55,738 nt of DNA from Desulfobaccales bacterium (lineage in GTDB: Bacteria > Desulfobacterota > Desulfobaccia > Desulfobaccales > 0-14-0-80-60-11). Location of the stretch: contig JBGSLA010000009.1 of the NCBI GenBank assembly GCA_041740935.1, positions 1 through 55,738 on the forward strand, read 5' to 3'. Of this stretch, positions 1-55,738 are shown piece by piece; within the stretch, counting starts at the first letter, position 1; every line of letters starts with the position of its first letter. Both the position numbers and the translations under genes were made by a program. A model generated the notes under the pieces. The model saw only the letters and a list, made by a program, of their open reading frames with translations, ran no database searches and was not told the DNA's origin.

Positions 1-1
1 C

Positions 2-304
2 ATCGAGACGGCCGCGCCCGAGCCCCCGGCGGCTCCCGCTACGACCCCTGCTCCCAAAGAGCCCTCGGCCGCCGAGCCCAAGCGTCCCAAGCCCCCCAAG
101 GTGGACACCGTAGTGCCCCGGGCGCCCAAGCCCGCGGAGGCCGCCGAACCCCCGGCCCCCAGACCTAAGCCCACCGCCGAACCGGCCCCGTCGCCGGAGC
201 CCAAGGTTGCCCCGGCCAAGCCGGCCCCGGTCAAAGAGGAGCCTGCCCCTCCCGCCGCCCCATCCCCGGACGAGGACAAGCCCTCCCGCATCCGGATCAT
301 GTAA
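2..304 (+). CDS. 3-prime end of a Pro/Ala/Lys/Glu-rich low-complexity protein (5-prime end outside window)
   Basis: Frame is open from the window edge (nt 2) to TAA at 302-304. Translation is a PAPKPEP-type linker with no catalytic motif visible. Confidence 0.45.
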   Translation: METAAPEPPAAPATTPAPKEPSAAEPKRPKPPKVDTVVPRAPKPAEAAEPPAPRPKPTAEPAPSPEPKVAPAKPAPVKEEPAPPAAPSPDEDKPSRIRIM

Positions 305-428
305 GGCCGGTTTCTTATTAAACTGAAACCCGCCAGGCGGTGCATGAGTTAGTTCTCATCCGAAAACTCCCCCTCCCCTGGTGCTGGGCATTACCCATAA
401 TTTTTTATTTTGAAATTATTTCAACTAG

Positions 429-472
429 TTCCCTCTCCCCCCTGTGGGGGCAGAGGGTTAGGGTGAGGGGGG
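429..472. repeat. GC-rich hairpin repeat (ccctc-cccc / gggg-gaggg followed by ttagggtgaggg), copy 1 of 3
   Basis: ttccctctcccccctgtgggggcagagggttagggtgagggggg. Close relatives lie at 47342-47381 and 55658-55697. Confidence 0.7.
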
Positions 473-560
473 CTTAATATCTTGAAATTACTTTATAAGT
501 TGGCATTGCCCTCTTTCCACTACCCCTACTTGTGGGTAATGATGAGCTTTCCTAAAGGGG

Positions 561-771
561 GATTTAGGGGCAATGCTGTTCACTTAAGCTCAAACAGATA
601 AGAGGAGTTCAATTTTTCTGTCATTCTGAGGGAGCCGCAGGCGACCGAAGAATCTCAAAGACCGAGATGCTTCGCTGCGCTCAGCATGACAAAAAAGCGA
701 ATAACATGTCGGGGTGGGCTTTGCCCACCAATCCCTGAAACCGCCTAAGTGAACAGCATTGGATTTAGGGG
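561..771. mobile_element. MITE-like non-autonomous element: about 190 bp core with 17-bp terminal inverted repeats and 10-bp flanking direct repeats
   Basis: Left arm caatgctgttcacttaag (571-588). Right arm ctaagtgaacagcattg (745-761) is its reverse complement with one indel. gatttagggg occurs directly outside both arms in the same orientation (561-570 and 762-771). No ORF inside. Confidence 0.45.
620..690. repeat. gtcattctgag...ctcagcatgac hairpin repeat inside the MITE-like element
   Basis: gtcattctgagggagc ... gcgctcagcatgac form imperfect inverted arms around gaagaatctcaaagaccgagatgcttcgc. This resembles a widespread bacterial intergenic repeat type (recognition from memory). Confidence 0.5.
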
Positions 772-943
772 GATTTGTGGTGGCAGGTCAATAGGTTATA
801 CGTATTATTTGGTTTATCGCAATTGGTTATCAGGACGGGGGAAAGCCGAACTTGGGGGCAAGAAAGGGGCCGGTGCCTCGGCGCGGTCTGCCCGAAAAGC
901 CGGCCCCTGTTAAGGGTTGGAGGGATTGGGGATCAGGGTCACA

Positions 944-1666
944 TCAGCGGCGGAAGGGCTTGGCCACCATGTAGCGCACCTTGTTGGCCTTTTCGCCGTT
1001 ATGCTCCAGGATGCCGGCCTGGTGTAGCTGGGTGAGATAGGCCCAGGCGGTCTTTTTGTTCACCCCAAAGCGCGCCTCGAAGTCCAACAGCCGGAACCAG
1101 CCCCCCCGGGTTTCCTGGAGAAACCGCTCCAGCGCAGTGCCGGTGAGCTTGCGCCGGCCTTTGGGGATCAGGGGCAGGGCCTCCAGGGATTGGCGCAGGG
1201 CCTCGGTGTGGAAAATGTCCTCCGCCGGCTCCGGCGTCTGGTTCTGAAAGGTGACGGCTTTCCCACCCACCCAACCGCTGCGGGCCTCCTCGAAATAACC
1301 CTCCACGTGCTCTTCGATGAGATTGAGCAGCCGGAAAAATTGGGACAGGGGGATCTGCCCGGCCAGGCGGGTGGCCAGAAAGCTTTTGGCCTGGCGGCGG
1401 ATGAAGGACACCCGTTCGGGGGTGCCGGCCGGGAGTTTTTCCGCCTCCCTCAGGACCTGAAAGAACATGCCGGCCACCAGGGTGGTGTCCAGAGTCTGGC
1501 TCCGGGGCCGGTGCAGGGCCAGGCTTTCCTCGACCCGGATAAGCCCGCCGCTGATGGCCAGGGCCGCGAAGTCCTCGGCAAAGGTGGCCATTTTTTCGGG
1601 CCGCGCCATGGCCATGACTTCCAGGGTAAGGGTGCGCACCAGGTCGAGTTGGCCGTCCCGATTCAT
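944..1666 (-). CDS. hypothetical protein with C-terminal winged-helix-like DNA-binding domain
   Basis: 240-aa ORF with good third-position GC. The C-terminal KKTAWAYLTQLHQAGILEH...KVRYM reads as a wHTH; the rest is unassigned. Confidence 0.55.
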   Translation of the reverse strand: MNRDGQLDLVRTLTLEVMAMARPEKMATFAEDFAALAISGGLIRVEESLALHRPRSQTLDTTLVAGMFFQVLREAEKLPAGTPERVSFIRRQAKSFLATRLAGQIPLSQFFRLLNLIEEHVEGYFEEARSGWVGGKAVTFQNQTPEPAEDIFHTEALRQSLEALPLIPKGRRKLTGTALERFLQETRGGWFRLLDFEARFGVNKKTAWAYLTQLHQAGILEHNGEKANKVRYMVAKPFRR

Positions 1667-1855
1667 CCTTCGGCCCTCCTTGGCAGGATTCCTCAGGCGC
1701 CATTATAGGGGTTTTTTTTTCCTGGTGCAATCCCCTAAGTATTTTTAATGAGAAAATGTCATGTAAAAGAGTAGGGGTTAATCCTGGTGCGGATACTTTC
1801 TCGCTGAGCAGGCTGGTAAAAGAATAGGGGGAGGATCTCCCGGGATGATGGGTGC

Positions 1856-2692
1856 TCAAGGCCCCCTGAAAAATAGTTCGTAGAGTGTCAAGCCGATTTC
1901 CACCACAATGAGGATGACGATGTACCATTCCACCCGCAGGCTGCGCCGGGTTTGCAGGAGATCAAGCAGGGTTTCGGCGGTGTTGGAAATGACCTGCAGT
2001 TTGCGTTCCAGGGCCAGATGCCGTTCCCGCAGCTCGAATTCATTTTCCAATTGCAGATACAGGCCTTCCAGTTCGGCGCGTTCCCACAGCAGGTCGGGTT
2101 TGTCGGCGACTTCGGCGCGCCCCACCATGCGTTGTTGGCTGAGGAGGGATTCGCCGATATAGCTGAGCAGTTCTCTCATTTTTTGCCTGCTGCGGCCTTC
2201 GCTCAGGTTTTTTGCCAGGGGTTCGATTTTTTCGAAGGTTTTGGCAACCCGGGCTTCATCATCAGACAGGATCTGACTGCGGGCCAATACTTCCGCCACC
2301 AGTTGCAGACGTTGGACGGAAAACTCCTGTAACCACAGGCAGCCATTGGCGTCAATGACTTCATTCGCCCCAGGGTTGATTCGCAGGGTCAGGTTTTCTT
2401 CTTCCAGCCGGGTGCAGGGCTCACTGGTCAATGGCCGGAGGCGTTCCAGAAAGGCGTCTGCCTGATCTGCACCTGTGCCGAATAATACCGCGACCCCGTA
2501 GCGGAACAGCACCGCCCAGCCACCCCCCGGTATTGCCAGGGTCAGAGGATTGATGGCCGCGGTTTCATCGTCACGGAAAGGTTTGGTATCGAGGCGTCGG
2601 CCGATGAGCAGGGCGCGGACTTTGATAGGCTGATCGCTGGCCCCAGAGATTTGCATGTCAGCCATACTACAGGATATGTAAACCTCTTTCAA
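1856..2692 (-). CDS. RMD1/DUF155 family membrane-anchored protein
   Basis: 278 aa. DUF155-like core (WAVLFRYGVAVLFG), coiled region, and a single C-terminal TM helix WYIVILIVVEIGLTLYELFF. Confidence 0.65.
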   Translation of the reverse strand: MKEVYISCSMADMQISGASDQPIKVRALLIGRRLDTKPFRDDETAAINPLTLAIPGGGWAVLFRYGVAVLFGTGADQADAFLERLRPLTSEPCTRLEEENLTLRINPGANEVIDANGCLWLQEFSVQRLQLVAEVLARSQILSDDEARVAKTFEKIEPLAKNLSEGRSRQKMRELLSYIGESLLSQQRMVGRAEVADKPDLLWERAELEGLYLQLENEFELRERHLALERKLQVISNTAETLLDLLQTRRSLRVEWYIVILIVVEIGLTLYELFFRGP

Positions 2693-3148
2693 CCGCCTCT
2701 ATTTGCGGGTAATGATGAGTTTTTAAAGGGGGGCAGGGGGGGATTTGCCAACTTCCGGTAAAGGGCAGACCTACAAACCGTGGCAGCGCAGTTTGACCCT
2801 AAATAAAAGAAATTCCTTTACCGACCAGTAATTCTTCTATAAAAGCCACTGCCTATGAGTTCCTGGCTGGCGAAACATATCTTCAATCTTGGCAAAGCAG
2901 GAAAGTAAAAGTTATATTTATTTGTACGGGATTGCAGGATGAGCCCTGTTTCACCTTACCCAGCATCGTTCAGCAAGGGATCTGTTGGATGGCCCATGAC
3001 AAAAACCGGGCGCCCCGGGGACTTAGACTGGAAATCAAGGTAATTCCCCCGAGTTGCCTGGACATGACTTTGGCGGAGATCGCCCGCCTGTTGGGAGACG
3101 GCCCCCTCCTCTGGCCTGGAGGCATGGGCCGGGCCCACGGGCTCAAGT

Positions 3149-6112
<2,964 letters not shown>

Positions 6113-6131
6113 GCGAAGCTTTTTCCCTGTT

Positions 6132-6200
6132 TTGAAAAGTTGTTTTGTGGGGGAGGGGGCCAGGGGCCGCGGGCCCCTGCCCCCTCCCCCAACCCCTTAA
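6132..6200. repeat. about 70-bp GC-rich palindromic element, copy 1 (copy 2 at 7502-7603)
   Basis: ttgaaaagttgttttgtgggggagggggccaggggccgcgggcccctgccccctcccccaaccccttaa. It is near-identical to the element in the tupA-tupB spacer. Confidence 0.8.
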
Positions 6201-6210
6201 CGTTTTTTTT
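6149..6210 (+). terminator. long GC hairpin plus T8 run downstream of uvrA (terminator-like)
   Basis: About 20-bp stem gggggagggggccaggggcc / gggcccctgccccctccccc (6149-6190) with one bulge. T8 at 6203-6210 lies 12 nt after the stem, which is further than in classic intrinsic terminators. Confidence 0.4.
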
Positions 6211-6333
6211 ATGGCTGGCAAGTCGGGGCGACAGCCCCGCCTTTACGCCATTCAGGGCCGTAGGCAGGTATTCCGGCTCCCAGGCTCCTGTTTGGCAAAA
6301 TTCCCTGGCTTCTTATCCCGCAACCGCACCTAT

Positions 6334-6362
6334 TACCGGTAGGACGGGCTTCCAGCCCGTCC
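6334..6362. repeat. taccggtaggacgggcttccagcccgtcc hairpin module (4 copies in window)
   Basis: The same module occurs at 9566-9592 (inverted), 49346-49372 and 55371-55398. Confidence 0.8.
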
Positions 6363-6662
6363 CGGCACAGATGAGGACACCTGTGCTACTGATTTTGAAA
6401 GAGCCGCAGGCTCGGGTGCGCCTCTTGTCGCCTTCGGTTTAAAAATTCTTGGCAACCCGCAATGCTTTTTGCTATTCTTTACCCAGAATAGCGCTCTGCC
6501 GAAAAAACACAGTCAACCGGCGCCTAAATATCCCTGGCAGCCGACAAACCGCAAGGTCCGACTTTTTCCTTTAAAGCCCTGATCAAGCCCTTGAATACGC
6601 AGGGAATTTTTAGGCTCAGCGTTATTCTTTATTGAAAATAACCAAAGATGAAGGAGGAGATC

Positions 6663-7487
6663 ATGGCGGCGAGGTTGGTCAGAGTCATTCCGGTCGTATT
6701 ATCTTTATTGCTGCTGGCCCAGGGGGTCTCGGCCCAAACCCGGATCAAGTGCGCCTCCACCACCAGCACCCAGAACTCCGGGTTGTTTGATTATTTGTTG
6801 CCTTTGTTCGAGAAAAAAACCGGGATAAAGGTGGACGTGGTGGCGGTGGGCACCGGCGCCGCCCTGGAAATCGGCAAGCGGGGCGACGCCGACGTGGTCA
6901 TGGTCCACGCCAAGGAGCAGGAATTAAAGGCCGTGGAGGAGGGCTGGTTCAAGGACCGCCATGATATCATGTATAATGATTTCGTCATCATCGGCCCCAC
7001 GAGCGACCCGTTGAAGATCAAGGGTCTGAAGTCCACCGTGGAGGCCTTCAAAAAAATCGCGGCCCAGGACCAGGTTCCCTTTGTCTCCCGAGGCGACAAG
7101 TCCGGCACCCACACCAAAGAGCTGGCCGTGTGGAAAAAGGCCGAAGTGGACCCCAAAGGCAAAAAGTGGTACCTGGAGGTGGGCCAGGGCATGGAGAAGA
7201 CCCAGCGCATTGCAGATGAGAAAAAGGCTTATACTTTGACCGACCGAGGGACCTGGCTGGCCACCAAGGACAAGGACAAGCTGGACATGGCGGTGGTCCT
7301 GGAAGGAGACCCCACCCTGTTCAACCAATACGGGGTCATGGCCGTGAACCCCGAAAAACATGCTCAGGTGAAGGTCAAGGAGGCCATGACCTTCATCAAC
7401 TGGCTCATTTCACCGGAGGGCCAAAAGGCCATCGGGGATTTTAAGGATAAACACGGCAACCAGCTTTTCACCCCCAACGCCAAGTGA
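6663..7487 (+). CDS. tupA: tungstate ABC transporter substrate-binding protein
   Basis: Signal peptide MAARLVRVIPVVLSLLLLAQGVSAQ, anion-binding ASTTSTQNSGL, DVVMVHAKEQE, FVSRGDKSGTHTKE. Start moved to ATG 6663, which has AAGGAGGAG upstream; the longest ORF starts at 6648. Confidence 0.85.
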   Translation: MAARLVRVIPVVLSLLLLAQGVSAQTRIKCASTTSTQNSGLFDYLLPLFEKKTGIKVDVVAVGTGAALEIGKRGDADVVMVHAKEQELKAVEEGWFKDRHDIMYNDFVIIGPTSDPLKIKGLKSTVEAFKKIAAQDQVPFVSRGDKSGTHTKELAVWKKAEVDPKGKKWYLEVGQGMEKTQRIADEKKAYTLTDRGTWLATKDKDKLDMAVVLEGDPTLFNQYGVMAVNPEKHAQVKVKEAMTFINWLISPEGQKAIGDFKDKHGNQLFTPNAK

Positions 7488-7501
7488 GGCGGTTTTCGGT
7501 C

Positions 7502-7603
7502 CTGAAAAGTTTTTCGTGGGGGAGGGGGCCAGGGGCCGGTGGGCCCCTGCCCCCTTCCCCCACACCCCCTTCCCCAACCCCTTAAAGGGGGTTGGGAGGG
7601 GGG
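7502..7603. repeat. GC-rich palindromic element copy 2, inside the tupA-tupB spacer
   Basis: ctgaaaagtttttcgtgggggagggggccaggggccggtgggcccctgccccc..., followed by a second palindrome ccccaaccccttaaagggggttggg. Confidence 0.8.
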
Positions 7604-7684
7604 TCTGGGGGGAGGGCGGGGGAGCCGCTACTCCCCCCGGTCTTCCCCCCAGGAGGTTACGTACCAGGCGCCGTCATTGTTTTT

Positions 7685-8365
7685 ATGGACCTCCTTTTCA
7701 ACATTCCGCTTCATGAACTGCTGGGAATCATTGGGCTATCCCTCCGGGTGTCCTGCACTGCGCTCGTCATCGCCACCTGTCTGGCCCTGCCGGCGGCGGC
7801 CCTGTTGGCCCTGAAGCGCTTTCCCGGGCGGGACGCCATCCTGCATATCCTCAATACCTTCATGGGTCTGCCGCCGGTGGTGGTGGGGCTGGTGGTGTAT
7901 CTCCTCCTGTCCCGGCGGGGGCTGCTGGGTTTCCTGGCCCTGCTCTATACCCCCGGGGCCATGATCGTCGCCCAGACCATCCTGGCCTTCCCCATTGTGG
8001 CCTCCCTGGCCCACAGCGCCATCGTCAGCGTGGACCCGGTGGTCAAACAGGCGGCCCTCACCCTGGGGGCCAACCCCCGGCAATTGGCGTTTACCATTAT
8101 CAAGGAGGCCAGATACGGCATCCTGTCCGGGGTGATCGCCGGGCTGGGACGGGTCACCGCGGAGGTGGGGGCCATCCTCATCGTGGGGGGCAACATCGCC
8201 GGCTACACCAGGGTGATGACCACCACCATTGCGCTCGAGACCGACAAGGGCAATTTTGAGCTGGCCGTGGTCCTGGGAGCGGTGCTGTTGTCCTTGTCGC
8301 TGCTGGTGAACCTGGCCCTGATTTATTTCCAGAGGGCCGGCCAGCCCCTTAGGGGAGCCCTCTGA
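7685..8365 (+). CDS. tupB: tungstate ABC transporter permease
   Basis: Multi-TM protein with an EAA-type loop (LTLGANPRQLAFTIIKEARYG). Start placed at ATG 7685, because the upstream part of the 257-aa ORF runs through the repeat. Confidence 0.8.
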   Translation: MDLLFNIPLHELLGIIGLSLRVSCTALVIATCLALPAAALLALKRFPGRDAILHILNTFMGLPPVVVGLVVYLLLSRRGLLGFLALLYTPGAMIVAQTILAFPIVASLAHSAIVSVDPVVKQAALTLGANPRQLAFTIIKEARYGILSGVIAGLGRVTAEVGAILIVGGNIAGYTRVMTTTIALETDKGNFELAVVLGAVLLSLSLLVNLALIYFQRAGQPLRGAL

Positions 8366-9075
8366 TGGGCCTCACCATCGAGGTCTCCGGGATCTCGAAG
8401 CGCTACGGCGAGCTGGCGGTGCTCCGGGAATGCCTTTTCACCTTTGAGGCCAACCGCACCTATGCCCTGTTGGGGGTGAACGGCGCCGGCAAATCCACCC
8501 TGCTCCGTCTGGTTGCCCTCCTTGAAACCCCCGATCAGGGTGAAATCAGATATAGGCAAGACGGCCGGCCGCTCCAACCGGAACTGGACCTGAAACGCCA
8601 AATCACCCTGGTCCTGCCCCAGATCGGGGTGTTCAACACCACGGTGTTCAAAAATGTGGCCTATGGCCTAAAGATTCGAGGCGTTGCCAAGAAAGAGATG
8701 AAGGAGCGGGTGGAGCGTCTGTTGGAACTGGTGGGGCTGCTGGACAAAAGGGACCATCAGGCCCTGACCCTGTCCAGCGGGCAGGTGCGGCGGCTGGGCC
8801 TGGCCCGGGCCCTGGTCATCGAGCCCCAGGTGCTGCTGCTGGATGAACCCACGGCCTCCCTGGATCCGGGGAACGCCGCCGTCATCGACGCGGCCATTCA
8901 GGAGCTCCGGGAGCGGCGAGCCGCCACCATTATCCTGGCGACCCATGATTACACCCAGGCCGGGGAGCTGGCCGACCGCATTCTGGTGGTGGAGCGGGGT
9001 CAACTGCGCGAGGGAGGGCCGGGGGAAAGGGGTTTTGCCGTTTCCCCCCCGGTCCCACCTGCCAAACCGTTGTAG
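8365..9075 (+). CDS. tupC: ABC transporter ATP-binding protein (tungstate)
   Basis: Walker A GVNGAGKST, signature LSSGQVRR, Walker B LLLLDEPT. Its start overlaps the tupB stop (ATGA). Confidence 0.85.
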   Translation: MGLTIEVSGISKRYGELAVLRECLFTFEANRTYALLGVNGAGKSTLLRLVALLETPDQGEIRYRQDGRPLQPELDLKRQITLVLPQIGVFNTTVFKNVAYGLKIRGVAKKEMKERVERLLELVGLLDKRDHQALTLSSGQVRRLGLARALVIEPQVLLLDEPTASLDPGNAAVIDAAIQELRERRAATIILATHDYTQAGELADRILVVERGQLREGGPGERGFAVSPPVPPAKPL

Positions 9076-9117
9076 GCGCGGGCCAAGGTTATCGCCCTTA
9101 ATTTTGGGCGCATACGC

Positions 9118-9591
9118 GAGGGCGCCCCTACGAGGGTTGAGGGTGAGGCTATGGGGGAGGGGACAGGAGTCCTCTGACCCCCTTCCCCCATATCGAACTT
9201 AAGATAGTTCCTCATGGGCCGTGAGTTCACCCGTAAAGCATGAAAAGCCGCCTAGGGCGGGCGCCGGCCCGCCGCTCTCAAGCGCCGGCTTCGAAGCCAA
9301 GCAGAGCTTGGCGTGCAAGCCGGTTCCCAAGCGGGAGCTTGGGAACCAGAATATATATGTAGAGCAGGCGCCCTCGCCTGCTTCGTTAGAGAACCGCCGG
9401 AGGTGGCGGTTCCACATAAAAACTTTTCAGGATAGAAAATTGGCGGGAGGCGCTGCGCTTTCCCGCTACGGCGCTTGATTTATCAAGCCCCGAGGGCGCC
9501 ATGAATGGGGCCCCTGCATGGCTGTGGGGATGGAACGGGTAGCACGGGCATCCTGCCCGTGCCTGGACGGGCTGGAAGCCCGTCCTACCGG
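9118..9591. repeat. intergenic array of mosaic GC-rich hairpin modules (between convergent tupC and rex)
   Basis: Modules shared with other spacers: gagggcgcccctacgagggttgaggg (also 47179-47206), cttgatttatcaagccc.gagggcgccatgaatgg (9471-9517 / 47147-47190), and 9538-9591 as an inverted copy of 55372-55425. Confidence 0.8.
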
Positions 9592-9681
9592 TTTTAGGGA
9601 CGGTGGGGTGATACGAAGCGGTGGAACTGTTGCCATTAGTGACCGAAACCTACCTGCGCCTGCGAAAATCCTGGGTTTTGC

Positions 9682-10317
9682 TCAGGCGTTCCCCATGGTG
9701 AGGTGGTAGGCCAGGTTGTCCAGCTTGACGGTGAAGTCCACGTTTTCCACGGCCATGCCTTCGATCACCTGCAGTTGGGTGGGGGCGAAGTTAAGGATGG
9801 CCTTGACCCCGGCCTCGATGAGGCTCTGGGCCACGGCCTGGGCCTTGTTGGCCGGGGTGGCGATCACCCCGATTTCGATATTGTTTTCCTTGACCACCCG
9901 GTCCAGGTCGTCCAGGTGGTAAATGACCTGGCCGCTGGGGAGGCGGCGCCCCACCTTGGCCGGATCGACATCGAACACCGCGGCGAACTCATAGCCCTGG
10001 CGGATGAAGTTCTGATGGGCCAACAGGGCCGAGCCCAGGTTGCCGATGCCCACCAGGGCCATTCTCCAGGTTTTGTTGAGCCCCAGGATGCGCTTGATTT
10101 CGAAGAGCAATTCTTTGACAAAATACCCCACGCCCCGGATGCCGAACTCACCGAAGTAGGCTAAATCCTTGCGGATTTGGGCAGGATTAATGCCGCACTT
10201 TTCGGCCAGCTTGTCTGAGGCGATGATTTTCACGCCTTCCTGGGCCATAGCCTCAAGATAGCGCGAATAAATAGACAAGCGGGTAATGGTGGCTGTGGGT
10301 ATTTTGGAAAATTTCAT
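9682..10317 (-). CDS. rex: redox-sensing transcriptional repressor Rex
   Basis: MKFSKIPTATITRLSIYSRYLE..., wHTH plus Rossmann motif LVGIGNLGSALL. The longest ORF starts 12 nt further upstream (10329). Confidence 0.9.
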   Translation of the reverse strand: MKFSKIPTATITRLSIYSRYLEAMAQEGVKIIASDKLAEKCGINPAQIRKDLAYFGEFGIRGVGYFVKELLFEIKRILGLNKTWRMALVGIGNLGSALLAHQNFIRQGYEFAAVFDVDPAKVGRRLPSGQVIYHLDDLDRVVKENNIEIGVIATPANKAQAVAQSLIEAGVKAILNFAPTQLQVIEGMAVENVDFTVKLDNLAYHLTMGNA

Positions 10318-10357
10318 CGGCTGGCGCATTAGTTAGCTTTCACAGATGGCTAACCTC

Positions 10358-10375
10358 AAGTGTAAAATTGCACAA
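10358..10375 (-). promoter_or_regulatory. candidate Rex operator upstream of rex
   Basis: Minus strand TTGTGCAATTTTACACTT versus the Rex consensus TTGTGAA-N4-TTCACAA: 10 of 14 specified positions match. Confidence 0.3.
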
Positions 10376-10394
10376 TCCCCCGAGGCGGTAAGAA

Positions 10395-10412
10395 GGGGGG
10401 CCGAGGCCCCCC
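10395..10412 (-). terminator. GC hairpin after atpE (bidirectional terminator-like)
   Basis: ggggggcc-ga-ggcccccc. On the minus strand it is followed by ttcttacc, on the plus strand by ggttttaaaa. Confidence 0.45.
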
Positions 10413-10428
10413 GGTTTTAAAACCGCAA

Positions 10429-10791
10429 TTAGATCTTCATTCCCAGAGCGGCAGCAATGGGCTTGGTCATCGGGTAGGCGTAGAGGATGATGAGCGCCAC
10501 GACCAAGGCGTAAATACACAGAGATTCGATCATGGCCAGACCGATGAGCATGGTCACGGTGATTTTGCCGGATGCTTCGGGATTGCGGGCGATGCCTTCC
10601 ACCGACTTCTGAACGGCGATGCCCTGGCCGATGCCGGTGCCGAAAGCGGCGATGCCGATGCCGAAACCGGCGGCCATGACCGCATAGCTGAAGAAACCGC
10701 CCAGACCGGCGCCGCCGGCGGCGGGCTCAGCCGCCAGAGCCAAAGATGCCCACGCCAGGGTGAAAAGCAGTGCCAAACCAATTCTTACCAT
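10429..10791 (-). CDS. atpE: F0F1 ATP synthase subunit c with signal-peptide-like N-terminal extension
   Basis: [16 protein letters not shown] helix 1, ARNPE loop, ion-binding Glu in [15 protein letters not shown]. The N-terminal ~30 aa [23 protein letters not shown] is extra. Confidence 0.9.
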
Positions 10792-10838
10792 TGCACAGAC
10801 CTCCTACCAGATATGTTTAATGTGGCCTTCTTCCAAGA

Positions 10839-11516
10839 TTAATGGGCGTGCTCCATGGAACCGGCAAAGTACATCATGGAGAGCAGGGTGAAAATGAACG
10901 CCTGCACCGTGCTGGTGAACACCGCCAGAAACATCATGGGCAGCGGCGCCAGAAACTTCCCGGCCAGGAGCAATAAAATGGCCAGAACCAGGTCTTCACC
11001 CATGATGTTGCCGAACAGACGTAAAGTCAGGGACAGGACCCGGGCGGTGTGGCCGATGAGTTCGATGGGCAAGAACAGGGGCGCCAGCCAGGGGATGGGC
11101 CCCAGGAAGTGCTTGATATATTTGACCCCGTGGAATTTAATGCCCAAATAGTGGGTGAACACAAAGGTGCACAGGGCCAGGGACAAGGGCGTGTTGATGT
11201 TGGCCGTGGGGGAGAAAAACCCCGGCAGCAGACCAATCAAATTGCAGAGGAGAATGAACAGAAAGACGGTGGCGATGTAAGGGTAAAAGCTGCGTCCTTC
11301 TTCGCCGGTGATCTCCACCATGAACTCTTCCAGGCCGCTGATCACCAGTTCAAAGACGTTTTGGGCCCCCGCCGGCACCAGGGAGACACTGCGGCTGGCC
11401 ATGAGTCCCAGGCCCAGCAGCACCAGCATGATGAGCCAGGTATAGGTGACATGGGGCGGGATGTGGAGATTGAACGCCCCGGTCAACAGATCAAGAAACA
11501 GAATGGGATGTTCCAT
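10839..11516 (-). CDS. atpB: F0F1 ATP synthase subunit a
   Basis: 225 aa, polytopic. Conserved Arg motif ARVLSLTLRLFGNIMGED. Confidence 0.9.
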   Translation of the reverse strand: MEHPILFLDLLTGAFNLHIPPHVTYTWLIMLVLLGLGLMASRSVSLVPAGAQNVFELVISGLEEFMVEITGEEGRSFYPYIATVFLFILLCNLIGLLPGFFSPTANINTPLSLALCTFVFTHYLGIKFHGVKYIKHFLGPIPWLAPLFLPIELIGHTARVLSLTLRLFGNIMGEDLVLAILLLLAGKFLAPLPMMFLAVFTSTVQAFIFTLLSMMYFAGSMEHAH

Positions 11517-11922
11517 GTGACGGGTTGGCCTCCTTCTTTTTGAGCTTGATCATCTCGATAAAGGCAACAGCCATGAGGGTCAGGACCGTGGTGGACAGAC
11601 CCGCCACCAGCCCGAAAATATTGACCCATTCTTGACTCAGCAACAGAAACAAAACCACCAGGGCCACCCCGAAGCGCAAAAATTGGCGGGCGGCGAAAAA
11701 GGCCTTGGACGGGCCGCTCTGGCCCTCAGGCGCGGCCGCGGCCCCGGCCAGCAAACCTTTCAAATTGTGATGCAGCCAGTGAAAGTTGAGGACCATGAGC
11801 AGGCCCCCCACCAGCACCCCCAGGGCGAACTGCGGGCCCTGCCACACATAGCCCAGGACCACCAGCAACGTCAGGATGGTCCAATTCGCCAACTTCAGGG
11901 TCCGGGGAGCCAGAAAGTCCAT
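11491..11922 (-). CDS. atpI: ATP synthase protein I-like small membrane protein
   Basis: Four predicted TM helices; sits between atpZ and atpB. ATG at 11922 chosen; the longest ORF starts at TTG 12012 and would overlap atpZ. Confidence 0.6.
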   Translation of the reverse strand: MDFLAPRTLKLANWTILTLLVVLGYVWQGPQFALGVLVGGLLMVLNFHWLHHNLKGLLAGAAAAPEGQSGPSKAFFAARQFLRFGVALVVLFLLLSQEWVNIFGLVAGLSTTVLTLMAVAFIEMIKLKKKEANPSHGTSHSVS

Positions 11923-11930
11923 CCGCCCTC

Positions 11931-12176
11931 TCACTTCTCGTAGCGCTTGCCCATGATAAAGAGATTGCGGAAGCCGGCGATGATCCCCAGAATCAGGCCG
12001 ATATAAAACCAATAGGTCTTGCCGGTATATTCCGACAACAGATATCCCAGACCGCCCCCGATAATGATGGCCAAAACCAATGACAGCCCGATGGCGGAGG
12101 CCCGGTAGCCGCCGGTCATGAGCTCTTTGATGAATTTTCGGGTGTCTTCCTTCAAGGTGGTCGGGAAACTCCGCAC
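11931..12176 (-). CDS. atpZ: AtpZ/AtpI family small membrane protein
   Basis: 81 aa, two TM helices (ASAIGLSLVLAIIIGGGLGYLL, WFYIGLILGIIAGF). First gene of the atp F0 operon; GTG start. Confidence 0.6.
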   Translation of the reverse strand: MRSFPTTLKEDTRKFIKELMTGGYRASAIGLSLVLAIIIGGGLGYLLSEYTGKTYWFYIGLILGIIAGFRNLFIMGKRYEK

Positions 12177-12405
12177 AGACTAAATGATTCTTTTCACATG
12201 TGCCTAGCTATCACAGCCACCCACCCAAGTCAATCTTTTTTCCAGTTTCTGAAATAAGAAAAAATAATATCGAATTCCCTTGCTATGTCGACCTGCCAGC
12301 CAGTTCAGAGCCTGTGCTTTGCCGGCCCCCAAGACCTCAGCGGGAGAAGCTCCCGGGATTTTGTGCATTTTTTCATTAAGGCTGGAGCCGGCAGGGGGGC
12401 CCGGG

Positions 12406-14856
12406 TTATTCCCGGGAATTTCGATACACCGGCAGTTCCACCACGAAGGTGGTGCCTTCCGATCCGGTGCGCTCGATGAAAATGCGGCCCAGGTGCTTTT
12501 CGATGATGCCATAACTGATGGACAGACCGAGCCCCACGCCTTTGCCCACCCCCTTGGTGGTGAAAAAGGGGTCGAAGAGGCGGCCGCGCAGGTTTTCGGG
12601 GATGCCGGGACCGTTGTCCTGAAAGGCCAGGCGCACCAGGTTGCCTGCCGGATGCAGGGAGGTGGAGACGATGAGGCGGCCCATGCCTTCCATGGCTTCG
12701 CCGCTGTTCATCAACAGATTGATGAAGACCTGCTCCAGCCGGTTTTTATCTCCCATGACCAGGGGCAGATCGGGGGCCAGGGCCTTCACCAGGTCGATAT
12801 GTTGGAACAGGAGATGGTCCCCCACCAGGGACAGGACTTCCTCCAGGATGGTATTGATCTGCAGGGGCGTCATGCGGGAGGGCATATAGCGGGAGAACTC
12901 CAGGAGCCCCTGGACGATCTCCTTGCAGCGGGTGGCCTCCTTGACGATTTTTCCCACCTGACCCCGCTCGGGGCAGGCTTCATCCAGATCCTCCAGGAGG
13001 AGGTAGCTCAGAACCATGATGGACCCGAGGGGATTGTTCATTTCATGGGCCACGCCGGCGGCCAACTGCCCCAGGGAGGCCAGTTTGTCAGTGCGGATGA
13101 GATGCTCTTCCAGCTGTTTTTTATGAGTGATATTACGGATATGGGTCTGGCTGGCCGGCTTGCCGCCATAGGTGGTGGGAAAGGAGATGACCTCCAGGTC
13201 AAAGGTGCCGCCGTTCCGGCGCATCCCCTTCATTTCAAAGACCCGGGGGCGGGAAGCCCCCCGCAGCAGCGCCGCCAGCCGCCGGGGCGCGGCTTGCTGG
13301 AAGGGAAACTGGATGAGGGCCTGCAAGTCCTGTCCCAACATATCATCGGCCTGATCATAGCCGAACATTTCCAAACCGGCCTGGTTGACATAGAGCAGCT
13401 TCAGGTCCCGATGCAGCACGATGCCGTCCAGGGAGGCCTCCACCAGGGTGCGGAATTTCTCCTCGGACGTTCTGAGTTCCTGGCCCAACTGTTCCCGTTC
13501 GGTGACATCCACAATGGCCTGCACGGCCCCCTGAATCTGGCCCTCCTCGTCGTAAATGGGCGAACAGGTATTGAAGAAATAGCGCTCCGAGCCCTGAAAA
13601 TCGGGGAAATATTCGTAGGCTTCGAAGGCCACCGGCAGGTCCGGAGAGCGCTTCAGGTTCTTGGCCCCGAAGAAGGTTTCCAGGGCCTTGAAGTTTTGCT
13701 CCACCACCAGGGAGGCCATGGAAGGGCCTTCGTGGGAGTAAAACGGCAGCCAGTAGCGGTAGCTGCCCACCATTTCTTCCCGGCTGTGGCCGGTGAGTTT
13801 TTCGCAGGCCCGGTTCCAGTAAAGGATGCGGTGGTTCCGGTCAATGACAAAGGTGGGTATGGGCAGCCCTTCCAGGATGCCTTCGGTGGTCTTTTTCTCC
13901 CGGAGGATCTGCTGTTGCCGGCGCTTGCGCTCGGTGATGTCCTTGACGATGCCCTCGTAGCCGCCGATGCGCCTCTCCCGATCCCGGCGCACCACTGCGG
14001 TGAGCAGCACGGGGACCTGGCCGCCGTCTTGCTGTTTGAGGACCACCTCCAGGTCCCGGGCAAAGCCCTCCTGGGCCATGCGGGTCTGAAAGACCTCCCA
14101 ATCCCAGGGGTTCTGGAACACTTCCCGAATATTGGGAAGAAAAGCGCCCCGTTTCCCCGGCGGCATACCCAACAGGGCCAACCCGGCGGGGTTCAGGTCC
14201 AGGATTTGGCCGCTGGCGTCGGTGACGAAAATCATGTCCAGGGAGCCCTCAAAGATGCGGCGGTAGCGACGTTCGGAGCGACGGAGATGGTGATACAGGC
14301 GGGCGTTGGCGATGGCCAGACCGATCTGGTTGCCTAAGATGGTGTAGAAGTAGGTCTTATAGGGATTAAAAACCGCGGGGTCGGTGGCCGCCAGATTCAA
14401 AAAACCATTCACTTCCTCCCGGTATTTCAGGGGAATGCTCACCACGGCCCGGAAGCGGGGGTCATGGCGGATGGTTTCCGAAAAGGTGGAGGTGGCCAGC
14501 CGCTGATCCGACCGGATGTCCGAGATAATCAAGGGCTGGGTGGCCCGGGAGAGATAGGGGCCGATGATTTTTTCCAACTCCCCGGCGCCGGTGCGGTCCA
14601 CATAGTCCACCTGAAAGCCCCGGGCCGCCACCGAGGTCAGACGCTGATGGTCGTGATCCCACAGGAGCAGGAGCCCGGCTTCAATCCGAAAAAACTCCAG
14701 GACCTTATCCAGGGCCAGATCGGCAATCTCCTGAAGATCCAGGGTGTGCGCCGTGATGGTGGCGATCTCGTTGAACAGGAAAATCTCCCGGCAATGTTCC
14801 GGGATGATGGTCTCTTCCTGGTGGTTGACGGGTGGATGGGCCGCCGCTTTGGACAT
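12406..14856 (-). CDS. sensor histidine kinase with GAF and multiple PAS domains
   Basis: 816 aa. H-box AAGVAHEMNNPLGSI, HATPase N/G boxes (LLMNSGEAM, DNGPGI, GVGKGVGLGLSISY), an N-terminal GAF-like segment and 2-3 PAS-like segments. No TM helix is obvious. Confidence 0.9.
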   Translation of the reverse strand: MSKAAAHPPVNHQEETIIPEHCREIFLFNEIATITAHTLDLQEIADLALDKVLEFFRIEAGLLLLWDHDHQRLTSVAARGFQVDYVDRTGAGELEKIIGPYLSRATQPLIISDIRSDQRLATSTFSETIRHDPRFRAVVSIPLKYREEVNGFLNLAATDPAVFNPYKTYFYTILGNQIGLAIANARLYHHLRRSERRYRRIFEGSLDMIFVTDASGQILDLNPAGLALLGMPPGKRGAFLPNIREVFQNPWDWEVFQTRMAQEGFARDLEVVLKQQDGGQVPVLLTAVVRRDRERRIGGYEGIVKDITERKRRQQQILREKKTTEGILEGLPIPTFVIDRNHRILYWNRACEKLTGHSREEMVGSYRYWLPFYSHEGPSMASLVVEQNFKALETFFGAKNLKRSPDLPVAFEAYEYFPDFQGSERYFFNTCSPIYDEEGQIQGAVQAIVDVTEREQLGQELRTSEEKFRTLVEASLDGIVLHRDLKLLYVNQAGLEMFGYDQADDMLGQDLQALIQFPFQQAAPRRLAALLRGASRPRVFEMKGMRRNGGTFDLEVISFPTTYGGKPASQTHIRNITHKKQLEEHLIRTDKLASLGQLAAGVAHEMNNPLGSIMVLSYLLLEDLDEACPERGQVGKIVKEATRCKEIVQGLLEFSRYMPSRMTPLQINTILEEVLSLVGDHLLFQHIDLVKALAPDLPLVMGDKNRLEQVFINLLMNSGEAMEGMGRLIVSTSLHPAGNLVRLAFQDNGPGIPENLRGRLFDPFFTTKGVGKGVGLGLSISYGIIEKHLGRIFIERTGSEGTTFVVELPVYRNSRE

Positions 14857-14978
14857 GGGGGCCTCCTTCGCGGGCGAAAGGCCGCGGGTTGATATTCCAC
14901 TACTCAGGAATTATTGGCAGAGGCTTTCCACCATCATCATACCAGACTTGCAGCCGGAAACAAAACGGCGGGGGCGCC

Positions 14979-15581
14979 TCAGAAACCGAAGCGGTCGGCC
15001 AGGCGGGGCCACAAGCGGGAGGTGCGGCAGCGGCCGGCCAGGACGATGGCCTGAAGCTGCGCCAGGGCTTCTTCCAGATGGTCGTTGACCACCAAAAAGT
15101 CGTACCAGTGGGCTTCCCCCACCTCAGCCCGGCCCTGGGCCAGCCGGCGGGCCAGTTCCTCGGGAGCCATTTCTCCCCGATTTCGCAGCCGCTCTTCCAG
15201 AATTTCCAGACTGGGAGGCAACACAAAAATAAAGGTGGCCAGGGGAAAGGTTTTTTTCAGGGCCTTGGCCCCCCGGACGTCGAGGTCGAAGACCACCCCG
15301 AAACCCTCCGCCAGGCTTTGGGATACATGGTCCCGGGAAGTGCCGTAAAAATGGCCGAACTGCTCCACCCACTCCACAAGGCCGCCCCGGTCCCGGATTT
15401 CTAAAAACTCCCCGGGGGTGACGAAAAAGTACTCCCGCCCGTGGACTTCCTGGGAACGGGGCGCCCGGGTGGTGTAGGAGATGGAAAAACGCAAACCGGG
15501 GATGGCAGTCAACAACCGCTTCAGGAGGGTGGTCTTCCCAGCGCCGGAGGGCGCACTGACGATATAAATCTCCCCGGTCAC
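14979..15581 (-). CDS. gmk: guanylate kinase
   Basis: IYIVSAPSGAGKTTLLKRLL, SISYTTRAPRSQEVHGREYFFV. Confidence 0.92.
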   Translation of the reverse strand: MTGEIYIVSAPSGAGKTTLLKRLLTAIPGLRFSISYTTRAPRSQEVHGREYFFVTPGEFLEIRDRGGLVEWVEQFGHFYGTSRDHVSQSLAEGFGVVFDLDVRGAKALKKTFPLATFIFVLPPSLEILEERLRNRGEMAPEELARRLAQGRAEVGEAHWYDFLVVNDHLEEALAQLQAIVLAGRCRTSRLWPRLADRFGF

Positions 15582-15863
15582 CTAAATCTCTTTGAGGTCC
15601 GCTTCGGTGCGGGGAGGCCCGTGGTTGCCCCCCATGCGTTGGGAAAGGGTGTCGGCGTGAACCGCAGACAGGATGATGTGGTTGCTGTCGGTGACAATAA
15701 TGGAACGGGTTTTGCGCCCATGGGTGGCGTCCACCAGACGTTGGGTCTGGCGGGCCTCTTCCCGCAACCGCTTGCTGGGCGCCGACTGGGGCATGATGAC
15801 CGCCACCACCCGGCCGCTGACCACGGTGTTGCCAAAGCCGATATTGATTAAGCGTCCGTCCAT
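15582..15863 (-). CDS. remA: RemA/DUF370 family regulator
   Basis: [29 protein letters not shown]...[23 protein letters not shown]. Confidence 0.85.
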
Positions 15864-15880
15864 GCGTCCCTCTGAAACCT

Positions 15881-16765
15881 TTACTCGATGTTTTGCACCT
15901 GTTCCCGGAGGCGCTCCAAGAGACCTTTGATGGCCACCACGGCCTGGGAAATGTCCAGGTCGCCGGCCTTAACCCCGATGGTGTTGGTCTCCCGCAGCAT
16001 CTCCTGGAGGAGAAAATCCAGCTTGCGGCCCACCGGGGAGGGACCGGCCAAGGCCGCCTGAAATTGGGCCACATGGCTGTCCAGGCGGATCAGTTCCTCC
16101 CGGATGTCCCGGCGCTCGGCCAGAAAGGCCACCTCCTGGGCCAAACGCCATTCATCCACAGGGGCGGTCTCATCCAGGAGCTCCTCCAGACGGGCCTTCA
16201 GTCGTTCCTGCCAGAGGCCGGGGGACAGGTCAGCCTGACTCTGGATAAGATGAATGTTGTGGATTACTTGTTCCAGGTGATTCAGGGTTTCCTCGGCCAG
16301 GGCGGCCCCTTCATTGCCGCGCATGATTTCCAGGGAATCCAGGGCCTGGGCCAGGGCATGAGAGACAACCTCCCAGATCTCTTCCACGTCCTGGGCCTGC
16401 CGCTCCTTGGCGACGATAAGATCGGCGAACTGGAGCAGATGGCTCAGGCGCACCGGCTCCGGCTCCGGCAGGCTGTCGGCCAGGTCCGTCAGCAGCCGGG
16501 TCAGCTCCGCGGTCATGGCGGAGTCCAGGCTCACCGCGGGCGGCCGCTCGGTGCGGCCCTCCCAGTTCAATTGGATATCCACCCGCCCCCGGGCCAGGCG
16601 GCTCTTGATGACCGCGCGCATGCGGTCTTCCAGGGCCCACAGGTGCCGGGGCAGGTTCGGAGAGACCTCCAGAAAGCGGTGATTGACGCTTTTTAATTCC
16701 ACCACCCACTTGAGGCCCTGGGCTTCCACTTCCCCCCGGCCGTAGCCGGTCATGCTCTTGATCAT
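15881..16765 (-). CDS. yicC: YicC family stress-induced protein
   Basis: [12 protein letters not shown]...[12 protein letters not shown]; C-terminal DUF1732-like [13 protein letters not shown]. Confidence 0.88.
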
Positions 16766-17298
16766 GGATTGGCCAGCTGTTTAAGTTGCCACAGATACTT
16801 CCGGCGCACCGCGAATAGAAGCTCCGGCAAAGGCCCCGCGGCGTAATCGGGGTAGCTCCAGGACAGGGTCTGAAACCCGCCCGCCCCGGCTAGCAGGGTC
16901 AGGTCCCCGTAAATTCCCCGGCCCAGGTAGAGGCGGTGGGCGTAATTCTTGCCGGTGGCCAACACCAGCCGCTCTTTCGCCACATAGCCGGGATCGATGT
17001 TGACCAGGCGGCGGCCGCCCATCGAAAATCGCTGTTCCACGGCATTGGTGAAGATTTTGCCATCGGCCAGGTGGGCCGGTCCGGCCAGGTGCAGGAAGGC
17101 AGCCAAACAGCGCCACAACTCGCCGCCCATTTCCCGGGCGTAATACTCCGTGGCGGTGAAGGGCCACAACGGGCCCGCCAGGTCCACCGGGCCATAATAT
17201 GCCGTCAACCTTCTCAGCACCGGCGCGGCCAAATCTTTCCGGGCCAGGATCAGACTCGCCACGGGCTTCACCGCCAGGGGCATTGCCGGAGTGCTCAT
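16762..17298 (-). CDS. DUF4416-like protein
   Basis: NIDPGYV...RLVLATGKNYAHRLYLGRGIYGDLTL pattern, recalled as DUF4416. ATG 17298 has GAGG 5 nt upstream; the longest ORF reaches TTG 17349. Its stop overlaps the yicC start. Confidence 0.5.
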   Translation of the reverse strand: MSTPAMPLAVKPVASLILARKDLAAPVLRRLTAYYGPVDLAGPLWPFTATEYYAREMGGELWRCLAAFLHLAGPAHLADGKIFTNAVEQRFSMGGRRLVNIDPGYVAKERLVLATGKNYAHRLYLGRGIYGDLTLLAGAGGFQTLSWSYPDYAAGPLPELLFAVRRKYLWQLKQLANP

Positions 17299-17689
17299 CG
17301 CCGCCTCTGATAAGGCTTGTATCATAGGGGAGGCGGCCCCAGATTGCAAGGAAATATCATGTGAAAATAAGCACAGTTAGAGGTCTGTTCCCGTCTAGAA
17401 GGTATGAGGCACGGCATTGTTTCAAAAAACTGGACAAGATATGATAGGGTTCCAAGTAGTTAGAAGAAAAACCGGCATGATTCTCCTCCCTCTTTCCCGG
17501 ACTTCGGCCCTTGCTTCCGCGAGTCGGAGAAGATATTCTGTTACCGAAGGGCTAGTCTTGGCAGGGGCGCCCAAGCGCCAAAAATCTGGGAAACCGTTGT
17601 GACTTTTCCCTGAAAAGAGTAGTTATACCAACTTGTTATTGAGATTCAACAAACTAAACGGCTAACAATCTAATTTTTCTAATTATTTT

Positions 17690-17717
17690 TACCGAAAACG
17701 GAAAACGGAAAACGGTA
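17690..17717. repeat. short tandem gaaaacg x3 within taccg...cggta, upstream of queE
   Basis: taccgaaaacggaaaacggaaaacggta. A related inverted copy lies at 21880-21920. Confidence 0.6.
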
Positions 17718-17729
17718 TTACTTCGGCCT

Positions 17730-18371
17730 ATGCATCTTCAAGTGTGCGAAACCTTTACCAGTATTTTGGGAGAAGGCACCCTGGCGGGTCTGCCGGCCTT
17801 TTTTGTTCGGCTGACGGGCTGCAACCTGCGCTGCCGCTACTGCGACACCGTCTATGCCTATGAAGGGGGCGAGGTCAGGTCGGTGGAGTCTCTGGTCGCT
17901 GAGGCCCGGCGGGCCGCGGTTGGGCGGGCGCTGGTCACCGGGGGTGAGCCCCTGCTTCAGGAAGGTGCGGCGGCTCTCATGGATGACCTGATCCAGGCGG
18001 GGCTGGAGGTGCTCCTCGAGACCAACGGTTCATTGCCGATTCAGGGGGTGGATTCCCGGGTTCGGCGCAGTGTGGATCTGAAATGTCCGGGAAGCGGCAT
18101 GAGCGGCCACAATTATTGGGCCAATCTGGACATCCTGACTCCCCGGGACGAGGTCAAGTTTGTGGTCGGTGATCAGGACGATTTTGTCTGGGCGATGGAG
18201 GTGGTCAGGCGCCGGGGGCTGACCGACCGCCTGCCGGTGCTCATTTCTCCGGCCTTCGGGGTGGCCTCCCCGGCGGAGGTGGCCGCCTGGATCATCGGGA
18301 GCGGACTGCCCCTGCGCCTCAACCTGCAGCTGCACAAATACATCTGGGGTCCGGAGGTCCGGGGCGTATGA
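17730..18371 (+). CDS. queE: 7-carboxy-7-deazaguanine synthase (radical SAM)
   Basis: FVRLTGCNLRCRYCDT cluster motif; 213 aa; adjacent to queC. Confidence 0.88.
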   Translation: MHLQVCETFTSILGEGTLAGLPAFFVRLTGCNLRCRYCDTVYAYEGGEVRSVESLVAEARRAAVGRALVTGGEPLLQEGAAALMDDLIQAGLEVLLETNGSLPIQGVDSRVRRSVDLKCPGSGMSGHNYWANLDILTPRDEVKFVVGDQDDFVWAMEVVRRRGLTDRLPVLISPAFGVASPAEVAAWIIGSGLPLRLNLQLHKYIWGPEVRGV

Positions 18372-19054
18372 CCGCCAAACCTTTGGCCGTGATCCTGGCC
18401 AGCGGCGGCCCGGACAGTTGCGTGGCCGCGGCGCTGGCCCGGCGGGAATATGACCTGGCTTTCTGCCACGCCAATTACGGCCAGCGCACCGTGGCCCGGG
18501 AGCTCAAGGCCTTTCGGGAGCAAGCCGTCTTTTTCGGGGTGGACCTGACCCTGGAGGCGGACCTGTCTTTTTTAGGGCAGATCGGGGGCTCCAGCCTCAC
18601 GGACACCCACCTGGGCGTGCCCACCCCCGCCGGGGAAGGCCCCGGCATCCCCTCCACCTATGTGCCCTTCCGCAATTCCCTGCTGTTGGCCGTGGCGGTG
18701 GCCTGGGCCGAGGTGCTGGGCGCGGCGGCCGTGTTCCTGGGGGCCAACATCCTGGACAACCCCGGCTATCCGGACTGCCGCCCGGCGTATTTCGAGGCCT
18801 TCAACCGGGTCATCGCCCTCGGCACCCGGCCGGAAACCCATATCGACATCAAGACTCCGATCATTCACCTGGACAAGGCCGGCATCGTGCGTCTGGGCCT
18901 CGAGCTGGGGGTCCCGTTCGAGCTCACCTGGTCATGCTACGTCAACGATGATCAGGCCTGCGGGCGCTGTTCTTCCTGCGTCCTGCGCCTCAAAGGCTTT
19001 GCCGCGGCCGGGGCCGTGGATCCCATCCCCTATCGGACGGGCACACCCGACTGA
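18368..19054 (+). CDS. queC: 7-cyano-7-deazaguanine synthase
   Basis: AVILASGGPDSCV PP-loop and C-terminal Cys cluster CGRCSSCVLR. Its start overlaps the queE stop. Confidence 0.9.
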   Translation: MTAKPLAVILASGGPDSCVAAALARREYDLAFCHANYGQRTVARELKAFREQAVFFGVDLTLEADLSFLGQIGGSSLTDTHLGVPTPAGEGPGIPSTYVPFRNSLLLAVAVAWAEVLGAAAVFLGANILDNPGYPDCRPAYFEAFNRVIALGTRPETHIDIKTPIIHLDKAGIVRLGLELGVPFELTWSCYVNDDQACGRCSSCVLRLKGFAAAGAVDPIPYRTGTPD

Positions 19055-19153
19055 TCAGGGCCCAGGGGGCGGGTCAGGGCACAGGCGACCCCGGGGGGTG
19101 TCCGGGGCGCGGCTTCGGGGCGGCGATGAGACTGGATCGGCAGAGGGAAAGGC

Positions 19154-19582
19154 CTAGTTCTTCTCCCGGGTGCGGGGCTGACGCTTCACGGAAGGTTTGG
19201 CCGCCTGGCTGCGGCGCACCAGGGCCAGAATCTCCCATTCGGCAAAGGGGGCCAACAGGCAGGCATAGATTCCCAGATCCATGGCCTCCTTGACCAGGTC
19301 CCGATGTTCCCGGTGATTTTTATGACAAAGCAGGACCAGGCGGCAGCCGGGACAGGCCACCTTGATCTTGGCGTAAAGGCCCGGGCCGTAGGTGCTCACC
19401 GTCTGACAATCAACAAATACCGTGGCCTTTTCGTGCCCTTTGAGGGTTTGCACGATCTCGCCGGGATGCCCGACAACATGGGGAGCATACTTATGGGTTT
19501 CCAGGAATTTCGCCAGGAAATCCCGGGTCGGGCCGTCGGCCACCAAAAGCACCAGAGCAGGATATGAAAAAGGACGTGGCAT
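19154..19582 (-). CDS. CheY-like receiver-domain protein, probably degenerate
   Basis: VLLVADG...VFVDC...LLCH... has the beta-alpha periodicity of a receiver. ATG 19582 has GAGG 4 nt upstream; the longest ORF starts at 19636. Confidence 0.45.
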   Translation of the reverse strand: MPRPFSYPALVLLVADGPTRDFLAKFLETHKYAPHVVGHPGEIVQTLKGHEKATVFVDCQTVSTYGPGLYAKIKVACPGCRLVLLCHKNHREHRDLVKEAMDLGIYACLLAPFAEWEILALVRRSQAAKPSVKRQPRTREKN

Positions 19583-19687
19583 TCTGCCTCGTATCGCTTG
19601 TGGGCAATGATCGCCCCCCAAAAAGGCGGAGGCCATCGCACCAGGAGATCAGACAGGTCAGGGCTGTCTGACCATGCCGGGGGAGAG

Positions 19688-19718
19688 AAAAAAAACCCCA
19701 CGCCGGCATGACGTGGGG
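19688..19718 (-). terminator. rho-independent terminator (minus strand)
   Basis: Minus strand reads ccccacg-tcatgccgg-cgtgggg followed by T8. Confidence 0.6.
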
Positions 19719-19990
19719 CCTTCTAAGAAAATGCCGTGCTCCTGGAAATGCCTGAAGATTTTCCCCAGGAAAGGTGCAAAGACTGAGCCAACTAAATGTG
19801 TGAGGAAATGGACAACATACCACTTCCCGGCAGCGGCAATTTGTCTTAAATTCGACCTTAATGGGTTGTCACATATATAATAACCAGTTTTGGTTATTGT
19901 CTGATTATCGACCCATTGTGTCTATATCGGACAAATTTTCCGTCAAAAAACCGGAAGGCCAGAAAAGAAGTACAAAAAAGCAGACAATCC

Positions 19991-21322
19991 TTATGAGCCT
20001 GCTTCAGAATCCTTGCTCTGGGTAAGCTTTTCCAACTCCGTTTTGAGGTGGCTGGAGAATTCCTGCCGGAAGATATCGATATCCATGGCCTCATCATATC
20101 TTCCCAGAAGGTACAGGGCCATGCCTTTGTAGACCTTGGCTTCCTGGATGAAAGGGGCGATTTTGATGGCCTGGTCAAAGTATTCCAGGCTTTCCTCATA
20201 CCTGGCGGCGCCGAGCAAGGCGTTGCCCTTGGCGGTCAGGGCGTAGGGGTCCTGGGGCTGCCGGGCCAGAATTTCATCCAGCGTGCCGATGGCCTCCTCG
20301 CTTCTCCCCAAGTCAGTGAGACACATGGCTTTGACCTGCAGGGCCCGGATATTCTCGGGTTTGCCGGCCAAGGCCTTGTTGCAACAATACACCGCTTCTT
20401 CCAGGAGGCCCTGCCTGGCCATACCCTCGGCCCCGGAGATCCAGGGAATCTGGTTTTCCACCTTCAGGATTTGCATCATCAGGCTTTCATAGGTCAGCTC
20501 AATGAGCTGTTTGCCGTGGTCCACCACGGGGACCCCATGGCCGGGTAGGATATGCTGGATATCCCTTTTCATCAAGGCCTTTAGGGAGAAGAGATAATGG
20601 TCCAGGCGTCCCCCGGCCTTGTCGTCGGCTTCGGCCATGCCGTTGGGCAGCACGGTGTCGCCGGTGAAGGCCGTTTTGGTGGGGGCATGATAAAAGGTCA
20701 GGCCGTCGATGGTGTGGCCGGGGGTGTAGAGCACTTCCAGGGGGATGCCGCACAGATCGATGGTTTCCCCGCCCTCGAGCTCGGTGACCTTACAGTCGAA
20801 TTTTTTCACCACATTCTTGAGTTCTTCCGGGCTGTCTTTGTGGAGGATGAGCTCAAAGCCGCCGTTTTCGACGATATGGGGATAGCCCCGCAACAATTCG
20901 AAGGCTCCGGAGCACTGGTCCCGGTGACCGTGGGTCAGGACGATCTTTTTGATGTCTTCCGGCTGGCAGTATCCCTGACTGAACAGGTCCATAAAACCCG
21001 TGTAATCGTTGCCCGGATCCACGAGGCTGACGTAATCCTCTCCCTTGATGGCATAAATATTGCCGGAGTATTCATAGGCCAACAGGAAAAGTATTTTTTC
21101 AAAGAAGGGGTCCGAGGAGTTGAAAACCTTGGCCACGGTCACCCAGCCGGGGTGTTGGGGCTCCTCTTCCTGGGGGGCTTCTTGTTCAGGGAGCCCCTCC
21201 AGCTCTTCTTGCGGGTCGCGGACATCTTCGTCGTGCTTGTCTTGGCTCATATGTTCAGAAAATCCTTTCAGAGGCATTATGTTCGAAAATTTAATACTAT
21301 TCACTTCAGCGCCGGTTTTCAA
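19991..21322 (-). CDS. MBL-fold metallo-hydrolase fused to C-terminal TPR repeats
   Basis: THGHRDQCSG (HxHxD-type) and YTPGHT. The C-terminal ~170 aa has TPR periodicity (AxxxxxKAL...P.N..A). Start is uncertain: TTG 21322, ATG 21277 or ATG 21250. Confidence 0.75.
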   Translation of the reverse strand: MKTGAEVNSIKFSNIMPLKGFSEHMSQDKHDEDVRDPQEELEGLPEQEAPQEEEPQHPGWVTVAKVFNSSDPFFEKILFLLAYEYSGNIYAIKGEDYVSLVDPGNDYTGFMDLFSQGYCQPEDIKKIVLTHGHRDQCSGAFELLRGYPHIVENGGFELILHKDSPEELKNVVKKFDCKVTELEGGETIDLCGIPLEVLYTPGHTIDGLTFYHAPTKTAFTGDTVLPNGMAEADDKAGGRLDHYLFSLKALMKRDIQHILPGHGVPVVDHGKQLIELTYESLMMQILKVENQIPWISGAEGMARQGLLEEAVYCCNKALAGKPENIRALQVKAMCLTDLGRSEEAIGTLDEILARQPQDPYALTAKGNALLGAARYEESLEYFDQAIKIAPFIQEAKVYKGMALYLLGRYDEAMDIDIFRQEFSSHLKTELEKLTQSKDSEAGS

Positions 21323-21463
21323 GGCTTTTCGCGCCCAGCCTCAGTCAGACTGTAAGTCAACCCCCCATTCGCCCGCGCCGGAAAGCACGTGCCTGTCTTG
21401 CGGCTCCAGGGCAGGGTGTGGTAAAAAAGATTGAGAAAAAATCAAGCCTTTGCGACCTCTTCC

Positions 21464-21880
21464 ATGAATTGCCCCAAGTGTCTCGTCAGCCTGGATTTAG
21501 AGCGCCACGGCGACCTGGTCTTCGACGGTGAGGTCTGGTGCGAATGCTGCCGCAGCTATGATGAGCGCCTGCTTATGCTGCTGCCGTTTGCGGAGCTGGA
21601 GGCCTGGAATCAGCGCATCTGCGAGGCCTTGGGCCGGGACGCCGTCAGTCTTTCGCGCGACCCGGATTACCTCCCCGATCCCCGCAAATATTGGAACGGG
21701 ACCACCTTCCTGCTGGCCGAGGCCTGCCACCGGGAACGCAGCATCATGCTCCACCCCCCGGGCCACAGCCTGAAGACCCTGTGCCACGAACTGGCCCACA
21801 TCTTCACGGGCCAGGACCACAGCGAAACCTGGGCCCGCACCTTTGCCCGGCTCACCGCCTGGGTCACGGCCCACCTTTAA
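21464..21880 (+). CDS. small zinc-ribbon protein with HExxH metallopeptidase-like motif
   Basis: MNCPKC...CECC ribbon at the N-terminus; LCHELAHIF near the C-terminus. ATG 21464 chosen over TTG 21431. Confidence 0.5.
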   Translation: MNCPKCLVSLDLERHGDLVFDGEVWCECCRSYDERLLMLLPFAELEAWNQRICEALGRDAVSLSRDPDYLPDPRKYWNGTTFLLAEACHRERSIMLHPPGHSLKTLCHELAHIFTGQDHSETWARTFARLTAWVTAHL

Positions 21881-21920
21881 TGCCGTTTTCGGTTCCCAGT
21901 TTTCGGTTTTCGGTAAAAAA
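21880..21920. repeat. ccgaaaac-type short repeat (inverted relative of 17690-17717)
   Basis: atgccgttttcggttcccagttttcggttttcggtaaaaaaa. Confidence 0.55.
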
Positions 21921-22067
21921 ATAACAAAAATATCCCCCTCCCCAGACGCCTGGCCAAGAGAGGGGGATGATCTGCACTTATCGAGGCCCCTCACGGAGAC
22001 AACCCCGATAGTCTTCCCCCGGACCGGGGGGCCTGGCCTCCCGGCCCAAGGGGGGGCAGGTCAAGGG

Positions 22068-22493
22068 TTACGGCGCGATGAAGTCCAGGCAGTACCCCAG
22101 TTTCATCTTGTCCATGGGCCACATCTTGGTGCTCTCTTTTTCACCGGCCGGCCATACCGGCTGGTCATTGATCTTTTCGATGAGCACTTCGATGAAATGG
22201 AACTCCGTCAGCTGATGCTTGGCAATATCCTCACCGGGCAGCAATACGGCCAGCCCCGACTCCTTGGAGAACTTCCAATGGAAGGCCTCGTTGGGCTCAC
22301 TGGTCATCTGGCCGGTCTTGCCGGCGTAAATCTTGAGGAGTTTGCCGGAAATGTGATCATTCGGTTTGACATTGAATTCTTCATATAACTCATCGGGGAT
22401 ATGCCACCACAAACCTCTGAACCCGGTTTTGATGTATCCCTTGACGAGCATGGGGTCAAATCCGCAAACACCAACGCGAGCTCTTGCTGGCAT
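22068..22493 (-). CDS. hypothetical protein, last gene of the CoA-transferase-like operon
   Basis: 141 aa from ATG 22493, with AAGGAG 8 nt upstream (longest ORF starts at 22538). Coding-like codon usage; no recognisable family. Confidence 0.6.
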   Translation of the reverse strand: MPARARVGVCGFDPMLVKGYIKTGFRGLWWHIPDELYEEFNVKPNDHISGKLLKIYAGKTGQMTSEPNEAFHWKFSKESGLAVLLPGEDIAKHQLTEFHFIEVLIEKINDQPVWPAGEKESTKMWPMDKMKLGYCLDFIAP

Positions 22494-22593
22494 GCGTACT
22501 CTCCTTTTTCCTGAATTGGTTCTCGGGTTGTTTTCCACCTGAGCCTACCCGGGGCCGTAGTAGCGGGCCTGGGACCCAGGTGGAGAAACAACG

Positions 22594-22926
22594 TTATCTT
22601 TGCAACACCCTGCGGGTGTTTTCCACAATTTTCTGAAAAAGCCCCTGCTGGTCAGGGGGATTCTCCAAATTGTGGATCTGCTGTCGTAAATCATCCACCT
22701 GATTGTAGCAATGCTCCAAAAACACTTCCGCCTCTTCGGCCGTAATGTAGCTGCACTGAAACAACCGGCGAACATAGGGAGAGACATAGGTGGTGATCTC
22801 TTCCTGAAACTCTTCCACCAGGAATTCGTTGTTGCCGTCACTGGTGGCAAACGATATATAGTTTGCCTTCCAATTGACCAGCATGGCTTCCATGGCGTCG
22901 AGTTCCTTGCGGACATTCTCTTTCAT
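22594..22926 (-). CDS. hypothetical acidic helical protein
   Basis: 110 aa. The start lies 1 nt after the upstream stop. Predicted all-helical, Glu-rich; no family recognised. Confidence 0.55.
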   Translation of the reverse strand: MKENVRKELDAMEAMLVNWKANYISFATSDGNNEFLVEEFQEEITTYVSPYVRRLFQCSYITAEEAEVFLEHCYNQVDDLRQQIHNLENPPDQQGLFQKIVENTRRVLQR

Positions 22927-22927
22927 G

Positions 22928-23164
22928 TTAGGTCTTCTGCTTAAAGGCGTAGCACTTTTTGACCACGTTGAAGTCGGCCACGCACCAGTAATGGGGCCAG
23001 TGAATCTTCATGCACCAGCCGATGATGTCCGCCGGGGGGAATTTGGAGCCTTTGATCACCGGTTTCAGGTAATCGCACTGCCAGCAGATATGGTCGGATT
23101 CTTTCTCCGGCTCCAGAACTTTATCCAGAAATTGCCTCGGGGTTAACCCTTTTGCTTCAATCAT
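22928..23164 (-). CDS. hypothetical small Cys/Trp-rich protein
   Basis: 78 aa from ATG 23164, with AAGGAG 7 nt upstream. Cys positions HICWQC...WC...WC...KC. Confidence 0.55.
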   Translation of the reverse strand: MIEAKGLTPRQFLDKVLEPEKESDHICWQCDYLKPVIKGSKFPPADIIGWCMKIHWPHYWCVADFNVVKKCYAFKQKT

Positions 23165-23198
23165 GTGCCACTCCTTTTCTCTAAGCACCGGGGTCCGG

Positions 23199-23687
23199 TT
23201 ACCAGTCCGTTACTTCGCCCTTGGCGATCTTTTCCTGAAACTCCGTCCAGACATCCGGAGACAGATTCTTCAGATCCCAGTTGTAAGGATACTGGCCGGC
23301 GATGCCACCACAAGGCGGCTGGGGCCGCCAGCCCCGCAAGGGCCGGCCCCGGATGCTGAACTTCACCATGTCGGGCACACCCAGATAGATATGCCGCGGC
23401 AAGCACTCGAAGGGCCGGGTTTTGCCCGGAGTGCCCATGGGGAAGTTGATATAGCCCTCCAAGGGCTTGTCGGCGTACAGCGGCATGGTATCCGGCTTGG
23501 TTCCCGCCGGCTGCTCATCCGGACCCGTATACATGTGCCCCTGGATCATGTGAATGGCGTAAACCGTGCCGCAGTTGGCGCAGTTGACCGTACCCTTCCA
23601 GTTCCAGAAGCAGTAGGGATCCAGGTAGTTCACCGTGTTGCAGGGCTTGCCCTCTACGTCTTTTTTGCACCAAATGATATCACACAC
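23199..23687 (-). CDS. hypothetical Cys/Trp-rich protein (possible zinc ribbon)
   Basis: 162 aa. GTG start with AAGGAGGAG upstream. MCDIIWCKKDVEGKPC...YC...NCANCG. Confidence 0.6.
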   Translation of the reverse strand: MCDIIWCKKDVEGKPCNTVNYLDPYCFWNWKGTVNCANCGTVYAIHMIQGHMYTGPDEQPAGTKPDTMPLYADKPLEGYINFPMGTPGKTRPFECLPRHIYLGVPDMVKFSIRGRPLRGWRPQPPCGGIAGQYPYNWDLKNLSPDVWTEFQEKIAKGEVTDW

Positions 23688-23702
23688 AGTGCTCTCCTCC
23701 TT

Positions 23703-25145
23703 TTAGATCCAGGCCTTGTCGTACCATTCTTTGACCGTAGAAATGGGGTAGCCCAGCAGCTCGTGGTAGAACTTGACGTTGTCCGCGCCCACCGGCCGCC
23801 AGATCCAGTAGAGGCGTCTCGGGGTCTTGGACAACATCCCAGCGCTGTAGGTACCCTGGACCAGAACATCCCCGAACAGGGGGTCTTCCATCCAGCGGAC
23901 GGTGCCGCGCTGCCGGTAGTGGTCGTTCTCATAGACCTCACGGTCATTCATCACCGGCTCGCACAGGAGCCCGGCGCTTTGCAGGACCCGGACCACTTCG
24001 GTGCGGCTCTTGTCTTTGGCCCAGTCTTCCAGTTGGGCGTAGATATCCACCTGGGCTTCGCCCTCCACCCGGTCCTTGTGCTTCATGTACTTGCTGTACA
24101 TGTCGGGCTTCTTGATGACGTCGCACAGGGCTTTGAAGTCCGCATCCTGGAACGCCGAAACCATGACATAGCGGGCTTCCAGGCGGTCCTGCGGGTTGAT
24201 GGCGTCCGGGTAGGCGGACTTGCCGGCGAGGATGATGCCGTGGACGCAGAGCTGGGTGTCCCAGTTGCCCCAGCGCTGGCGCACGATGCCGAAACGGCCG
24301 TACATGGGCACGGTGTGGCCCAGGCAGCGGGTGGCCGCCTGCACCTGGGAGAACTCGATCATGGTGCCGAGCCCCGTCTTACGCCGCCAGTGCAGCGCCG
24401 CCAGAATGCCGAAGGTGATCTGGGTGCCGGAATACCAGTCAATGCACCAGTTGGAGTGTTTGGTGCTGTGGCCGCCCATGAATTCGTGATGGCCGGTGAC
24501 CGAGGACAAGCCGGCGTGGGCCTGCCCCAGGATGTCGTAGGAGCCGCCGAAGCACTTGGGGCCGTAGCCGAAGCCGCCGCCCCAGACATAGATGAACCGG
24601 GGATTGAGCTCCGCCACGTAGCGATAGCTCTGCTTCCAGCGGTCGAAGGTGCCGGGCCGGTAGCACTCGGTGAGGCCGTCGGACATCTTGATGATGCGAT
24701 AGAAGGCCTCTTTCATTTCGTCCAGGTGGTAGTCGATGCTGACGTAGTACTCATTGGGGTTGGCGTTCATGAAGCCGTACCCGGTGCCGGTCATGGGCCG
24801 GGTGTCGTGCAGGGGATAGAGATAGGCCTCGTTGAAGGGCGAAGTGTGCTTCATGGGGTCGCCCATGCGGGGCATCTCGAACTTATAGACCTCGGCCCCC
24901 AGTTCCGCCAGGTTGGCGACTGAGTGGGGGGTGAAGATGTACATGGTGGTGCTCATCCAGCGGATGCCCTTCAAGGCCTCGGGTTTGCCCATCTCATGGC
25001 CCGGAGCAAAGACCGCCCGGCAATACTCCTCATAAGGCATCTTCATCTCATTGAGTTCTTCCCTGCTCTTGGGGCCCTTCTGCTCCTCCAGGGGAGCCTC
25101 GATGAGGTGTTTGTATTGCTTTCTCCATTCCTTCTTGTCGTTCAT
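23703..25145 (-). CDS. family III (CaiB/BaiF-type) CoA-transferase-like protein, 480 aa
   Basis: PEALKGIRW...[22 protein letters not shown]-terminal signature and GFGYGP...[17 protein letters not shown] Asp-containing motif. The ATG overlaps the upstream stop (TAATG). Confidence 0.75.
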
Positions 25146-26635
25146 TATATAACCCCCTTCTCCTTGAGCTCATTGACCTTGGTCTGGCCGACGCCGCACC
25201 ACTTCTGCATGATCTCATAGGTATCAAACCCCAGGGGCCGGCCCAGCACTTTGACCCGGTGCGGGGTGCGCATCTGGTAGGCGTTGGGCGAAACCGCAAA
25301 CAAAACCGTGCCGTAATGGTCGGTATCAATGGTGCATATCCAGGGACGATAGACGAAATGGGGGAACTCGCACACCTCGTCGATGAACAGAATCGGCCCG
25401 GCGGCGATTTCGTATTCCATCAACTTCTGTTCCGCCTCGATGCGGTTGATGTCTCTCAGCCAGCGGGTGGTCAGGGTGTAGGTCTTGATCAACATGGCCA
25501 GGGCGTTTCTGGCCCCCATCTCTTTCAAGATGGGATCTTCGTGGATCAGACGGCCGAATTGCGGGAAGTCCCGCTCAATGCACATACCGATGCGGTACCA
25601 CAGACGGTCGGTCTGGCCGCCGATCATCATGTAGCCGTCCCGGCAGGGGTTCCACTCATACTGGTTGAGGTTGGGGTCCCAGGCGCCGGTGCGGGCTTTG
25701 ATGGAGGCGTTGAAGCCGTACCAGGAAATGTCGAAGTCCAGAATGTCCATCTGGGCCTCAGCGCCGGTCACTTCGCAGAACTGGCCTTCGCCGCTGAACT
25801 CATCCCGCCAGTACAGGGCCGCCAGCAGGGTGTTGGCCGCCTGTTCGCCGGCCGCAAAGTCGGCGAACCAGACACCGGAGCGGCAGGGGTCGCCGCCCTT
25901 GCCCCGGGGGCACTGGTCCTGGGGAAAGCCGGTGTTGTGCACAAAGGAGTTGGCGCAGCCGCCGAAGGGCTCCAGGGTCCACTGGCCGTACTTGGAGATT
26001 TTGTCCTTGAAAGGACCCCAGGTGCCCCGCACCGCCATGTTGCAATACACCAGGCGGGGGAACATCTTGGCCAGTTGCCGGTAGCCCAGACCCAGGCTGT
26101 CCATGTAGCCCGGGGGCATTTCATCGATGATACCGTCCACCTGACCGACCAGGGTCTTGTAGATGGTCCGGCCTTCATCGGTCTCCAGGTTCAGGGTGAC
26201 GGATTTCTGACCCCGCATCTCATGCATGAAGTCCATGCCGCATTTTTCCCCGGTGATCTCCGAGGTGAACATGTACTCTTCGCGGCCGAAGGGGGTCAGC
26301 TGGCGCAGGGGATCGCCCTCGGGGGGTTCAATATTGATCACCTCGGCCCCGGCTTCGCACAGCAGCCCGGCGCAGAACTTATTGCCCAGCCTCCACAGGC
26401 CGACGCACAAAAACTTGAAACCCTGGAGGGCTTCCGGCTTGCCGAAGGAGTACTCGTACCTGAGGTTGTCTTCGCACCATTTGCCGAAGTCCTCCGCCTT
26501 GCGTTTGGCGTAGGTGTTCGCCATAACCCAGTCGGGAGTAGGCGGCGGCGTTACCGGCCAGGGCCTGATCTTTTCCGACATCAACTCCATGGTGTCGGCC
26601 CGACTGTTAATTTCAATGTCTCTTTTTTCTGCCAT
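25145..26635 (-). CDS. divergent family III CoA-transferase-like protein, 496 aa
   Basis: PEALQGFKF...[25 protein letters not shown] 26635 has GGGAGG 7 nt upstream; the longest ORF starts at 26650. Confidence 0.7.
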
Positions 26636-26760
26636 GTTTCGGCCTCCCATTGAGTAAGCTGTTCCTCAACTTTCGCATCGCGAGGCTAGCTTTTGCCCTC
26701 GCGATCTCGCCAAAGAAAATACTGCACTACAAACAAGGCCTTATGGAAACGGCAGGGAGG

Positions 26761-26775
26761 GCGACCCCCGTGCCG
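26761..26775 (-). promoter_or_regulatory. candidate sigma-54 promoter (-24/-12) for the CoA-transferase-like operon
   Basis: Minus strand cGGCACGggggTcGC versus TGGCACG-N4-TTGC: GG and GC have correct spacing. It lies about 125 nt upstream of ATG 26635 and downstream of a sigma-54 activator gene. Confidence 0.45.
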
Positions 26776-27128
26776 GTAAAGCCGCCGATCTGTTGCCTCG
26801 GGGCGACGGCTCCCCTGGTGCTCCTTCACCTCCTTTCCATGGGATCAAACAATTGGGTTGTTTTTTTTCCGTACAGCTTCTGCTTTCGGTTTCTCCGCCC
26901 AGGCCCCACCCAGGACAGAGAAAAACACCCAAAACTCTATACAAAATCCCTGCCAACCCGGACAGGGGCGTGCAGCCAAAGGTATCTTACTGATTTCCCA
27001 ATTGATTTTATGCTGTGCGTCGGCCTTTCCGTTTGCAACCTTGTGATAAAAAGTTCTTGTTGTGTCTCGATATTAAACAGTAATTTAATTTTTGTGTCTT
27101 TCTTATTAAATTTCCTCAATAAATTATT

Positions 27129-27165
27129 GTACGAAATGTGACCCTAATTCCAGGTCATTTCGTAC
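27129..27165 (-). terminator. hairpin overlapping the stop codon of the activator gene
   Basis: gtacgaaatg(tg)acc ... ggtcatttcgtac. On the minus strand it is followed by aataatttatt, which is only moderately U-rich. Confidence 0.35.
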
Positions 27166-29509
27166 GATGCAAACCGTAACGGCGAATTTTGCTGTACAGG
27201 GTGCTGCGGCTTACCCTAAGACGCCGGGCCGCCTCGTGTTTGTTCCAGCCCACTTCCTTGAGCACCCTGAGGATCAGGAGGCGCTCGGTTTCGGCCAGGG
27301 AGGTGGGCAGGGCCTCTTCGCCGGTTTCTTTGAGGAAGCGGGGCAGATGCCGCCGGCGGATGTCCTCCCCCTGGGCCAGGATCACCGCGTGACTGACCGC
27401 GTTTTCCACTTGTCGTACATTGCCCGGCCAGTCAAAATCCATCAGGGTTTGCATGGCGTCCGTGGAGAACCGCAGGATGCGCTTGCCCTCTTTCAGATTG
27501 TATTTATCCAGGAAATGCTGACAGAGCAGCGGGATGTCCTCTTTGCGCTCCTGGAGGGACGGCAGGTTGACGGTGATGACATTCAGGCGATAGTAAAGAT
27601 CGTCCCGAAAACGACTCTCCTGCACCTCCCGGTAGAGGTCCTTGTTGGTGGCGGCCAACACCCGGACGTCCGACTCAATGGTGGCCTCCCCCCCCACCCG
27701 TTCAAAGCAGTGGTCCTGGAGGAAGCGTAACAGCAGAATCTGGGTGGCCGGGGGAATGTCGCCGATTTCGTCTAAAAACAGGGTGCCCCCCTGGGCCAAC
27801 TCGAACCGGCCTTTCTTGCGGCGGATGGCCCCGGTGAAGGCCCCCTTTTCATGACCGAACAGTTCGCTCTCCAACAGGGTCGGCGAATAGGCGGAGCAGT
27901 TGGCCACCACAAAGGGCCCCCGGCTGCGCTTGCTCTGGCGGTGAATGGAGCGGGCCACCAATTCCTTCCCGGTGCCGTTTTCCCCCATGATCAGCACGGT
28001 GGCGTCGGTGCGGGAGACCAGGTCGATGAGCTCGTATACCTCCTGCATCCTTTTGCTCTGCCCGATGATGTCCCCGAATTGGGTCTTGGCCGGGATGGGG
28101 GTGGGGCTCAAGGAAACCGTGGTCTCCTGGCGCATCAGATAGCGGAGATAAAAGGCCACCTGACCGAAAAAGGCCTGAAAAAAATTGAGCTCCTCCCGGG
28201 AATACCCCTGGGGCGTTTGGGAACCCAAGAGAAAAAAGCCCAGGCAAACTTGCTGGGTAAACAGGGGCAGCCCTAACCAGCTCGGATAAATCCGGGAGAT
28301 GACCTTGAAACAAGCCGGCATGGTCCCCCGGTCGGCATAGGTCACCGGGTGAGGCTCTTTTAGGTTGCCGATGTAGGTGACCAATTCACCCAGGAGCCCC
28401 ACTTTCTCCAGCCTGCGAAACAGGCGTTTCAGGGGCTCGGTGACCCGGTCGGAGCACTCGTCCAAAGGGAACAGGCGGGTTTTCTCGGGGTCCATCAGCA
28501 GAAACAGGAAATCGGACTGGGCAAACAGTTCGCCCAAAGTATCGTTCAAATATTGCACCAACTCGGGGATCGAATGCCGGGAATAGCGCTCCCGGGCGAT
28601 CTCGCAGAGCTTTGCCAACTGGGCCTGGGTTTTCTGCAGTTCCTGGGAACGGAAGGCCAGGGATTCTTCCATGCGCCGCCGGTCGGTGACGTCCCGCTCC
28701 AGGCAAATGACCAGATCGATCTCGCCCTGGCTGTCAAAATGGGGATACGCGGCAATCTGAAAGACGTAATCTTTGCTCTGGGAGGAGAAGCCCATGTCGG
28801 TCAACACCGGACGCTTGAGTCTGACGGCTTCCTGCACCGGGCACAGGTAGCCCTCTTCCTGGCACGGGGTCTCTTTGCTCCGCAGGACTTCGAAACAGCG
28901 CCGTTCCAGCACCGCTTCGGGCTTGCGGCCGATCCGGTTCAGAAAAGAGTCATTGGCCATGACCACGCGGCAGGTGGCGGGGTCGATGACCAGAAGATCA
29001 TCGGTGATGCTGTTGAAGACCGTATCCCGAAAATCTCTGGCAACCTTCAGTTCGGTTTCCAGTTCTTTCAGACGGGTGATGTCGGTGATGGCCCCCAGAT
29101 AACCCAACGCGGTGCCGTTTACCTGGAGGGGCGCCAGCGCCAGCCGTCCCACCCAGGAGCCCCCGTGCTCACCGTGAAAGTTCAGTTCGCAGGACTCCGG
29201 TCTCTCCTGGCCGTGGTGTGCAAGATACGTCTGGAACTCGGACAGTTCGGCGTCCCCCAAAAAATCCGCCAAAGACCGGCCCAGCAATTCCCCGGGATCG
29301 ATGCCCAACCTGGCGGTCAGCCAGGCATTGCTGAAAATGATCTGCGCCTGGGCATCCAACAGCACGATGCCCTCGGGGGCCAGGTCGATAATGGTGCGAA
29401 AGCAATCCAGAGAAACGCAGGATAATTCCCGGGGCAATGAAGCCAGAGGCACTTCCGGAGAGTCCGGGTGGGGCAGAAGGTGTATATCCTGGTGCCGGTC
29501 TGGGGACAT
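27155..29509 (-). CDS. sigma-54-dependent transcriptional activator with PAS-PAS-GAF sensory region
   Basis: AAA+ core GENGTGKELVARSIH, ESELFGHEKGAFTGA (GAFTGA), and C-terminal Fis-type HTH RVSRSTLYSKIRRYGL. The N-terminal ~450 aa has PAS-like and GAF-like segments. Confidence 0.9.
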   Translation of the reverse strand: MSPDRHQDIHLLPHPDSPEVPLASLPRELSCVSLDCFRTIIDLAPEGIVLLDAQAQIIFSNAWLTARLGIDPGELLGRSLADFLGDAELSEFQTYLAHHGQERPESCELNFHGEHGGSWVGRLALAPLQVNGTALGYLGAITDITRLKELETELKVARDFRDTVFNSITDDLLVIDPATCRVVMANDSFLNRIGRKPEAVLERRCFEVLRSKETPCQEEGYLCPVQEAVRLKRPVLTDMGFSSQSKDYVFQIAAYPHFDSQGEIDLVICLERDVTDRRRMEESLAFRSQELQKTQAQLAKLCEIARERYSRHSIPELVQYLNDTLGELFAQSDFLFLLMDPEKTRLFPLDECSDRVTEPLKRLFRRLEKVGLLGELVTYIGNLKEPHPVTYADRGTMPACFKVISRIYPSWLGLPLFTQQVCLGFFLLGSQTPQGYSREELNFFQAFFGQVAFYLRYLMRQETTVSLSPTPIPAKTQFGDIIGQSKRMQEVYELIDLVSRTDATVLIMGENGTGKELVARSIHRQSKRSRGPFVVANCSAYSPTLLESELFGHEKGAFTGAIRRKKGRFELAQGGTLFLDEIGDIPPATQILLLRFLQDHCFERVGGEATIESDVRVLAATNKDLYREVQESRFRDDLYYRLNVITVNLPSLQERKEDIPLLCQHFLDKYNLKEGKRILRFSTDAMQTLMDFDWPGNVRQVENAVSHAVILAQGEDIRRRHLPRFLKETGEEALPTSLAETERLLILRVLKEVGWNKHEAARRLRVSRSTLYSKIRRYGLHRTK

Positions 29510-29867
29510 CTTGCTCCTTTTCGGGTTAGGAGGGTGGAGGCCAGCTTGGTTTAGATATAGATACTACCAGGGTTTGAAGGAATGTCTGGTTTCTGCCTGC
29601 GTTGTCGTGAGGATTGCATCATAGGAGATGAAACGTTCAGAGTCAAGGGAAAATCACGCGGTGATGAATTTTTAGGGTCGGATTCTGGACAATGGGTATT
29701 TGGCCTGGCCAAAAGCTAACTGGATTCATGAGGTTGGCTGGGAACGATTCCTGGACAGAAATTTTTCCTCCCGGACCGGGCCGGGCCTCGGATGACCCGG
29801 GAAAAATTAGGGAGGCGCGGGAGAAAAGAAGTTGCCCAGAGGCTGCGTCGGCGCCGCCGGGGGGTTC

Positions 29868-29896
29868 TTGACAAGATAAACCGCCTAGATTATGGT
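29868..29896 (+). promoter_or_regulatory. candidate sigma-70 promoter of the export/methylation cluster
   Basis: TTGACA (29868-29873), 17-nt spacer, TATGGT (29891-29896). Confidence 0.45.
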
Positions 29897-29999
29897 AAAA
29901 AGCTTAGACAAACCCCGGTTTAAGCCCGGCGCCGCCCCGCCTGTCGCAGGAAGCGCCCGGGCCCAGACCAGAGAACCTTCAAACCGGTTTGACTTCATT

Positions 30000-30824
30000 A
30001 TGGGTCCCGACAGCCACCGCGCCAGTATTCCTGGTTTAGTCCGACTTTACTTACGGCACCGCCACCTGACCTGGGAGATGATCAAGCGTGATGTCATGGA
30101 CCGCTACGCCGGGCAGATGTTCGGGCCCTTCTGGACCATCGGCCATCCCCTGTTCCTGATGGTGATTTATGTGGTGGTCTTTACTTTTATTTTCTCCTTA
30201 AAGACTGACGGCTCCTATGACTTTCCCCTGGATTACCCCACCTATATTATAAGCGGCCTGATCCCCTGGATGGCCTTCCAGGAATCCATGACCAGGGGGA
30301 CCACCGCCATTTTGGCCAACGCCGACCTGGTGAAACAGGTGGTGTTTCCCCTGGAGATCCTGCCGGTTAAAACCATATTTTCCTCTTTGATCACCCAGGG
30401 CGTGGCCACCCTGTTTCTTATGGGTTACGTGTTGATCAAATATCACTATCTGCCCTGGACCTACAGTTTGCTGCCGATCCTGTGGTTTTTTCAATTCCTG
30501 GCCATGGCCGGCGTCGGGTTTTTTTTGGCCTCGGTGGGGGCCTATTTCCGGGATCTGAAAGATATCGTGCAGGTGTTCAGCATCGCCTGCCTGTATCTGA
30601 TTCCGGTGTTATTTCTGCCCATTTGGGTGCCCCGCTGGCTGCACCCGGTTTTTTACGCCAATCCCTTTAGTTATATGGTGTGGTGCTACCAGGATGCCTG
30701 TTACTTCGGCCGCTTTGCCCATCCCTGGGCCTGGCCGGTGTTCATTATTCTCAGCCTGGTAACGTTTGTGCTGGGCTATCGCACTTTTTATAAATTAAAG
30801 GTTATGTTCGGCAATGTCCTCTAA
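30000..30824 (+). CDS. wzm: ABC-2 type polysaccharide/polyol-phosphate export permease
   Basis: Six-TM ABC-2 profile (RDVMDRYAGQMFGPFWTIGHPLFLM...). ATG 30000 is preferred because ATG 29892 lies inside the putative -10 box. Confidence 0.8.
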   Translation: MGPDSHRASIPGLVRLYLRHRHLTWEMIKRDVMDRYAGQMFGPFWTIGHPLFLMVIYVVVFTFIFSLKTDGSYDFPLDYPTYIISGLIPWMAFQESMTRGTTAILANADLVKQVVFPLEILPVKTIFSSLITQGVATLFLMGYVLIKYHYLPWTYSLLPILWFFQFLAMAGVGFFLASVGAYFRDLKDIVQVFSIACLYLIPVLFLPIWVPRWLHPVFYANPFSYMVWCYQDACYFGRFAHPWAWPVFIILSLVTFVLGYRTFYKLKVMFGNVL

Positions 30825-31062
30825 TTATCGAAACAGATGGCGGCCAGGCCGATCCTCCGGGGGCCGCTCTCAGGCCCCGGGGGAACTTCGGAGTTCATAG
30901 AGAATTATTAAAATTCTCCCAGCTCCGTTCAGAATTGATATACTTTGGCTGGAGTGAACACCTGGTCTCCAAAATGAACGGCAAACACCTCAGTTACAGG
31001 GCCTGGTATCTTATCCTTAAAAAGACCAAGTCAATATAATTAAGTTTGGTTCACCTGGAGAG

Positions 31063-32025
31063 ATGGGGTCTATGGCTTTCCTGCAACGCGTGCTGGAAAT
31101 ATTTTTGTTTTCAAAACCCGACCACGAGCAACCTGCCGACCTCCCCCTGGCCCAGGCGCAGGTTCTGGAGGATTCCCCGGAAGACAAGGAGCCGGTGCAA
31201 CCGGCCAATTTGCGACCCCTGGACGCCGGCCCGGAGGCCCTGCAGCGGGATGTGGACTATGCTCTGGGGGGCGGGCGGATGTATCTGGCTATCCTGGCCG
31301 GGGAATTCCTCAAGGACAAAACGGTCCTGGAGATCGGCCCGGGGACCAACTTCGGCTTCCCTCTGATCATGGCCTGTCACGGGGCCAAGGTCATGGTGGC
31401 GGATAGATTTCTCACTCCCTGGGATGACAATTACCACCCCAAATTTTACAGCCAATTGCGGGATAGCCTCAAAAAGCACTGGGCCCTGATCGACACCACC
31501 CCCCTGGATCGGATCCTCTCAGTGAGCGACTATGCTCCCGAAAGCATCACGCTTTATTCCTCTGCCCTGGAGGAGCTTTCCGTAGTCCCGGACCAGAGCG
31601 TGGATGTGGTGATTTCCAATGCGGTTCTGGAACACGTCTACGATCTGCCCACAGCCTTTGCCCATCTGGCCCGGGTCACCAAACCCGGCGGCCTGGGCTT
31701 CCACCAGGTGGATTTTCGGGACCATCGGGATTTCTCCCGGCCCCTGGAGTTCCTCCTGTTTGAAGATCAGGAGTTTCGGGAGGAGTTCGATTACCGCCAG
31801 GGAGAATGCGGCAACCGCTGCCGGCCCCTGGAGATGCGGCAATTATTTGAGCAGGCCGGCTTTGACGTGAACATCTTTCATCCCAATATGTTTGCCGAAG
31901 AGGAGTATTTCGCCGAATTTCTGGAGCGCCTGCGCCAGGCCCCCGACTCCTGCTATTGTCAGTATCCTGCCGAAGATCTCTGCTTCATTTCAGGTCTGTT
32001 CGCGGTGGCCAGGAGGCCGGAGTAA
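31063..32025 (+). CDS. class I SAM-dependent methyltransferase (paralogue of 46140-47084)
   Basis: VLEIGPGTNFGFPLIMACHGAKVMVADRF (motif I), VDVVISNAVLEHVYD, TKPGGLGFHQVDFRDH. Confidence 0.8.
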   Translation: MGSMAFLQRVLEIFLFSKPDHEQPADLPLAQAQVLEDSPEDKEPVQPANLRPLDAGPEALQRDVDYALGGGRMYLAILAGEFLKDKTVLEIGPGTNFGFPLIMACHGAKVMVADRFLTPWDDNYHPKFYSQLRDSLKKHWALIDTTPLDRILSVSDYAPESITLYSSALEELSVVPDQSVDVVISNAVLEHVYDLPTAFAHLARVTKPGGLGFHQVDFRDHRDFSRPLEFLLFEDQEFREEFDYRQGECGNRCRPLEMRQLFEQAGFDVNIFHPNMFAEEEYFAEFLERLRQAPDSCYCQYPAEDLCFISGLFAVARRPE

Positions 32026-32076
32026 AAAATCATTTGCCAGGAACTCCTTAACAAAATTGGGGCCGGAATTTGTAAT

Positions 32077-33021
32077 GTGGAATTGACTGTGATAAATCCT
32101 CATTTCGATGAAAATATCGTTGTGTGGCAAGATGTCTATTCGGGTAAATATCAGCCGGTTAATTATGATATTCAATTTGATGATGAGTGGAAATTTTTCT
32201 TAGAGAAGAAGATCGGTTTTTTTAAACATACTGGTGTAGAAATTGATGATAAATGGATTAATGACCGGATATCCGAGTTAACCGGCATGAAACATTATAT
32301 AGAAACAAAAAAATATGGGCAGTTTTTGGGTAGATATATTTTTAATTTAAAGCAATATTTTGGCGACAGCGAACAAAGACGTAATATCGGCGGACGTTTG
32401 TTATTAGAGCCGAAATTTCCATTTGACCACTTTCAGGGGAAAAGGAGTTTGGATATCGGCTGTGGCGCCGGACGCTGGACCAAAACCTTGATGCTTCTGG
32501 GGGCCAAGGTAAAATCAGTAGACGTCTCGGAACATGCTCTGATCTCTACGAAACGCATAAATAATGATGTTGAATATTTAAATCTTTTTGACATAATTAA
32601 GAGCCGGCCTGATCTTCATGAGTCTTTCGATTTTACCATGTGCTGGGGGGTGGTTCAGCATACCCATGACCCCAAACTGGCTTTTGAAAATGTCGCCAAA
32701 ACCTTAGCCTCTCATGGAGAGCTCTATACGATGATTTATGCCCCCGGCCAACACGATTCAGAAACAATTATGAATCAACGAAAACACTTTCATAAAAATT
32801 TAACAACTATCGAAGACAAGCTGCAGTATGCCTACGACATATCGGATTGCCCGGAAAATTGTATTAATCAATTTGATATGTTAAATACATTTTATAATTG
32901 GGTGGTTCCTGAAGAAGTGATTTATAAGTGGTATCGGCAAAACGGGTTTGAGAATATTATTACACTGAACGCACATCAAAAAGAAAAAAGTGCGTTTCAT
33001 CTTGTCGGGAAAAAATTATAG
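32077..33021 (+). CDS. class I SAM-dependent methyltransferase (AT-rich gene)
   Basis: SLDIGCGAGRWTKTLMLLGAKVKSVDVSEHAL; FDFTMCWGVVQHTHDP. GTG start is uncertain. Confidence 0.75.
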   Translation: MELTVINPHFDENIVVWQDVYSGKYQPVNYDIQFDDEWKFFLEKKIGFFKHTGVEIDDKWINDRISELTGMKHYIETKKYGQFLGRYIFNLKQYFGDSEQRRNIGGRLLLEPKFPFDHFQGKRSLDIGCGAGRWTKTLMLLGAKVKSVDVSEHALISTKRINNDVEYLNLFDIIKSRPDLHESFDFTMCWGVVQHTHDPKLAFENVAKTLASHGELYTMIYAPGQHDSETIMNQRKHFHKNLTTIEDKLQYAYDISDCPENCINQFDMLNTFYNWVVPEEVIYKWYRQNGFENIITLNAHQKEKSAFHLVGKKL

Positions 33022-33105
33022 AAATGAGCAAAGCTAAGTTAAGGTCTTTGACGTTTTATGTATTCGCCAAGCGCACATGAAGTTGGTAAATGCTGCATAA
33101 GTACC

Positions 33106-34416
33106 ATGGCAAACGATATCGCTATCGAGGTAAAAAACCTCTCGAAAATATTCAAGATATACCACCGGCCGTCGGATCTGGCCTGGGAGATCATCCGGGG
33201 CAAGCCGAGACATCGGGAGTTTTGCGCCCTGCATGATGTTTCCTTTGAGGTGAAACGGGGCGAGGTGGTGGGCTTCATCGGCCGCAACGGCGCCGGTAAA
33301 AGCACCCTGCTGAAGATCCTGGCGGGCACCCTGGACAAAACCAGTGGCGAGGTGGCGGTCAACGGCACCCTGTCGGCCATCCTGGAGTTGGGCTCGGGTT
33401 TTAACAAGGAATACACCGGCCGGCAGAACATCCAGATGGGGGGCCTGTGCCTGGGCATGAGCCGCAAGGAGATCGAGGCCAAGACCGACTGGATCATTGC
33501 CTTCAGCGAATTGGCGGAATTTATCGACCAGCCCTTCAAAACCTATTCCTCCGGGATGCAGGCCCGCCTCACCTTCGCCACCGCCGCGGCGGTGGAGCCG
33601 GATATCCTGATTATTGATGAAGCCCTGTCGGTGGGGGACGCCCGCTTTCGGCTGAAATGCTTTTCCCATCTGCGCAATCTGAGCGCCAAGGGCACCACCA
33701 TCCTCATGGTGTCCCACGACACCAATGCCGTCACCTCCACCTGCAACCGGGCCGTTTTCCTGGAAAAGGGGGGGATTGTGGAGATCGGCCCGCCCCAGGA
33801 AGTCACCGCCCACTACTTGAGATTTCTTTACGGCATGAATAACGCCTCCCAGGAGGCCCCCACACCTGACCAGGAGGCCGCGGCGGACGAGGTCGGGTTT
33901 GGAGGGGAGCAGGCGCCCACCACCGTTGGGGCACCGGCGCCCGAGGCGCTGCGGCCCGACTCCGGGAGCACCCGTCAGGCGGAAATCCGCGCTCTGGTCA
34001 TTGTCGATGAAGCCGGCCAGGTGGTAAACCGGCTAAGGGTGGGAGGCTCGTATCGCCTGGTCATGGAGGTGCAGTTTTATCAGCCGGTGGCCGCGCCCAC
34101 GGTGGGTTTTCTCATCCGCGACCAACAGGGCGTTGAGCTGTTCGGCACCAACACGGAGCTTTTGGGCCTTGAGCTGCCAGCCGGTCAGGCCGGCTCGCGC
34201 TATGAATACAGCCTGAGCGTGGTGATGAATATGGTCAACGGGCCGTTTTTTCTCACCGGCGCCATAAGCGCCAAGGATGCCGACGGCTCCTGGACCCACC
34301 TGGACAGCTGCTATGACAACCTTCCTTTTGAGGTGATTCACCAACCGAAAACCGTGCATGACGCCTCGGTGGTAAATTTAAATCCAATATTCAGCTTTGC
34401 AGCGAGGAATACTTGA
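33106..34416 (+). CDS. wzt: ABC exporter ATP-binding protein with C-terminal extension (Wzt-like)
   Basis: Walker A GRNGAGKST, signature YSSGMQARL, Walker B ILIIDEALS, plus a ~150-aa beta-rich C-terminal domain after an Ala/Pro/Glu linker. Confidence 0.85.
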   Translation: MANDIAIEVKNLSKIFKIYHRPSDLAWEIIRGKPRHREFCALHDVSFEVKRGEVVGFIGRNGAGKSTLLKILAGTLDKTSGEVAVNGTLSAILELGSGFNKEYTGRQNIQMGGLCLGMSRKEIEAKTDWIIAFSELAEFIDQPFKTYSSGMQARLTFATAAAVEPDILIIDEALSVGDARFRLKCFSHLRNLSAKGTTILMVSHDTNAVTSTCNRAVFLEKGGIVEIGPPQEVTAHYLRFLYGMNNASQEAPTPDQEAAADEVGFGGEQAPTTVGAPAPEALRPDSGSTRQAEIRALVIVDEAGQVVNRLRVGGSYRLVMEVQFYQPVAAPTVGFLIRDQQGVELFGTNTELLGLELPAGQAGSRYEYSLSVVMNMVNGPFFLTGAISAKDADGSWTHLDSCYDNLPFEVIHQPKTVHDASVVNLNPIFSFAARNT

Positions 34417-35846
34417 TGGAAACCGCCCCGAAATTAAGTCTCGGAGATGACCAGGTAAAGATTGTTTTCATACCCGAACAGGACGAACCGCAGCCTCATG
34501 GCGTAATTCCCCAAAAGATTCAAGGTGTTCTGAACGCCTTGACCTCCTGGTTCAAAGGGGGCGGCGCCACCGGCCGCATCCCGGGGCTGGATGACAGCAT
34601 CAGGCCGGAGCATTATGCCGACACCCTGGTCGCGGTCCATACCCATGAGTTAACCCCGCTGCAGCGCGACATCCTCCAGCGCAATATTCCAGTGCCGGAA
34701 ATCATGCGGGGCGCGGTGGCCAGCTTTGACGTGGATAATATCTCTGATGACTATTCCATCGATTTTTTGATCCATTGCGCCATTCCCAATGTGGTGCTGC
34801 TCCGCCTGGATACCTATATCCGCCTGAGGCAGCAGCATATTCCGGTGAAAACCGGCGATGCCCCGGACCGTCTGGCCATCCGGATGAATGATTTTGATAC
34901 CTGGAGATACTGTCTGGACGGCCGGGAATACTTCCAGTACGTGGCGCTGGCCACCGAAATCTGCAATTATCACTGTGTGATGTGCCCCTTTCACAGCAAA
35001 AGTGAACAATGGGTCTTTCAGCAGATCCGCCGGCCCCAGAACCGCAGGGTGCATCTGACCCCGGACCTGCTGGAGGAGTTCCTGCGGGGTCTGCCCCCCA
35101 AGACCGTGCGCCTGGGGGCCAACGGCGAACCCTTTCTCAACCCCCAGATTTTCGAGCTCATCGCCCTGGTGAAGGAAAAGGGCCATCAGATCTGCGTCCA
35201 GACCAACGGCAGCTTTCTCACCCCGGAAGTCTTGCACCGCCTGGCGGAGCTCCAGGTGGACCAGTTCAACTTCGGCATGGAAGGCATCACCCCCGAAACC
35301 TACGGGGCGATTCGCCAGGGGGGCGACCTGAACAAAATTGTCGCCACCCTGGAAAACATCCGCCGCCTGCGGGACCAGGGCAAGGCCCATTGGACGGCTT
35401 CCATCAATTATCTTGAATTGCCCGAACTCCCCTTTACCCGTCAGCAGGTGGCCGATTTTTACCGGGGCAAGGTGGACGTGGTGAATTTTTGCCGCTCCTT
35501 CTGCGACCCGCCCACGGAACACACCTTCACCGACCAGGAAGTGGAGGCCAGCATTCGGACCCTCCCCGGCTACTGCTACACCACCCTGCACGGGCCGGTG
35601 CTGGGGCCCCGGGGACATATTCTGCCCTGCGGCCTGGCCAGCAATTGTGAGTGGTTTGAGGATTTGCACTGGACTTTCAGGATTCAGGACCTGCCCCTGG
35701 CTGAAATCAATGAACGCTATAAAGCCGCGCTTCAGGACGATACCTCGGACATGCGGCAGCTCTGTAAAAGATGCACCTTCTGGTCCCACGCCTATCGTCA
35801 GAAAGGCACCCTGACCAGCACCTATTACCATGAAGAAATTCTGTAA
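34416..35846 (+). CDS. radical SAM protein with unique ~190-aa N-terminal domain and Cys-rich C-terminus
   Basis: CNYHCVMC (CxxxCxxC), GANGEPFLNP, and C-terminal Cys motifs (CRSFC, CYTT...PCGL..NC, CKRC). The ATG overlaps the wzt stop (TGATG). Confidence 0.8.
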   Translation: METAPKLSLGDDQVKIVFIPEQDEPQPHGVIPQKIQGVLNALTSWFKGGGATGRIPGLDDSIRPEHYADTLVAVHTHELTPLQRDILQRNIPVPEIMRGAVASFDVDNISDDYSIDFLIHCAIPNVVLLRLDTYIRLRQQHIPVKTGDAPDRLAIRMNDFDTWRYCLDGREYFQYVALATEICNYHCVMCPFHSKSEQWVFQQIRRPQNRRVHLTPDLLEEFLRGLPPKTVRLGANGEPFLNPQIFELIALVKEKGHQICVQTNGSFLTPEVLHRLAELQVDQFNFGMEGITPETYGAIRQGGDLNKIVATLENIRRLRDQGKAHWTASINYLELPELPFTRQQVADFYRGKVDVVNFCRSFCDPPTEHTFTDQEVEASIRTLPGYCYTTLHGPVLGPRGHILPCGLASNCEWFEDLHWTFRIQDLPLAEINERYKAALQDDTSDMRQLCKRCTFWSHAYRQKGTLTSTYYHEEIL

Positions 35847-35901
35847 AATCCAAAGGCTTCAGGACCTAAGCAGAAAAATCAGGATTGGATGATTACCGTT
35901 C

Positions 35902-37281
35902 ATGGGCCTTCTCAAGGAAAAGCTTTTGCTGCCTACGGTCATTCTCAGCTCGTCCGAAATATCCCGTCTCTCTGCCGCCGACATCGACACCTGGAGGCGT
36001 GAGGCGTCCTGGCTGCTCATTGCCTTCGGGGAGAGCAGCCCCGAGTATCTCCAGGAAATCTCGTCCCATATCGCTGCCTGGGCCCCTGAGCCGCGAGCCC
36101 TGGTTATCGACGCCGGTCGATTTTTTGAAAAATCCCCCTGGAAGCCCCCCGCCATCACCAGGGAACACCTGCCCCTGGTCGCCGGGATTCATCTCGCCGA
36201 GTGGGACCGGGATGAGCTGCTCAAAACTTTATCCAAACTAACCCCGGCGGAGCTGTCAGCCTGGCCGGCCCTGCAGTTGGGATATGAACAGGCCTATGCC
36301 CTCCTGTATCGCCACAGCGATTACTACTACCAGGCCGGCGCCCTGGTCACCGATTTTTGCAATCTGCGCTGTGAGATGTGCATGTTCCACAGCGCCAATG
36401 AGGCGGACTATCAATTCCGCCAGCTGCGCCGGGCCGACCGCGTCCAGCAGGAAATTTCCCCGGAAATAATGTTCTCCTATATCGACCAACTGCTGCCCGG
36501 CGCCGGCATCCTGTTTTCGTCCTCCGGCGAACTGTTCATGTCGAAACGGGCCCTGGAATATATCGAATATGCTGCCAAGCAGGGCAAATCCCCCCTGGTC
36601 ATCACCAACGGCATGTTGCTCACCCCGGAAGTGTCCGCCCGGCTGTTGGCCGCCGGGGTGTCCCACTTCATTGTCAGCGTCGACGGCCACACCGCCGACC
36701 TGTACCACAAGAGGCGCAAGGGGGGGGATTTCGCCAGGATCTTGCATCATATCCAGCAGCTGCGGTTGTTGATCGACAGGCACAAACATAAGGCCACCAT
36801 TGACGTCAACACTATCCTGTTCGCCGACCTGGAAGCCCAGAAACACGAAATTATCGATTTCTGGCGGGACAAAGTCGACCAGTTGACCTTTTTGGTGGAG
36901 CGCCTCGATTACCTGGGGAAACCCCGGCAGCTGTTGTTTGAACCCGCGCCGGTGCGGCTGTGCCTGGAGCCCATGTCCGGCCCCCTGCTCCTGGCCAACG
37001 GCCTGATCGCGCCCTGCTGCAGCGTGGCCATCGCCGAATGGTTTGAGCCCATGGAGTGGCTTCTGGACATCAAAAAGACCCCTCTCGACCAGGCCTTGAA
37101 AACCTATCGCCTGATGATGCTGGATAAAGACAGTCCCTTGCGGGAGTATTGTTCCCGGTGTCATTACTGGGCCAACAGTTTTTGGCAAAACGGCCGCTCC
37201 CCGTTCAGTGAAATACATCACTTTGACAAACCCAAAAGTTTTTTCAATAAAATTAAAAACGCTGTTGGATTATGGGAATAA
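35902..37281 (+). CDS. radical SAM protein, paralogue of 34416-35846
   Basis: CNLRCEMC, SSSGELFMS, and C-terminal CLEP...PCCS...CSRC. The N-terminal domain differs from its neighbour's. Confidence 0.8.
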   Translation: MGLLKEKLLLPTVILSSSEISRLSAADIDTWRREASWLLIAFGESSPEYLQEISSHIAAWAPEPRALVIDAGRFFEKSPWKPPAITREHLPLVAGIHLAEWDRDELLKTLSKLTPAELSAWPALQLGYEQAYALLYRHSDYYYQAGALVTDFCNLRCEMCMFHSANEADYQFRQLRRADRVQQEISPEIMFSYIDQLLPGAGILFSSSGELFMSKRALEYIEYAAKQGKSPLVITNGMLLTPEVSARLLAAGVSHFIVSVDGHTADLYHKRRKGGDFARILHHIQQLRLLIDRHKHKATIDVNTILFADLEAQKHEIIDFWRDKVDQLTFLVERLDYLGKPRQLLFEPAPVRLCLEPMSGPLLLANGLIAPCCSVAIAEWFEPMEWLLDIKKTPLDQALKTYRLMMLDKDSPLREYCSRCHYWANSFWQNGRSPFSEIHHFDKPKSFFNKIKNAVGLWE

Positions 37282-37973
37282 CCTTTTCCTTCCTGCCGTT
37301 TTTTGACCGGTGCCATCGCCGCCGGGCCCTCCAAAGTCCTGTATTGGCACTGGGATCATTGGAAATTCACGAACCTGAAGATGAGATTATTGCTTTCGGA
37401 AAAAAACATGCGTATCCGAATTTACTGAAAGACAAGACGGTCAGAAGTTTATTGTTGGATAGATATGGCATTGATCAGTATCAAGACTGTGATATCAATG
37501 AACAAGCCGATATGCAGGTGGATTTAAATTTTGCCGTTGACCAAAATCTGGCCGGATCGGCGGCGACCATTCTGGATGGCGGGACCTTGGAGCACCTCTT
37601 TGATATCAGACAGGCCCTGGCCAATATCCACCAGATGGTGAGACAGGGGGGGACCATCATTCACATAAGTCCCTTGACCTGGTTCGATCACGGTTTTTAT
37701 AATTTCAATCCAAAATTGTTTAAAGGCCTGATCAAGGCCAACGGCTACGAATTTCTGGTGGAAGCGTTCTGGATTCCCTCAACTCCAAAAAGGTTTTTCC
37801 GGCAAAAAACGGAGCCTCAAATCTTTATAACCTTTGACGGCAAAGAAGATTCTGAGGCAATTAAAAAGATGGAGAAACATTTTTATCATCAACTAATTCC
37901 GGCTAATTCTCTTTATATGATTGCCTATAAAAAAGAGAGCGACAACAATTTCCAATATCCATACGATATGTAG
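37272..37973 (+). CDS. putative methyltransferase-fold protein (degenerate motif I)
   Basis: ILDGGTLEHLFDIRQALANIHQMVRQGGTIIHISP fits the post-motif-II region of class I methyltransferases. The N-terminal glycine motif is unclear. It overlaps the upstream gene by 10 nt. Confidence 0.5.
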   Translation: MGITFSFLPFFDRCHRRRALQSPVLALGSLEIHEPEDEIIAFGKKHAYPNLLKDKTVRSLLLDRYGIDQYQDCDINEQADMQVDLNFAVDQNLAGSAATILDGGTLEHLFDIRQALANIHQMVRQGGTIIHISPLTWFDHGFYNFNPKLFKGLIKANGYEFLVEAFWIPSTPKRFFRQKTEPQIFITFDGKEDSEAIKKMEKHFYHQLIPANSLYMIAYKKESDNNFQYPYDM

Positions 37974-38026
37974 TTTACATATAATTGGGGCACATTTTTT
38001 TAAGGGGTTTTTTTACATTAACTTCT

Positions 38027-38983
38027 ATGGAATATATACCATGTAATCTTTGTGGGAGTGACCATTCCACGGTGCTTTTCCGTTGCAAGGATTATTTTCT
38101 CAATATTTCAGACGTAGAATATGCCGTAGTAAAATGCCGGGAGTGCGGCCTGGTCTATGTCAACCCCCGGCCCACCGAAGAAGAGATTTCCTCTTTATAT
38201 ACGGCTGAATATTACCGGGCCGATCTCACCCCGGAGGAGCTGTTAGGGGAACGAAAAGAGCAGCTGCTGGCCAAATTTGCCAGAGTAAAGCATCTCCCTC
38301 CCGGACGGTTGCTGGATATCGGCTGCCAAAAGGGGGAGTTTCCTTTTTTTATGAGCCAGAAGGGCTGGGAGGTCCAGGGGGTGGAATTTTTCCCCGGCCC
38401 CCCCAATCTGTTCGGGGTGGATATTTTTTATGGGAACCTGACTGACGCGGGCTTCCCGTCCGAGACTTTCGATCTGGTGACCCTGTGGGCCGTCCTGGAG
38501 CACGTGTATTACCCCCGGGAAATGCTGGAGGAAGTTCACCGCATCCTGAAGCCGGGGGGGGCGGTGGTGCTGCTGGTGACCAATATCCACAGCATTCCCG
38601 GGCGCTTCCTGAGGCATGACGACATTCCCCGGCACACCACCCTGTTTTCCCGGCGCACGATCTCCAGGATGCTGGAGATAACCGGTTTTCAGCCCCGGGC
38701 CGGTTATTACGGGAACGACATTTTCAACGGCTCCACCAGGGGGGTGCTGAATTATCTTGTCAAGCTGGCGGCCGGCGAACGGCTGCCGGATATTGTGGCC
38801 CAAAACCGCATCGCCGGCAAATGGCATGAATTTTCCGGCCAACTCTGTGGCAGAGATTCCCGGTTCATGAGTTTCATCGACCGCACCGATATCGCGTTGA
38901 CGCCGTTTTTGGATCGCCTGGTGGACCGCCTGGGTCTGGGTTTCATCATGACCGTGGAGGCCAAAAAGGTTGAGCAAGGGTGA
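38027..38983 (+). CDS. class I SAM-dependent methyltransferase with N-terminal zinc ribbon
   Basis: CNLCGS...CRECG ribbon; LLDIGCQKGEFPFFMSQKGWEVQGVE; FDLVTLWAVLEHV; LKPGGAVVL. Confidence 0.8.
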   Translation: MEYIPCNLCGSDHSTVLFRCKDYFLNISDVEYAVVKCRECGLVYVNPRPTEEEISSLYTAEYYRADLTPEELLGERKEQLLAKFARVKHLPPGRLLDIGCQKGEFPFFMSQKGWEVQGVEFFPGPPNLFGVDIFYGNLTDAGFPSETFDLVTLWAVLEHVYYPREMLEEVHRILKPGGAVVLLVTNIHSIPGRFLRHDDIPRHTTLFSRRTISRMLEITGFQPRAGYYGNDIFNGSTRGVLNYLVKLAAGERLPDIVAQNRIAGKWHEFSGQLCGRDSRFMSFIDRTDIALTPFLDRLVDRLGLGFIMTVEAKKVEQG

Positions 38984-39043
38984 AGGGCCGGGGCAGTCCC
39001 GCCGAGTCATCAGGGCGCCCCTGGCTGAAAATCAGAGGAAATC

Positions 39044-40636
39044 ATGAATTCTGCTGCGGATAACCATTTTGAAGACAGTTACACCAAAATCTTGGCGGTA
39101 TTTACCGAGCTGGGCTATCCCCAGGATCTCATCGGGCAGTGGAGCCTGCCCCGGCAGGATGCCAGGACCCTCATGGATATTCTCCAGGACTGCCGCCCCC
39201 GCAACATCCTGGAGGTGGGCACCTTTGTGGGCATGACCACCCTGATGATGGCCTTGATGAGCCCCCCGGACACCCATATACATTCCATTGACCCCAATTT
39301 TCCCCTGAAAACGGAAATGGAGTCCATGCGCAGCAAATTATTTGACTTTGACACAACCATTAAGGCTCAGGATCTGGCGCTGCAGGCCGCGCAACGGTTG
39401 GGCATTGATAATAAAATTACCTTTCACGAGGGAGGTTTTTCCACGAGCAACACCTTTGCTTCTTATAATACCTCGCCGTCAAGTCGCATTTCTATTGTGG
39501 GTCCGGATATCTGCAGCCAATATGGTCCGTTCGATTTTATTTTTGTCGACGGCCTGCATTATGAAGACGATGTTTTTTCCGATATATCTTTGGCCGCTCA
39601 ATATATCCTGCCATCGAAATTTATTGCCATCCATGACGTCTTGGGTCGCTGGGGTGGGAATGTCAGACGGGCCCTCTTCAGATTCCTGGAAAACCACTCA
39701 GATTACCACTTTTCCCATGGCCATTTCTCCAAGGTATTTGAATCAATCGGCCTGTTGCAACGTTCCCCCTGGGACCCCGGGGCATATCATCAACCCATAG
39801 ACCAGGAAATCAGCTCCGGCAGCATTATTCAGGACAAATTACTGTCAAACTTAGCAGCACTTCTGGTCAATTTATTCAATCCGTCCAGTGTGGTGCAACT
39901 TGGGGGCAATATCGATCTTTCAAGGAAAATACAAGAATTGGGGGTGTCCGAGGTCGCGGCATTCATCTCCACCCCTCCGGAAACCGCCGGGGGATCCGTC
40001 CCCATCACCGTGTTCAACCCCCAGGAGGCCGTCCCTCTCGAGAAGAGGTATGATCTGTGTCTCTGTCTGGAAATTATGGATGTGGTGCCCCAGGAAGCCG
40101 TTGACCGGCTGCTCCAGGCTTGTGTGGAGGCCAGCGACACTATTATCTTTGCCTGCTCTCCCCCGGGAGAAATGGGAAAATATCAACCGAACAACAAGCC
40201 GTTAACGTATTGGATAAAAAGGTTTTTTGAAAAAGGGTATCTTTTCCATGATGTGATCCGCCCTGTTCTCGAACCGCATGTAGAGGTGTTATATGCAGAG
40301 AATTATAGAAATTCATCTTATTTGCTTAATATATATTTAGTAAAAAAAGACGATAGATTGGAATCAGATTTGGTGGATAAGGCATTTTTAGAGGAAATTA
40401 TGGTCAGCAAAGGAAGAAGAATAGAAGACTTGGAGCTCCAAAATCTCTATCAAAAATGTATTATTCAGAAGGATATAACCCTTGAAATAATAGATGGATA
40501 TGAGAATATTTGCAGAGAATTCGATAAAATAAAAAATTATTATGAATCTATTCATTTATTCAATAATAAAGTATTCAGCAATACCATTAAAAGAGCCAAA
40601 GAAATTATAGGCGGCCTTTTCCAAAAGAAAGAATAA
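39044..40636 (+). CDS. two-domain methyltransferase-like protein with C-terminal coiled coil
   Basis: Domain 1 is O-methyltransferase-like (ILEVGTFVGMTTLMMA ... FIFVDGLHYEDDV). Domain 2 has VVQLGGN...YDLCLCLEIMDVVP...IIFACSP. The C-terminal ~110 aa are AT-rich and heptad-like. Confidence 0.65.
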   Translation: MNSAADNHFEDSYTKILAVFTELGYPQDLIGQWSLPRQDARTLMDILQDCRPRNILEVGTFVGMTTLMMALMSPPDTHIHSIDPNFPLKTEMESMRSKLFDFDTTIKAQDLALQAAQRLGIDNKITFHEGGFSTSNTFASYNTSPSSRISIVGPDICSQYGPFDFIFVDGLHYEDDVFSDISLAAQYILPSKFIAIHDVLGRWGGNVRRALFRFLENHSDYHFSHGHFSKVFESIGLLQRSPWDPGAYHQPIDQEISSGSIIQDKLLSNLAALLVNLFNPSSVVQLGGNIDLSRKIQELGVSEVAAFISTPPETAGGSVPITVFNPQEAVPLEKRYDLCLCLEIMDVVPQEAVDRLLQACVEASDTIIFACSPPGEMGKYQPNNKPLTYWIKRFFEKGYLFHDVIRPVLEPHVEVLYAENYRNSSYLLNIYLVKKDDRLESDLVDKAFLEEIMVSKGRRIEDLELQNLYQKCIIQKDITLEIIDGYENICREFDKIKNYYESIHLFNNKVFSNTIKRAKEIIGGLFQKKE

Positions 40637-40679
40637 ACTACTTGAAATATCAATGAAACAATTTTAGGTCGTTTATAAT

Positions 40680-42380
40680 ATGAGACGATTTGTAACAGGA
40701 GGGATAATAGGGATACTTGTGGTTTTGGCCGGCATCTGGGGCTATACTGCGGTCTTTTCCCATCCACCGAAAATCATCCAACAAGACCTCACCGGGCCGT
40801 TCAAACACGAACAAGGCCATTGCTGGGTAGCGGAGCTGCCGGCCTTGGCCGGGTGGGCGGACAGCCAGCCGCAACAGGAAAACTCCACCCTGATGATTTA
40901 TGAAGACGGCCGTCCTTTGGGGCCGGCCCACGCCCAGCACGACAATATCCGGAAAATGGGGCAAGGGAGATTTTCCCATTGGGGGGAGGCGTTATATTTT
41001 TCCACCCGCGACAACTCAGACCCCAACACCAATGGAAAGCATTATACTATAACCGCATCTCCGGTGTCCTATTATCTCAAAATCACCAGACAGACTGTTT
41101 TAATTCTTTTGGGTCTCATTTTAGCCGGGGGGATCGGCGGCTTGGTTTTCATGACTTTTTTCCTAACCGGTTCAAAAATAAAAATATGGTTTATTATTCT
41201 TGCTTTAGTAAATACAGGAATTATTTACTTTCTTTTTTTAAATATTATTAATCCGATTGTCTGGTATGGAAAATTTGGTTATATATTACTTTTTCTTTTT
41301 TATTTGTTGGCTTTTTCAAGCTTATTTTTGTTGTTTCATGAAATAATTAACAACCAATTAATAAACGGCTGGAGGAAGTTGGCCTGCAGTATATTTTATC
41401 TCTGGGCCATCCTGGGTACCTTTGCTTTGCTCTTTGAAATATTTTTTCGAATAATTCCTGTCTATGACACCCTGGCGCTCAATCCGGGAGTAAAATATTT
41501 TTGGCCGGATTATAATAATTTCCCCATAAATTCCATGGGGTATCGGGATCGCCCTTTTACTGCCAAGGAAAATCCTCATACATTCCGGATCCTGGTGGTG
41601 GGCGATTCATTTACCGAGGGGTCCGGGTGCCGGCGGGAAGAGACTTTTGCGGGGGTCCTGGAGCACCAACTGAACCAGCGCTTTCAAAGAAAAGATTGTC
41701 CCAACTGGGTGGAGGTGTATAATCTGGGGCGCTGCGGGGCCAACACGGTGGAGGAGGTCCATCGCATTTTGACGGAGGGGCCGATCCTGAAGCCGGATCT
41801 GATTATTTTGGCCTATGTATTAAATGATCCGGAGAACCATCCCCCGGATATAAAATTTTTCAATCCACCCCCTTGGGCTTCGGTGATTCATAAAGTTTTT
41901 CTGGATGAAGTGAATTCATACGCCTACTATTGGTTTTTTACCAAATTTACGGTCTTTCGCGGGACAGTGTCGTCTTCAGATGATTATTGTGTAGCGGTTC
42001 ATGATGACAATTACCAAGGACTCATAAATGCGAAGGCAGCCCTGGTCCAGTTAAAAAAATATCTGCAAGAAAACAACATTGATTTTCTTGCCATAATTTT
42101 TCCACAATTCAAGCAAGGTGAATATCCTCTTAAATTAAAGAAATTACATGAACAAGTATTCCAGATGATGCAGGTATATAATTTCGAAACGGTTGATCTC
42201 TTGAAATTTTTTGAAAAAATCAATAAGAATTTAGGCGTATTTGCCTTCAGTGTCTATGATCAACACCCTAATGCTTTAGCGCATAAACTGGTGGGGAATT
42301 TTTTGGCTGAGTCCATGGGTAAACGGGAGTCTTTTGTCCGGGCCTGGGAGAATTGCGGTCCCGAGGTGGTTTCCAGGTAA
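40680..42380 (+). CDS. polytopic membrane protein with C-terminal SGNH/GDSL hydrolase domain
   Basis: N-terminal TM, a ~110-aa loop domain, about 5 TM helices, then FRILVVGDSFTEGSG (block I Ser) and a C-terminal DQHPN-type block. Confidence 0.7.
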   Translation: MRRFVTGGIIGILVVLAGIWGYTAVFSHPPKIIQQDLTGPFKHEQGHCWVAELPALAGWADSQPQQENSTLMIYEDGRPLGPAHAQHDNIRKMGQGRFSHWGEALYFSTRDNSDPNTNGKHYTITASPVSYYLKITRQTVLILLGLILAGGIGGLVFMTFFLTGSKIKIWFIILALVNTGIIYFLFLNIINPIVWYGKFGYILLFLFYLLAFSSLFLLFHEIINNQLINGWRKLACSIFYLWAILGTFALLFEIFFRIIPVYDTLALNPGVKYFWPDYNNFPINSMGYRDRPFTAKENPHTFRILVVGDSFTEGSGCRREETFAGVLEHQLNQRFQRKDCPNWVEVYNLGRCGANTVEEVHRILTEGPILKPDLIILAYVLNDPENHPPDIKFFNPPPWASVIHKVFLDEVNSYAYYWFFTKFTVFRGTVSSSDDYCVAVHDDNYQGLINAKAALVQLKKYLQENNIDFLAIIFPQFKQGEYPLKLKKLHEQVFQMMQVYNFETVDLLKFFEKINKNLGVFAFSVYDQHPNALAHKLVGNFLAESMGKRESFVRAWENCGPEVVSR

Positions 42381-42433
42381 GCGCTTGACCTTTTCAACCT
42401 CCCCGTAATCGGGGGAGCAGGGGCGATTTTCCC

Positions 42434-44344
42434 ATGTGTGGCATTTGCGGCATTGTCTATACCGATCCCGAGCGCCGGGTGGAGCCGGGCTTGCTTAAGA
42501 ACATGAACCGGGTGATGGCGCACCGGGGCCCGGATGACCAGGGAACCTGGAGCCAGGGCCGGGTGGGGCTGGGGCATGTGCGGCTGTCCATCATCGACCT
42601 GTCCCCCCTGGGCCATCAGCCCATGTGCAACGAAGACCAGACGGTCTGGATCACCTATAACGGCGAGATTTATAACTTTCTGGAGCTCCGGGAGGAACTG
42701 CAGCAAAAGGGGCATACCTTCCGCTCCCGCACCGACACGGAGGTGATCGTCCACCTCTGGGAGGAAGAGGGGGTCAGGTGCGTGGAGCGCCTCCGGGGCA
42801 TGTTCGCCTTCGCCATCTGGGACGAGCGGCAGCAGGTCCTGTTTCTGGCCCGGGACCGCATGGGCAAAAAACCCCTGTTTTACGCCATGCTGCCGGACCG
42901 GTTTCTGTTCGGCTCGGAAATCAAGGCGATCCTGCAGGATGGGGATATCAAGCCGGAGCCCGACCTTCGGGCCCTGCATTATTATCTCACCTACCAGTCC
43001 GTACCCTCGCCCTACAGCGCCTTTCGGGGCATTAACAAACTCCCCCCGGCCCATTGTCTGTTGGTCAAGGGGGGGCGGGGCGAGCCCCGGCGCTATTGGA
43101 AGCTCTCCTATCGGGATAAGTTGGCAGTGAACGGCGACCGGGGGGAGGAAAATCTCCAGGAAGAAATCATCGAGCGTCTGCGGGAGGCGGTGCGCCTGCG
43201 GCTGGTGAGCGATGTGCCGTTGGGGGCCTTTCTGTCCGGGGGCATCGACTCCTCCCTGGTGGTGGCCCTGATGGCCGGCATCATGAAGGAACCGGTCAAG
43301 ACCTTCTCCATCAGCTTCGCGCAGGAAGAGTATGACGAAGCCCGCTACGCCCAATTGGTGGCGGGCCGCTATAAGACGGACCATCATGAGTTCAGGGTCA
43401 CCCCGGACGCCCGGGCCATCTTTCCGGAGCTGGTCTGGCATTACAACGAGCCCTTTGCCGACCCCTCGGCCATCCCTACCTATTACGTTTCCCAGATGGC
43501 CCGGCAGCACGTCACCGTGGTCTTAAACGGCGACGGCGGCGATGAGAACTTCGCCGGCTATCCCCGCTATGCCTTAAACGGCGCGTTTGAGCGGCAGGGG
43601 GGCCTGCTGCCCCTTGTGCGCCACTGGCTGGGGGACCTGGGGGGCTGGCAGGCCTTTGTGCGGCAGCAGCGTTTGTGGCGGGATCCTGCGGCGTTGGTCT
43701 CTTTTTCGCCGCGCCTGTTTTCCTATTACTGGCGCATCACCCACTTTCATGAACTCCATCAGGCCAATCTGTACAGCGACGAGATGAAGGCCGCCACTGC
43801 GGCCTATCCGGCCTTTCAGGTGATGCTGGGGAAATATCGCGCCTCGGACGCCCGGTCTTTTCTGGATGCACTGTTGAACCTGGATCTGGATCTGTATTTG
43901 CCGGACACCCTGATGGTTAAGGTGGATATCGCGTCCATGGCTCATTCCCTGGAGGCCCGGGCCCCCATGCTGGACCATCATTTTCTGGAGTTTGCCGCCC
44001 GGATTCCGGCGGCTTTGAAGCTCAAAAACGGCCAGGTCAGCAAGTATATTTTCAAGAAGGCGGCGGAGCCCTTTCTCCCCCATGAGGTCATCTACCGCCC
44101 CAAAATGGGGTTCGGGGTGCCCACCGACCACTGGTTCCGCCACGAACTCAAGGACCTGGTGAACGACACCCTGCTCAGTCCCCGGGCGGTGGGCCGGGGG
44201 TATTTCCGCCGGGATTTTGTGGAAAGAATGTTGAGACAGCATCAGAATTCCGAATGCAATTGGCAATATCTCATCTGGAATCTGCTGATGCTGGAGTTTT
44301 GGCACCAGATGTTCATTGACCGGACCATGCCCCAGCCGACCTGA
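42434..44344 (+). CDS. asparagine synthase (glutamine-hydrolysing)-family amidotransferase
   Basis: MCGICG N-terminal nucleophile and PP-loop FLSGGIDSS; 636 aa. Confidence 0.88.
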   Translation: MCGICGIVYTDPERRVEPGLLKNMNRVMAHRGPDDQGTWSQGRVGLGHVRLSIIDLSPLGHQPMCNEDQTVWITYNGEIYNFLELREELQQKGHTFRSRTDTEVIVHLWEEEGVRCVERLRGMFAFAIWDERQQVLFLARDRMGKKPLFYAMLPDRFLFGSEIKAILQDGDIKPEPDLRALHYYLTYQSVPSPYSAFRGINKLPPAHCLLVKGGRGEPRRYWKLSYRDKLAVNGDRGEENLQEEIIERLREAVRLRLVSDVPLGAFLSGGIDSSLVVALMAGIMKEPVKTFSISFAQEEYDEARYAQLVAGRYKTDHHEFRVTPDARAIFPELVWHYNEPFADPSAIPTYYVSQMARQHVTVVLNGDGGDENFAGYPRYALNGAFERQGGLLPLVRHWLGDLGGWQAFVRQQRLWRDPAALVSFSPRLFSYYWRITHFHELHQANLYSDEMKAATAAYPAFQVMLGKYRASDARSFLDALLNLDLDLYLPDTLMVKVDIASMAHSLEARAPMLDHHFLEFAARIPAALKLKNGQVSKYIFKKAAEPFLPHEVIYRPKMGFGVPTDHWFRHELKDLVNDTLLSPRAVGRGYFRRDFVERMLRQHQNSECNWQYLIWNLLMLEFWHQMFIDRTMPQPT

Positions 44345-44352
44345 TAATACCC

Positions 44353-45480
44353 ATGAAATCCTCCAAACCTTCCATCATGATGATTATTTCCCAGTTCCGT
44401 CCGGTGGCCAGCGGCGCCGAACTCCAGGCGGAACGGCTGGCCTGCAAATTGGCGGACCTGGGTTTTCCCATGAAGGTGCTCACCCAGCGGCGGGACCCCG
44501 CTTCCCTGCCGTATGAGGTTTTTCAGGGCATCGAGATCTTTCGCAGCGATTTTCCCATCGCCTACTGGCTGAACCGGGACTCGGTGCCGACCCTGCGCTA
44601 TCTGATGAAAACGGCCCCCACCTACGACATCATGCACAACCATCAGATGTTCGGGCATGCGGTGGTGTCCACCCTGGTGGCCCGCTGGCTGGGGAAAAAG
44701 AACCTCATCAAGTTGGCCTGCGCCGGCACTTTTGGGGACCTGGAGGTGTTATCCAAATTTCCTTATGCCAGGTGGGGCTTGCAGGTGCTGCACCAGGCGG
44801 ACGCCATCGTGGCCATCAGCCGGGAAATCGAGGCGGAGCTGCTGGCCCACGGCTTTGATCCGGAGCGCATCCATTTTATTCCCAACGGCGTGAATCTTGA
44901 TGAATTTCAGCGGACCCGGCCCTTCCCTGCCACCCCCCGGCGGCGCTTTATCCTGCTGGGCCGGCGGACGCCCCAAAAGGGCATCGATACTGCGCTTCAG
45001 GCCGTGAAAATTCTGAAGGACAAGGGTTATGCGGACAGTCTCGAGCTCAATTTATACGGCTGGGATTATTCCGAATGGGATTACCGCCGGATGGCCCGGG
45101 ACCTGGAGGTGGACGGCTCTGTGCGCTTTCTGCCTTTTGAGACTGATGTGTTGGGGGTGTATCAGGACGCCTACGCGCTCCTGTTGCCCAGCGTGGGTGA
45201 AGGGCTTTCCAATGTGCTCCTGGAGGCCATGGCCATGGAAATGCCGGTGATCGCCAGCCGGGTGAGCGGCACCGTGGAGGTGGTGGACCACTGCCGGGAC
45301 GGCCTGCTGATCCCGCCCGGGTCGCCGGAAGCTCTGGCCGCGGCCATGGAAGTGGTGCTGACCCGGCCGGAGTTGGTCCTGGAGTGGGGCCGCCAGGCCC
45401 GCCGGAAGGTTCAGGCGCGTTATTCCCTGGACGCGGTGGCCCGACAATACGCCGGGCTCTATGATTTTCTTATGAGCTAA
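44353..45480 (+). CDS. GT4-family glycosyltransferase
   Basis: E-x7-E region PSVGEGLSNVLLEAMAMEMPVIASRVSG; GT-B architecture; 375 aa. Confidence 0.85.
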   Translation: MKSSKPSIMMIISQFRPVASGAELQAERLACKLADLGFPMKVLTQRRDPASLPYEVFQGIEIFRSDFPIAYWLNRDSVPTLRYLMKTAPTYDIMHNHQMFGHAVVSTLVARWLGKKNLIKLACAGTFGDLEVLSKFPYARWGLQVLHQADAIVAISREIEAELLAHGFDPERIHFIPNGVNLDEFQRTRPFPATPRRRFILLGRRTPQKGIDTALQAVKILKDKGYADSLELNLYGWDYSEWDYRRMARDLEVDGSVRFLPFETDVLGVYQDAYALLLPSVGEGLSNVLLEAMAMEMPVIASRVSGTVEVVDHCRDGLLIPPGSPEALAAAMEVVLTRPELVLEWGRQARRKVQARYSLDAVARQYAGLYDFLMS

Positions 45481-45502
45481 AACGGAAGGGGACTGAGAGC
45501 CA

Positions 45503-46084
45503 GTGGACCCGAGATCTGCTGAAAGCATCGTGGTGGTGGCCCCGGGGTGTGCCGCCCAACTGGTGGAGGAACTTTTTACGGCCCGGGTTTTGCCGGCGCA
45601 GGTTCCCTTTGAGGTGCTGTTGCCGCCGGAAAACTCGGTGCAATACGATACGTTACGCAACCTCAAGCTCTTTGCCGGCAAGATCCGGGTTTCCCCGTCG
45701 CCGGGTCGGAAATTTTTTTCCGCCGATCATCTCAAATGGCTCCGGGGCCGCTTGAAGGCCGCCTCCAAGGTCAACCTGTTGATTTGCCAGTCCCCCTTTA
45801 AAGATCCGCTCACCGCCTTGATTTCTCTATTGGTGTTGTATTGGTCGGGGCGGACCATCACCTTGTTGTTTGCCACCCCGGAGGCCATCATTGATCTGGA
45901 CGGGCAGGGTTTTTCCGACAAATGGATTGTCCAGGAATTGAACAGAGAAATATTATTCAACGAATTGCATCGGGCCTTTTGGTTTTTAACCCCCTGGGAT
46001 ATTATATATTTCCTGATGTTTGCCGGTTTAATTGTGAAACAGAAGTTGCAGAAAAGCTTGCCTTTCTGTTTTAAGACTAAATGA
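45503..46084 (+). CDS. hypothetical protein with C-terminal TM helix
   Basis: 193 aa, GTG start, in-line with the cluster. WFLTPWDIIYFLMFAGLIV is a hydrophobic helix. No family recognised. Confidence 0.4.
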   Translation: MDPRSAESIVVVAPGCAAQLVEELFTARVLPAQVPFEVLLPPENSVQYDTLRNLKLFAGKIRVSPSPGRKFFSADHLKWLRGRLKAASKVNLLICQSPFKDPLTALISLLVLYWSGRTITLLFATPEAIIDLDGQGFSDKWIVQELNREILFNELHRAFWFLTPWDIIYFLMFAGLIVKQKLQKSLPFCFKTK

Positions 46085-46139
46085 TTGATTGTAAAGAGGA
46101 ATTATTGAATTTACACTTTTTTCCTCACTCCACCAAGCA

Positions 46140-47084
46140 ATGGTGTTGTTATCCATGAATTGTTCCTTTGCTTCACATTGGAAAACCCAATTATTAAAAA
46201 GTTATTACTATGTCTATGAAGTAATCAAGTCAATAATCATTTATCCCGGCGACCCGGTGAATTTTCGGCCGCTGGACGCCTCGCCCGAGGCCCTGCAAAG
46301 AGACGTGGAATATGCCGCGTCCAATGCCAATTTTTGGATCAGCTTATTACCGGAAGACCAAATATACCTCAAAGGCCGAACCGTCCTGGAAATCGGGCCG
46401 GGGAGCAACTTCGGCATTCCGCTGATTTTCGCCTGCCACGGCGCGAGGGTCATGGTGGTCGACCGGTTTATCACCCCCTGGAGCGCTGACTATCATCCTA
46501 AATTTTATGCCCTGTTGCGGGAGACGGTGCAGGAAAAATGGCCCGGCATTGATCCGACGCCACTGGAGACGGTGCTTGCCCAGGGGCGATATCCGGAAGA
46601 GGTCATTACTCTCTGGCGGGGTTCGGTGGAGGAACTGACGGACGTCCCGGACCGCAGCGTTGATCTGGTGGTGTCCAACGCAGTTTTGGAACATCTGTAC
46701 GATGTGCCGACGGCCTTTTCCCAGTTGGCCCGGATTACCAAACCGGGGGGCCTTGGCATTCATCAGGTGGATTTTCGCGACCACAGTAATTTCTCCCGCC
46801 CCCTGGAATTTCTGTTGTATCGGGAAGAAAGGTATTACGGCATCGAAAAGATCACCCATGTGGAATTCGGCAATCGCTGCCGCCCCTGTCAGATGTGGAG
46901 GTTGCTGGAGCAGGCGGGCTTTGCGGTGCGGGATTTTCGCCCCGATATCTTTGCGGATGAGGAGTATTTAGAGGAATTCCTGGGGCGTCTGCGGCAGGCC
47001 CGCAAATCGCCCTATCGCGACTATGCCGCCGAGGACCTGCGGCCCCTGTCAGGTCTGTTATACATGGTGCGGCAGGAGGGGTAA
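46140..47084 (+). CDS. class I SAM-dependent methyltransferase (paralogue of 31063-32025)
   Basis: VLEIGPGSNFGIPLIFACHGARVMVVDRF, VDLVVSNAVLEHLYD, TKPGGLGIHQVDFRDH. Collinear with the 31063 protein over almost its full length. Confidence 0.8.
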   Translation: MVLLSMNCSFASHWKTQLLKSYYYVYEVIKSIIIYPGDPVNFRPLDASPEALQRDVEYAASNANFWISLLPEDQIYLKGRTVLEIGPGSNFGIPLIFACHGARVMVVDRFITPWSADYHPKFYALLRETVQEKWPGIDPTPLETVLAQGRYPEEVITLWRGSVEELTDVPDRSVDLVVSNAVLEHLYDVPTAFSQLARITKPGGLGIHQVDFRDHSNFSRPLEFLLYREERYYGIEKITHVEFGNRCRPCQMWRLLEQAGFAVRDFRPDIFADEEYLEEFLGRLRQARKSPYRDYAAEDLRPLSGLLYMVRQEG

Positions 47085-47146
47085 CATTTTCTGGGGGGAG
47101 GGCTAAGGGGAGGTGGCTCCCCCCTCCCTGCTCCCAAGCCGCTGTA

Positions 47147-47206
47147 GGGGCTTGATTTATCAAGCCCTGAGGGCGCCATGAATGGCGCCCCTACGAGGGT
47201 TGAGGG
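47147..47206. repeat. hairpin-module repeat shared with 9471-9517 and 9118-9148
   Basis: ggggcttgatttatcaagccctgagggcgccatgaatggcgcccctacgagggttgaggg. Confidence 0.8.
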
Positions 47207-47325
47207 AAAGAACCGGGAGCACAGGCATCTTGCCTGTGATACACTACCTTGAAAGCCTGCGTTTCCGATCTACAAAGGTCTGGCGGCCCAGCGCGGCTTT
47301 AAGGCCGCAACCAACCCCCAGCTAA

Positions 47326-47381
47326 CCGAAAAGTCCTTTTATTCCCTCCCCCTTGATGGGGGAGGGTTAGGGTGGGGGTGG
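47326..47381. repeat. 56-bp repeat, second copy at 55642-55697
   Basis: ccgaaaagtccttttattccctcccccttgatgggggagggttagggtgggggtgg versus ccggaaagtccttctgttccctccccctggatgggggagggttagggtgggggtgg. Confidence 0.8.
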
Positions 47382-47435
47382 TATTCGCCAAGGCGCCGGC
47401 GCGCCAAGTTTGAAGACTTTTGCCCCTCCGTCCTC

Positions 47436-48707
47436 CTACCAATAATACGTGGCCGCGCCCCCCAGTTCGGCCTCGATCTCAAGGAGCCGGTTATATTTGG
47501 CGATGCGTTCGCTGCGGCTGGCCGACCCGGTTTTGAGCTGGCCGCCGCCCATGGCCACCGCGAAATCGGCCAGGAAATCGTCCTCGGTTTCCCCGGAGCG
47601 ATGGGACAAAAAGTAGCGCCAGCCGGCCTCCCGGCACATGGTGATGGCCTCGATGGTCTCGGTCACCGAGCCGATCTGGTTTAATTTGATCAGCGCGGCG
47701 TTGGCGGATTTTTCCTTGATGCCCCGGCTGATGTATTTGGTGTTGGTCACCAGCAGGTCATCCCCCACCACTTCGATTTTGTCCCCGAGACGCGCGGTGA
47801 ATTTCCGGAACCCCTCCCAGTCGTCCTCCGCCAGGGGGTCTTCCCAGGAGACGATGGGATATTTGCGGCACCACTGCTCCGCCAGGGCGATCATCTCGTC
47901 GCTGGTTTTGACGCCGCCGCCGGAGCGCTTCAGGTCATAGGTCCCCGGTTGGTCGCCGGCAAACGAGCTGGCCGCCGAATCCATGGCGATGGCCAGGTCC
48001 TTGCCCGGCTTGTAGCCGGCCTTTTCCATGGCTTCGAGGATGATCTCCACCGCGGCTTCATTGCTGGGGAGGTTGGGGGCAAAGCCGCCTTCGTCCCCGA
48101 CGCTGGTGGCCAGGTTGCGCTTTTTGAGCAAACTTTTCAGCACATGAAAGGTTTCGGCCACAGAGCGCAGACCTTCCCGAAAATTCGGGGCCCCCAGGGG
48201 CACCGCCATATATTCCTGGAAATCGACGCTGTTGTCGGCATGCGCCCCGCCGTTGATGATGTTCATGCAGGGGACCGGCATGCGCCGGGTGCCGGGTCCG
48301 CCCAGGTATTGGTAGAGGGAGAGACCCGTGGCCAGGGCCCCGGCCTTGGCCACCGCCATGGACACCCCCAAAATGGCGTTGGCCCCCAGGCGGGCCTTGT
48401 TGGGGGTGCCGTCCAGGTCCAGCATGATCCGGTCGATGTCCATCTGCCGGGTGACGTCCAGTCCCAGGATGGCCGGGGCGATTTTGTCCTGAACATGGGC
48501 CACGGCCGTCAGCACCCCTTTGCCGGCGTAGCGCTTGGGGTCGCCGTCCCGGAGTTCCAGGGCCTCGTTTTCCCCGGTGCTGGCCCCGGAGGGCACCGAA
48601 GCCGTGGCCTTAAGGCCGTTATCCAGGGTGAGGCTCACGCGCACCGTGGGATTGCCCCGGGAATCAAGAATTTCCAGGGCCTTGACCGCAGCAATTTTTC
48701 TGGCCAT
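47436..48707 (-). CDS. eno: enolase (phosphopyruvate hydratase)
   Basis: IAAVKALEILDSRGNPTVRVSLTLDNG, SHRSGETED, IKLNQIGSVTET. Confidence 0.95.
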   Translation of the reverse strand: MARKIAAVKALEILDSRGNPTVRVSLTLDNGLKATASVPSGASTGENEALELRDGDPKRYAGKGVLTAVAHVQDKIAPAILGLDVTRQMDIDRIMLDLDGTPNKARLGANAILGVSMAVAKAGALATGLSLYQYLGGPGTRRMPVPCMNIINGGAHADNSVDFQEYMAVPLGAPNFREGLRSVAETFHVLKSLLKKRNLATSVGDEGGFAPNLPSNEAAVEIILEAMEKAGYKPGKDLAIAMDSAASSFAGDQPGTYDLKRSGGGVKTSDEMIALAEQWCRKYPIVSWEDPLAEDDWEGFRKFTARLGDKIEVVGDDLLVTNTKYISRGIKEKSANAALIKLNQIGSVTETIEAITMCREAGWRYFLSHRSGETEDDFLADFAVAMGGGQLKTGSASRSERIAKYNRLLEIEAELGGAATYYW

Positions 48708-48849
48708 GACAGCTTCTCCTCGCTCTAAGCGGCAGGTTCTCGCGCAGCTCGCGGTTACGGGACTTGTTCTTCCGGGATAAACCGCGGGAATGATTGTCCC
48801 ATAGCATCTTTCCCCACAATTTTCAATGGGATTCGGGAGGTTTTTCCGG

Positions 48850-49092
48850 TCAGTGCTGATGGGGCCAGGGTTCCTGATCCCGCTCTTCCAGGAAATAAAA
48901 AAAGCGCTCCCGCTCGATTTCCTTATGGGTGACAGGGCACTTGAGCCGGAGTTTGCGGTCCCCCACCTCGATGATTTCCCAGTCTCCCCTCCAGGGCCCC
49001 CCCTCGATGGTGATGGTGTCCCCGACGCGGGCGGGGTACAGGCGGAAAAAGACCACCCGCCGGGGACTTGGGCTAAAGTTTTCAGACATCAT
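48850..49092 (-). CDS. small hypothetical protein upstream of eno
   Basis: 80-aa ORF co-directional with eno, with coding-like codon bias. No family recognised. Confidence 0.4.
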   Translation of the reverse strand: MMSENFSPSPRRVVFFRLYPARVGDTITIEGGPWRGDWEIIEVGDRKLRLKCPVTHKEIERERFFYFLEERDQEPWPHQH

Positions 49093-49248
49093 CCGTCTCC
49101 TTTTCTGCTAATTTCCCTGAGCTGTTCTTGTTTGTTTAATTGTGGGCGTTGAAGTCTTACGGGGCACAACAGCCCTCCCCGGCAATGAAAGTCCTTTATA
49201 GGGGCGGGGTAACCCCGCCCCTACGGGTGGATTTTCACGGTAATAGTA

Positions 49249-49372
49249 CCTCAGGCGGCCATCTTGGGGTAGGGCGGCCGTCCCCGGCCGCCCAGTGCTC
49301 CGGCGGGCACTTAAGGCCCGCCCCATGACCAAATTTTCCCGGTGCCGGTAGGACGGGCTTCCAGCCCCTCCC
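49249..49372. repeat. hairpin-module block (76-bp module plus ggtaggacgggc module)
   Basis: 49249-49324 resembles 55090-55167 (roughly four fifths identical by eye). 49346-49372 is the ccggtaggacgggcttccagccc module. Confidence 0.75.
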
Positions 49373-49838
49373 GGGAAAGATTGAAAACCTGTGCCACCGG
49401 GTTTCCCCAAGGCGGGAGGCACGGCGCTTTCCCGCTACACCTGACTGGCCCCGCCTCCGGCACAATGAAAGCGGCGGGCGGAGCCCGCCCTACGCAGCTA
49501 CGCAGCTTTTCAGGCTTGGCGGCTGGGCCACAGGCCTTCTTCTCACCGCTATAAATAAGTATAAATCATTTTCGAGTCGCCAACCGAATCTAAAACTCCT
49601 TGAGCAACGATGGCCAAACCGGTTTAACCCAGGGCCCTGGGGCGCACCAGGTGTGGATTTTGCCGAGGATTTCAAACTCGGTGATGTCCAGGGCATTTTT
49701 ACAAAAAAGTTAAATTTTCTTCTGTAGGTTTTAATAAACTTTTGTTAATTTCGAGCCGAAAAAGGGTTTATAAGCAAATGTTGTAAAGCTGTTCGGTTTT
49801 TTCCAGTTGCCGCAGGTTAGGTGGATTGGAGGGAAGAC

Positions 49839-52800
49839 ATGAGCCAGCCAAACCTGGCCGATCAACTTCGTCTTGGCGGGAAATTAAGGCATTTTTTCAT
49901 TTTTTTCATATTTGGAGCCCTTTTTCTTCTTGCCGGCGTATTGCTCAACCCGAAGGAGGCGCCGGCCCAAACCTATACGGTCCAGGGACCGGCCCCCATC
50001 AGCGGCTCTTACGGGGTGAGGCTCCCGCCCGCCAATCCCGTGGTGGGGGCCGTCCAGGCGGTGCTGCCCCATCCCACCGACAGCAGCACCATGTATGTGG
50101 GCGCGGTCAACGGCGGCATCTGGAAAACCGGCGACGGCGGCGCCACCTGGACGCCGCTGACGGATTTGCAGCCGTCGCTGTCCATCGGGGCCCTGGGGCT
50201 GGATGCCGGCAATCCCAACCGCGTCCTGGCCGGGTGCGCCTCCTTCAGCAATTCCCGGGACATGGGCGGACCCCTGGCCGGGCTGTTGTATTCCCAGGAC
50301 GCGGGCGCCACCTGGACCTCCCTGGGAGGGCCGCTCCTCAAGAACACCAATGTCAGTGCGGTGCTGATAGACGATCAGGTCATGCTGGCGGCCTCCCGGA
50401 GCAACCTTGACCTGGTCTATGCTCCCGGCACGGTGACCGGCCTGTTCCGCAGCCTGGACGGCGGCAAGAGCTTTATCCCCCTGTCCGGCAGCGGCGGCCT
50501 GCCCCTGGGCAGCGTCACCAGTCTGGCCTGGGACCCCAATAATCATCAAAGGATTTACGCGGCCCTGGCCCAAAAGGGCATCTTTCGCAGCGACGACGGC
50601 GGCCGCACCTGGTCCAACATTACCCTGGCGGGCATGAGCATCGGCTCGCAAACCCGCAACGTCCTTCTGGCCGTAGGCGCCGGCGGTCAGTCGTTATTTG
50701 GGGCGGTAGCCCAGGGGGAGGCCGATCCGCCCAATGAAAAGGGCCCGGCGGAAAGGCTGGCCTCGGTGTGGCGCTCCCTGGACGGCGGCCTCACCTGGCA
50801 GAATATGGGGGGCCTGGGCGGGGGGGCCGGCAAAGGGCTGCCGGGAAGCACCGAAGGCGGGAGGTTTTTCGGCGTCAACCCCGGCGGGCAGGCCGACATC
50901 AACCTGTCCCTGGTGGCTGATCCCACCAATCCCAATCTGGTCTATATCGGCGGCGACGCCCAGCCCGCTCCCGGCGGCGGCGATTCCTGGCCGGTGGGCC
51001 AGGCCAACTCCATCGGCGCCATCGGCTATACCGGGCGGCTTTTCCGGGGGGATGCCTCCCGGCCTTTGGGCCAGCAATGGACCCCCCTGACCGACAATTT
51101 CACCAATCCCCAATCCGCCCCCCACGCCGACAGTCGCACCATGGCCTTTGACGCCGACGGCAACCTGCTGCAGGTGGATGACGGCGGCCTCTATCGGCGA
51201 CTGCAGGCCGCCTCCAACCTGGGACGCTGGGATTCCCTCAACGGCAATCTGCAGGTCACCGAATTTTACCCCCACACCCTGGCATACGACCGCAACACCC
51301 GGACCATCATCGGGGGCAACCAGGACAACGGCATCGGGGACCAGAAAACCCCCGGCAGCCTGGATTGGCAGGCCGTCTGGGGCGGTGACGGCGGCTATGT
51401 GGCCGTCAATGACTCCGCCCCGGACTTTTCGGTGCGCTACGGCAGTTCCCAGCATCTTGGGGGCTTCGGGCGCTACAAAGTGGATGTGGACAACAAGAAC
51501 ATCGGGGAGTCCCTGGCCAACCTGATAGTGGGGGGGATGCAGCTTGGCGTCTATGACAGCAGAATGGGAAGCTCTTTTCCCTTCATCACCCCGGTGGCCC
51601 TGAACCGGGGCGACATGTCCCGGCTGGTCATCGGGACGCAGCGGATTTACCTGGGCCGGGATGTGGTGCAAAAAAATGTGCCCTTGTCGCCCAACATCTA
51701 CCTGAGCGATATCAGCCTCAGGAACTTTGACAGCGAGGTCAGCGCCCTGGCCTACGGCCGCCCGGGCAACCCCAATATCCTGCTGGTGGGGGAAGGGGAA
51801 CGCCTGTGGCTGTCCACCACCCTGACCAGGGGGTCGCTGGCGCAACTGCGGAATTACCAGAGCGAGGGCAGGTACGTCAAAGATATTTTGATCAATCCCC
51901 AGTCGGATACTACCTTTTATGTGGCCGACGGCAGCCCGCCCTACCTGACCTCTGCGGCGCAGTATTACTATGGCGCCCTGCGCGCCACCGCCGACCGGGG
52001 GGTCAATTGGACCAAGGGGCTCACCCTCATGAAGCCCCAATGCCTGGGGTATATCGACGCGGGGGCGGTCAGGGCCGTGCTGGTGGGCGGGTACGGCGCC
52101 CTCTACGGCGCCCGGGAAACGGACCTGAACAACTGGCGCAACCTGACCGGCACCCTGCCGCACACTTTTATCACCAGCTTGCAGTACAGCGCCGGGGAAA
52201 ACCTGCTGGTGGTGGGCACCATGGGCCGGGGGGCCTTTACCCTGGCCAACGCCAGCACCTTTGTACCGGCGGCGCCGGCAAACGTGGACGCCGGCTGGAT
52301 CCGCCTCCTCCGGGCCGACACCCCCGATCAGACCGTAAACGGCGGCACTGTGCAGACGCCGGCGCCGTTGGCTTCCTGGGAAAACGATCTCACCCTCACC
52401 GGCCTGGGCGGGACGGTGGACACCGCCTGTGCAGATTCCACCTTCTCCGGGGTTATCTCCGGCCCCGGCCGGTTCACCAAAACGGGGCTGGGGACCCTGG
52501 CGCTGCGGGGGGTGAACACTTATGAAGGCGGCACCCTGTTCCGGGAGGGGGTCGTCAATGTGGCGAGCGACGCCAACCTGGGGGCCGCATCCGGGGGGCT
52601 GACCTTCAACGGCGGGACGCTCCAGGCCGGGGCCGGGCTGACCAGCGCCAGGGGCATCATCCTGGAGGCCGACGGCGGCAGCTTCCACACAGGGACAGGG
52701 AGTGCGGTCACCTCCACCCTGTCGGGGGCGATTTCCGGGGCCGGCGCCTGGCAGGTCGAGGGACTGGGGAAACTCCTGCTCCGGGGCCTCAATACCTATG

Positions 52801-54941
52801 AAGGGGGCACCATCCTTAAAGGCGGCACCCTGAACGTGGTGAACAATACCAACCTGGGCGCGGCCGCCGGCCCCCTGATCTTTAACGGCGGCACCCTCCA
52901 GGCCGGCGCGGCCCTGGCCAGCGCCCGGACCCTGGTGGTGTCGGGCAACGGCGGCGTCTTTGACACCAACGGCTTCGCCTCCAGCCTGGGCGGTTCCCTT
53001 TACGGCTACGGCGCCTTCACCCAGCGGGGCGCCGGGAGCGTTACCTTCAGCGCCGACGGCTCACCTTTCGCCGGGACTTATAATCTCACTGCTGGCGCCC
53101 TGAATCTGACCGGCACCCTGGGGAGCGTTTACTCCCCAGCCACCCTGTCGGTGCAAGCCGCCGGCGTCTTCCGGGGACCCGGCGGTCTGGTGGGCAATCT
53201 GGACCTGTGGGGCAATGGGGCGGGATTTTCGGGCGGCATCGGGGTGACCGGCCGCCTGAACCTGGCAAACACCCTGGGGTCCCGGGCCGCGCCCTGTGAA
53301 GTGATTATCTTCCCCAACGGCCGTCTCACCGGGAAAGGCACCATCATCGGCACCGTGTTGGATTGGGGGCAGGTGGAACCCGGCGAATCCCCTGGAACGA
53401 TATATATTGTCGGGAAATACACCCAGACCGGCACCGGCGCCTACCTGGTGGAGGTGGCGGCGCCCGGCGACTACGACCGGCTGGCAGTGAGCGGCGACCC
53501 CGGCACCGCCACCCTGAACGGCGTTGTGGCTCCAAGTCTGCTGGGGGGCTACCGGCCCCGGGGCAACCAGGTGTTTCCCGGGGTCATCACGGCCACCGGC
53601 GGCATCCAGGGGGTGTTCAGCACCATCCTCAACCCCCAGATCGGCCCCACCCTGTTCTGGCGGGCGCGCTACACCGCCACCAGCTTCGATCTGTTGGTGC
53701 AGCGGGACTACGCCAACCCCGGGTTGTGCCTGAATGCCAATCAGAATGCCGTGGGCCGGATGCTCAATCTTGTCGCCGGAGCCACCTCAGGCGACCTCAA
53801 CACGGTGCTGGACGCCGTCGACGGGCTGGCCGCCGAGGCCCAGGTCCGGGATGCCTATAAACAAATTTCCCCCGAAAAAACCACGGCCTTGTCCACCCTG
53901 GCCTTTACCGGGGCTAATTTCCGGATGCGCCAGCTGGCCCAGCGGGTCACCGATCTGCGCTTCGCCGACCGGGAGGCCTGGGTCGTAAGCGGCCTGCCTG
54001 GCTCCTTACAGTTGAACTATTCCGGGACGGGCGGCCTGATGCTGGCTTACAATTCCGCCGGCCTGGCCGGGCTGACCACCAAAAAGCCCCAGGCCGCCCC
54101 CTCACCGGGCCGCTTCGGCCTCTACCTCGACCCCGCTCTCGTCCTGGGGAGTCAGAAGTCGTCGGTGAACCAGACGGGCTTGGACTTTACCATGGCGTGC
54201 TTGACTTTCGGGGCCGACTACCGGCTGCGGGACAACCTGCTGGTGGGGCTGGCCACCGGCTACAGCCACACCGGCGCCGGGTTTTACGGCGCGGGCGGCG
54301 GGGTCCAGACCCACACCTGGCCCCTGACGGCCTACGCCGCCTACCTGCAGCGGTCGTTTTATGCGTATGGCTCCCTGGGCTACGCCCTCAATTTTTTCAA
54401 TCTGGAGCGGGGTTTCAGTTTCGGCGGACTGAACCGCACCGCTCGGAGTTCCCCGGTGGGGCATCAGTTCAACGCCTACGCGGAGGCGGGCTACGACCTG
54501 AAGGCTCGCCCCTTCATCATCACCCCGGTGGCCTCCCTGGCCTACTCGGGCCTCTGGGTGGGCGGCTTCACGGAAAGCGGCGCCGGGGCCCTGAACCTCC
54601 GGGTCGCTCCCCAAAGCGCCGCGTCCCTGCAAACCGGGGTGGGGGCCAAAGTGGCTGTGCCCCTGAAACGGGGCTCCATGACCATAGTGCCCCAGGCCTA
54701 CGCCACCTACCAGCACGAGTTCGAAAACGGCCGGCGGGGGCTTAACGCCGCGCTCAGCCAGGTGGGCAACAGCTTCACTTTCCAGACCGACGCCGCCCAA
54801 AAGGACTATGCCTCGCTGGGGGCCAACCTCACCTTGTTGACCGGGAAAAACCTGCGGGTGAACCTCAATTACAATGCCGAGGTGGGCCGGGCCAACTATC
54901 AGGCCCACAGCTTCAACGCCGGGCTGCGCTGGGAATTTTGA
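49839..54941 (+). CDS. autotransporter: BNR/Asp-box propeller passenger, PATR-type beta-helix repeats, C-terminal beta-barrel
   Basis: Signal peptide (FFIFFIFGALFLLAGVLL..APAQ). Six Asp-box-like motifs (TGDGGATW, SQDAGATW, SLDGGKSF, SDDGGRTW, SLDGGLTW, TADRGVNW). Repeated G-T-L-x-L-R-G-x-N-T-Y-E-G-G-T units. Ends in ...AGLRWEF. ATG 49839 has GGAGGG upstream; the longest ORF starts at GTG 49821. Confidence 0.85.
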   Translation: MSQPNLADQLRLGGKLRHFFIFFIFGALFLLAGVLLNPKEAPAQTYTVQGPAPISGSYGVRLPPANPVVGAVQAVLPHPTDSSTMYVGAVNGGIWKTGDGGATWTPLTDLQPSLSIGALGLDAGNPNRVLAGCASFSNSRDMGGPLAGLLYSQDAGATWTSLGGPLLKNTNVSAVLIDDQVMLAASRSNLDLVYAPGTVTGLFRSLDGGKSFIPLSGSGGLPLGSVTSLAWDPNNHQRIYAALAQKGIFRSDDGGRTWSNITLAGMSIGSQTRNVLLAVGAGGQSLFGAVAQGEADPPNEKGPAERLASVWRSLDGGLTWQNMGGLGGGAGKGLPGSTEGGRFFGVNPGGQADINLSLVADPTNPNLVYIGGDAQPAPGGGDSWPVGQANSIGAIGYTGRLFRGDASRPLGQQWTPLTDNFTNPQSAPHADSRTMAFDADGNLLQVDDGGLYRRLQAASNLGRWDSLNGNLQVTEFYPHTLAYDRNTRTIIGGNQDNGIGDQKTPGSLDWQAVWGGDGGYVAVNDSAPDFSVRYGSSQHLGGFGRYKVDVDNKNIGESLANLIVGGMQLGVYDSRMGSSFPFITPVALNRGDMSRLVIGTQRIYLGRDVVQKNVPLSPNIYLSDISLRNFDSEVSALAYGRPGNPNILLVGEGERLWLSTTLTRGSLAQLRNYQSEGRYVKDILINPQSDTTFYVADGSPPYLTSAAQYYYGALRATADRGVNWTKGLTLMKPQCLGYIDAGAVRAVLVGGYGALYGARETDLNNWRNLTGTLPHTFITSLQYSAGENLLVVGTMGRGAFTLANASTFVPAAPANVDAGWIRLLRADTPDQTVNGGTVQTPAPLASWENDLTLTGLGGTVDTACADSTFSGVISGPGRFTKTGLGTLALRGVNTYEGGTLFREGVVNVASDANLGAASGGLTFNGGTLQAGAGLTSARGIILEADGGSFHTGTGSAVTSTLSGAISGAGAWQVEGLGKLLLRGLNTYEGGTILKGGTLNVVNNTNLGAAAGPLIFNGGTLQAGAALASARTLVVSGNGGVFDTNGFASSLGGSLYGYGAFTQRGAGSVTFSADGSPFAGTYNLTAGALNLTGTLGSVYSPATLSVQAAGVFRGPGGLVGNLDLWGNGAGFSGGIGVTGRLNLANTLGSRAAPCEVIIFPNGRLTGKGTIIGTVLDWGQVEPGESPGTIYIVGKYTQTGTGAYLVEVAAPGDYDRLAVSGDPGTATLNGVVAPSLLGGYRPRGNQVFPGVITATGGIQGVFSTILNPQIGPTLFWRARYTATSFDLLVQRDYANPGLCLNANQNAVGRMLNLVAGATSGDLNTVLDAVDGLAAEAQVRDAYKQISPEKTTALSTLAFTGANFRMRQLAQRVTDLRFADREAWVVSGLPGSLQLNYSGTGGLMLAYNSAGLAGLTTKKPQAAPSPGRFGLYLDPALVLGSQKSSVNQTGLDFTMACLTFGADYRLRDNLLVGLATGYSHTGAGFYGAGGGVQTHTWPLTAYAAYLQRSFYAYGSLGYALNFFNLERGFSFGGLNRTARSSPVGHQFNAYAEAGYDLKARPFIITPVASLAYSGLWVGGFTESGAGALNLRVAPQSAASLQTGVGAKVAVPLKRGSMTIVPQAYATYQHEFENGRRGLNAALSQVGNSFTFQTDAAQKDYASLGANLTLLTGKNLRVNLNYNAEVGRANYQAHSFNAGLRWEF

Positions 54942-54959
54942 GGCCGGGGGGACTTTCTG

Positions 54960-55738
54960 CTCTGTCCTGAAAAGTCCAAAGTCCAGGGTCCAGAGTCCAA
55001 GGTTCTTGCGGGGGGCGGCGCCCGCGGCTAGGCGCTTTTCATGCTTTGCGGGTGAGCCGCCGGCTCATGAGCGACTGCTTTGAAAAGTTCCTCAGGCGGC
55101 TATATTCTGGTAGGGCGGCCGTCCCTGGCCGCCCATGGTTCTGGCGGGCACGGAGGCCCGCCCTACCGAATTTTTCCTGGTTTTGAGAGAGCCAGAGGCT
55201 CATGAGCGAATGTCCTGAAAAGTTTTTGTGTGGAACCGCCGCCCTCGGCGGTTCGTGCGCCGGCGAGGGCGCCGGCGCCACATTTTTTCATGCTTTGCGG
55301 GTGGGCCGTCGGCCCAAGCGGAACTGTTTGGAAAAGTTCCATGGTTTCTTATTCCTCAACCCTATCCAAGACCGGTAGGACGGGCTTCCAGCCCGTCCAG
55401 GTACGGGCAGGATGCTCGTGCTACCGGAGTCTTGAGGCCCCTTCACCACACCCCACCCCCAACCCCATAATTCGGGAGCACGGGCTTTACGCCTGTGCTG
55501 AACAGGCAAGATGCCTGTGGTCCCGGCTCAAGGAAACCCTGGGGCCGTAGGGGCGGGTTTTAAACCCGCCCCTATGGATGCATTGCCGCGCGAGAGCCCG
55601 GGGCTCAAGAACATATCTTTTTGAACCTAACTCGTGTTTATCCGGAAAGTCCTTCTGTTCCCTCCCCCTGGATGGGGGAGGGTTAGGGTGGGGGTGGCTA
55701 ATTCCTATGTAAAGTCAATATATTGCCCAATATGCCCC
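54960..55738. repeat. dense mosaic of GC-rich hairpin modules to the window edge
   Basis: Internal duplications: catgctttgcgggtg.gccg.cgg at about 55040 and 55290; cctgaaaagt heads at 54965, 55082, 55214 and 55330. Copies of modules also seen at 6334, 9210-9591, 47326 and 49249. Confidence 0.8.

Follow-up and report, generated by a model that had tools for sequence, protein, structure and literature searches.

Described systems with which the present locus can be compared include BbsEF, the succinyl-CoA:(R)-benzylsuccinate CoA-transferase, as well as CaiC/CaiB (carnitine) and FldABC (phenyllactate dehydratase, FldA being the transferase), which are cycles of a priming ligase and a family III transferase. 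A further reference is the logic of the 4-chlorobenzoate pathway, in which a ligase is followed by a CoA-ester-transforming enzyme and then by a 4HBT thioesterase. A type III CoA-transferase pair is also included in the 'Magic' benzene cluster of ORM2a (PMC13101534), and family III non-transferases have been documented too, namely alpha-methylacyl-CoA racemase, the intramolecular transferases Mct and ThnP, and DddD (PMC9813914, PMC11659651).

The locus lies in DNA of a Desulfobaccales bacterium (GTDB lineage Bacteria; Desulfobacterota; Desulfobaccia; Desulfobaccales; 0-14-0-80-60-11), assembly GCA_041740935.1, contig JBGSLA010000009.1, positions 1 to 55,738 of the forward strand; this whole stretch of 55,738 nt is hereafter called the window. 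Seven co-directional minus-strand ORFs, spanning 22068-29509, were confirmed exactly where the original prediction had placed them, reading them as a sigma-54 activator that drives a self-contained operon of two aberrant CoA-transferase-like proteins and four small proteins without family. The six genes of the block, hereafter A to F, are closely spaced (A and B overlap by 1 base, with gaps of 15 nt between B and C and of 1 nt between D and E):

25145..26635, minus strand: subunit A, family III CoA-transferase paralogue of 496 aa; conserved ATG at 26635, the ORF extending to 26650
23703..25145, minus strand: subunit B, family III CoA-transferase paralogue of 480 aa, probable catalytic subunit
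24438..24440, minus strand: codon for Asp236 of B, presumably the nucleophile that forms the acyl anhydride (from YfdW alignment and invariance)
23199..23687, minus strand: subunit C, orphan of 162 aa; N-terminal Cys4 zinc-ribbon-like module (C7, C16, C36, C39); C95 and a C-terminal Trp are invariant
22928..23164, minus strand: subunit D, Cys-rich orphan of 78 aa, rubredoxin-like; H25, C27, C30, C51 and C71 invariant
22594..22926, minus strand: protein E, orphan of 110 aa; weak conservation (mean column identity 41%)
22068..22493, minus strand: protein F, orphan of 141 aa from a conserved ATG; swapped-hairpin beta-barrel-like predicted fold; R6, C10, G11, D13 and P14 invariant

On sequence grounds, A and B are family III CoA-transferases remote from every named enzyme: with the PF02515 CoA_transf_3 model they score 194 and 210 bits, respectively (cutoff 23.3), and with NCBIfam equivalogs ≤130 bits, where the cutoffs are 413-750. 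The 366-position Pfam model spans residues 75-466 in A and 58-449 in B; the 74 and 57 aa that precede it as N-terminal extensions, together with internal insertions in both proteins, bear out their description as longer than usual members of the family. The two proteins share 25% identity, and the V-x-D-x-[ST] strand is replaced in both, as originally noticed: 'IRWMSTT' of B aligns with 'IKVLDFT' of YfdW, and 'FKFLCVG' of A occupies the same place. The 'Q-x-G-P' loop that follows the V-L-D-x-T strand of YfdW is 'MYIFTP' in B. Several CoA/acyl contact positions of Frc/YfdW are thus replaced, this strand and loop being examples, so that normal CoA binding is not assured, which counts against the complex proposed below. 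The term aberrant is nevertheless an overstatement, because B Asp236, aligned with the Asp of YfdW 'aalgDsntg' (presumably its catalytic Asp169), is invariant in 82/82 sequences. The Asp at position 264 of A (501-aa numbering) is changed to Ser in five loci of one subclade, and the sister clade described below retains both Asp residues (in A' and B'). B is 70-93% identical across phyla and has numerous His, Trp and Tyr residues that never vary, plus an inserted invariant loop, 'PFNExYLYPLHD', that is missing from YfdW.

The small proteins, whose lengths are supported by family alignments, do lack a family, for C, D, E and F gave no match in Pfam or NCBIfam and profile searches of PDB sequences were empty. 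Only 53 representatives of C are found among 1.84 billion proteins, and its AF2 model (pLDDT 87.8) has no Foldseek match in the PDB (best E 1.7), an absence of structural relatives that counts against the complex proposed below. Weak PknG_rubred matches appear in 9/24 members of the D family, which is conserved to the degree of B (60-94% identity). The Cys4 motifs of C and D suggest that both bind metal. For the F model (pLDDT 82), the top Foldseek match is PhS018 of Pyrococcus horikoshii (2glw; probability 0.99, E 0.054, TM 0.59 on target), a single-chain swapped-hairpin beta-barrel without known function; their identity is 15%, and F, unlike PhS018, carries its own N-terminal invariant motif, R-x3-C-G-x-D-P.

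Judging from its homologues, the block is strongly conserved in hundreds of anaerobes, bacterial as well as archaeal, with representatives in Thermodesulfobacteriota, Archaeoglobus, Aquificota, Chloroflexota, Acidobacteriota and one Firmicutes-like contig, and the order A-B-C-D-E-F is kept in practically all related loci of which sufficient sequence exists. The original prediction had staked itself on the small ORFs remaining beside both large genes in other genomes; among the related loci with enough sequence for each gene, which form the denominators of our synteny counts, C was found in 76/76, D in 74/74, F in 70/70 and E in 69/74, across several phyla (A: 69/69). Such six-gene synteny in several phyla indicates that the gene arrangement is not due to chance. 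Moreover, a C-D fusion occurs in Chloroflexota (loci L047 and L091) and a D'-X fusion in one sister-clade locus (L105); these fusions argue for physical association and, together with synteny, point to the formation of a complex. The constant pairing of A and B with small, family-less and predicted metal-binding proteins suggests an undescribed enzyme complex that would act on CoA-activated organic acids. Our literature search found no paper describing the block, and no characterized pathway mapping onto it was found, as had been anticipated; we consider A-F to be a real, so far undescribed system of CoA-transferase type that is conserved across domains.

A sister clade from metagenomes presents A'-B'-C' in identical order in 76/80 loci and probably keeps D', the counterpart of D at the motif level. 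C and D persist in this clade, unlike E and F, in whose place other genes are found (no E was detected there), and the additions are an acyl-CoA ligase (40/42 loci), a hotdog (4HBT) thioesterase (22/30) and a U32 protein resembling UbiU and TrhP (20/23). U32 proteins are relatives of O2-independent hydroxylases. In clade 1, which includes the window, 11/85 loci have an AMP-forming acyl-CoA ligase next to the block; these ligases are orthologous (46-67% identical across phyla), and U32 proteins and carboxylate transporters often accompany them. U32 lies near the block in seven clade-1 loci, most of the clade having none nearby. The window and 37 other loci have no adjacent ligase, and homologues of neither ligase nor U32 were found within the 55,738 nt. 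Carboxylate-type transporters adjoin the block in several lineages, namely MFS, Liv-type ABC and DUF485+SSF types and a set of DctM-family membrane genes together with a substrate-binding protein. The claim that CoA ligase and transporter are missing thus holds for the ligase in the window but not for other genomes, in which both are found beside the block, so that their absence reflects the layout of this genome rather than a feature of the system. No beta-oxidation genes were seen beside the block in any lineage examined.

Three further genes lie downstream of F:

21431..21880, plus strand: 149-aa HExxH protein between F and the MBL gene, on the opposite strand
19991..21322, minus strand: metallo-beta-lactamase (MBL)-fold, glyoxalase-II-like domain with C-terminal TPR repeats (Lactamase_B and TPR families); start codon uncertain
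19154..19636, minus strand: stand-alone receiver-domain protein, 160-aa ORF with a conserved part of about 135 aa

The MBL-TPR and receiver genes are members of the conserved unit, which therefore reaches 19154, beyond the bounds of 22068-29509; given also the ligase, thioesterase and U32 partners of the sister clade, the operon is not self-contained as was first thought. MBL-TPR lies immediately 3' of F in 51/64 loci, and the receiver is present in 34/55. The nearest PDB sequences to the MBL domain are LACTB2 and hydroxyacylglutathione hydrolases, and MBL-TPR weakly matches TIGR03413 gloB. The window copy has HxHxDQ, against HxHx[DE]H in 49/49 homologues, and this loss of one metal-ligand His counts against its proposed role as a thioesterase. 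The receiver matches Response_reg under cutoff (E 3e-4), its Desulfacinum homologue clearly. The HExxH protein has no Pfam match, a homologue occurs near the block in only 12/83 loci at variable positions, and its membership in the unit is doubtful.

The regulatory features of the unit are as follows:

27155..29509, minus strand: sigma-54 enhancer-binding activator of 784 aa (PAS, PAS, GAF-like, AAA+ with GAFTGA, Fis-type HTH)
26940..26955, minus strand: sigma-54-type promoter-like element TGGCAGGGATTTTGTA with -24 GG and -12 TG, GT replacing GC; lies 305 nt ahead of the start of the A ORF
26826..26837, minus strand: leader block GAAAGGAGGTGA, a 12-nt perfect Shine-Dalgarno-like sequence with no start codon after it; lies 185 nt ahead of the start of the A ORF
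19776..19790, minus strand: another promoter-like element of sigma-54 type, TGGCTCAGTCTTTGC, some 140 nt ahead of the receiver gene

The domains predicted for the activator were all recovered, GAFTGA being seen in the translation and the remainder in Pfam matches to PAS_8/PAS, PAS_4/PAS_9, GAF_2 (weak), Sigma54_activat (E 1e-69), AAA_lid_14 and HTH_8; no NCBIfam equivalog cutoff was reached. A homologue lies immediately 5' of A in 38/59 related loci with enough sequence and in 0/11 of the ligase-bearing clade-1 loci. Both TGGCAGGGATTTTGTA and GAAAGGAGGTGA are invariant in an alignment of 11 leaders. The pattern TGGC-N7-TTG[CT] occurs 5' of A in 18/66 loci (background 0.07 per kb per strand), consistent with a conserved sigma-54-type promoter that would support the earlier reading; the same type of pattern precedes the receiver homologue in 17/36 loci, about 0.7 being expected by chance. 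AAGGAGGTG is found 80-340 nt 5' of A in 45/67 loci, and the A leader has no Rfam match.

The interpretation we favour, and to which we give an even chance, is that the A-F locus encodes a heteromeric enzyme, so far undescribed, which has a family III CoA-transferase heterodimer as its foundation and acts on a CoA-activated carboxylic acid. B would be the catalytic subunit, with its invariant Asp as nucleophile, and A, a diverged paralogue of B, would complete the interlocked dimer; C (a Cys4 zinc-ribbon of putatively new fold) and D (rubredoxin-like Cys4) would be obligate small subunits of the ancestral core, with E and F (swapped-hairpin barrel) as clade-specific accessory proteins. The acid would be processed as its CoA thioester, loaded either by B, with CoA taken over from the thioester of a donor or product, or by the dedicated AMP-forming ligase encoded beside the block in other genomes, which would prime it. 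The A-B-C-D core would retain the thioester, and perhaps transform it, until CoA or product is freed by a putative thioesterase, MBL-TPR here and hotdog 4HBT in the sister clade, an activity that we infer together with the direction of flow. In this genome, the PAS/GAF sigma-54 activator would turn on the A-F operon and, separately, the receiver gene. Against the proposed complex count the near-constant U32 partners of the sister clade, which a pure CoA-transfer model does not explain, and the partly redundant combination of transferase and thioesterase, which the complex leaves unexplained.

Chemistry beyond CoA transfer is possible, as originally suggested. A tentative reading, rather unlikely in our judgement, is that A-B-C-D is not a transferase in vivo and transforms a ligase-made acyl-CoA, after which the thioesterase releases the product acid, in keeping with the logic of the 4-chlorobenzoate pathway; isomerisation, epimerisation, an intramolecular CoA shift, or lyase or carboxylase-type chemistry at the Cys4 metal sites would be candidates. 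The ligase and thioesterase that nearly always flank the sister-clade core, with the ligase recurring in clade 1, would fit this reading, as would the invariant His/Trp/Tyr residues of B, its inserted loop that YfdW does not have, a 70-93% identity across domains that is unusually strict for a plain transferase, and the precedent of family III non-transferases (PMC9813914, PMC11659651). However, neither catalytic residues nor a cofactor can be named for the second reaction, C and D may do no more than serve as structural zinc proteins, a transferase would need the invariant Asp just as much, and the ligase is not adjacent in the window and the 37 other loci.

We regard as improbable that A and B form an ordinary two-subunit transferase of BbsEF/phthalate type, with the rest of a degradation pathway elsewhere and the small ORFs as assembly, regulatory or unrelated passengers, even if paired family III genes are known in BbsEF (PDB 9fn0 is among the matches) and ORM2a (PMC13101534) and the predicted AbrB-like swapped-hairpin fold of F is often DNA-binding. 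Every eligible locus, whatever its phylum, has C, D and F, always in the same order, C and D outlast E and F in the sister clade and are involved in the C-D and D'-X fusions, D is conserved like B, and no lineage examined has beta-oxidation genes beside the block. It is very unlikely that the system belongs to an anaerobic biosynthetic or modification route (for instance of a quinone or aromatic cofactor), in which a CoA-activated aromatic acid would be the substrate of a U32-type O2-independent hydroxylase, with A-B-C-D as carrier or transferase. UbiU/TrhP-like proteins do lie near the block in many sister-clade and some clade-1 loci, and the set of ligase and hotdog thioesterase recalls MenE/MenI, which follow this same logic of a ligase plus a hotdog thioesterase; but the sigma-54 PAS/GAF activator and adjacent uptake transporters better fit an inducible catabolism, U32 is not nearby in most clade-1 loci, and no other quinone-pathway genes were seen.

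A and B share their fold family with the formyl-CoA transferase Frc/YfdW and other single-gene PF02515 enzymes. These are the nearest solved structures by sequence (E about 1e-21) and have, in YfdW, a catalytic Asp with a counterpart in B, but identity is about 20-25% only and they are homodimers, whereas two different subunits occur here, with N-terminal extensions of 55-75 aa, insertions and the replaced strand and loop; A and B, moreover, are always accompanied by orphan small proteins, unlike single-gene family III transferases. BbsEF (9fn0) and the ORM2a pair (PMC13101534) resemble A/B in being adjacent paralogous genes of anaerobes that presumably form a heteromer, yet their similarity to A/B reaches only E 1e-16 to 1e-20, they sit amid beta-oxidation-type genes (dehydrogenases, MaoC hydratases, FAD/Fe-S oxidoreductases) and they are without C, D, E, F or MBL-TPR. 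The partners in our block are unrelated to CaiD/CaiA or 2-hydroxyacyl-CoA dehydratases, and the block has a putative thioesterase and no ATP-dependent activator, unlike CaiC/CaiB and FldABC; both systems nevertheless tie a family III transferase to an AMP-forming ligase and to proteins acting on the bound thioester, as we propose here, and the transferase of FldABC belongs stably to a larger complex, as A and B would. The central enzyme of 4-chlorobenzoate degradation is of the crotonase family, whereas here it is a family III CoA-transferase, but the same combination of AMP-ligase and 4HBT-fold thioesterase flanks the sister-clade core, and clade 1 uses a putative thioesterase of MBL fold.

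The block around A and B, two proteins of the family III CoA-transferase type, is a genuine multi-gene unit that is widespread and has gone without annotation, and in which a known kind of enzyme has four orphan protein families (the small proteins C, D, E and F) attached to it. The seven minus-strand ORFs of the original prediction, which had proposed a sigma-54 activator and a self-contained six-gene block, are all present as described, and starts taken from family alignments give the same lengths of 496, 480, 162, 78, 110 and 141 residues for A to F. The boundaries then drawn, 22068-29509, were too narrow, since the unit runs on to a protein with a metallo-beta-lactamase fold and TPR, hereafter abbreviated as MBL-TPR, and to a stand-alone receiver-domain protein.

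Genes of the unit in the window
19154-19636, minus strand: receiver gene, part of the conserved unit
19991-21322, minus strand: MBL-TPR gene, part of the conserved unit
22068-22493, minus strand: F
22594-22926, minus strand: E
22928-23164, minus strand: D
23199-23687, minus strand: C
23703-25145, minus strand: B
25145-26635, minus strand: A
27155-29509, minus strand: sigma-54 activator

Protein B has hundreds of close relatives, whose annotations go no further than 'CoA transferase' or 'CaiB-like'; every copy of the block examined bears just 'CoA transferase' plus 'hypothetical protein'. Their identity of 70-93% across domains of life implies strong functional constraint. Scanning one genome per species, we found a relative in at least 253 species, the carriers by record title being Desulfobacca, Syntrophobacterales, Desulfobacterales, Desulfacinum, Desulfosoma and Thermodesulfatator, together with Aquificota, Chloroflexota, Terriglobales and Methylomirabilis, while other look-ups added Archaeoglobus, Thermosulfidibacter and Desulfovirgula. 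Sulfate reducers, syntrophs, thermophiles and Archaeoglobus are thus represented, and the window lies closest to metagenome-assembled genomes (MAGs) of Desulfobacca (93%). When synteny was counted only over loci with enough flanking sequence to be eligible, A (69/69), C (76/76), D (74/74) and F (70/70) were always present, followed by E (69/74), MBL-TPR (51/64), the activator (38/59) and the receiver (34/55). Strand and order are constant except in Archaeoglobus, where E, F and MBL are inverted as a group. The small ORFs, whose conservation beside the two large genes was a point on which the original prediction hung, are conserved there, and this synteny across the eligible loci identifies them as genes. 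In a Thermosulfidibacteraceae genome A-F and MBL-TPR lie amid ribosomal and other housekeeping genes, so the block can move as a module. In six Desulfobacterales loci (L025-L029, L033, L046), the stretch upstream of the activator, 5-9 kb upstream of B, encodes a 680-aa protein that by eye resembles the catalytic subunit of CooS-type CO dehydrogenase, together with a small protein similar to NifX and one similar to GNAT (also by eye), an arrangement that is probably lineage synteny.

Scanning of metagenome contigs with distant C-like proteins, taken from the profile search for C described below, uncovered a sister clade (L092-L171) to the window-type loci, hereafter clade 1, that is common in soil, groundwater and sediment metagenomes. 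Its proteins A', B' and C', which are 42-45%, 45-49% and 30-40% identical to A, B and C, follow a conserved order in 76 of 80 loci. Among eligible loci, a Cys-rich D' of 56-62 aa is found in 55 of 73 and an orphan X (~124-146 aa), downstream of D', in 64 of 65; an AMP-forming ligase (40/42), a 4HBT hotdog thioesterase (22/30) and a U32 protein (20/23) also follow. D' has in common with D the motif CxxC...GxCxK[IL]xWP (hhalign E 0.0025). No E, F, MBL-TPR or activator was detected in the sister-clade loci, and X was rejected as a homologue of E or F after a comparison that showed no homology. Because A', B', C' and D' persist without E, F and MBL-TPR, the ancestral core is A+B+C+D, and its recurring partners are the ligase, a putative thioesterase of either fold (4HBT hotdog or MBL) and the U32 protein. 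Sister-clade loci (e.g. L159 2234-12249) also show an upstream orphan helical protein of ~470 aa (35/38 loci) and a DUF4177 protein, and NuoA- and NuoB-like genes, recognized by eye from sequence, follow in 17-20 loci.

The lack of a ligase and of transporters had been taken to set this locus apart. This applies to the window; it does not apply to the system, since both recur beside related loci. An orthologous AMP-forming acyl-CoA ligase adjoins the block in 11 of 85 clade-1 loci and is 46-67% identical across Archaeoglobus, Thermodesulfatator, Chloroflexota, a Firmicutes-like contig and Desulfobacterales; it is generic, scoring below all NCBIfam cutoffs. Six of these 11 loci also contain a U32 protein, which resembles UbiU and TrhP. 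The activator is present in none of the 11 ligase loci, and the ligase in none of the 38 activator loci. The adjacent transporters vary with the lineage (MFS, Liv-type ABC, DUF485+SSF with LytS/LytTR, or an NMT1-family substrate-binding protein plus DctM-family membrane genes), and we take them to be carboxylate-uptake types. Neither the Pfam-annotated contexts of nine lineages nor the window ORFs at 18368-32025 contain an acyl-CoA dehydrogenase, hydratase, hydroxyacyl-CoA dehydrogenase or thiolase.

The two large proteins score far above the cutoff of PF02515 (CoA_transf_3; 193.9 bits for A and 210.4 for B vs. 23.3), as do A' (268 bits) and B' (240 bits). Against the NCBIfam equivalogs Frc, YfdE, CaiB, succinyl-CoA:mesaconate transferase, succinate-glutarate transferase and Mct, A and B remain far below cutoff, which for the named family III enzymes lies at 413-750 bits; the highest scores, with succinyl-CoA:mesaconate transferase (cutoff 700), reach 107 bits for A and 130 for B. 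The closest solved structures are matched at E values of about 1e-21 to 1e-24 only. A and B are 25% identical to each other and their genes, which are adjacent, overlap by 1 nt. Their unusual length is real: A is extended by 74 and B by 57 residues at the N-terminus, and internal insertions add to this. The reported replacement of the N-terminal strand is borne out by B, in which a 12-residue stretch takes the place of YfdW 'KVLDFTGVQSGP'. The canonical strand-loop V-L-D-x-S/T ... G-P that lines the CoA site is lost in this 12-residue stretch of B and in a 15-residue stretch of A; sister-clade A' retains the canonical strand IRVLDMT. The conserved active-site Asp of family III is present, Asp236 of B being invariant (82/82 sequences) and aligned with the YfdW Asp in 'aalgDsntg', presumably the catalytic Asp169 of Frc/YfdW that forms the acyl-aspartyl anhydride. 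The equivalent Asp264 of A (501-aa numbering) is kept in the window and is Ser in five related loci, and both residues are retained in A' and B'. Long stretches of B are invariant, and so is a loop, 'PFNExYLYPLHD', that is inserted relative to YfdW. On these alignments we assign the putative catalytic role to B; A would be its partner, with a site that at least one lineage could do without.

The small proteins were said to belong to no family, and single-sequence searches of Pfam and NCBIfam indeed gave no match for any of the four; profiles built from their homologues retrieved nothing from PDB sequences, nor did a PDB sequence search. Protein C contains invariant Cys7, 16, 36, 39 and 95, an invariant C-terminal Trp and the invariant tail 'GEVxDW'. 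Its AlphaFold2 model is confident (pLDDT 87.8) and has no Foldseek match in the PDB (best E 1.7), and a profile search of 1.84 billion representative proteins recovered only 53 relatives. Protein D has invariant His25, Cys27, 30, 51 and 71, with weak rubredoxin-domain matches in 9 of 24 members scanned individually against Pfam. The same per-member scan gave nothing for F, the model of which (pLDDT 82) is a swapped-hairpin beta-barrel with PhS018 as best Foldseek match (probability 0.99 but E 0.054), and E is weakly conserved. C and D form one 243-aa ORF in a Chloroflexota MAG (L047 11416-12144, equal to L091 11443-12174), one sister-clade locus has a fusion of D' with the small protein that follows it, and the D and E genes lie one base apart. 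Such fusions and tight gene packing count as evidence for a putative physical association. In the same Chloroflexota locus, the region directly upstream of A encodes a transporter pair, DUF485 + SSF (ActP-like), along with a two-component system of the LytS/LytTR type.

The MBL domain of MBL-TPR is closest to LACTB2 and hydroxyacylglutathione hydrolases, matches GloB models weakly (42 bits vs. a cutoff of 200.8) and in its family consensus retains the metal-ligand set THxHxDH, PGHT, GD and PGHG. Thioester hydrolases of the glyoxalase II type, the fold group compared here, are marked by HxHxDH and metal-binding His/Asp/His further downstream. The window protein reads THGHRDQ, the sole case among 50 sequences, the 49 homologues having HxHx[DE]H; one metal-ligand His is therefore replaced by Gln, a change that could stem from a fault in sequencing or assembly or mark a true loss of the second metal site. 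A 149-aa plus-strand protein (21431-21880), a doubtful member of the unit, separates F from the MBL gene; it has paired CxxC motifs and an HExxH motif (CHELAH). Pfam does not recognize it, and 12 of 83 loci have a homologue close to the block, in no fixed place. Beyond the activator, 29892-33021 encodes an ABC-2 membrane protein and a methyltransferase, and GC content falls to 0.49 at 32-34 kb and 0.43 at 40-42 kb (40001-42000), versus ~0.58 elsewhere in the window. This far side suggests a surface-polysaccharide gene region, possibly acquired horizontally.

According to Pfam, the activator combines two PAS regions, a weak GAF, the sigma-54 AAA+ domain (E 1e-69), an AAA lid and a Fis-type HTH (HTH_8), with GAFTGA visible in its translation. 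It falls below every NCBIfam equivalog cutoff and has the features that define NtrC-family sigma-54 enhancer-binding proteins, namely Sigma54_activat with GAFTGA, a C-terminal HTH_8 and a -24/-12 pattern at the putative target. The candidate regulatory elements are as follows.

Promoter-like and leader elements in the window
26940-26955, minus strand: promoter-like element TGGCAGGGATTTTGTA for the A-F operon; its distance to the A ORF is 305 nt, and leader alignment shows it as an invariant block
26826-26837, minus strand: leader block GAAAGGAGGTGA, 12 nt, invariant, perfect Shine-Dalgarno-like, between the sigma-54-type promoter and A
19776-19790, minus strand: second sigma-54-type promoter-like element, TGGCTCAGTCTTTGC, upstream of the receiver gene

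The sequence conserved upstream of A is TGGCA-N6-TTGT/C and that upstream of the receiver gene TGGC-N7-TTGC. Of 66 loci, 18 have the pattern TGGC-N7-TTG[CT] ahead of A, and of 36 loci, 17 have it ahead of the receiver gene. Its background rate is 0.07 per kb per strand, at which ~0.7 would be expected in the receiver set. Judged from these patterns, both the A-F operon and the receiver gene look sigma-54 dependent, which would fit control by the adjacent activator. In an Acidobacteriota-like MAG (L089 5362-8323), the genes ahead of A encode a PAS-sigma-54 activator that is shorter, at 462 aa, an orphan protein of 138 aa and a regulator of the IclR type; because of these different regulators, regulatory input varies by lineage while the enzyme genes stay constant. 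The A ORF starts 185 nt beyond the Shine-Dalgarno-like block, which no start codon follows. In 45 of 67 loci, belonging to several orders, AAGGAGGTG is found 80-340 nt ahead of A. A CCTCC-containing stretch, often ~20 nt downstream, could pair with this block, which may be a new cis-regulatory leader element. Rfam gave no match for the whole window or the leader, and single-sequence folds of the leader revealed no consistent structure. A small ORF behind the block was considered and rejected, the start codon being absent there in most loci.

The simplest account of the locus is an enzyme that would handle a carboxylic acid as its CoA thioester, because the ligase, the thioesterase and the carboxylate transporters recur around a Frc-type core that retains the Asp. 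More specifically, we see an even chance that it encodes a heteromeric complex of the family III CoA-transferase kind, whose small subunits would be obligate and are putatively metal-binding. The acid would be loaded either through transfer of CoA or, on the pattern of the CaiB/CaiC and Fld systems, with the help of a priming ligase, and the thioesterase would then free CoA or product. The strict conservation of B and the remodelling of its active-site loops lend some weight to the main rival reading, a core that would transform the thioester rather than transfer CoA, which we consider less likely. That the small ORFs are passengers is unlikely, given their constant synteny and the existence of fusions.

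A-B-C-D could even represent a new class of multi-subunit metalloenzyme, distributed as two deep clades in bacteria and archaea: a CoA-transferase heterodimer would serve as platform for new anoxic chemistry on a CoA-bound acid, with metal at the Cys4 sites of C and D and U32-type, O2-independent hydroxylases as partners. We consider this reading rather unlikely. Defining the block would give a function to four or more orphan protein families, C with no structural relative among them, and could reveal a missing step in anaerobic carbon metabolism. It is experimentally approachable in cultured carriers (Desulfacinum infernum, D. hydrothermale and Desulfovirgula thermocuniculi), and the PAS/GAF sensor of the activator offers a handle for finding the inducer.

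No account of this block turned up in full-text literature searches that covered the enzyme family, the organisms by name and combinations of genes. In the ORM2a 'Magic' benzene cluster a type III CoA-transferase pair occurs with FAD/Fe-S oxidoreductases, MaoC dehydratases and a ligase (PMC13101534); this benzene-activation cluster was rejected as a match, as its partners differ and include none of C-F. An acetone or phenylphosphate carboxylase-like complex, a CoA-dependent glyoxalase system and identity with the DMSP lyase DddD were also considered, with no supporting evidence; a further speculative idea of this kind is that the TPR domain might dock onto the 'GEVxDW' tail of C. The heteromeric transferase of the BbsEF type resembles A and B in having two paralogous subunits encoded side by side, but the beta-oxidation genes of its operon are missing around A-F in the nine lineage contexts and the window ORFs covered. 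DddD, in contrast, carries two CaiB domains in one polypeptide, whereas no locus that yielded both A and B has them in a single gene.

Follow-up and report, generated by a model that had tools for sequence, protein, structure and literature searches.

A fourteen-gene Wzm/Wzt operon rich in methyltransferases and radical-SAM enzymes that probably makes, tailors and exports a surface glycan

The stretch of DNA analysed here (the window) is a 55.7-kb contig of a Desulfobaccales bacterium. ORF listing together with Pfam and NCBIfam scans reveals fourteen co-directional genes on its + strand between positions 29892 and 47084 (Table 1). The spacing of g01 to g14 ranges from -10 to +60 nt, the sole exception being 238 nt between wzm and g02, and the close junctions of a previous sequence-only reading are thereby reproduced. 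The first 4 nt of g05 are shared with the end of wzt, g07 begins 10 nt inside g06, and g12 begins 8 nt after g11. A consensus scan found a promoter candidate ahead of wzm (10 of 12 matches) and no sigma54-type promoter in the intergenic region 29509-29892. The true Wzm start is probably ATG 30000 (274 aa), since ATG 29892 falls within the -10 box of the candidate promoter and the Wzm call in the related locus L001 is likewise 274 aa. Base composition is uneven: GC content is low in g03 (37.8%), g07 (43%), g09 (45%) and g10 (44%) and amounts to 53-61% in the remaining genes, a mosaic which shows that the parts of the operon have different origins.

Table 1. Features of the Wzm/Wzt cluster (positions in the window)
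Feature	Coordinates	Strand	Assignment	Support
Promoter	29868..29896	+	sigma70-like candidate ahead of wzm	TTGACA-17-TATGGT; consensus match only
g01	29892..30824	+	Wzm, ABC-2 permease	PF01061 ABC2_membrane 47.2 bits (cutoff 26.9)
g02	31063..32025	+	class I SAM methyltransferase	Methyltransf_23 50 bits, Methyltransf_11 41 bits
g03	32077..33021	+	class I SAM methyltransferase, low GC	Methyltransf_11/12/23/25/31 above cutoff
g04	33058..34416	+	Wzt, ABC ATPase with C-terminal Wzt_C carbohydrate-binding module	PF00005 83.5 bits
g05	34413..35846	+	radical-SAM enzyme A	PF04055 68 bits
g06	35902..37281	+	radical-SAM enzyme B	PF04055 57 bits
g07	37272..37973	+	class I methyltransferase-fold protein, 233 aa	weak Methyltransf_12, E 0.0017
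g08	37985..38983	+	Zn-ribbon class I SAM methyltransferase	Methyltransf_23 80.8 bits
g09	39044..40636	+	Methyltransf_24/O-methyltransferase, middle domain, charged helical tail	PF13578 39 bits, PF01596 29 bits
g10	40680..42380	+	TM helix, X domain, four TM helices, SGNH/GDSL	Lipase_GDSL_2 37.7 bits
g11	42434..44344	+	glutamine-dependent AsnB-type amidotransferase	Asn_synthase 358 bits, GATase_6/7 168 bits
g12	44353..45480	+	GT4 retaining glycosyltransferase	Glyco_trans_1_4 102 bits, Glyco_transf_4 66 bits
g13	45503..46084	+	orphan, 193 aa	no family
g14	46140..47084	+	class I SAM methyltransferase	Methyltransf_11 47 bits

The assignment as a Wzm/Wzt export cluster holds: Wzm, the Wzt nucleotide-binding domain and Wzt_C all exceed their Pfam cutoffs. 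Wzm is 94% identical in L001, with orthologues of 30-38% identity in L010, L012, L014 and L019. Wzt_C occupies residues 305-431 of g04 (PF14524, 91.6 bits). The ATPase carries Walker A (GRNGAGKST), signature (YSSGMQARL) and Walker B (ILIIDEAL) motifs, and its closest solved structure is the ATPase of the Aquifex aeolicus O-antigen transporter WzmWzt (E 1.4e-72). In characterised systems Wzt binds the terminal cap through its carbohydrate-binding module, and export is restricted to terminated chains (PMC11231755; PMC3482155).

Seven methyltransferase-fold domains had been counted in the sequence-only reading. Six are supported, in g02, g03, g07, g08, g09 and g14; the seventh, in the second half of a supposedly double methyltransferase g09, is unverified. 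Methyltransferase matches in g09 cover residues 32-199 (Methyltransf_24, 56-199), whereas for the C-terminal 280 residues Pfam gave nothing at E<=10, the best PDB sequence match was no better than 0.16, and hhalign detected no similarity to the profile of g07. Genes of the MT24 or CmcI type stand at the equivalent position in L003, L012-L015, L018 and L019. As none of the six proteins reached any curated NCBIfam family cutoff, none can be assigned to a characterised family of methyltransferases. The paralogues g02 and g14 are 58% identical, and orthologues of g02 (35-41%) occur in L013, L014, L015 and L019. Those of g03 (48-50%) immediately precede g07 homologues in L012, L013 and L014, and those of g08 (43-57%), which carries a Cys4 motif (CxxC...CxxC), adjoin g07 or Wzt in L003, L010, L015, L018 and L019. 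The signature gene of the locus class is g07, whose family constantly adjoins an MT23 family gene, AsnB and Wzt; its 32 relatives are all metagenomic or from MAGs, none of them cultured. With the g07 AlphaFold model (pLDDT 92.1), nearly every one of the Foldseek top 50 was a SAM methyltransferase or a domain of that kind (prob 1.0, TM 0.3-0.5). Methyltransferase activity of g07 is not assured, given its degenerate glycine loop (LALGS).

The radical-SAM proteins g05 (motif CNYHCVMC, with four conserved C-terminal cysteines) and g06 (CNLRCEMC) share 25-31% identity and common motifs and are paralogues of a very rare family. A word-index search returned only four relatives of g05, and a search of 1.84 billion representatives gave 48 clusters at E<1e-30. 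The pair is confined to the window lineage and L003, where the g06 orthologue is 52% identical; L014 holds a different radical-SAM protein, flanked by two X domains and adjoining Wzt. Of the solved structures, those closest to the g05/g06 profile are BlsE, the cytosylglucuronate decarboxylase (E 1.3e-9, also the best PDB match of g05), and DesII (E 7e-4). These share the CX3CX2C AdoMet-radical core, to which the alignment is limited (profile positions 162-336), but have neither the 140-170-aa N-terminal extensions unique to g05/g06 nor the four C-terminal cysteines. Against NCBIfam models the pair scores 19-32 bits, the equivalog cutoffs being 400-450. The overlaps with wzt and g07, the radical-SAM gene beside Wzt in L014 and the presence of sugar-modifying enzymes among the solved relatives argue that the pair belongs to the system.

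The SGNH/GDSL protein g10 (block I motif GDSF) carries near its N-terminus a small domain, here called X (DNA 40704-41060; X-domain HMM, E 7.7e-42). The X domain comprises about 90 aa, is all-beta in a model of pLDDT 86.5, and has no match in Pfam and none in the PDB at E<0.1. It occurs in every related locus in one to six copies, mostly more than one, fused to methyltransferases, GT4, radical-SAM proteins, AsnB-GT4 or the Wzt ATPase, and is absent from generic radical-SAM loci; the window has a single copy, that of g10. The X domain is an undescribed small domain which defines the locus class. Both the X domain of g10 and the radical-SAM paralogy had been overlooked previously.

The amidotransferase g11 retains the motifs MCGICG and SGGIDS, and with them the glutaminase nucleophile Cys2 and the PP-loop. 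It exceeds the cutoff of TIGR01536 (512 bits) and stays below that of TIGR03108 (665 against 817 bits). No gene of the system is better conserved: its identity is 62-67% in L003 and L010. The GT4 protein g12, which has the EX7E motif, is the sole glycosyltransferase; its PDB relatives are MshA, BshA and PglA-type GT4 enzymes, and a 50% identical orthologue directly follows AsnB in L010. In three loci the two enzymes form a single polypeptide: Methyloterricola oryzae (L015, 1606 aa), a Burkholderiaceae MAG (L018, 1327 aa) and a JGI contig (L019, 1313 aa). AsnB and GT4 act together, and their standing as the best conserved pair, fused in three relatives, suggests that GT4 takes part in chain synthesis and is not incidental. 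For g13 no Pfam, NCBIfam or PADLOC match was obtained, its 90% cluster has one member, and of its L001 counterpart only the first 32 aa can be seen, where that locus ends. Profile annotation of every gene agrees with the earlier assignments, apart from the second half of g09 and with g13 left without a family, and bears out the unusual ratio of six supported methyltransferase domains and two radical-SAM enzymes to one GT4.

The gene set recurs elsewhere. L001 is fully syntenic including the flanks, with protein identities of 82-96% except for g10 (about 74%, and split). In the distant L003 (Deltaproteobacteria MAG JADFYC010000034) a core of AsnB, both radical-SAM genes, g07 and g08 is kept at 44-62% identity. 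The families of g02/g14, g03, g07, g08, AsnB and GT4 adjoin Wzm/Wzt in six or more further unrelated loci, among them that of the cultured Methyloterricola oryzae; the loci that combine these families with Wzm and Wzt are L010-L015, L018 and L019. No characterised locus of like architecture was found in literature searches or among the relatives of g07. By its gene content the operon belongs to a recurrent, uncharacterised class of Wzm/Wzt loci.

Could the cluster be an evolutionary chimera, in which unrelated cassettes with internal promoters were joined by horizontal transfer and share no product? The sharp GC mosaic, the 238-nt gap after wzm and an excess of promoter-like hexamers (29 against 15.5 +/- 3.9 in shuffles, concentrated in the AT-rich genes) speak for this. 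However, L001 retains the identical mosaic and gene order, g07, with its low GC, is coupled in translation to the high-GC g06, the g07 family always keeps its MT23, AsnB and Wzt partners, and terminator-like sites do not exceed chance (24 against 24.8 expected). Surface-glycan loci are typically mosaic. A chimera is very unlikely, and the short or overlapping junctions, the synteny of L001, the core kept in L003 and the recurrence of the families across unrelated genomes lead us to conclude that the cluster is a real fourteen-gene operon. A product other than a glycan, made by a RiPP or small-molecule pathway or belonging to an anti-phage conflict system (GT4-conflict, viperin-like radical SAM), is the least probable reading of all. 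AsnB matches the lasso-cyclase model NF033535 (281 bits), the radical-SAM proteins weakly match SPASM/twitch peptide maturases and pVip models, and g12 matches PF20706, GT4-conflict (55.8 bits). Yet these matches fall far below family cutoffs (281 against 525) or cover generic cores (pVip 46 bits, partial), AsnB keeps Cys2 and its TIGR01536 score, and the transporter is of the ABC-2/Wzt type with a carbohydrate-binding Wzt_C. There is no system-specific PADLOC match for g07, g09, g10, g12 or g13, neither a precursor peptide nor a protease or leader-recognition domain came up when the fourteen annotated genes were scanned against Pfam, NCBIfam and PADLOC, and the relatives hold sugar-nucleotide genes.

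The sequence-only reading had proposed that the locus may decorate a polymer made elsewhere. The backbone would then be built by glycosyltransferases encoded elsewhere and be methylated, amidated, acylated and radical-modified by the operon, GT4 adding a side-branch or adaptor. One glycosyltransferase faces at least eight tailoring enzymes, and across the whole 55.7-kb contig no sugar-nucleotide, initiating-transferase, polymerase or ligase gene was found, an absence noted before for the cluster; synthesis can thus not be completed from this contig alone. The other ORFs of the window encode UvrA, a Pst-like ABC system, Rex, ATP-synthase a/I, a histidine kinase, YicC, QueE/QueC, an MBL-TPR protein, CoA-transferases, a sigma54 activator, enolase and an autotransporter. 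Related loci hold extra GT2/GT4 genes and GDP-mannose-dehydratase (GMD)/epimerase genes that are missing here, so the window version looks reduced, and its GT-poor state would be a pared-down local variant. A single GT4 is, however, in principle able to polymerise a homopolymer, the operon owns a dedicated transporter with a carbohydrate-binding module, and the conservation and recurrent fusion of AsnB-GT4 are unexpected for an accessory side-branch enzyme. Decoration and export alone is a doubtful though serious alternative, weakened by the AsnB-GT4 pair; the overall interpretation of the sequence-only reading is partly supported.

We consider it probable that a single operon of this recurrent class serves to make, tailor and export a lipid-linked surface glycan by the Wzm/Wzt-dependent route; in a diderm bacterium the likeliest product is an O-polysaccharide or a capsule-like polymer. 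In the order of steps that we infer, initiation and sugar-nucleotide supply would come from genes elsewhere in the genome, and AsnB/GT4 would build the chain, AsnB probably turning a sugar or polymer carboxylate into a primary amide. The target of amidation is uncertain, because the GDP-mannose-dehydratase/epimerase genes of the relatives suggest 6-deoxyhexoses, which lack a carboxylate for AsnB, and these genes count against the amidation reading. Methylation of the residues would fall to between five and seven class I enzymes (g02, g03, g07, g08, g09, g14), at least one of them, whichever it may be, adding a non-reducing-end cap. A further C-H-activating change on a sugar residue (oxidation, epimerisation, deoxygenation, decarboxylation or C-methylation) may be made by g05/g06, and the membrane-anchored g10 may add or remove an acyl group. 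Recognition of the capped terminus by Wzt_C would license export. The operon would thus place AsnB/GT4 as builders, methyltransferases and radical-SAM enzymes as tailors and Wzt_C as gatekeeper within ABC-transporter-dependent glycan assembly.

Among the closest known systems are the uncharacterised X-domain/AsnB-GT4/multi-methyltransferase loci of the type of L003, L015 (JYNS01000006) and L018 (JBDUCU010000001). They share with the window a Wzt_C-bearing Wzt, g07, g08, g02/g14, g03, an MT24/CmcI-type methyltransferase, AsnB adjoining or fused to GT4, and the X domain, but they usually have more glycosyltransferases (two to four, of the GT2 type or as additional GT4 proteins), possess GMD/epimerase genes and bear the X domain in several fusions. 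A precedent for amidation is the wzm/wzt locus wbm of Bordetella bronchiseptica, which holds three glutamine-dependent amidotransferase genes, candidates for the uronamide of a homopolymer O chain (PMC2615507). Unlike the window, wbm has 24 genes including a precursor pathway, and no methyltransferase-rich or radical-SAM content is described for it; the window in turn has no uronic-acid synthesis gene. The O-polysaccharide loci of Escherichia coli O9a and Klebsiella pneumoniae O3, O7 and O12, systems with a WbdD-type terminator, have several or multidomain glycosyltransferases, and their single terminator, either a methyltransferase-kinase or a Kdo transferase, comes with a coiled-coil ruler. 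The present operon instead combines a lone GT4 with six to seven methyltransferase-fold domains, two radical-SAM enzymes, AsnB and an X-domain protein, and no kinase is recognisable among its genes. Common to these loci and the window are Wzm, a Wzt with a C-terminal carbohydrate-binding module and one or more methyltransferases potentially capping the chain, and in O9a-type systems as in the window cytoplasmic assembly is expected to be complete before export (PMC11231755; PMC3482155).

Fourteen co-directional genes on the plus strand, spanning 29892-47084, had been read from the sequence as a methyltransferase-rich and glycosyltransferase-poor Wzm/Wzt export cluster. An ORF map together with Pfam and NCBIfam profile scans reproduces these genes, designated g01 to g14 (see table). 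Gene junctions range from -10 to +60 nt, except for 238 nt downstream of wzm, and terminator-like hairpins within the operon do not occur above chance (24 observed, 24.8 expected). A sigma70-like promoter candidate, TTGACA-17-TATGGT, is located at 29868-29896. Because this candidate overlaps the annotated start of wzm (ATG 29892 falls within its -10 hexamer), the true start is probably ATG 30000, matching the call in L001, a JGI metagenome contig from a close relative. The 382-nt intergenic region before wzm, shared with a divergently oriented PAS/GAF sigma54 activator (27155-29509; syntenic in L001), contains no sigma54 promoter, and window-wide matches to such promoters are below chance. Rfam gave no riboswitch or RNA family across the whole window.

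Genes of the operon in the window and AsnB-GT4 fusion genes of related loci
Feature	Location	Strand	Domains and evidence
g01 Wzm, ABC-2 permease	29892-30824	+	PF01061, 47.2 bits (cutoff 26.9)
g02 methyltransferase	31063-32025	+	Methyltransf_23/11
g03 methyltransferase	32077-33021	+	Methyltransf_11/12
g04 Wzt	33058-34416	+	ABC_tran + Wzt_C module
g05 rSAM-A	34413-35846	+	Radical_SAM PF04055, 68.4 bits; CNYHCVMC
g06 rSAM-B	35902-37281	+	Radical_SAM PF04055, 57.3 bits; CNLRCEMC
g07, 233 aa	37272-37973	+	weak Methyltransf_12 match
g08	37985-38983	+	Cys4 ribbon + Methyltransf_23
g09	39044-40636	+	Methyltransf_24, residues 56-199
g10	40680-42380	+	transmembrane segments + GDSL/SGNH
g11 AsnB	42434-44344	+	Asn_synthase, 358 bits, + GATase
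g12 GT4	44353-45480	+	EX7E motif
g13	45503-46084	+	no Pfam family found
g14 methyltransferase	46140-47084	+	Methyltransf_11
AsnB-GT4 fusion	L015 (Methyloterricola oryzae), 4184-9004		GATase + Asn_synthase, GT4
AsnB-GT4 fusion	L018, 10456-14439		GATase + Asn_synthase, GT4
AsnB-GT4 fusion	L019, 5824-9765		GATase + Asn_synthase, GT4

As had been noted, genes for sugar-nucleotide synthesis, chain initiation, a polymerase or a ligase are missing, and this was confirmed across the whole 55.7-kb window, also for an initiating polyprenol-phosphate transferase; such genes may be unlinked. The absence holds window-wide because the rest of the contig consists of housekeeping and regulatory genes only, i.e. 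UvrA, a Pst-like ABC system, Rex, ATP synthase a/I, a histidine kinase, YicC, QueE/QueC, an MBL-TPR protein, two CoA-transferases, the sigma54 activator, enolase and an autotransporter. The 1706-aa autotransporter (49821-54941, downstream of enolase), whose passenger domain carries Sortilin/BNR (Asp-box) and PATR repeats, identifies the host as a diderm. The tandem CoA-transferase family III genes (23703-26650, minus strand; 480 and 501 aa) adjoin the sigma54 activator in L001 too, and the long ORFs opposite them (586 and 464 aa) are probably spurious. The QueE-like gene lies adjacent to and co-directional with QueC (17730-19054; queuosine precursor synthesis) and is therefore a third radical-SAM gene in the window, unrelated to the operon.

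Assignment of the operon to Wzm/Wzt export was borne out, with Wzm, Wzt and Wzt_C all above Pfam cutoffs. The Wzt ATPase (PF00005, 83.5 bits) has Walker A, Walker B and signature motifs, and the closest solved relatives of Wzt are the Aquifex Wzt structures (8DKU/7K2T/6AMX; E 1e-72 to 1e-66). Wzt_C (PF14524) occupies residues 305-431 of Wzt and scores 91.6 bits, the cutoff being 30.4. In every testable respect the transporter is that of a CBM-bearing Wzm/Wzt pathway. In Wzm/Wzt systems with a C-terminal CBM on Wzt, chain synthesis and capping are finished at the cytoplasmic face, and export is limited to capped chains (PMC11231755; PMC3482155). Candidates for the chain terminator in the operon are six methyltransferases; profile scans of the operon detected no kinase or Kdo-transferase domain. 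A single GT4 is the only glycosyltransferase domain detected in any of the 14 proteins. Among further related Wzm/Wzt loci, L013 encodes a CmcI-type O-methyltransferase fused to Wzt_C (10851-12053) and L012 a free-standing Wzt_C protein of 158 aa (11636-12112).

Seven methyltransferase domains had been counted by the sequence-only reading. Six methyltransferase-fold domains are supported; the seventh, which would have made g09 a double methyltransferase, is not, as the C-terminal 280 residues of g09 have no Pfam match (E<=10), no convincing PDB sequence match and no hhalign match to the g07 profile. The paralogues g02 and g14 (58% identical) bracket the operon. As judged from its AlphaFold model (pLDDT 92.1, 26-sequence alignment), g07 has a predicted class I methyltransferase fold, and almost all of the best 50 PDB matches of this model are SAM-dependent methyltransferases or methyltransferase domains. 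The g07 family comprises 32 relatives among 5.8 billion clusters, none of the 32 from a named or characterised organism.

Contigs long enough to judge the context of g07 are L003 (Deltaproteobacteria MAG JADFYC010000034), L010/L011, L012, L013, L014 and L015 (Methyloterricola oryzae JYNS01000006). On these, g07 homologues always have as neighbours a methyltransferase of the g08 or g03 type, GT4 genes and one or two AsnB genes, and all but L003 carry Wzm/Wzt or a Wzt_C module. Orthologues of g02/g14 (35-41% identical) and g03 (48-50%) are likewise present in g07-bearing loci. Since these gene families recur together across g07-bearing loci, the operon is, by its gene content, a member of a recurrent locus class and not a chance juxtaposition. 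Genomes with a locus of this class belong to Alpha-, Beta-, Gamma- and Deltaproteobacteria, and that of the cultured Methyloterricola oryzae is among them. The best candidate for the terminator among the methyltransferases of the operon appears to be g08, because its orthologues directly adjoin Wzt or g07 in four loci (L010, L015, L018 and L019).

A further component of the class is a domain of about 90 aa in g10, here called the X domain. When g10 was compared with L003 by tblastn, five different genes were matched, always via g10 residues ~37-129. The X motif reads L-x-E-[DN]-G-x-x-L-G-P ... G-x-G-x-[YF]-x-H-W ... L-Y-F-S-x-S-D-N-S-D-P-x-x-N-G-R-x-Y. X has no Pfam match (E<=10), no PDB sequence match and no Foldseek match below E 0.1; AlphaFold (pLDDT 86.5, from 40 sequences) models it as a small, all-beta fold. 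A profile search retrieved 1337 protein clusters (90% identity), the best 120 of which are proteins of 82-173 aa, and five of six X sequences read consist of an N-terminal membrane anchor followed by X. The X HMM finds one copy in the window (40704-41060, g10 residues ~9-127; E 7.7e-42), between one and six in every related locus, mostly more than one, and none in generic rSAM (radical-SAM) loci. X is fused to class I methyltransferases, MT24, GT4 and a 787-aa protein of unknown type, flanks the rSAM on both sides in a 606-aa protein of L014 (X-rSAM-X), and occurs in the linker of AsnB-GT4 proteins. In the Wzt of L010 (4033-5742) it is inserted between ATPase and Wzt_C. Because these fusion partners work in the cytoplasm and arginine-rich segments follow the anchor of stand-alone forms, the most likely location of X is the cytoplasm. 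With X there, the four-helix block of g10 would mean that the SGNH domain of this protein is cytoplasmic too.

Three stand-alone X proteins were traced, and all of them lie in Wzm/Wzt(Wzt_C) loci, namely L015, L018 (Burkholderiaceae MAG JBDUCU010000001) and L019 (a JGI contig), each with several methyltransferases and a fused AsnB-GT4 protein. The X domain marks this class of Wzm/Wzt loci, which we define by X, a Wzt_C-bearing Wzt, g07/g08-type methyltransferases and AsnB adjacent to or fused with GT4. The full set is present in the operon of the window and in L010, L014, L015, L018 and L019, and in part in L003, L012 and L013.

In the window, AsnB and GT4 are separate genes, 8 nt apart. In three relatives they are fused into one protein of 1313-1606 aa, and degenerate X copies were detected in the linkers of L015 and L018. 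Because of these fusions AsnB and GT4 probably act together ('Rosetta-stone' evidence). AsnB g11 keeps the sequence motifs of the glutaminase Cys2 nucleophile and the PP-loop. A PEP-CTERM/XrtA exopolysaccharide system was rejected (TIGR03108, 665 bits, below the cutoff of 817; no exosortase in the window). GDP-mannose-dehydratase/epimerase-type genes are present in L013, L018 and L019. Sugars of the 6-deoxyhexose type offer no carboxylate for AsnB. The precursor enzymes of the relatives are of this type, yet AsnB would probably amidate a carboxylate, which leaves a tension between the two.

Both g05 and g06 are members of the radical SAM superfamily, with a CX3CX2C motif and a Radical_SAM domain. 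They are paralogues (25-31% identical) sharing CNxxCxMCxFHS and four conserved C-terminal cysteines, which suggest an auxiliary cluster; no family was found for their N-terminal extensions (140-170 aa each). The best solved relatives of their profile are BlsE (cytosylglucuronate decarboxylase; 1.3e-9), GDGT-MAS, DesII and MoaA, matching in the AdoMet-radical core only, and identity with BlsE or DesII was rejected (TIGR04466 gives 27.8 and 31.6 bits where the cutoff is 400; TIGR04426 gives 19.3 where it is 450). The family is a very small one: a word-indexed search gave four matches, and a search of 1.84 billion representatives yielded 48 clusters at E<1e-30. Among 185,579 GTDB representatives the profile found one species (true relative L003/L004 only); the other GTDB loci, L005-L009, encode generic short rSAMs without X domain, g07 or Wzt. 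No close family member was found among 241 million metagenome records, which hold remote relatives only (<=35% identity over the core). In about 16 of 80 metagenome loci of these remote relatives, a gene for Wzm/Wzt, AsnB or a g08-like methyltransferase lies no more than 10 kb away, a hint that this rSAM clade may be associated more widely with polysaccharide loci; the rSAM lies near Wzt in L020, L061, L087, L092 and L097 and near AsnB in L066, L077, L084, L095 and L096. Because the rSAM genes are translationally coupled to wzt and g07 in the window and a different, X-flanked rSAM stands beside Wzt in L014, radical-SAM tailoring seems to belong genuinely to the locus class, though as an optional element. 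Our literature searches yielded no earlier example of an rSAM in a Wzm/Wzt locus. The rSAM-B orthologue of L003 (5860-6858) has an in-frame TAA at the first Cys of CX3CX2C (..TEV*NFHCRICMFHS), so that either the gene is a pseudogene or the assembly is wrong at this point; selenocysteine was rejected, the interrupting codon being TAA and not TGA.

Could the operon be a chimera of unrelated genes? Its GC content is a mosaic, with 37.8% in g03, 43% in g07, 45% in g09 and 44% in g10 compared to 53-61% in their neighbours and 58% in the window, as a chimera would lead one to expect. L001, however, keeps the entire operon and its flanks, with protein identities of 82-96% apart from g10, and shows the same mosaic, which must therefore predate the split between the two. 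In L003 (GCA_015233295.1), orthologues of AsnB (62% identical), rSAM-A (44%), rSAM-B (52%), g07 (49%) and g08 (57%) are found, and rSAM-A, rSAM-B, g07 and g08 keep the order of the window amid other methyltransferase and GT4 genes. Recurrence of the gene set in other genomes contradicts a chimera, including one of unrelated operons, and makes it a very improbable explanation. The g10 orthologue of L001 (16232-17931), split into two ORFs of 410 and 160 aa, is the most diverged gene (58-74% identity) and may be decaying or recombining.

We consider a non-glycan product or a defence system highly improbable. It draws on sub-threshold generic matches only, to a lasso cyclase, partially to pVip and mad2, and to GT4-conflict. 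A lasso-peptide cyclase identity for AsnB was rejected (NF033535, 281 bits against a cutoff of 525; glutaminase Cys2 retained), and no protease or leader-recognition family was detected when the 14 genes were scanned against Pfam, NCBIfam and PADLOC, which speaks against a RiPP. Matches in PADLOC are partial and generic (pVip core, 46 bits; mad2 methyltransferase domain, 35 bits), with none for g07, g09, g10, g12 or g13. Another explanation is that the polymer is made elsewhere and merely decorated by the operon. Scarcity of glycosyltransferases and the missing precursor genes agree with this, but the conservation of AsnB-GT4, its fusion in relatives and a dedicated CBM-bearing exporter fit it badly, and we regard it as rather unlikely.

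We infer, for the product as for all chemistry, that the locus operates in the manner of an ABC-dependent pathway for an O-polysaccharide or capsule. Genes for the precursors and for the initiating transferase would lie elsewhere in the genome, and GT4 g12 would extend the chain with its partner AsnB g11. The latter would probably amidate a carboxylate, by analogy with the wbm (wzm/wzt) locus of Bordetella bronchiseptica, where three glutamine-dependent amidotransferases are proposed to amidate and the O chain is a uronamide-containing homopolymer (PMC2615507). The class I methyltransferases would methylate residues, at least one of them, with g08 in the foremost place, supplying the cap read by Wzt_C. 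The rSAM pair may make a C-H-activating change on a sugar, g10 may add or remove an acyl group, and Wzm/Wzt would export the finished product. Tentatively, we take it as possible that the operon and its relatives make a new surface polymer, amidated, methylated at most positions and rewritten by rSAM enzymes while lipid-linked in the cytoplasm, with X as a docking or glycan-binding domain that marshals the enzymes onto substrate or transporter.

The locus architecture is real, recurrent and uncharacterised. In the literature that links Wzm/Wzt to radical SAM enzymes, to asparagine synthase or to methylated S-layer glycans we found no description of the same architecture, and the enzyme complement, i.e. 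many methyltransferases, the AsnB-GT4 partnership, the X domain and a rare rSAM pair, is previously undescribed. Since a cultured member, Methyloterricola oryzae, exists, the class is experimentally tractable. Product identity would add new sugar chemistry (permethylated/amidated polymers, radical glycan modification), would give the function of the X domain and would test whether CBM-gated export extends to heavily modified chains. The operon differs from systems with a WbdD-type bifunctional terminator (methyltransferase, kinase and coiled-coil ruler) in that no gene has a kinase family match and the middle domain and tail of g09 match no family. ABC-dependent glycan assembly is known from a few enterobacterial and Pseudomonas models, in which glycosyltransferases prevail and capping of the chain falls to one terminator. 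Compared to these classical loci, the inverted ratio noted from the sequence holds, with six supported methyltransferase-fold domains and two rSAMs to one glycosyltransferase. The locus class couples an amidotransferase physically to a glycosyltransferase, recruits radical-SAM enzymes and contains the widespread X domain. If the new-polymer reading is true, its product would be the first Wzm/Wzt polysaccharide to be tailored by radical-SAM enzymes, and the class would represent a new way in which ABC-dependent glycan assembly lines are organised.

What the first reader, a model, noticed from the sequence alone, without database searches (positions are those of the whole stretch)
34416..37281. 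Twin radical SAM proteins with unrelated ~190-aa N-terminal domains and Cys-rich tails, embedded between wzt and methyltransferases
Both proteins carry CxxxCxxC (CNYHCVMC, CNLRCEMC) at about residue 190-200 and share the downstream core (GANGEPFLNP / SSSGELFMS, TNG..LTPEV). Both end in extra Cys motifs (CRSFC...C...PCG...C...CKRC versus CLEP...PCCS...CSRC), which suggests auxiliary Fe-S clusters (SPASM/twitch-like). Their N-terminal domains differ from each other and I do not recognise either one. The first gene is stop-start coupled to wzt (TGATG). Auxiliary-cluster rSAM enzymes usually act on peptides or cofactors, yet I find no convincing precursor-peptide ORF nearby. In a glycan-export context they might perform C-methylation, epimerisation, dehydration or C-C/C-S crosslinking of a sugar or lipid.
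Basis: partly seen in the sequence, partly recalled or inferred. Interest (0 to 1): 0.65.

Follow-up and report, generated by a model that had tools for sequence, protein, structure and literature searches.

The report
Paired radical-SAM enzymes in O-antigen export locus
Two related iron-sulfur "radical SAM" enzymes of a rare, uncharacterised subfamily sit directly behind the exporter gene of a cell-surface polysaccharide in several distant bacteria, so they most likely tailor a sugar of that polysaccharide, possibly the end-cap the exporter recognises, by chemistry not yet described for such pathways.

Summary
Window 34416-35846 (RS1, 476 aa) and 35902-37281 (RS2, 459 aa) encode paralogous radical SAM proteins, 31% identical over the core and tail. 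They are translationally coupled to wzt (TGATG) and to a downstream methyltransferase-like gene.

- Only four C-terminal Cys are conserved, in 31/31 family members (C-x12-G-x4-C ... C-x2-C). That is the first half of the SPASM motif, so this is a one-cluster "twitch" domain, not full SPASM.
- The N-domains are about 170 and 140 aa, not 190. They are probably diverged homologues, with the same predicted alpha/beta element order and a profile-profile P of 3.7e-4. They match no Pfam, NCBIfam or PDB sequence.
- No curated rSAM family claims either protein.

The family is rare: about 22 clusters at 50% identity among 1.84 billion representatives. In 7 of 10 independent loci the gene directly follows a wzt that carries a cap-binding domain. 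Five loci keep the RS1-then-RS2 order. No conserved small ORF exists, so a peptide-maturase role is unlikely.

The best reading is a sugar-tailoring twitch rSAM pair, with BtrN/SpeY-like C-H abstraction and oxidation, serving a capped, heavily methylated, ABC-exported glycan. The chemistry and the substrate are inferred, not shown.

The parts
29892..30824 (+). wzm, ABC-2 permease of the polysaccharide exporter
   Evidence: Pfam ABC2_membrane 47.2 bits; NCBIfam Wzm/RfbD-like, weak
31063..32025 (+). class I SAM methyltransferase
   Evidence: Pfam Methyltransf_23/11; same position in L007
32077..33021 (+). class I SAM methyltransferase in a low-GC (0.39) segment
   Evidence: Pfam Methyltransf_11/23/12; GC profile
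33058..34416 (+). wzt, exporter ATPase with a C-terminal carbohydrate (cap)-binding domain (aa 305-431, nt about 33970-34350)
   Evidence: Pfam ABC_tran 83.5 bits and Wzt_C 91.6 bits. The CBD matches the solved A. aeolicus (8dky, 6o14) and E. coli O9a (2r5o) Wzt CBDs.
34416..35846 (+). RS1, radical SAM protein of the RS1-type clade. N-domain about nt 34416-34925, core from about 34929, twitch tail to about 35795.
   Evidence: Its ATG overlaps the wzt stop.
34962..34985 (+). RS1 CxxxCxxC (CNYHCVMC), the SAM-cluster motif
   Evidence: Translation; invariant in 31/31 sequences
35574..35774 (+). RS1 twitch motif C387-x12-G400-x4-C405 ... C450-x2-C453, predicted to bind one auxiliary Fe-S cluster
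   Evidence: Translation; invariant in 31/31; weak Pfam SPASM match
35902..37281 (+). RS2, radical SAM protein of the RS2-type clade. N-domain about nt 35902-36321, core from about 36325, twitch tail to about 37191.
   Evidence: AlphaFold pLDDT 93.6
36358..36381 (+). RS2 CxxxCxxC (CNLRCEMC)
   Evidence: Translation; invariant
36961..37161 (+). RS2 twitch motif C354-x12-G367-x4-C372 ... C417-x2-C420
   Evidence: Translation; invariant in 31/31
37272..37973 (+). 233-aa methyltransferase-like protein. Its start overlaps the RS2 stop by 10 nt. It follows the rSAM gene(s) in 6 loci.
   Evidence: Weak Methyltransf_12 hit, E 0.0017. Weak match to juvenile-hormone acid methyltransferase structures.
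37985..38983 (+). class I SAM methyltransferase
   Evidence: Pfam Methyltransf_23 80.8 bits
39044..40636 (+). Methyltransf_24 (TylF-like O-methyltransferase class) with a long C-terminal extension
   Evidence: Pfam Methyltransf_24 39.3 bits. TylF/MT_24 genes also occur in L001, L006, L007, L008 and L010.
40680..42380 (+). membrane protein with a C-terminal SGNH/GDSL domain
   Evidence: Pfam Lipase_GDSL_2; also present in L001, L005 and L007
42434..44344 (+). AsnB-type glutamine amidotransferase
   Evidence: Pfam Asn_synthase 358 bits; also in L005, L006, L007, L008 and L013
44353..45480 (+). GT4 glycosyltransferase
   Evidence: Pfam Glycos_transf_1 and Glyco_transf_4
46140..47084 (+). class I SAM methyltransferase at the end of the locus
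   Evidence: Pfam Methyltransf_11/23

Best explanation
RS1 and RS2 are two anciently duplicated members of a rare, uncharacterised subfamily of twitch-type radical SAM enzymes. Each has a family-specific alpha/beta N-domain, a SAM-cleaving [4Fe-4S] site (CxxxCxxC) and one auxiliary Fe-S cluster held by four Cys. They belong to the export and decoration module of a polysaccharide that is made in the cytoplasm, capped at its non-reducing end and exported by Wzm-Wzt.

Most likely mechanism (inferred, not shown). The 5'-deoxyadenosyl radical abstracts a hydrogen from a sugar carbinol carbon. The resulting radical is oxidised through the fully ligated auxiliary cluster to a keto sugar, as in BtrN or SpeY, or is quenched to give an epimer. 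The product is then handed to the co-translated methyltransferase-like protein and the TylF-type methyltransferases.

I think the target is more likely a residue of the lipid-linked polymer, in particular its terminal cap residue, than a free nucleotide sugar.

Shown: gene structure, motifs, conservation, fold class and synteny. Inferred: cluster binding, substrate, reaction and the link to the cap.
For: Enzyme class:
- Radical_SAM scores above the Pfam cutoff in both proteins.
- Seven Cys are invariant in 31 sequences: 3 for the SAM cluster and 4 in the pattern CX12GX4C...CX2C.
- That pattern is the first half of the SPASM motif as defined in PMC6231123. The paper describes twitch as a truncated SPASM with one cluster, fully ligated by four Cys in BtrN.
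- 19 of 22 tails hit Pfam SPASM weakly.
- The models are confident: pLDDT 93.6 and 86.1, with a hairpin and helix at the motif.

Sugar lean:
- The best solved relatives by sequence profile are BlsE, DesII and BtrN.
- By fold they are DesII, BlsE, MoaA, EpeE, BtrN and SpeY.

Glycan module:
- The gene directly follows wzt(Wzt_C) in the window, L001, L002, L005, L007, L008 (Phaeospirillum tilakii) and L010. Meanwhile the glycosyltransferases and sugar-nucleotide genes differ between these loci.
- Translational coupling links wzt, RS1, RS2 and the MT-like gene.
- The MT-like gene is conserved in 6 loci.
- Wider relatives are fused to FkbM/MT_23 methyltransferases and to a sulfotransferase.

Cap context:
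- A CBD on Wzt marks cap-dependent export (PMC9445017).
- The window CBD is homologous to solved cap-binding CBDs.

Dehydrogenase rather than epimerase: no extra Cys is conserved across the family. The title of the HygY paper, cited in PMC10991966, says that mutating a single Cys turns that twitch epimerase into a dehydrogenase.
Against: - No biochemical datum exists for any member.
- Similarity to BtrN, SpeY, BlsE and DesII is confined to the generic core and twitch. TM-score normalised to the query is about 0.4, profile E-values are 1e-5 to 1e-11, and every NCBIfam score is far below its cutoff.
- The same lists contain peptide-modifying enzymes (CteB, SuiB, EpeE, anSME) and cofactor enzymes (MoaA, NifB).
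- SPASM/twitch sequence clustering is a poor predictor of function (PMC6231123).
- Three loci (L006, L009, L013) show no wzt next to the gene.
- The Wzt CBD diverges from 74% to 16% identity across loci, so one common cap cannot be claimed.
- Ordinary methyltransferases in the locus could make the cap alone.
- L001 and L002 do carry sugar-nucleotide epimerase/dehydratase genes, which leaves a nucleotide-sugar substrate open.
Confidence: 0.4

Rival explanations
1. The two enzymes act on a free nucleotide sugar, as BlsE and DesII do. They would make an unusual monomer (deoxy, keto, decarboxylated or epimerised) that glycosyltransferases then build into the polymer.
For: The top solved relatives, BlsE and DesII, both use nucleotide-linked sugars. 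An invariant Arg and a family-specific insertion after CxxC (FHS...Y.F...R) could bind a diphosphate. L001 and L002 carry NDP-sugar epimerase/dehydratase genes nearby.
Against: The window locus, L005, L007 and L008 have no sugar-nucleotide pathway genes beside the rSAMs. The linkage that stays constant is to wzt-CBD and the methyltransferases, not to any glycosyltransferase or NDP-sugar gene. TIGR04466 (BlsE) and TIGR04426 (DesII) score 19-32 bits against cutoffs of 400-450. The DesII N-domain is six helices (PMC11434129), unlike the alpha/beta N-domain here.
Confidence: 0.25
2. The rSAM(s) together with the co-translated methyltransferase-like protein carry out radical C-methylation or another C-C bond formation on a sugar, giving a branched or carbocyclic sugar. 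This would not be a simple oxidation or epimerisation.
For: A divergent class I methyltransferase-like protein is coupled to the rSAM in 6 loci. Relatives are fused to methyltransferase domains. Two-component rSAM-plus-methyltransferase systems for C-C bond formation exist (own knowledge: C10P/C10Q).
Against: There is no B12-binding or HemN-like domain. The fold class is SPASM/twitch, whose sugar-acting members are dehydrogenases, epimerases, a decarboxylase and a deaminase. The MT-like protein has a degenerate motif I, so SAM binding is not assured.
Confidence: 0.1
3. They modify the lipid part of the glycolipid (the undecaprenyl carrier, lipid A or another membrane lipid) by radical C-H chemistry.
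For: Tes/GDGT-MAS appears among the NCBIfam, PDB-sequence and fold matches. A membrane SGNH protein recurs in the loci.
Against: The Tes matches are weak and cover only the core. No lipid-synthesis genes co-occur. Both proteins lack predicted membrane segments in the models.
Confidence: 0.05
4. They are peptide or protein maturases (RiPP, sulfatase-type or other), as most SPASM/twitch enzymes are. On this view their place in a glycan locus is incidental.
For: CteB, SuiB, SkfB, EpeE, ChlB and anSME are among the fold matches. Several RiPP maturase models give weak NCBIfam hits.
Against: No conserved small ORF lies outside the large genes in seven loci; every conserved short frame is a shadow of a known gene. 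Intergenic gaps are 0-55 nt around the genes. The N-domain has no RRE or any other known domain signature. The glycan context recurs in distant loci. No sulfatase gene is nearby.
Confidence: 0.04

Closest known systems
BtrN (2-deoxy-scyllo-inosamine dehydrogenase, butirosin pathway; PDB 4M7T) and SpeY (twitch rSAM dehydrogenase; PDB 7WZX)
   Same: Radical SAM core followed by a twitch domain with one auxiliary cluster fully ligated by four Cys: one before the beta-hairpin, one after it and two after the next helix (PMC6231123). The substrate is a sugar or cyclitol. Both are Foldseek matches with probability 1.0.
   Different: BtrN and SpeY are 250-300 aa with no N-terminal domain. Sequence similarity is limited (profile E 7e-6, core only). 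They act on small aminoglycoside intermediates in antibiotic pathways, not in an O-antigen/ABC-exporter locus.
BlsE (cytosylglucuronate decarboxylase; PDB 7VOB) and DesII (TDP-4-amino-4,6-dideoxyglucose deaminase; PDB 8HZV)
   Same: These are the best solved relatives by sequence and by fold. Both are sugar-modifying rSAM enzymes. DesII also has an N-terminal domain of about 130 aa before the core.
   Different: TIGR04466 and TIGR04426 score far below their cutoffs. DesII has a single cluster, and the paper describing its three domains never mentions an auxiliary cluster (no occurrences in the text). Its N-domain is six helices (PMC11434129), whereas the N-domain here is alpha/beta. TM-score is only about 0.4.
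HygY and NeoN (rSAM sugar epimerases of aminoglycoside pathways; HygY is described as a twitch enzyme)
   Same: Radical chemistry acting on a sugar carbon (HygY title cited in PMC10991966).
   Different: The HygY paper's title states that mutating one Cys unmasks dehydrogenase activity. No Cys beyond the seven cluster ligands is conserved across this family.
WbdD (E. coli O8/O9a chain terminator)
   Same: It is encoded in a Wzm-Wzt O-antigen locus. It modifies the non-reducing terminus, which halts polymerisation (PMC7685785), and such caps are read by the Wzt CBD (PMC9445017). From my own knowledge, wbdD lies directly after wzt, which is the position RS1 occupies here.
   Different: WbdD is a kinase/methyltransferase with a coiled coil and no Fe-S chemistry. 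There is no sequence or fold relation. A terminator role for RS1/RS2 is only a hypothesis.
NCBIfam NF033640 (N_Twi_rSAM, twitch-domain rSAM with an N-terminal extension)
   Same: Same overall layout: in the NF033640 profile the rSAM core starts at about position 119, so an N-terminal region precedes the core and the twitch tail. There are weak hits to the core (38.7 and 37.1 bits).
   Different: The scores are far below the cutoff of 170. The N-domain gives no hit to it.

Membership tests
Radical SAM superfamily (PF04055) | CxxxCxxC motif and a Pfam score above the gathering cutoff | tested here: met
   CNYHCVMC and CNLRCEMC; 68.4 and 57.3 bits against 29.5
Radical SAM superfamily (PF04055) | Partial TIM-barrel core with a GGE-like and a ribose (TNG) motif | tested here: met
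   G-E and T-N-G are invariant or nearly so in 31 sequences. The models match rSAM structures at Foldseek probability 1.0.
SPASM domain (two auxiliary clusters) | Seven-Cys motif CX9-15GX4C-gap-CX2CX5CX3C-gap-C (PMC6231123) | tested here: not met
   Only CX12GX4C and CX2C are present. There is no CX5CX3C or seventh Cys in RS1, RS2 or the 75 closest relatives printed.
SPASM domain (two auxiliary clusters) | Pfam PF13186 above the gathering score (21.5 bits) | tested here: not met
   13.4 and 14.9 bits on the isolated tails. 19 of 22 family tails match at E<=1, best 4.8e-6.
Twitch domain (one auxiliary cluster) | Truncated SPASM: Cys before and after a beta-hairpin plus Cys after the following helix | tested here: met
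   Four Cys invariant in 31/31. Hairpin and helices are predicted at RS2 aa 361-378 and RS1 aa 395-411.
Twitch domain (one auxiliary cluster) | The domain actually binds an Fe-S cluster | not testable with these tools
   Needs Fe/S analysis, EPR or Mossbauer spectroscopy on reconstituted protein
BtrN/SpeY-type sugar dehydrogenases | Close sequence relation to characterised members | tested here: not met
   BtrN gives profile E 7e-6 over 80 core residues only. Foldseek TM-score normalised to the query is 0.31-0.35.
BtrN/SpeY-type sugar dehydrogenases | Two-electron oxidation of a carbinol using SAM | not testable with these tools
   Needs an enzyme assay
BlsE (TIGR04466) and DesII (TIGR04426) | NCBIfam equivalog score above the cutoff | tested here: not met
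   27.8 and 31.6 bits against 400; 19.3 bits against 450
RiPP rSAM maturases | Precursor peptide gene in the neighbourhood | tested here: not met
   A six-frame scan of seven loci found no conserved short ORF outside the large genes
RiPP rSAM maturases | N-terminal RRE (PqqD-like) peptide-binding domain | tested here: not met
   The N-domain has no Pfam, NCBIfam or PDB sequence match. The predicted topology is alternating strand-helix with four strands. No structural comparison of the N-domain alone could be run.
Cobalamin-dependent (class B) rSAM methylases | N-terminal B12-binding domain | tested here: inconclusive
   There is no PF02310 hit at E<=10 in 23 N-domains. The N-domain is alpha/beta, but a fold comparison of the domain alone could not be run.
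O-antigen chain terminators / cap-forming enzymes (WbdD-like role) | Encoded with a CBD-bearing Wzt | tested here: met
   Wzt_C is directly upstream in 7 of 10 loci. The CBD is homologous to solved cap-binding CBDs.
O-antigen chain terminators / cap-forming enzymes (WbdD-like role) | Modifies the non-reducing terminal residue and stops polymerisation | not testable with these tools
   Needs genetics together with glycan structure analysis

The most novel reading that the evidence does not exclude
[quoted passage not shown] An rSAM enzyme, or a heteromeric pair of them, would oxidise or rearrange the terminal sugar, which is then methylated. That unprecedented terminal structure would both stop chain growth and serve as the ticket read by the Wzt carbohydrate-binding domain. 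It would be the first Fe-S/radical chain terminator in ABC-transporter-dependent glycan assembly.
Probability: 0.22. Interest if true: 0.8.

Novelty: new variant of a known kind. Interest (0 to 1): 0.5.

Why it matters
Known O-antigen caps are methyl, methyl-phosphate or Kdo (PMC9445017). The known tailoring enzymes in these pathways use polar chemistry. My literature searches found no paper linking radical SAM enzymes to WbdD-type termination or to Wzt cap recognition.

A conserved rSAM module welded to the exporter gene points to sugar modifications that cannot be made by ordinary chemistry, such as oxidation, epimerisation or branching at unactivated carbons. Those modifications would appear on a cell-surface polymer of anaerobes and phototrophs.

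The finding also defines a compact, testable subfamily: about 450 aa, a new N-domain and a four-Cys twitch. One member is in a cultured organism, Phaeospirillum tilakii. It adds a non-antibiotic, non-peptide context to the twitch enzymes.

Tried and rejected
- **Full SPASM assignment:** rejected. The second half of the motif is absent and Pfam SPASM is below threshold.
- **Membership in a curated rSAM family:** rejected. About 33-40 NCBIfam models hit only the core, and all are far below their cutoffs.
- **RiPP precursor:** a six-frame scan of seven loci gave only shadow ORFs inside conserved genes.
- **DesII-like N-domain:** Foldseek aligned 360-400 columns to DesII, but the DesII N-domain is all-helical (PMC11434129), so the resemblance is not in that domain.
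- **Identity of the N-domain:** Pfam, NCBIfam and PDB-sequence searches with 23 N-domains found nothing consistent.
- **PDB profile search with the tail alone:** no hits.
- **Same cap in all loci:** not supported, because CBD identity falls to 16-28%.
- **Genome-collection scans:** the scan with the mixed alignment failed for lack of a conserved stretch. The scan with the RS2 alignment found one species only.
- **Third word-index search with the 31-sequence profile:** added nothing new.
- **Xanthomonas papers mentioning both rSAM and wzt:** the two are unrelated in those papers.
- **Source organism of the window:** could not be named. There is no rRNA, tRNA or Rfam hit, and the cluster look-up gave no organism names.

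Full report
**1. What is there**

The window holds two adjacent plus-strand ORFs. RS1 is 34416-35846 (476 aa from the ATG; a TTG lies one codon upstream). RS2 is 35902-37281 (459 aa).

- Both pass Pfam Radical_SAM, with 68.4 and 57.3 bits against a cutoff of 29.5.
- Both carry CxxxCxxC: CNYHCVMC at nt 34962-34985 (aa 183-190) and CNLRCEMC at nt 36358-36381 (aa 153-160).
- The RS1 ATG overlaps the wzt stop as TGATG, with a GAGGA 8 nt upstream.
- RS1 and RS2 are 55 nt apart.
- The next gene, a 233-aa methyltransferase-like protein, starts 10 nt before the RS2 stop.
- BLASTP aligns RS1 aa 172-464 with RS2 aa 142-431 at 31% identity, E 2e-49. It aligns nothing in the N-terminal parts.

**2. The locus**

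From 29.9 to 47.1 kb the genes all lie on one strand:

- wzm
- two methyltransferases
- wzt (ABC_tran plus Wzt_C)
- RS1 and RS2
- the methyltransferase-like protein
- a methyltransferase
- a Methyltransf_24/TylF-class protein
- a membrane SGNH protein
- an AsnB-type amidotransferase
- one GT4 glycosyltransferase
- a 193-aa ORF
- another methyltransferase

The locus has patches of low GC, 0.39-0.44 against about 0.58. The Wzt C-terminal domain is homologous to the solved cap-binding domains of A. aeolicus (8dky, 6o14) and E. coli O9a (2r5o). Such a domain marks pathways in which the polymer gets a non-reducing-end cap that the exporter must recognise (PMC9445017).

**3. The Cys-rich tail**

I aligned 31 family members, 8 of RS1 type and 23 of RS2 type, with identities to the window proteins as low as about 20%. 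Exactly seven Cys are invariant. Three are the SAM-cluster Cys. Four are tail Cys: C387, C405, C450 and C453 in RS1, and C354, C372, C417 and C420 in RS2.

- The spacing is C-x12-G-x4-C, a gap of about 44 residues, then C-x2-C, with the Gly nearly invariant.
- This is the first half of the SPASM motif CX9-15GX4C-gap-CX2CX5CX3C-gap-C. By the definition in PMC6231123 it is therefore a twitch domain with one auxiliary cluster. Four ligands are available, as in BtrN.
CRSFC and C411 are in 3 of 8 RS1-type sequences. The second Cys of PCC is in 18 of 23 RS2-type sequences and in no RS1-type sequence.
- Pfam SPASM is below threshold on the window tails, at 13-15 bits. It is nevertheless hit by 19 of 22 family tails at E<=1, best 4.8e-6.
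- AlphaFold models built on the family alignment are confident: RS2 pLDDT 93.6 and pTM 0.89, RS1 pLDDT 86.1. They place a hairpin and helices at the motif.

**4. The N-terminal domains**

They are about 140 aa in RS2 and about 170 aa in RS1. The first ~70 residues of RS1 are variable, are largely missing in the L005 homologue and are modelled with low confidence.

- With six and nine sequences, the profile comparison was not significant.
- With 8 and 23 sequences, hhalign aligned RS1 62-134 with RS2 28-101 at P 3.7e-4 and probability 36%.
- The models show the same order of elements in both proteins: strand, helix, strand, loop, strand, helices, then the first barrel strand.
- I therefore consider them diverged homologues, but this is not proven.
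- The domain has no match in Pfam, NCBIfam or PDB sequences.
- It is not like the six-helix N-domain of DesII (PMC11434129).

**5. Family and relatives**

- No NCBIfam model comes near its cutoff. The best is 66 bits against 380, and all hits cover only the core.
- Word-index searches found 5 and 12 relatives.
- An exhaustive profile search of 1.84 billion representatives found about 22 clusters that match full length including the N-domain, and 85 with E<1e-30.
- The next relatives share only the core and twitch. Some have other or no N-extensions. Several are fused to FkbM or MT_23 methyltransferases, a sulfotransferase or MT_24. Some contain two to four tandem rSAM-twitch modules.
- A neighbour-joining tree separates an RS1-type clade from an RS2-type clade. 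The single-copy genes fall in the RS2 clade.
- By sequence profile the nearest solved structures are BlsE, DesII, BtrN, MoaA, Tes, ChlB, NifB and anSME.
- By fold they are DesII, BlsE, MoaA, CteB, ChlB, EpeE, BtrN, SkfB and SpeY, with TM-score normalised to the query around 0.4.
- So the sugar-modifying rSAM enzymes lead both lists, but not cleanly.

**6. Context elsewhere**

| Locus | Arrangement |
|---|---|
| L001, L005, L007, L010 | Repeat the window: wzt(Wzt_C), RS1-type, RS2-type, then the methyltransferase-like gene and/or a TylF methyltransferase |
| L002-L004 (one locus seen in three assemblies) | One RS2-type gene directly after wzm-wzt(Wzt_C) |
| L008 (Phaeospirillum tilakii KCTC 15012) | One RS2-type gene directly after wzm-wzt(Wzt_C) |
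| L006, L009, L013 | No wzt beside the gene; still methyltransferases, and in L006 and L013 also AsnB and glycosyltransferases |

- Seven of ten independent loci therefore have the gene directly behind a CBD-bearing wzt.
- The glycosyltransferases (GT2, GT4, double GT4) and the sugar-nucleotide genes vary between these loci.
- The methyltransferase-like protein is conserved in six loci. It has the post-motif-I features of class I methyltransferases but a degenerate motif I.
- Wzt CBD identity to the window falls from 74% to 16% across loci, roughly in step with RS2 identity. A single shared cap cannot be claimed.

**7. Peptide substrate**

I scanned seven loci in six frames for short ORFs of 15-100 aa. 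All conserved ones lie inside the large conserved genes, in other frames or on the other strand. None is intergenic. Gaps around the rSAM genes are 0-55 nt. Together with the lack of an RRE-like signature, this makes a RiPP or protein-maturase role unlikely.

**8. How it most likely works**

Shown:
- Two intact rSAM cores, each with a four-Cys twitch tail.
- An old duplication with a conserved gene order.
- Tight coupling to wzt-CBD and to a methyltransferase-like gene.

Inferred:
- Each enzyme binds two [4Fe-4S] clusters.
- The 5'-deoxyadenosyl radical abstracts H from a sugar carbon.
- The fully ligated auxiliary cluster takes the electron, giving a keto sugar as proposed for BtrN and anSME (PMC6231123). 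An epimer is the alternative outcome.
- No extra Cys is conserved across the family. That speaks, weakly, for dehydrogenation rather than Cys-dependent epimerisation (HygY title cited in PMC10991966).
- The product would then be processed by the adjacent methyltransferases.
- I favour a polymer-level target, possibly the terminal cap residue, for three reasons. The module travels with the exporter rather than with any glycosyltransferase or sugar-nucleotide gene. Four loci have no sugar-nucleotide genes beside it. The position after wzt is the one wbdD, the E. coli O9a terminator, occupies (gene order from my own knowledge; WbdD function from PMC7685785).
- Confidence in this whole statement is about 0.4. 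Confidence that the proteins serve the glycan pathway at all is about 0.75.

**9. Rivals**

- Nucleotide-sugar tailoring like BlsE or DesII: 0.25.
- Radical C-methylation or C-C bond formation together with the methyltransferase-like partner: 0.1.
- Lipid modification: 0.05.
- Peptide or protein maturation: 0.04.

**10. Novelty and verdict**

This is a real, rare and uncharacterised subfamily. It is a new variant of the twitch radical SAM enzymes, with its own N-domain and a new, conserved genomic home in cap-dependent ABC-exported polysaccharide loci. My literature searches found no report of radical SAM enzymes in this role. The function remains a well-framed hypothesis, so interest is moderate at 0.5. 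It would be high if the cap model were confirmed.

Noticed in passing
window 32001-33000, 37001-38000, 40001-42000: Patches of low GC (0.39, 0.44, 0.42-0.43) lie inside a locus that is otherwise 0.56-0.60 GC. The methyltransferase gene 32077-33021 sits in the lowest patch. This suggests mosaic acquisition of the decoration genes.
   Followed up: no
window 37272-37973: A 233-aa methyltransferase-like protein with a degenerate motif I (LALGS) and a conserved DGGTLEH...GG..H core. It is co-translated with RS2 and conserved after the rSAM gene(s) in six loci. It belongs to no curated family.
   Followed up: partly
proteins P0044-P0047, P0059, P0061, P0078: The wider twitch-rSAM clade contains giant proteins with two to four tandem rSAM-twitch modules. 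It also contains fusions to FkbM/MT_23 methyltransferases, a sulfotransferase and MT_24. Multi-rSAM cooperation and coupling to methyl or sulfo transfer seem common in this clade.
   Followed up: partly
L013:1338-11651: This locus has an RS1-type gene (P0033) without an RS2-type neighbour. It sits between two unrelated rSAM genes (CxxxCxxC at residue 11), a GT4 and an AsnB. A 440-aa neighbour has a CX9-15GX4C motif but no CxxxCxxC.
   Followed up: partly
window 49821-54941: A 1706-aa autotransporter (Autotransporter beta-domain, PATR, BNR/Sortilin-like repeats) lies downstream of the glycan locus.
   Followed up: no
window 27155-29509 (-): A large regulator whose translation carries the GAFTGA motif of sigma-54 activators, with N-terminal sensor regions. 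It is divergently placed about 380 nt upstream of wzm and could control the locus.
   Followed up: no
window 39044-40636 and 23163-24923: The Methyltransf_24 protein has about 330 C-terminal residues with no family match. The 586-aa ORF at 23163-24923 has no Pfam hit at all.
   Followed up: no
L006:5277-7901: AsnB-type amidotransferase fused to a TylF methyltransferase next to the RS2-type gene. This hints that amidation and O-methylation act on the same residue as the rSAM.
   Followed up: no
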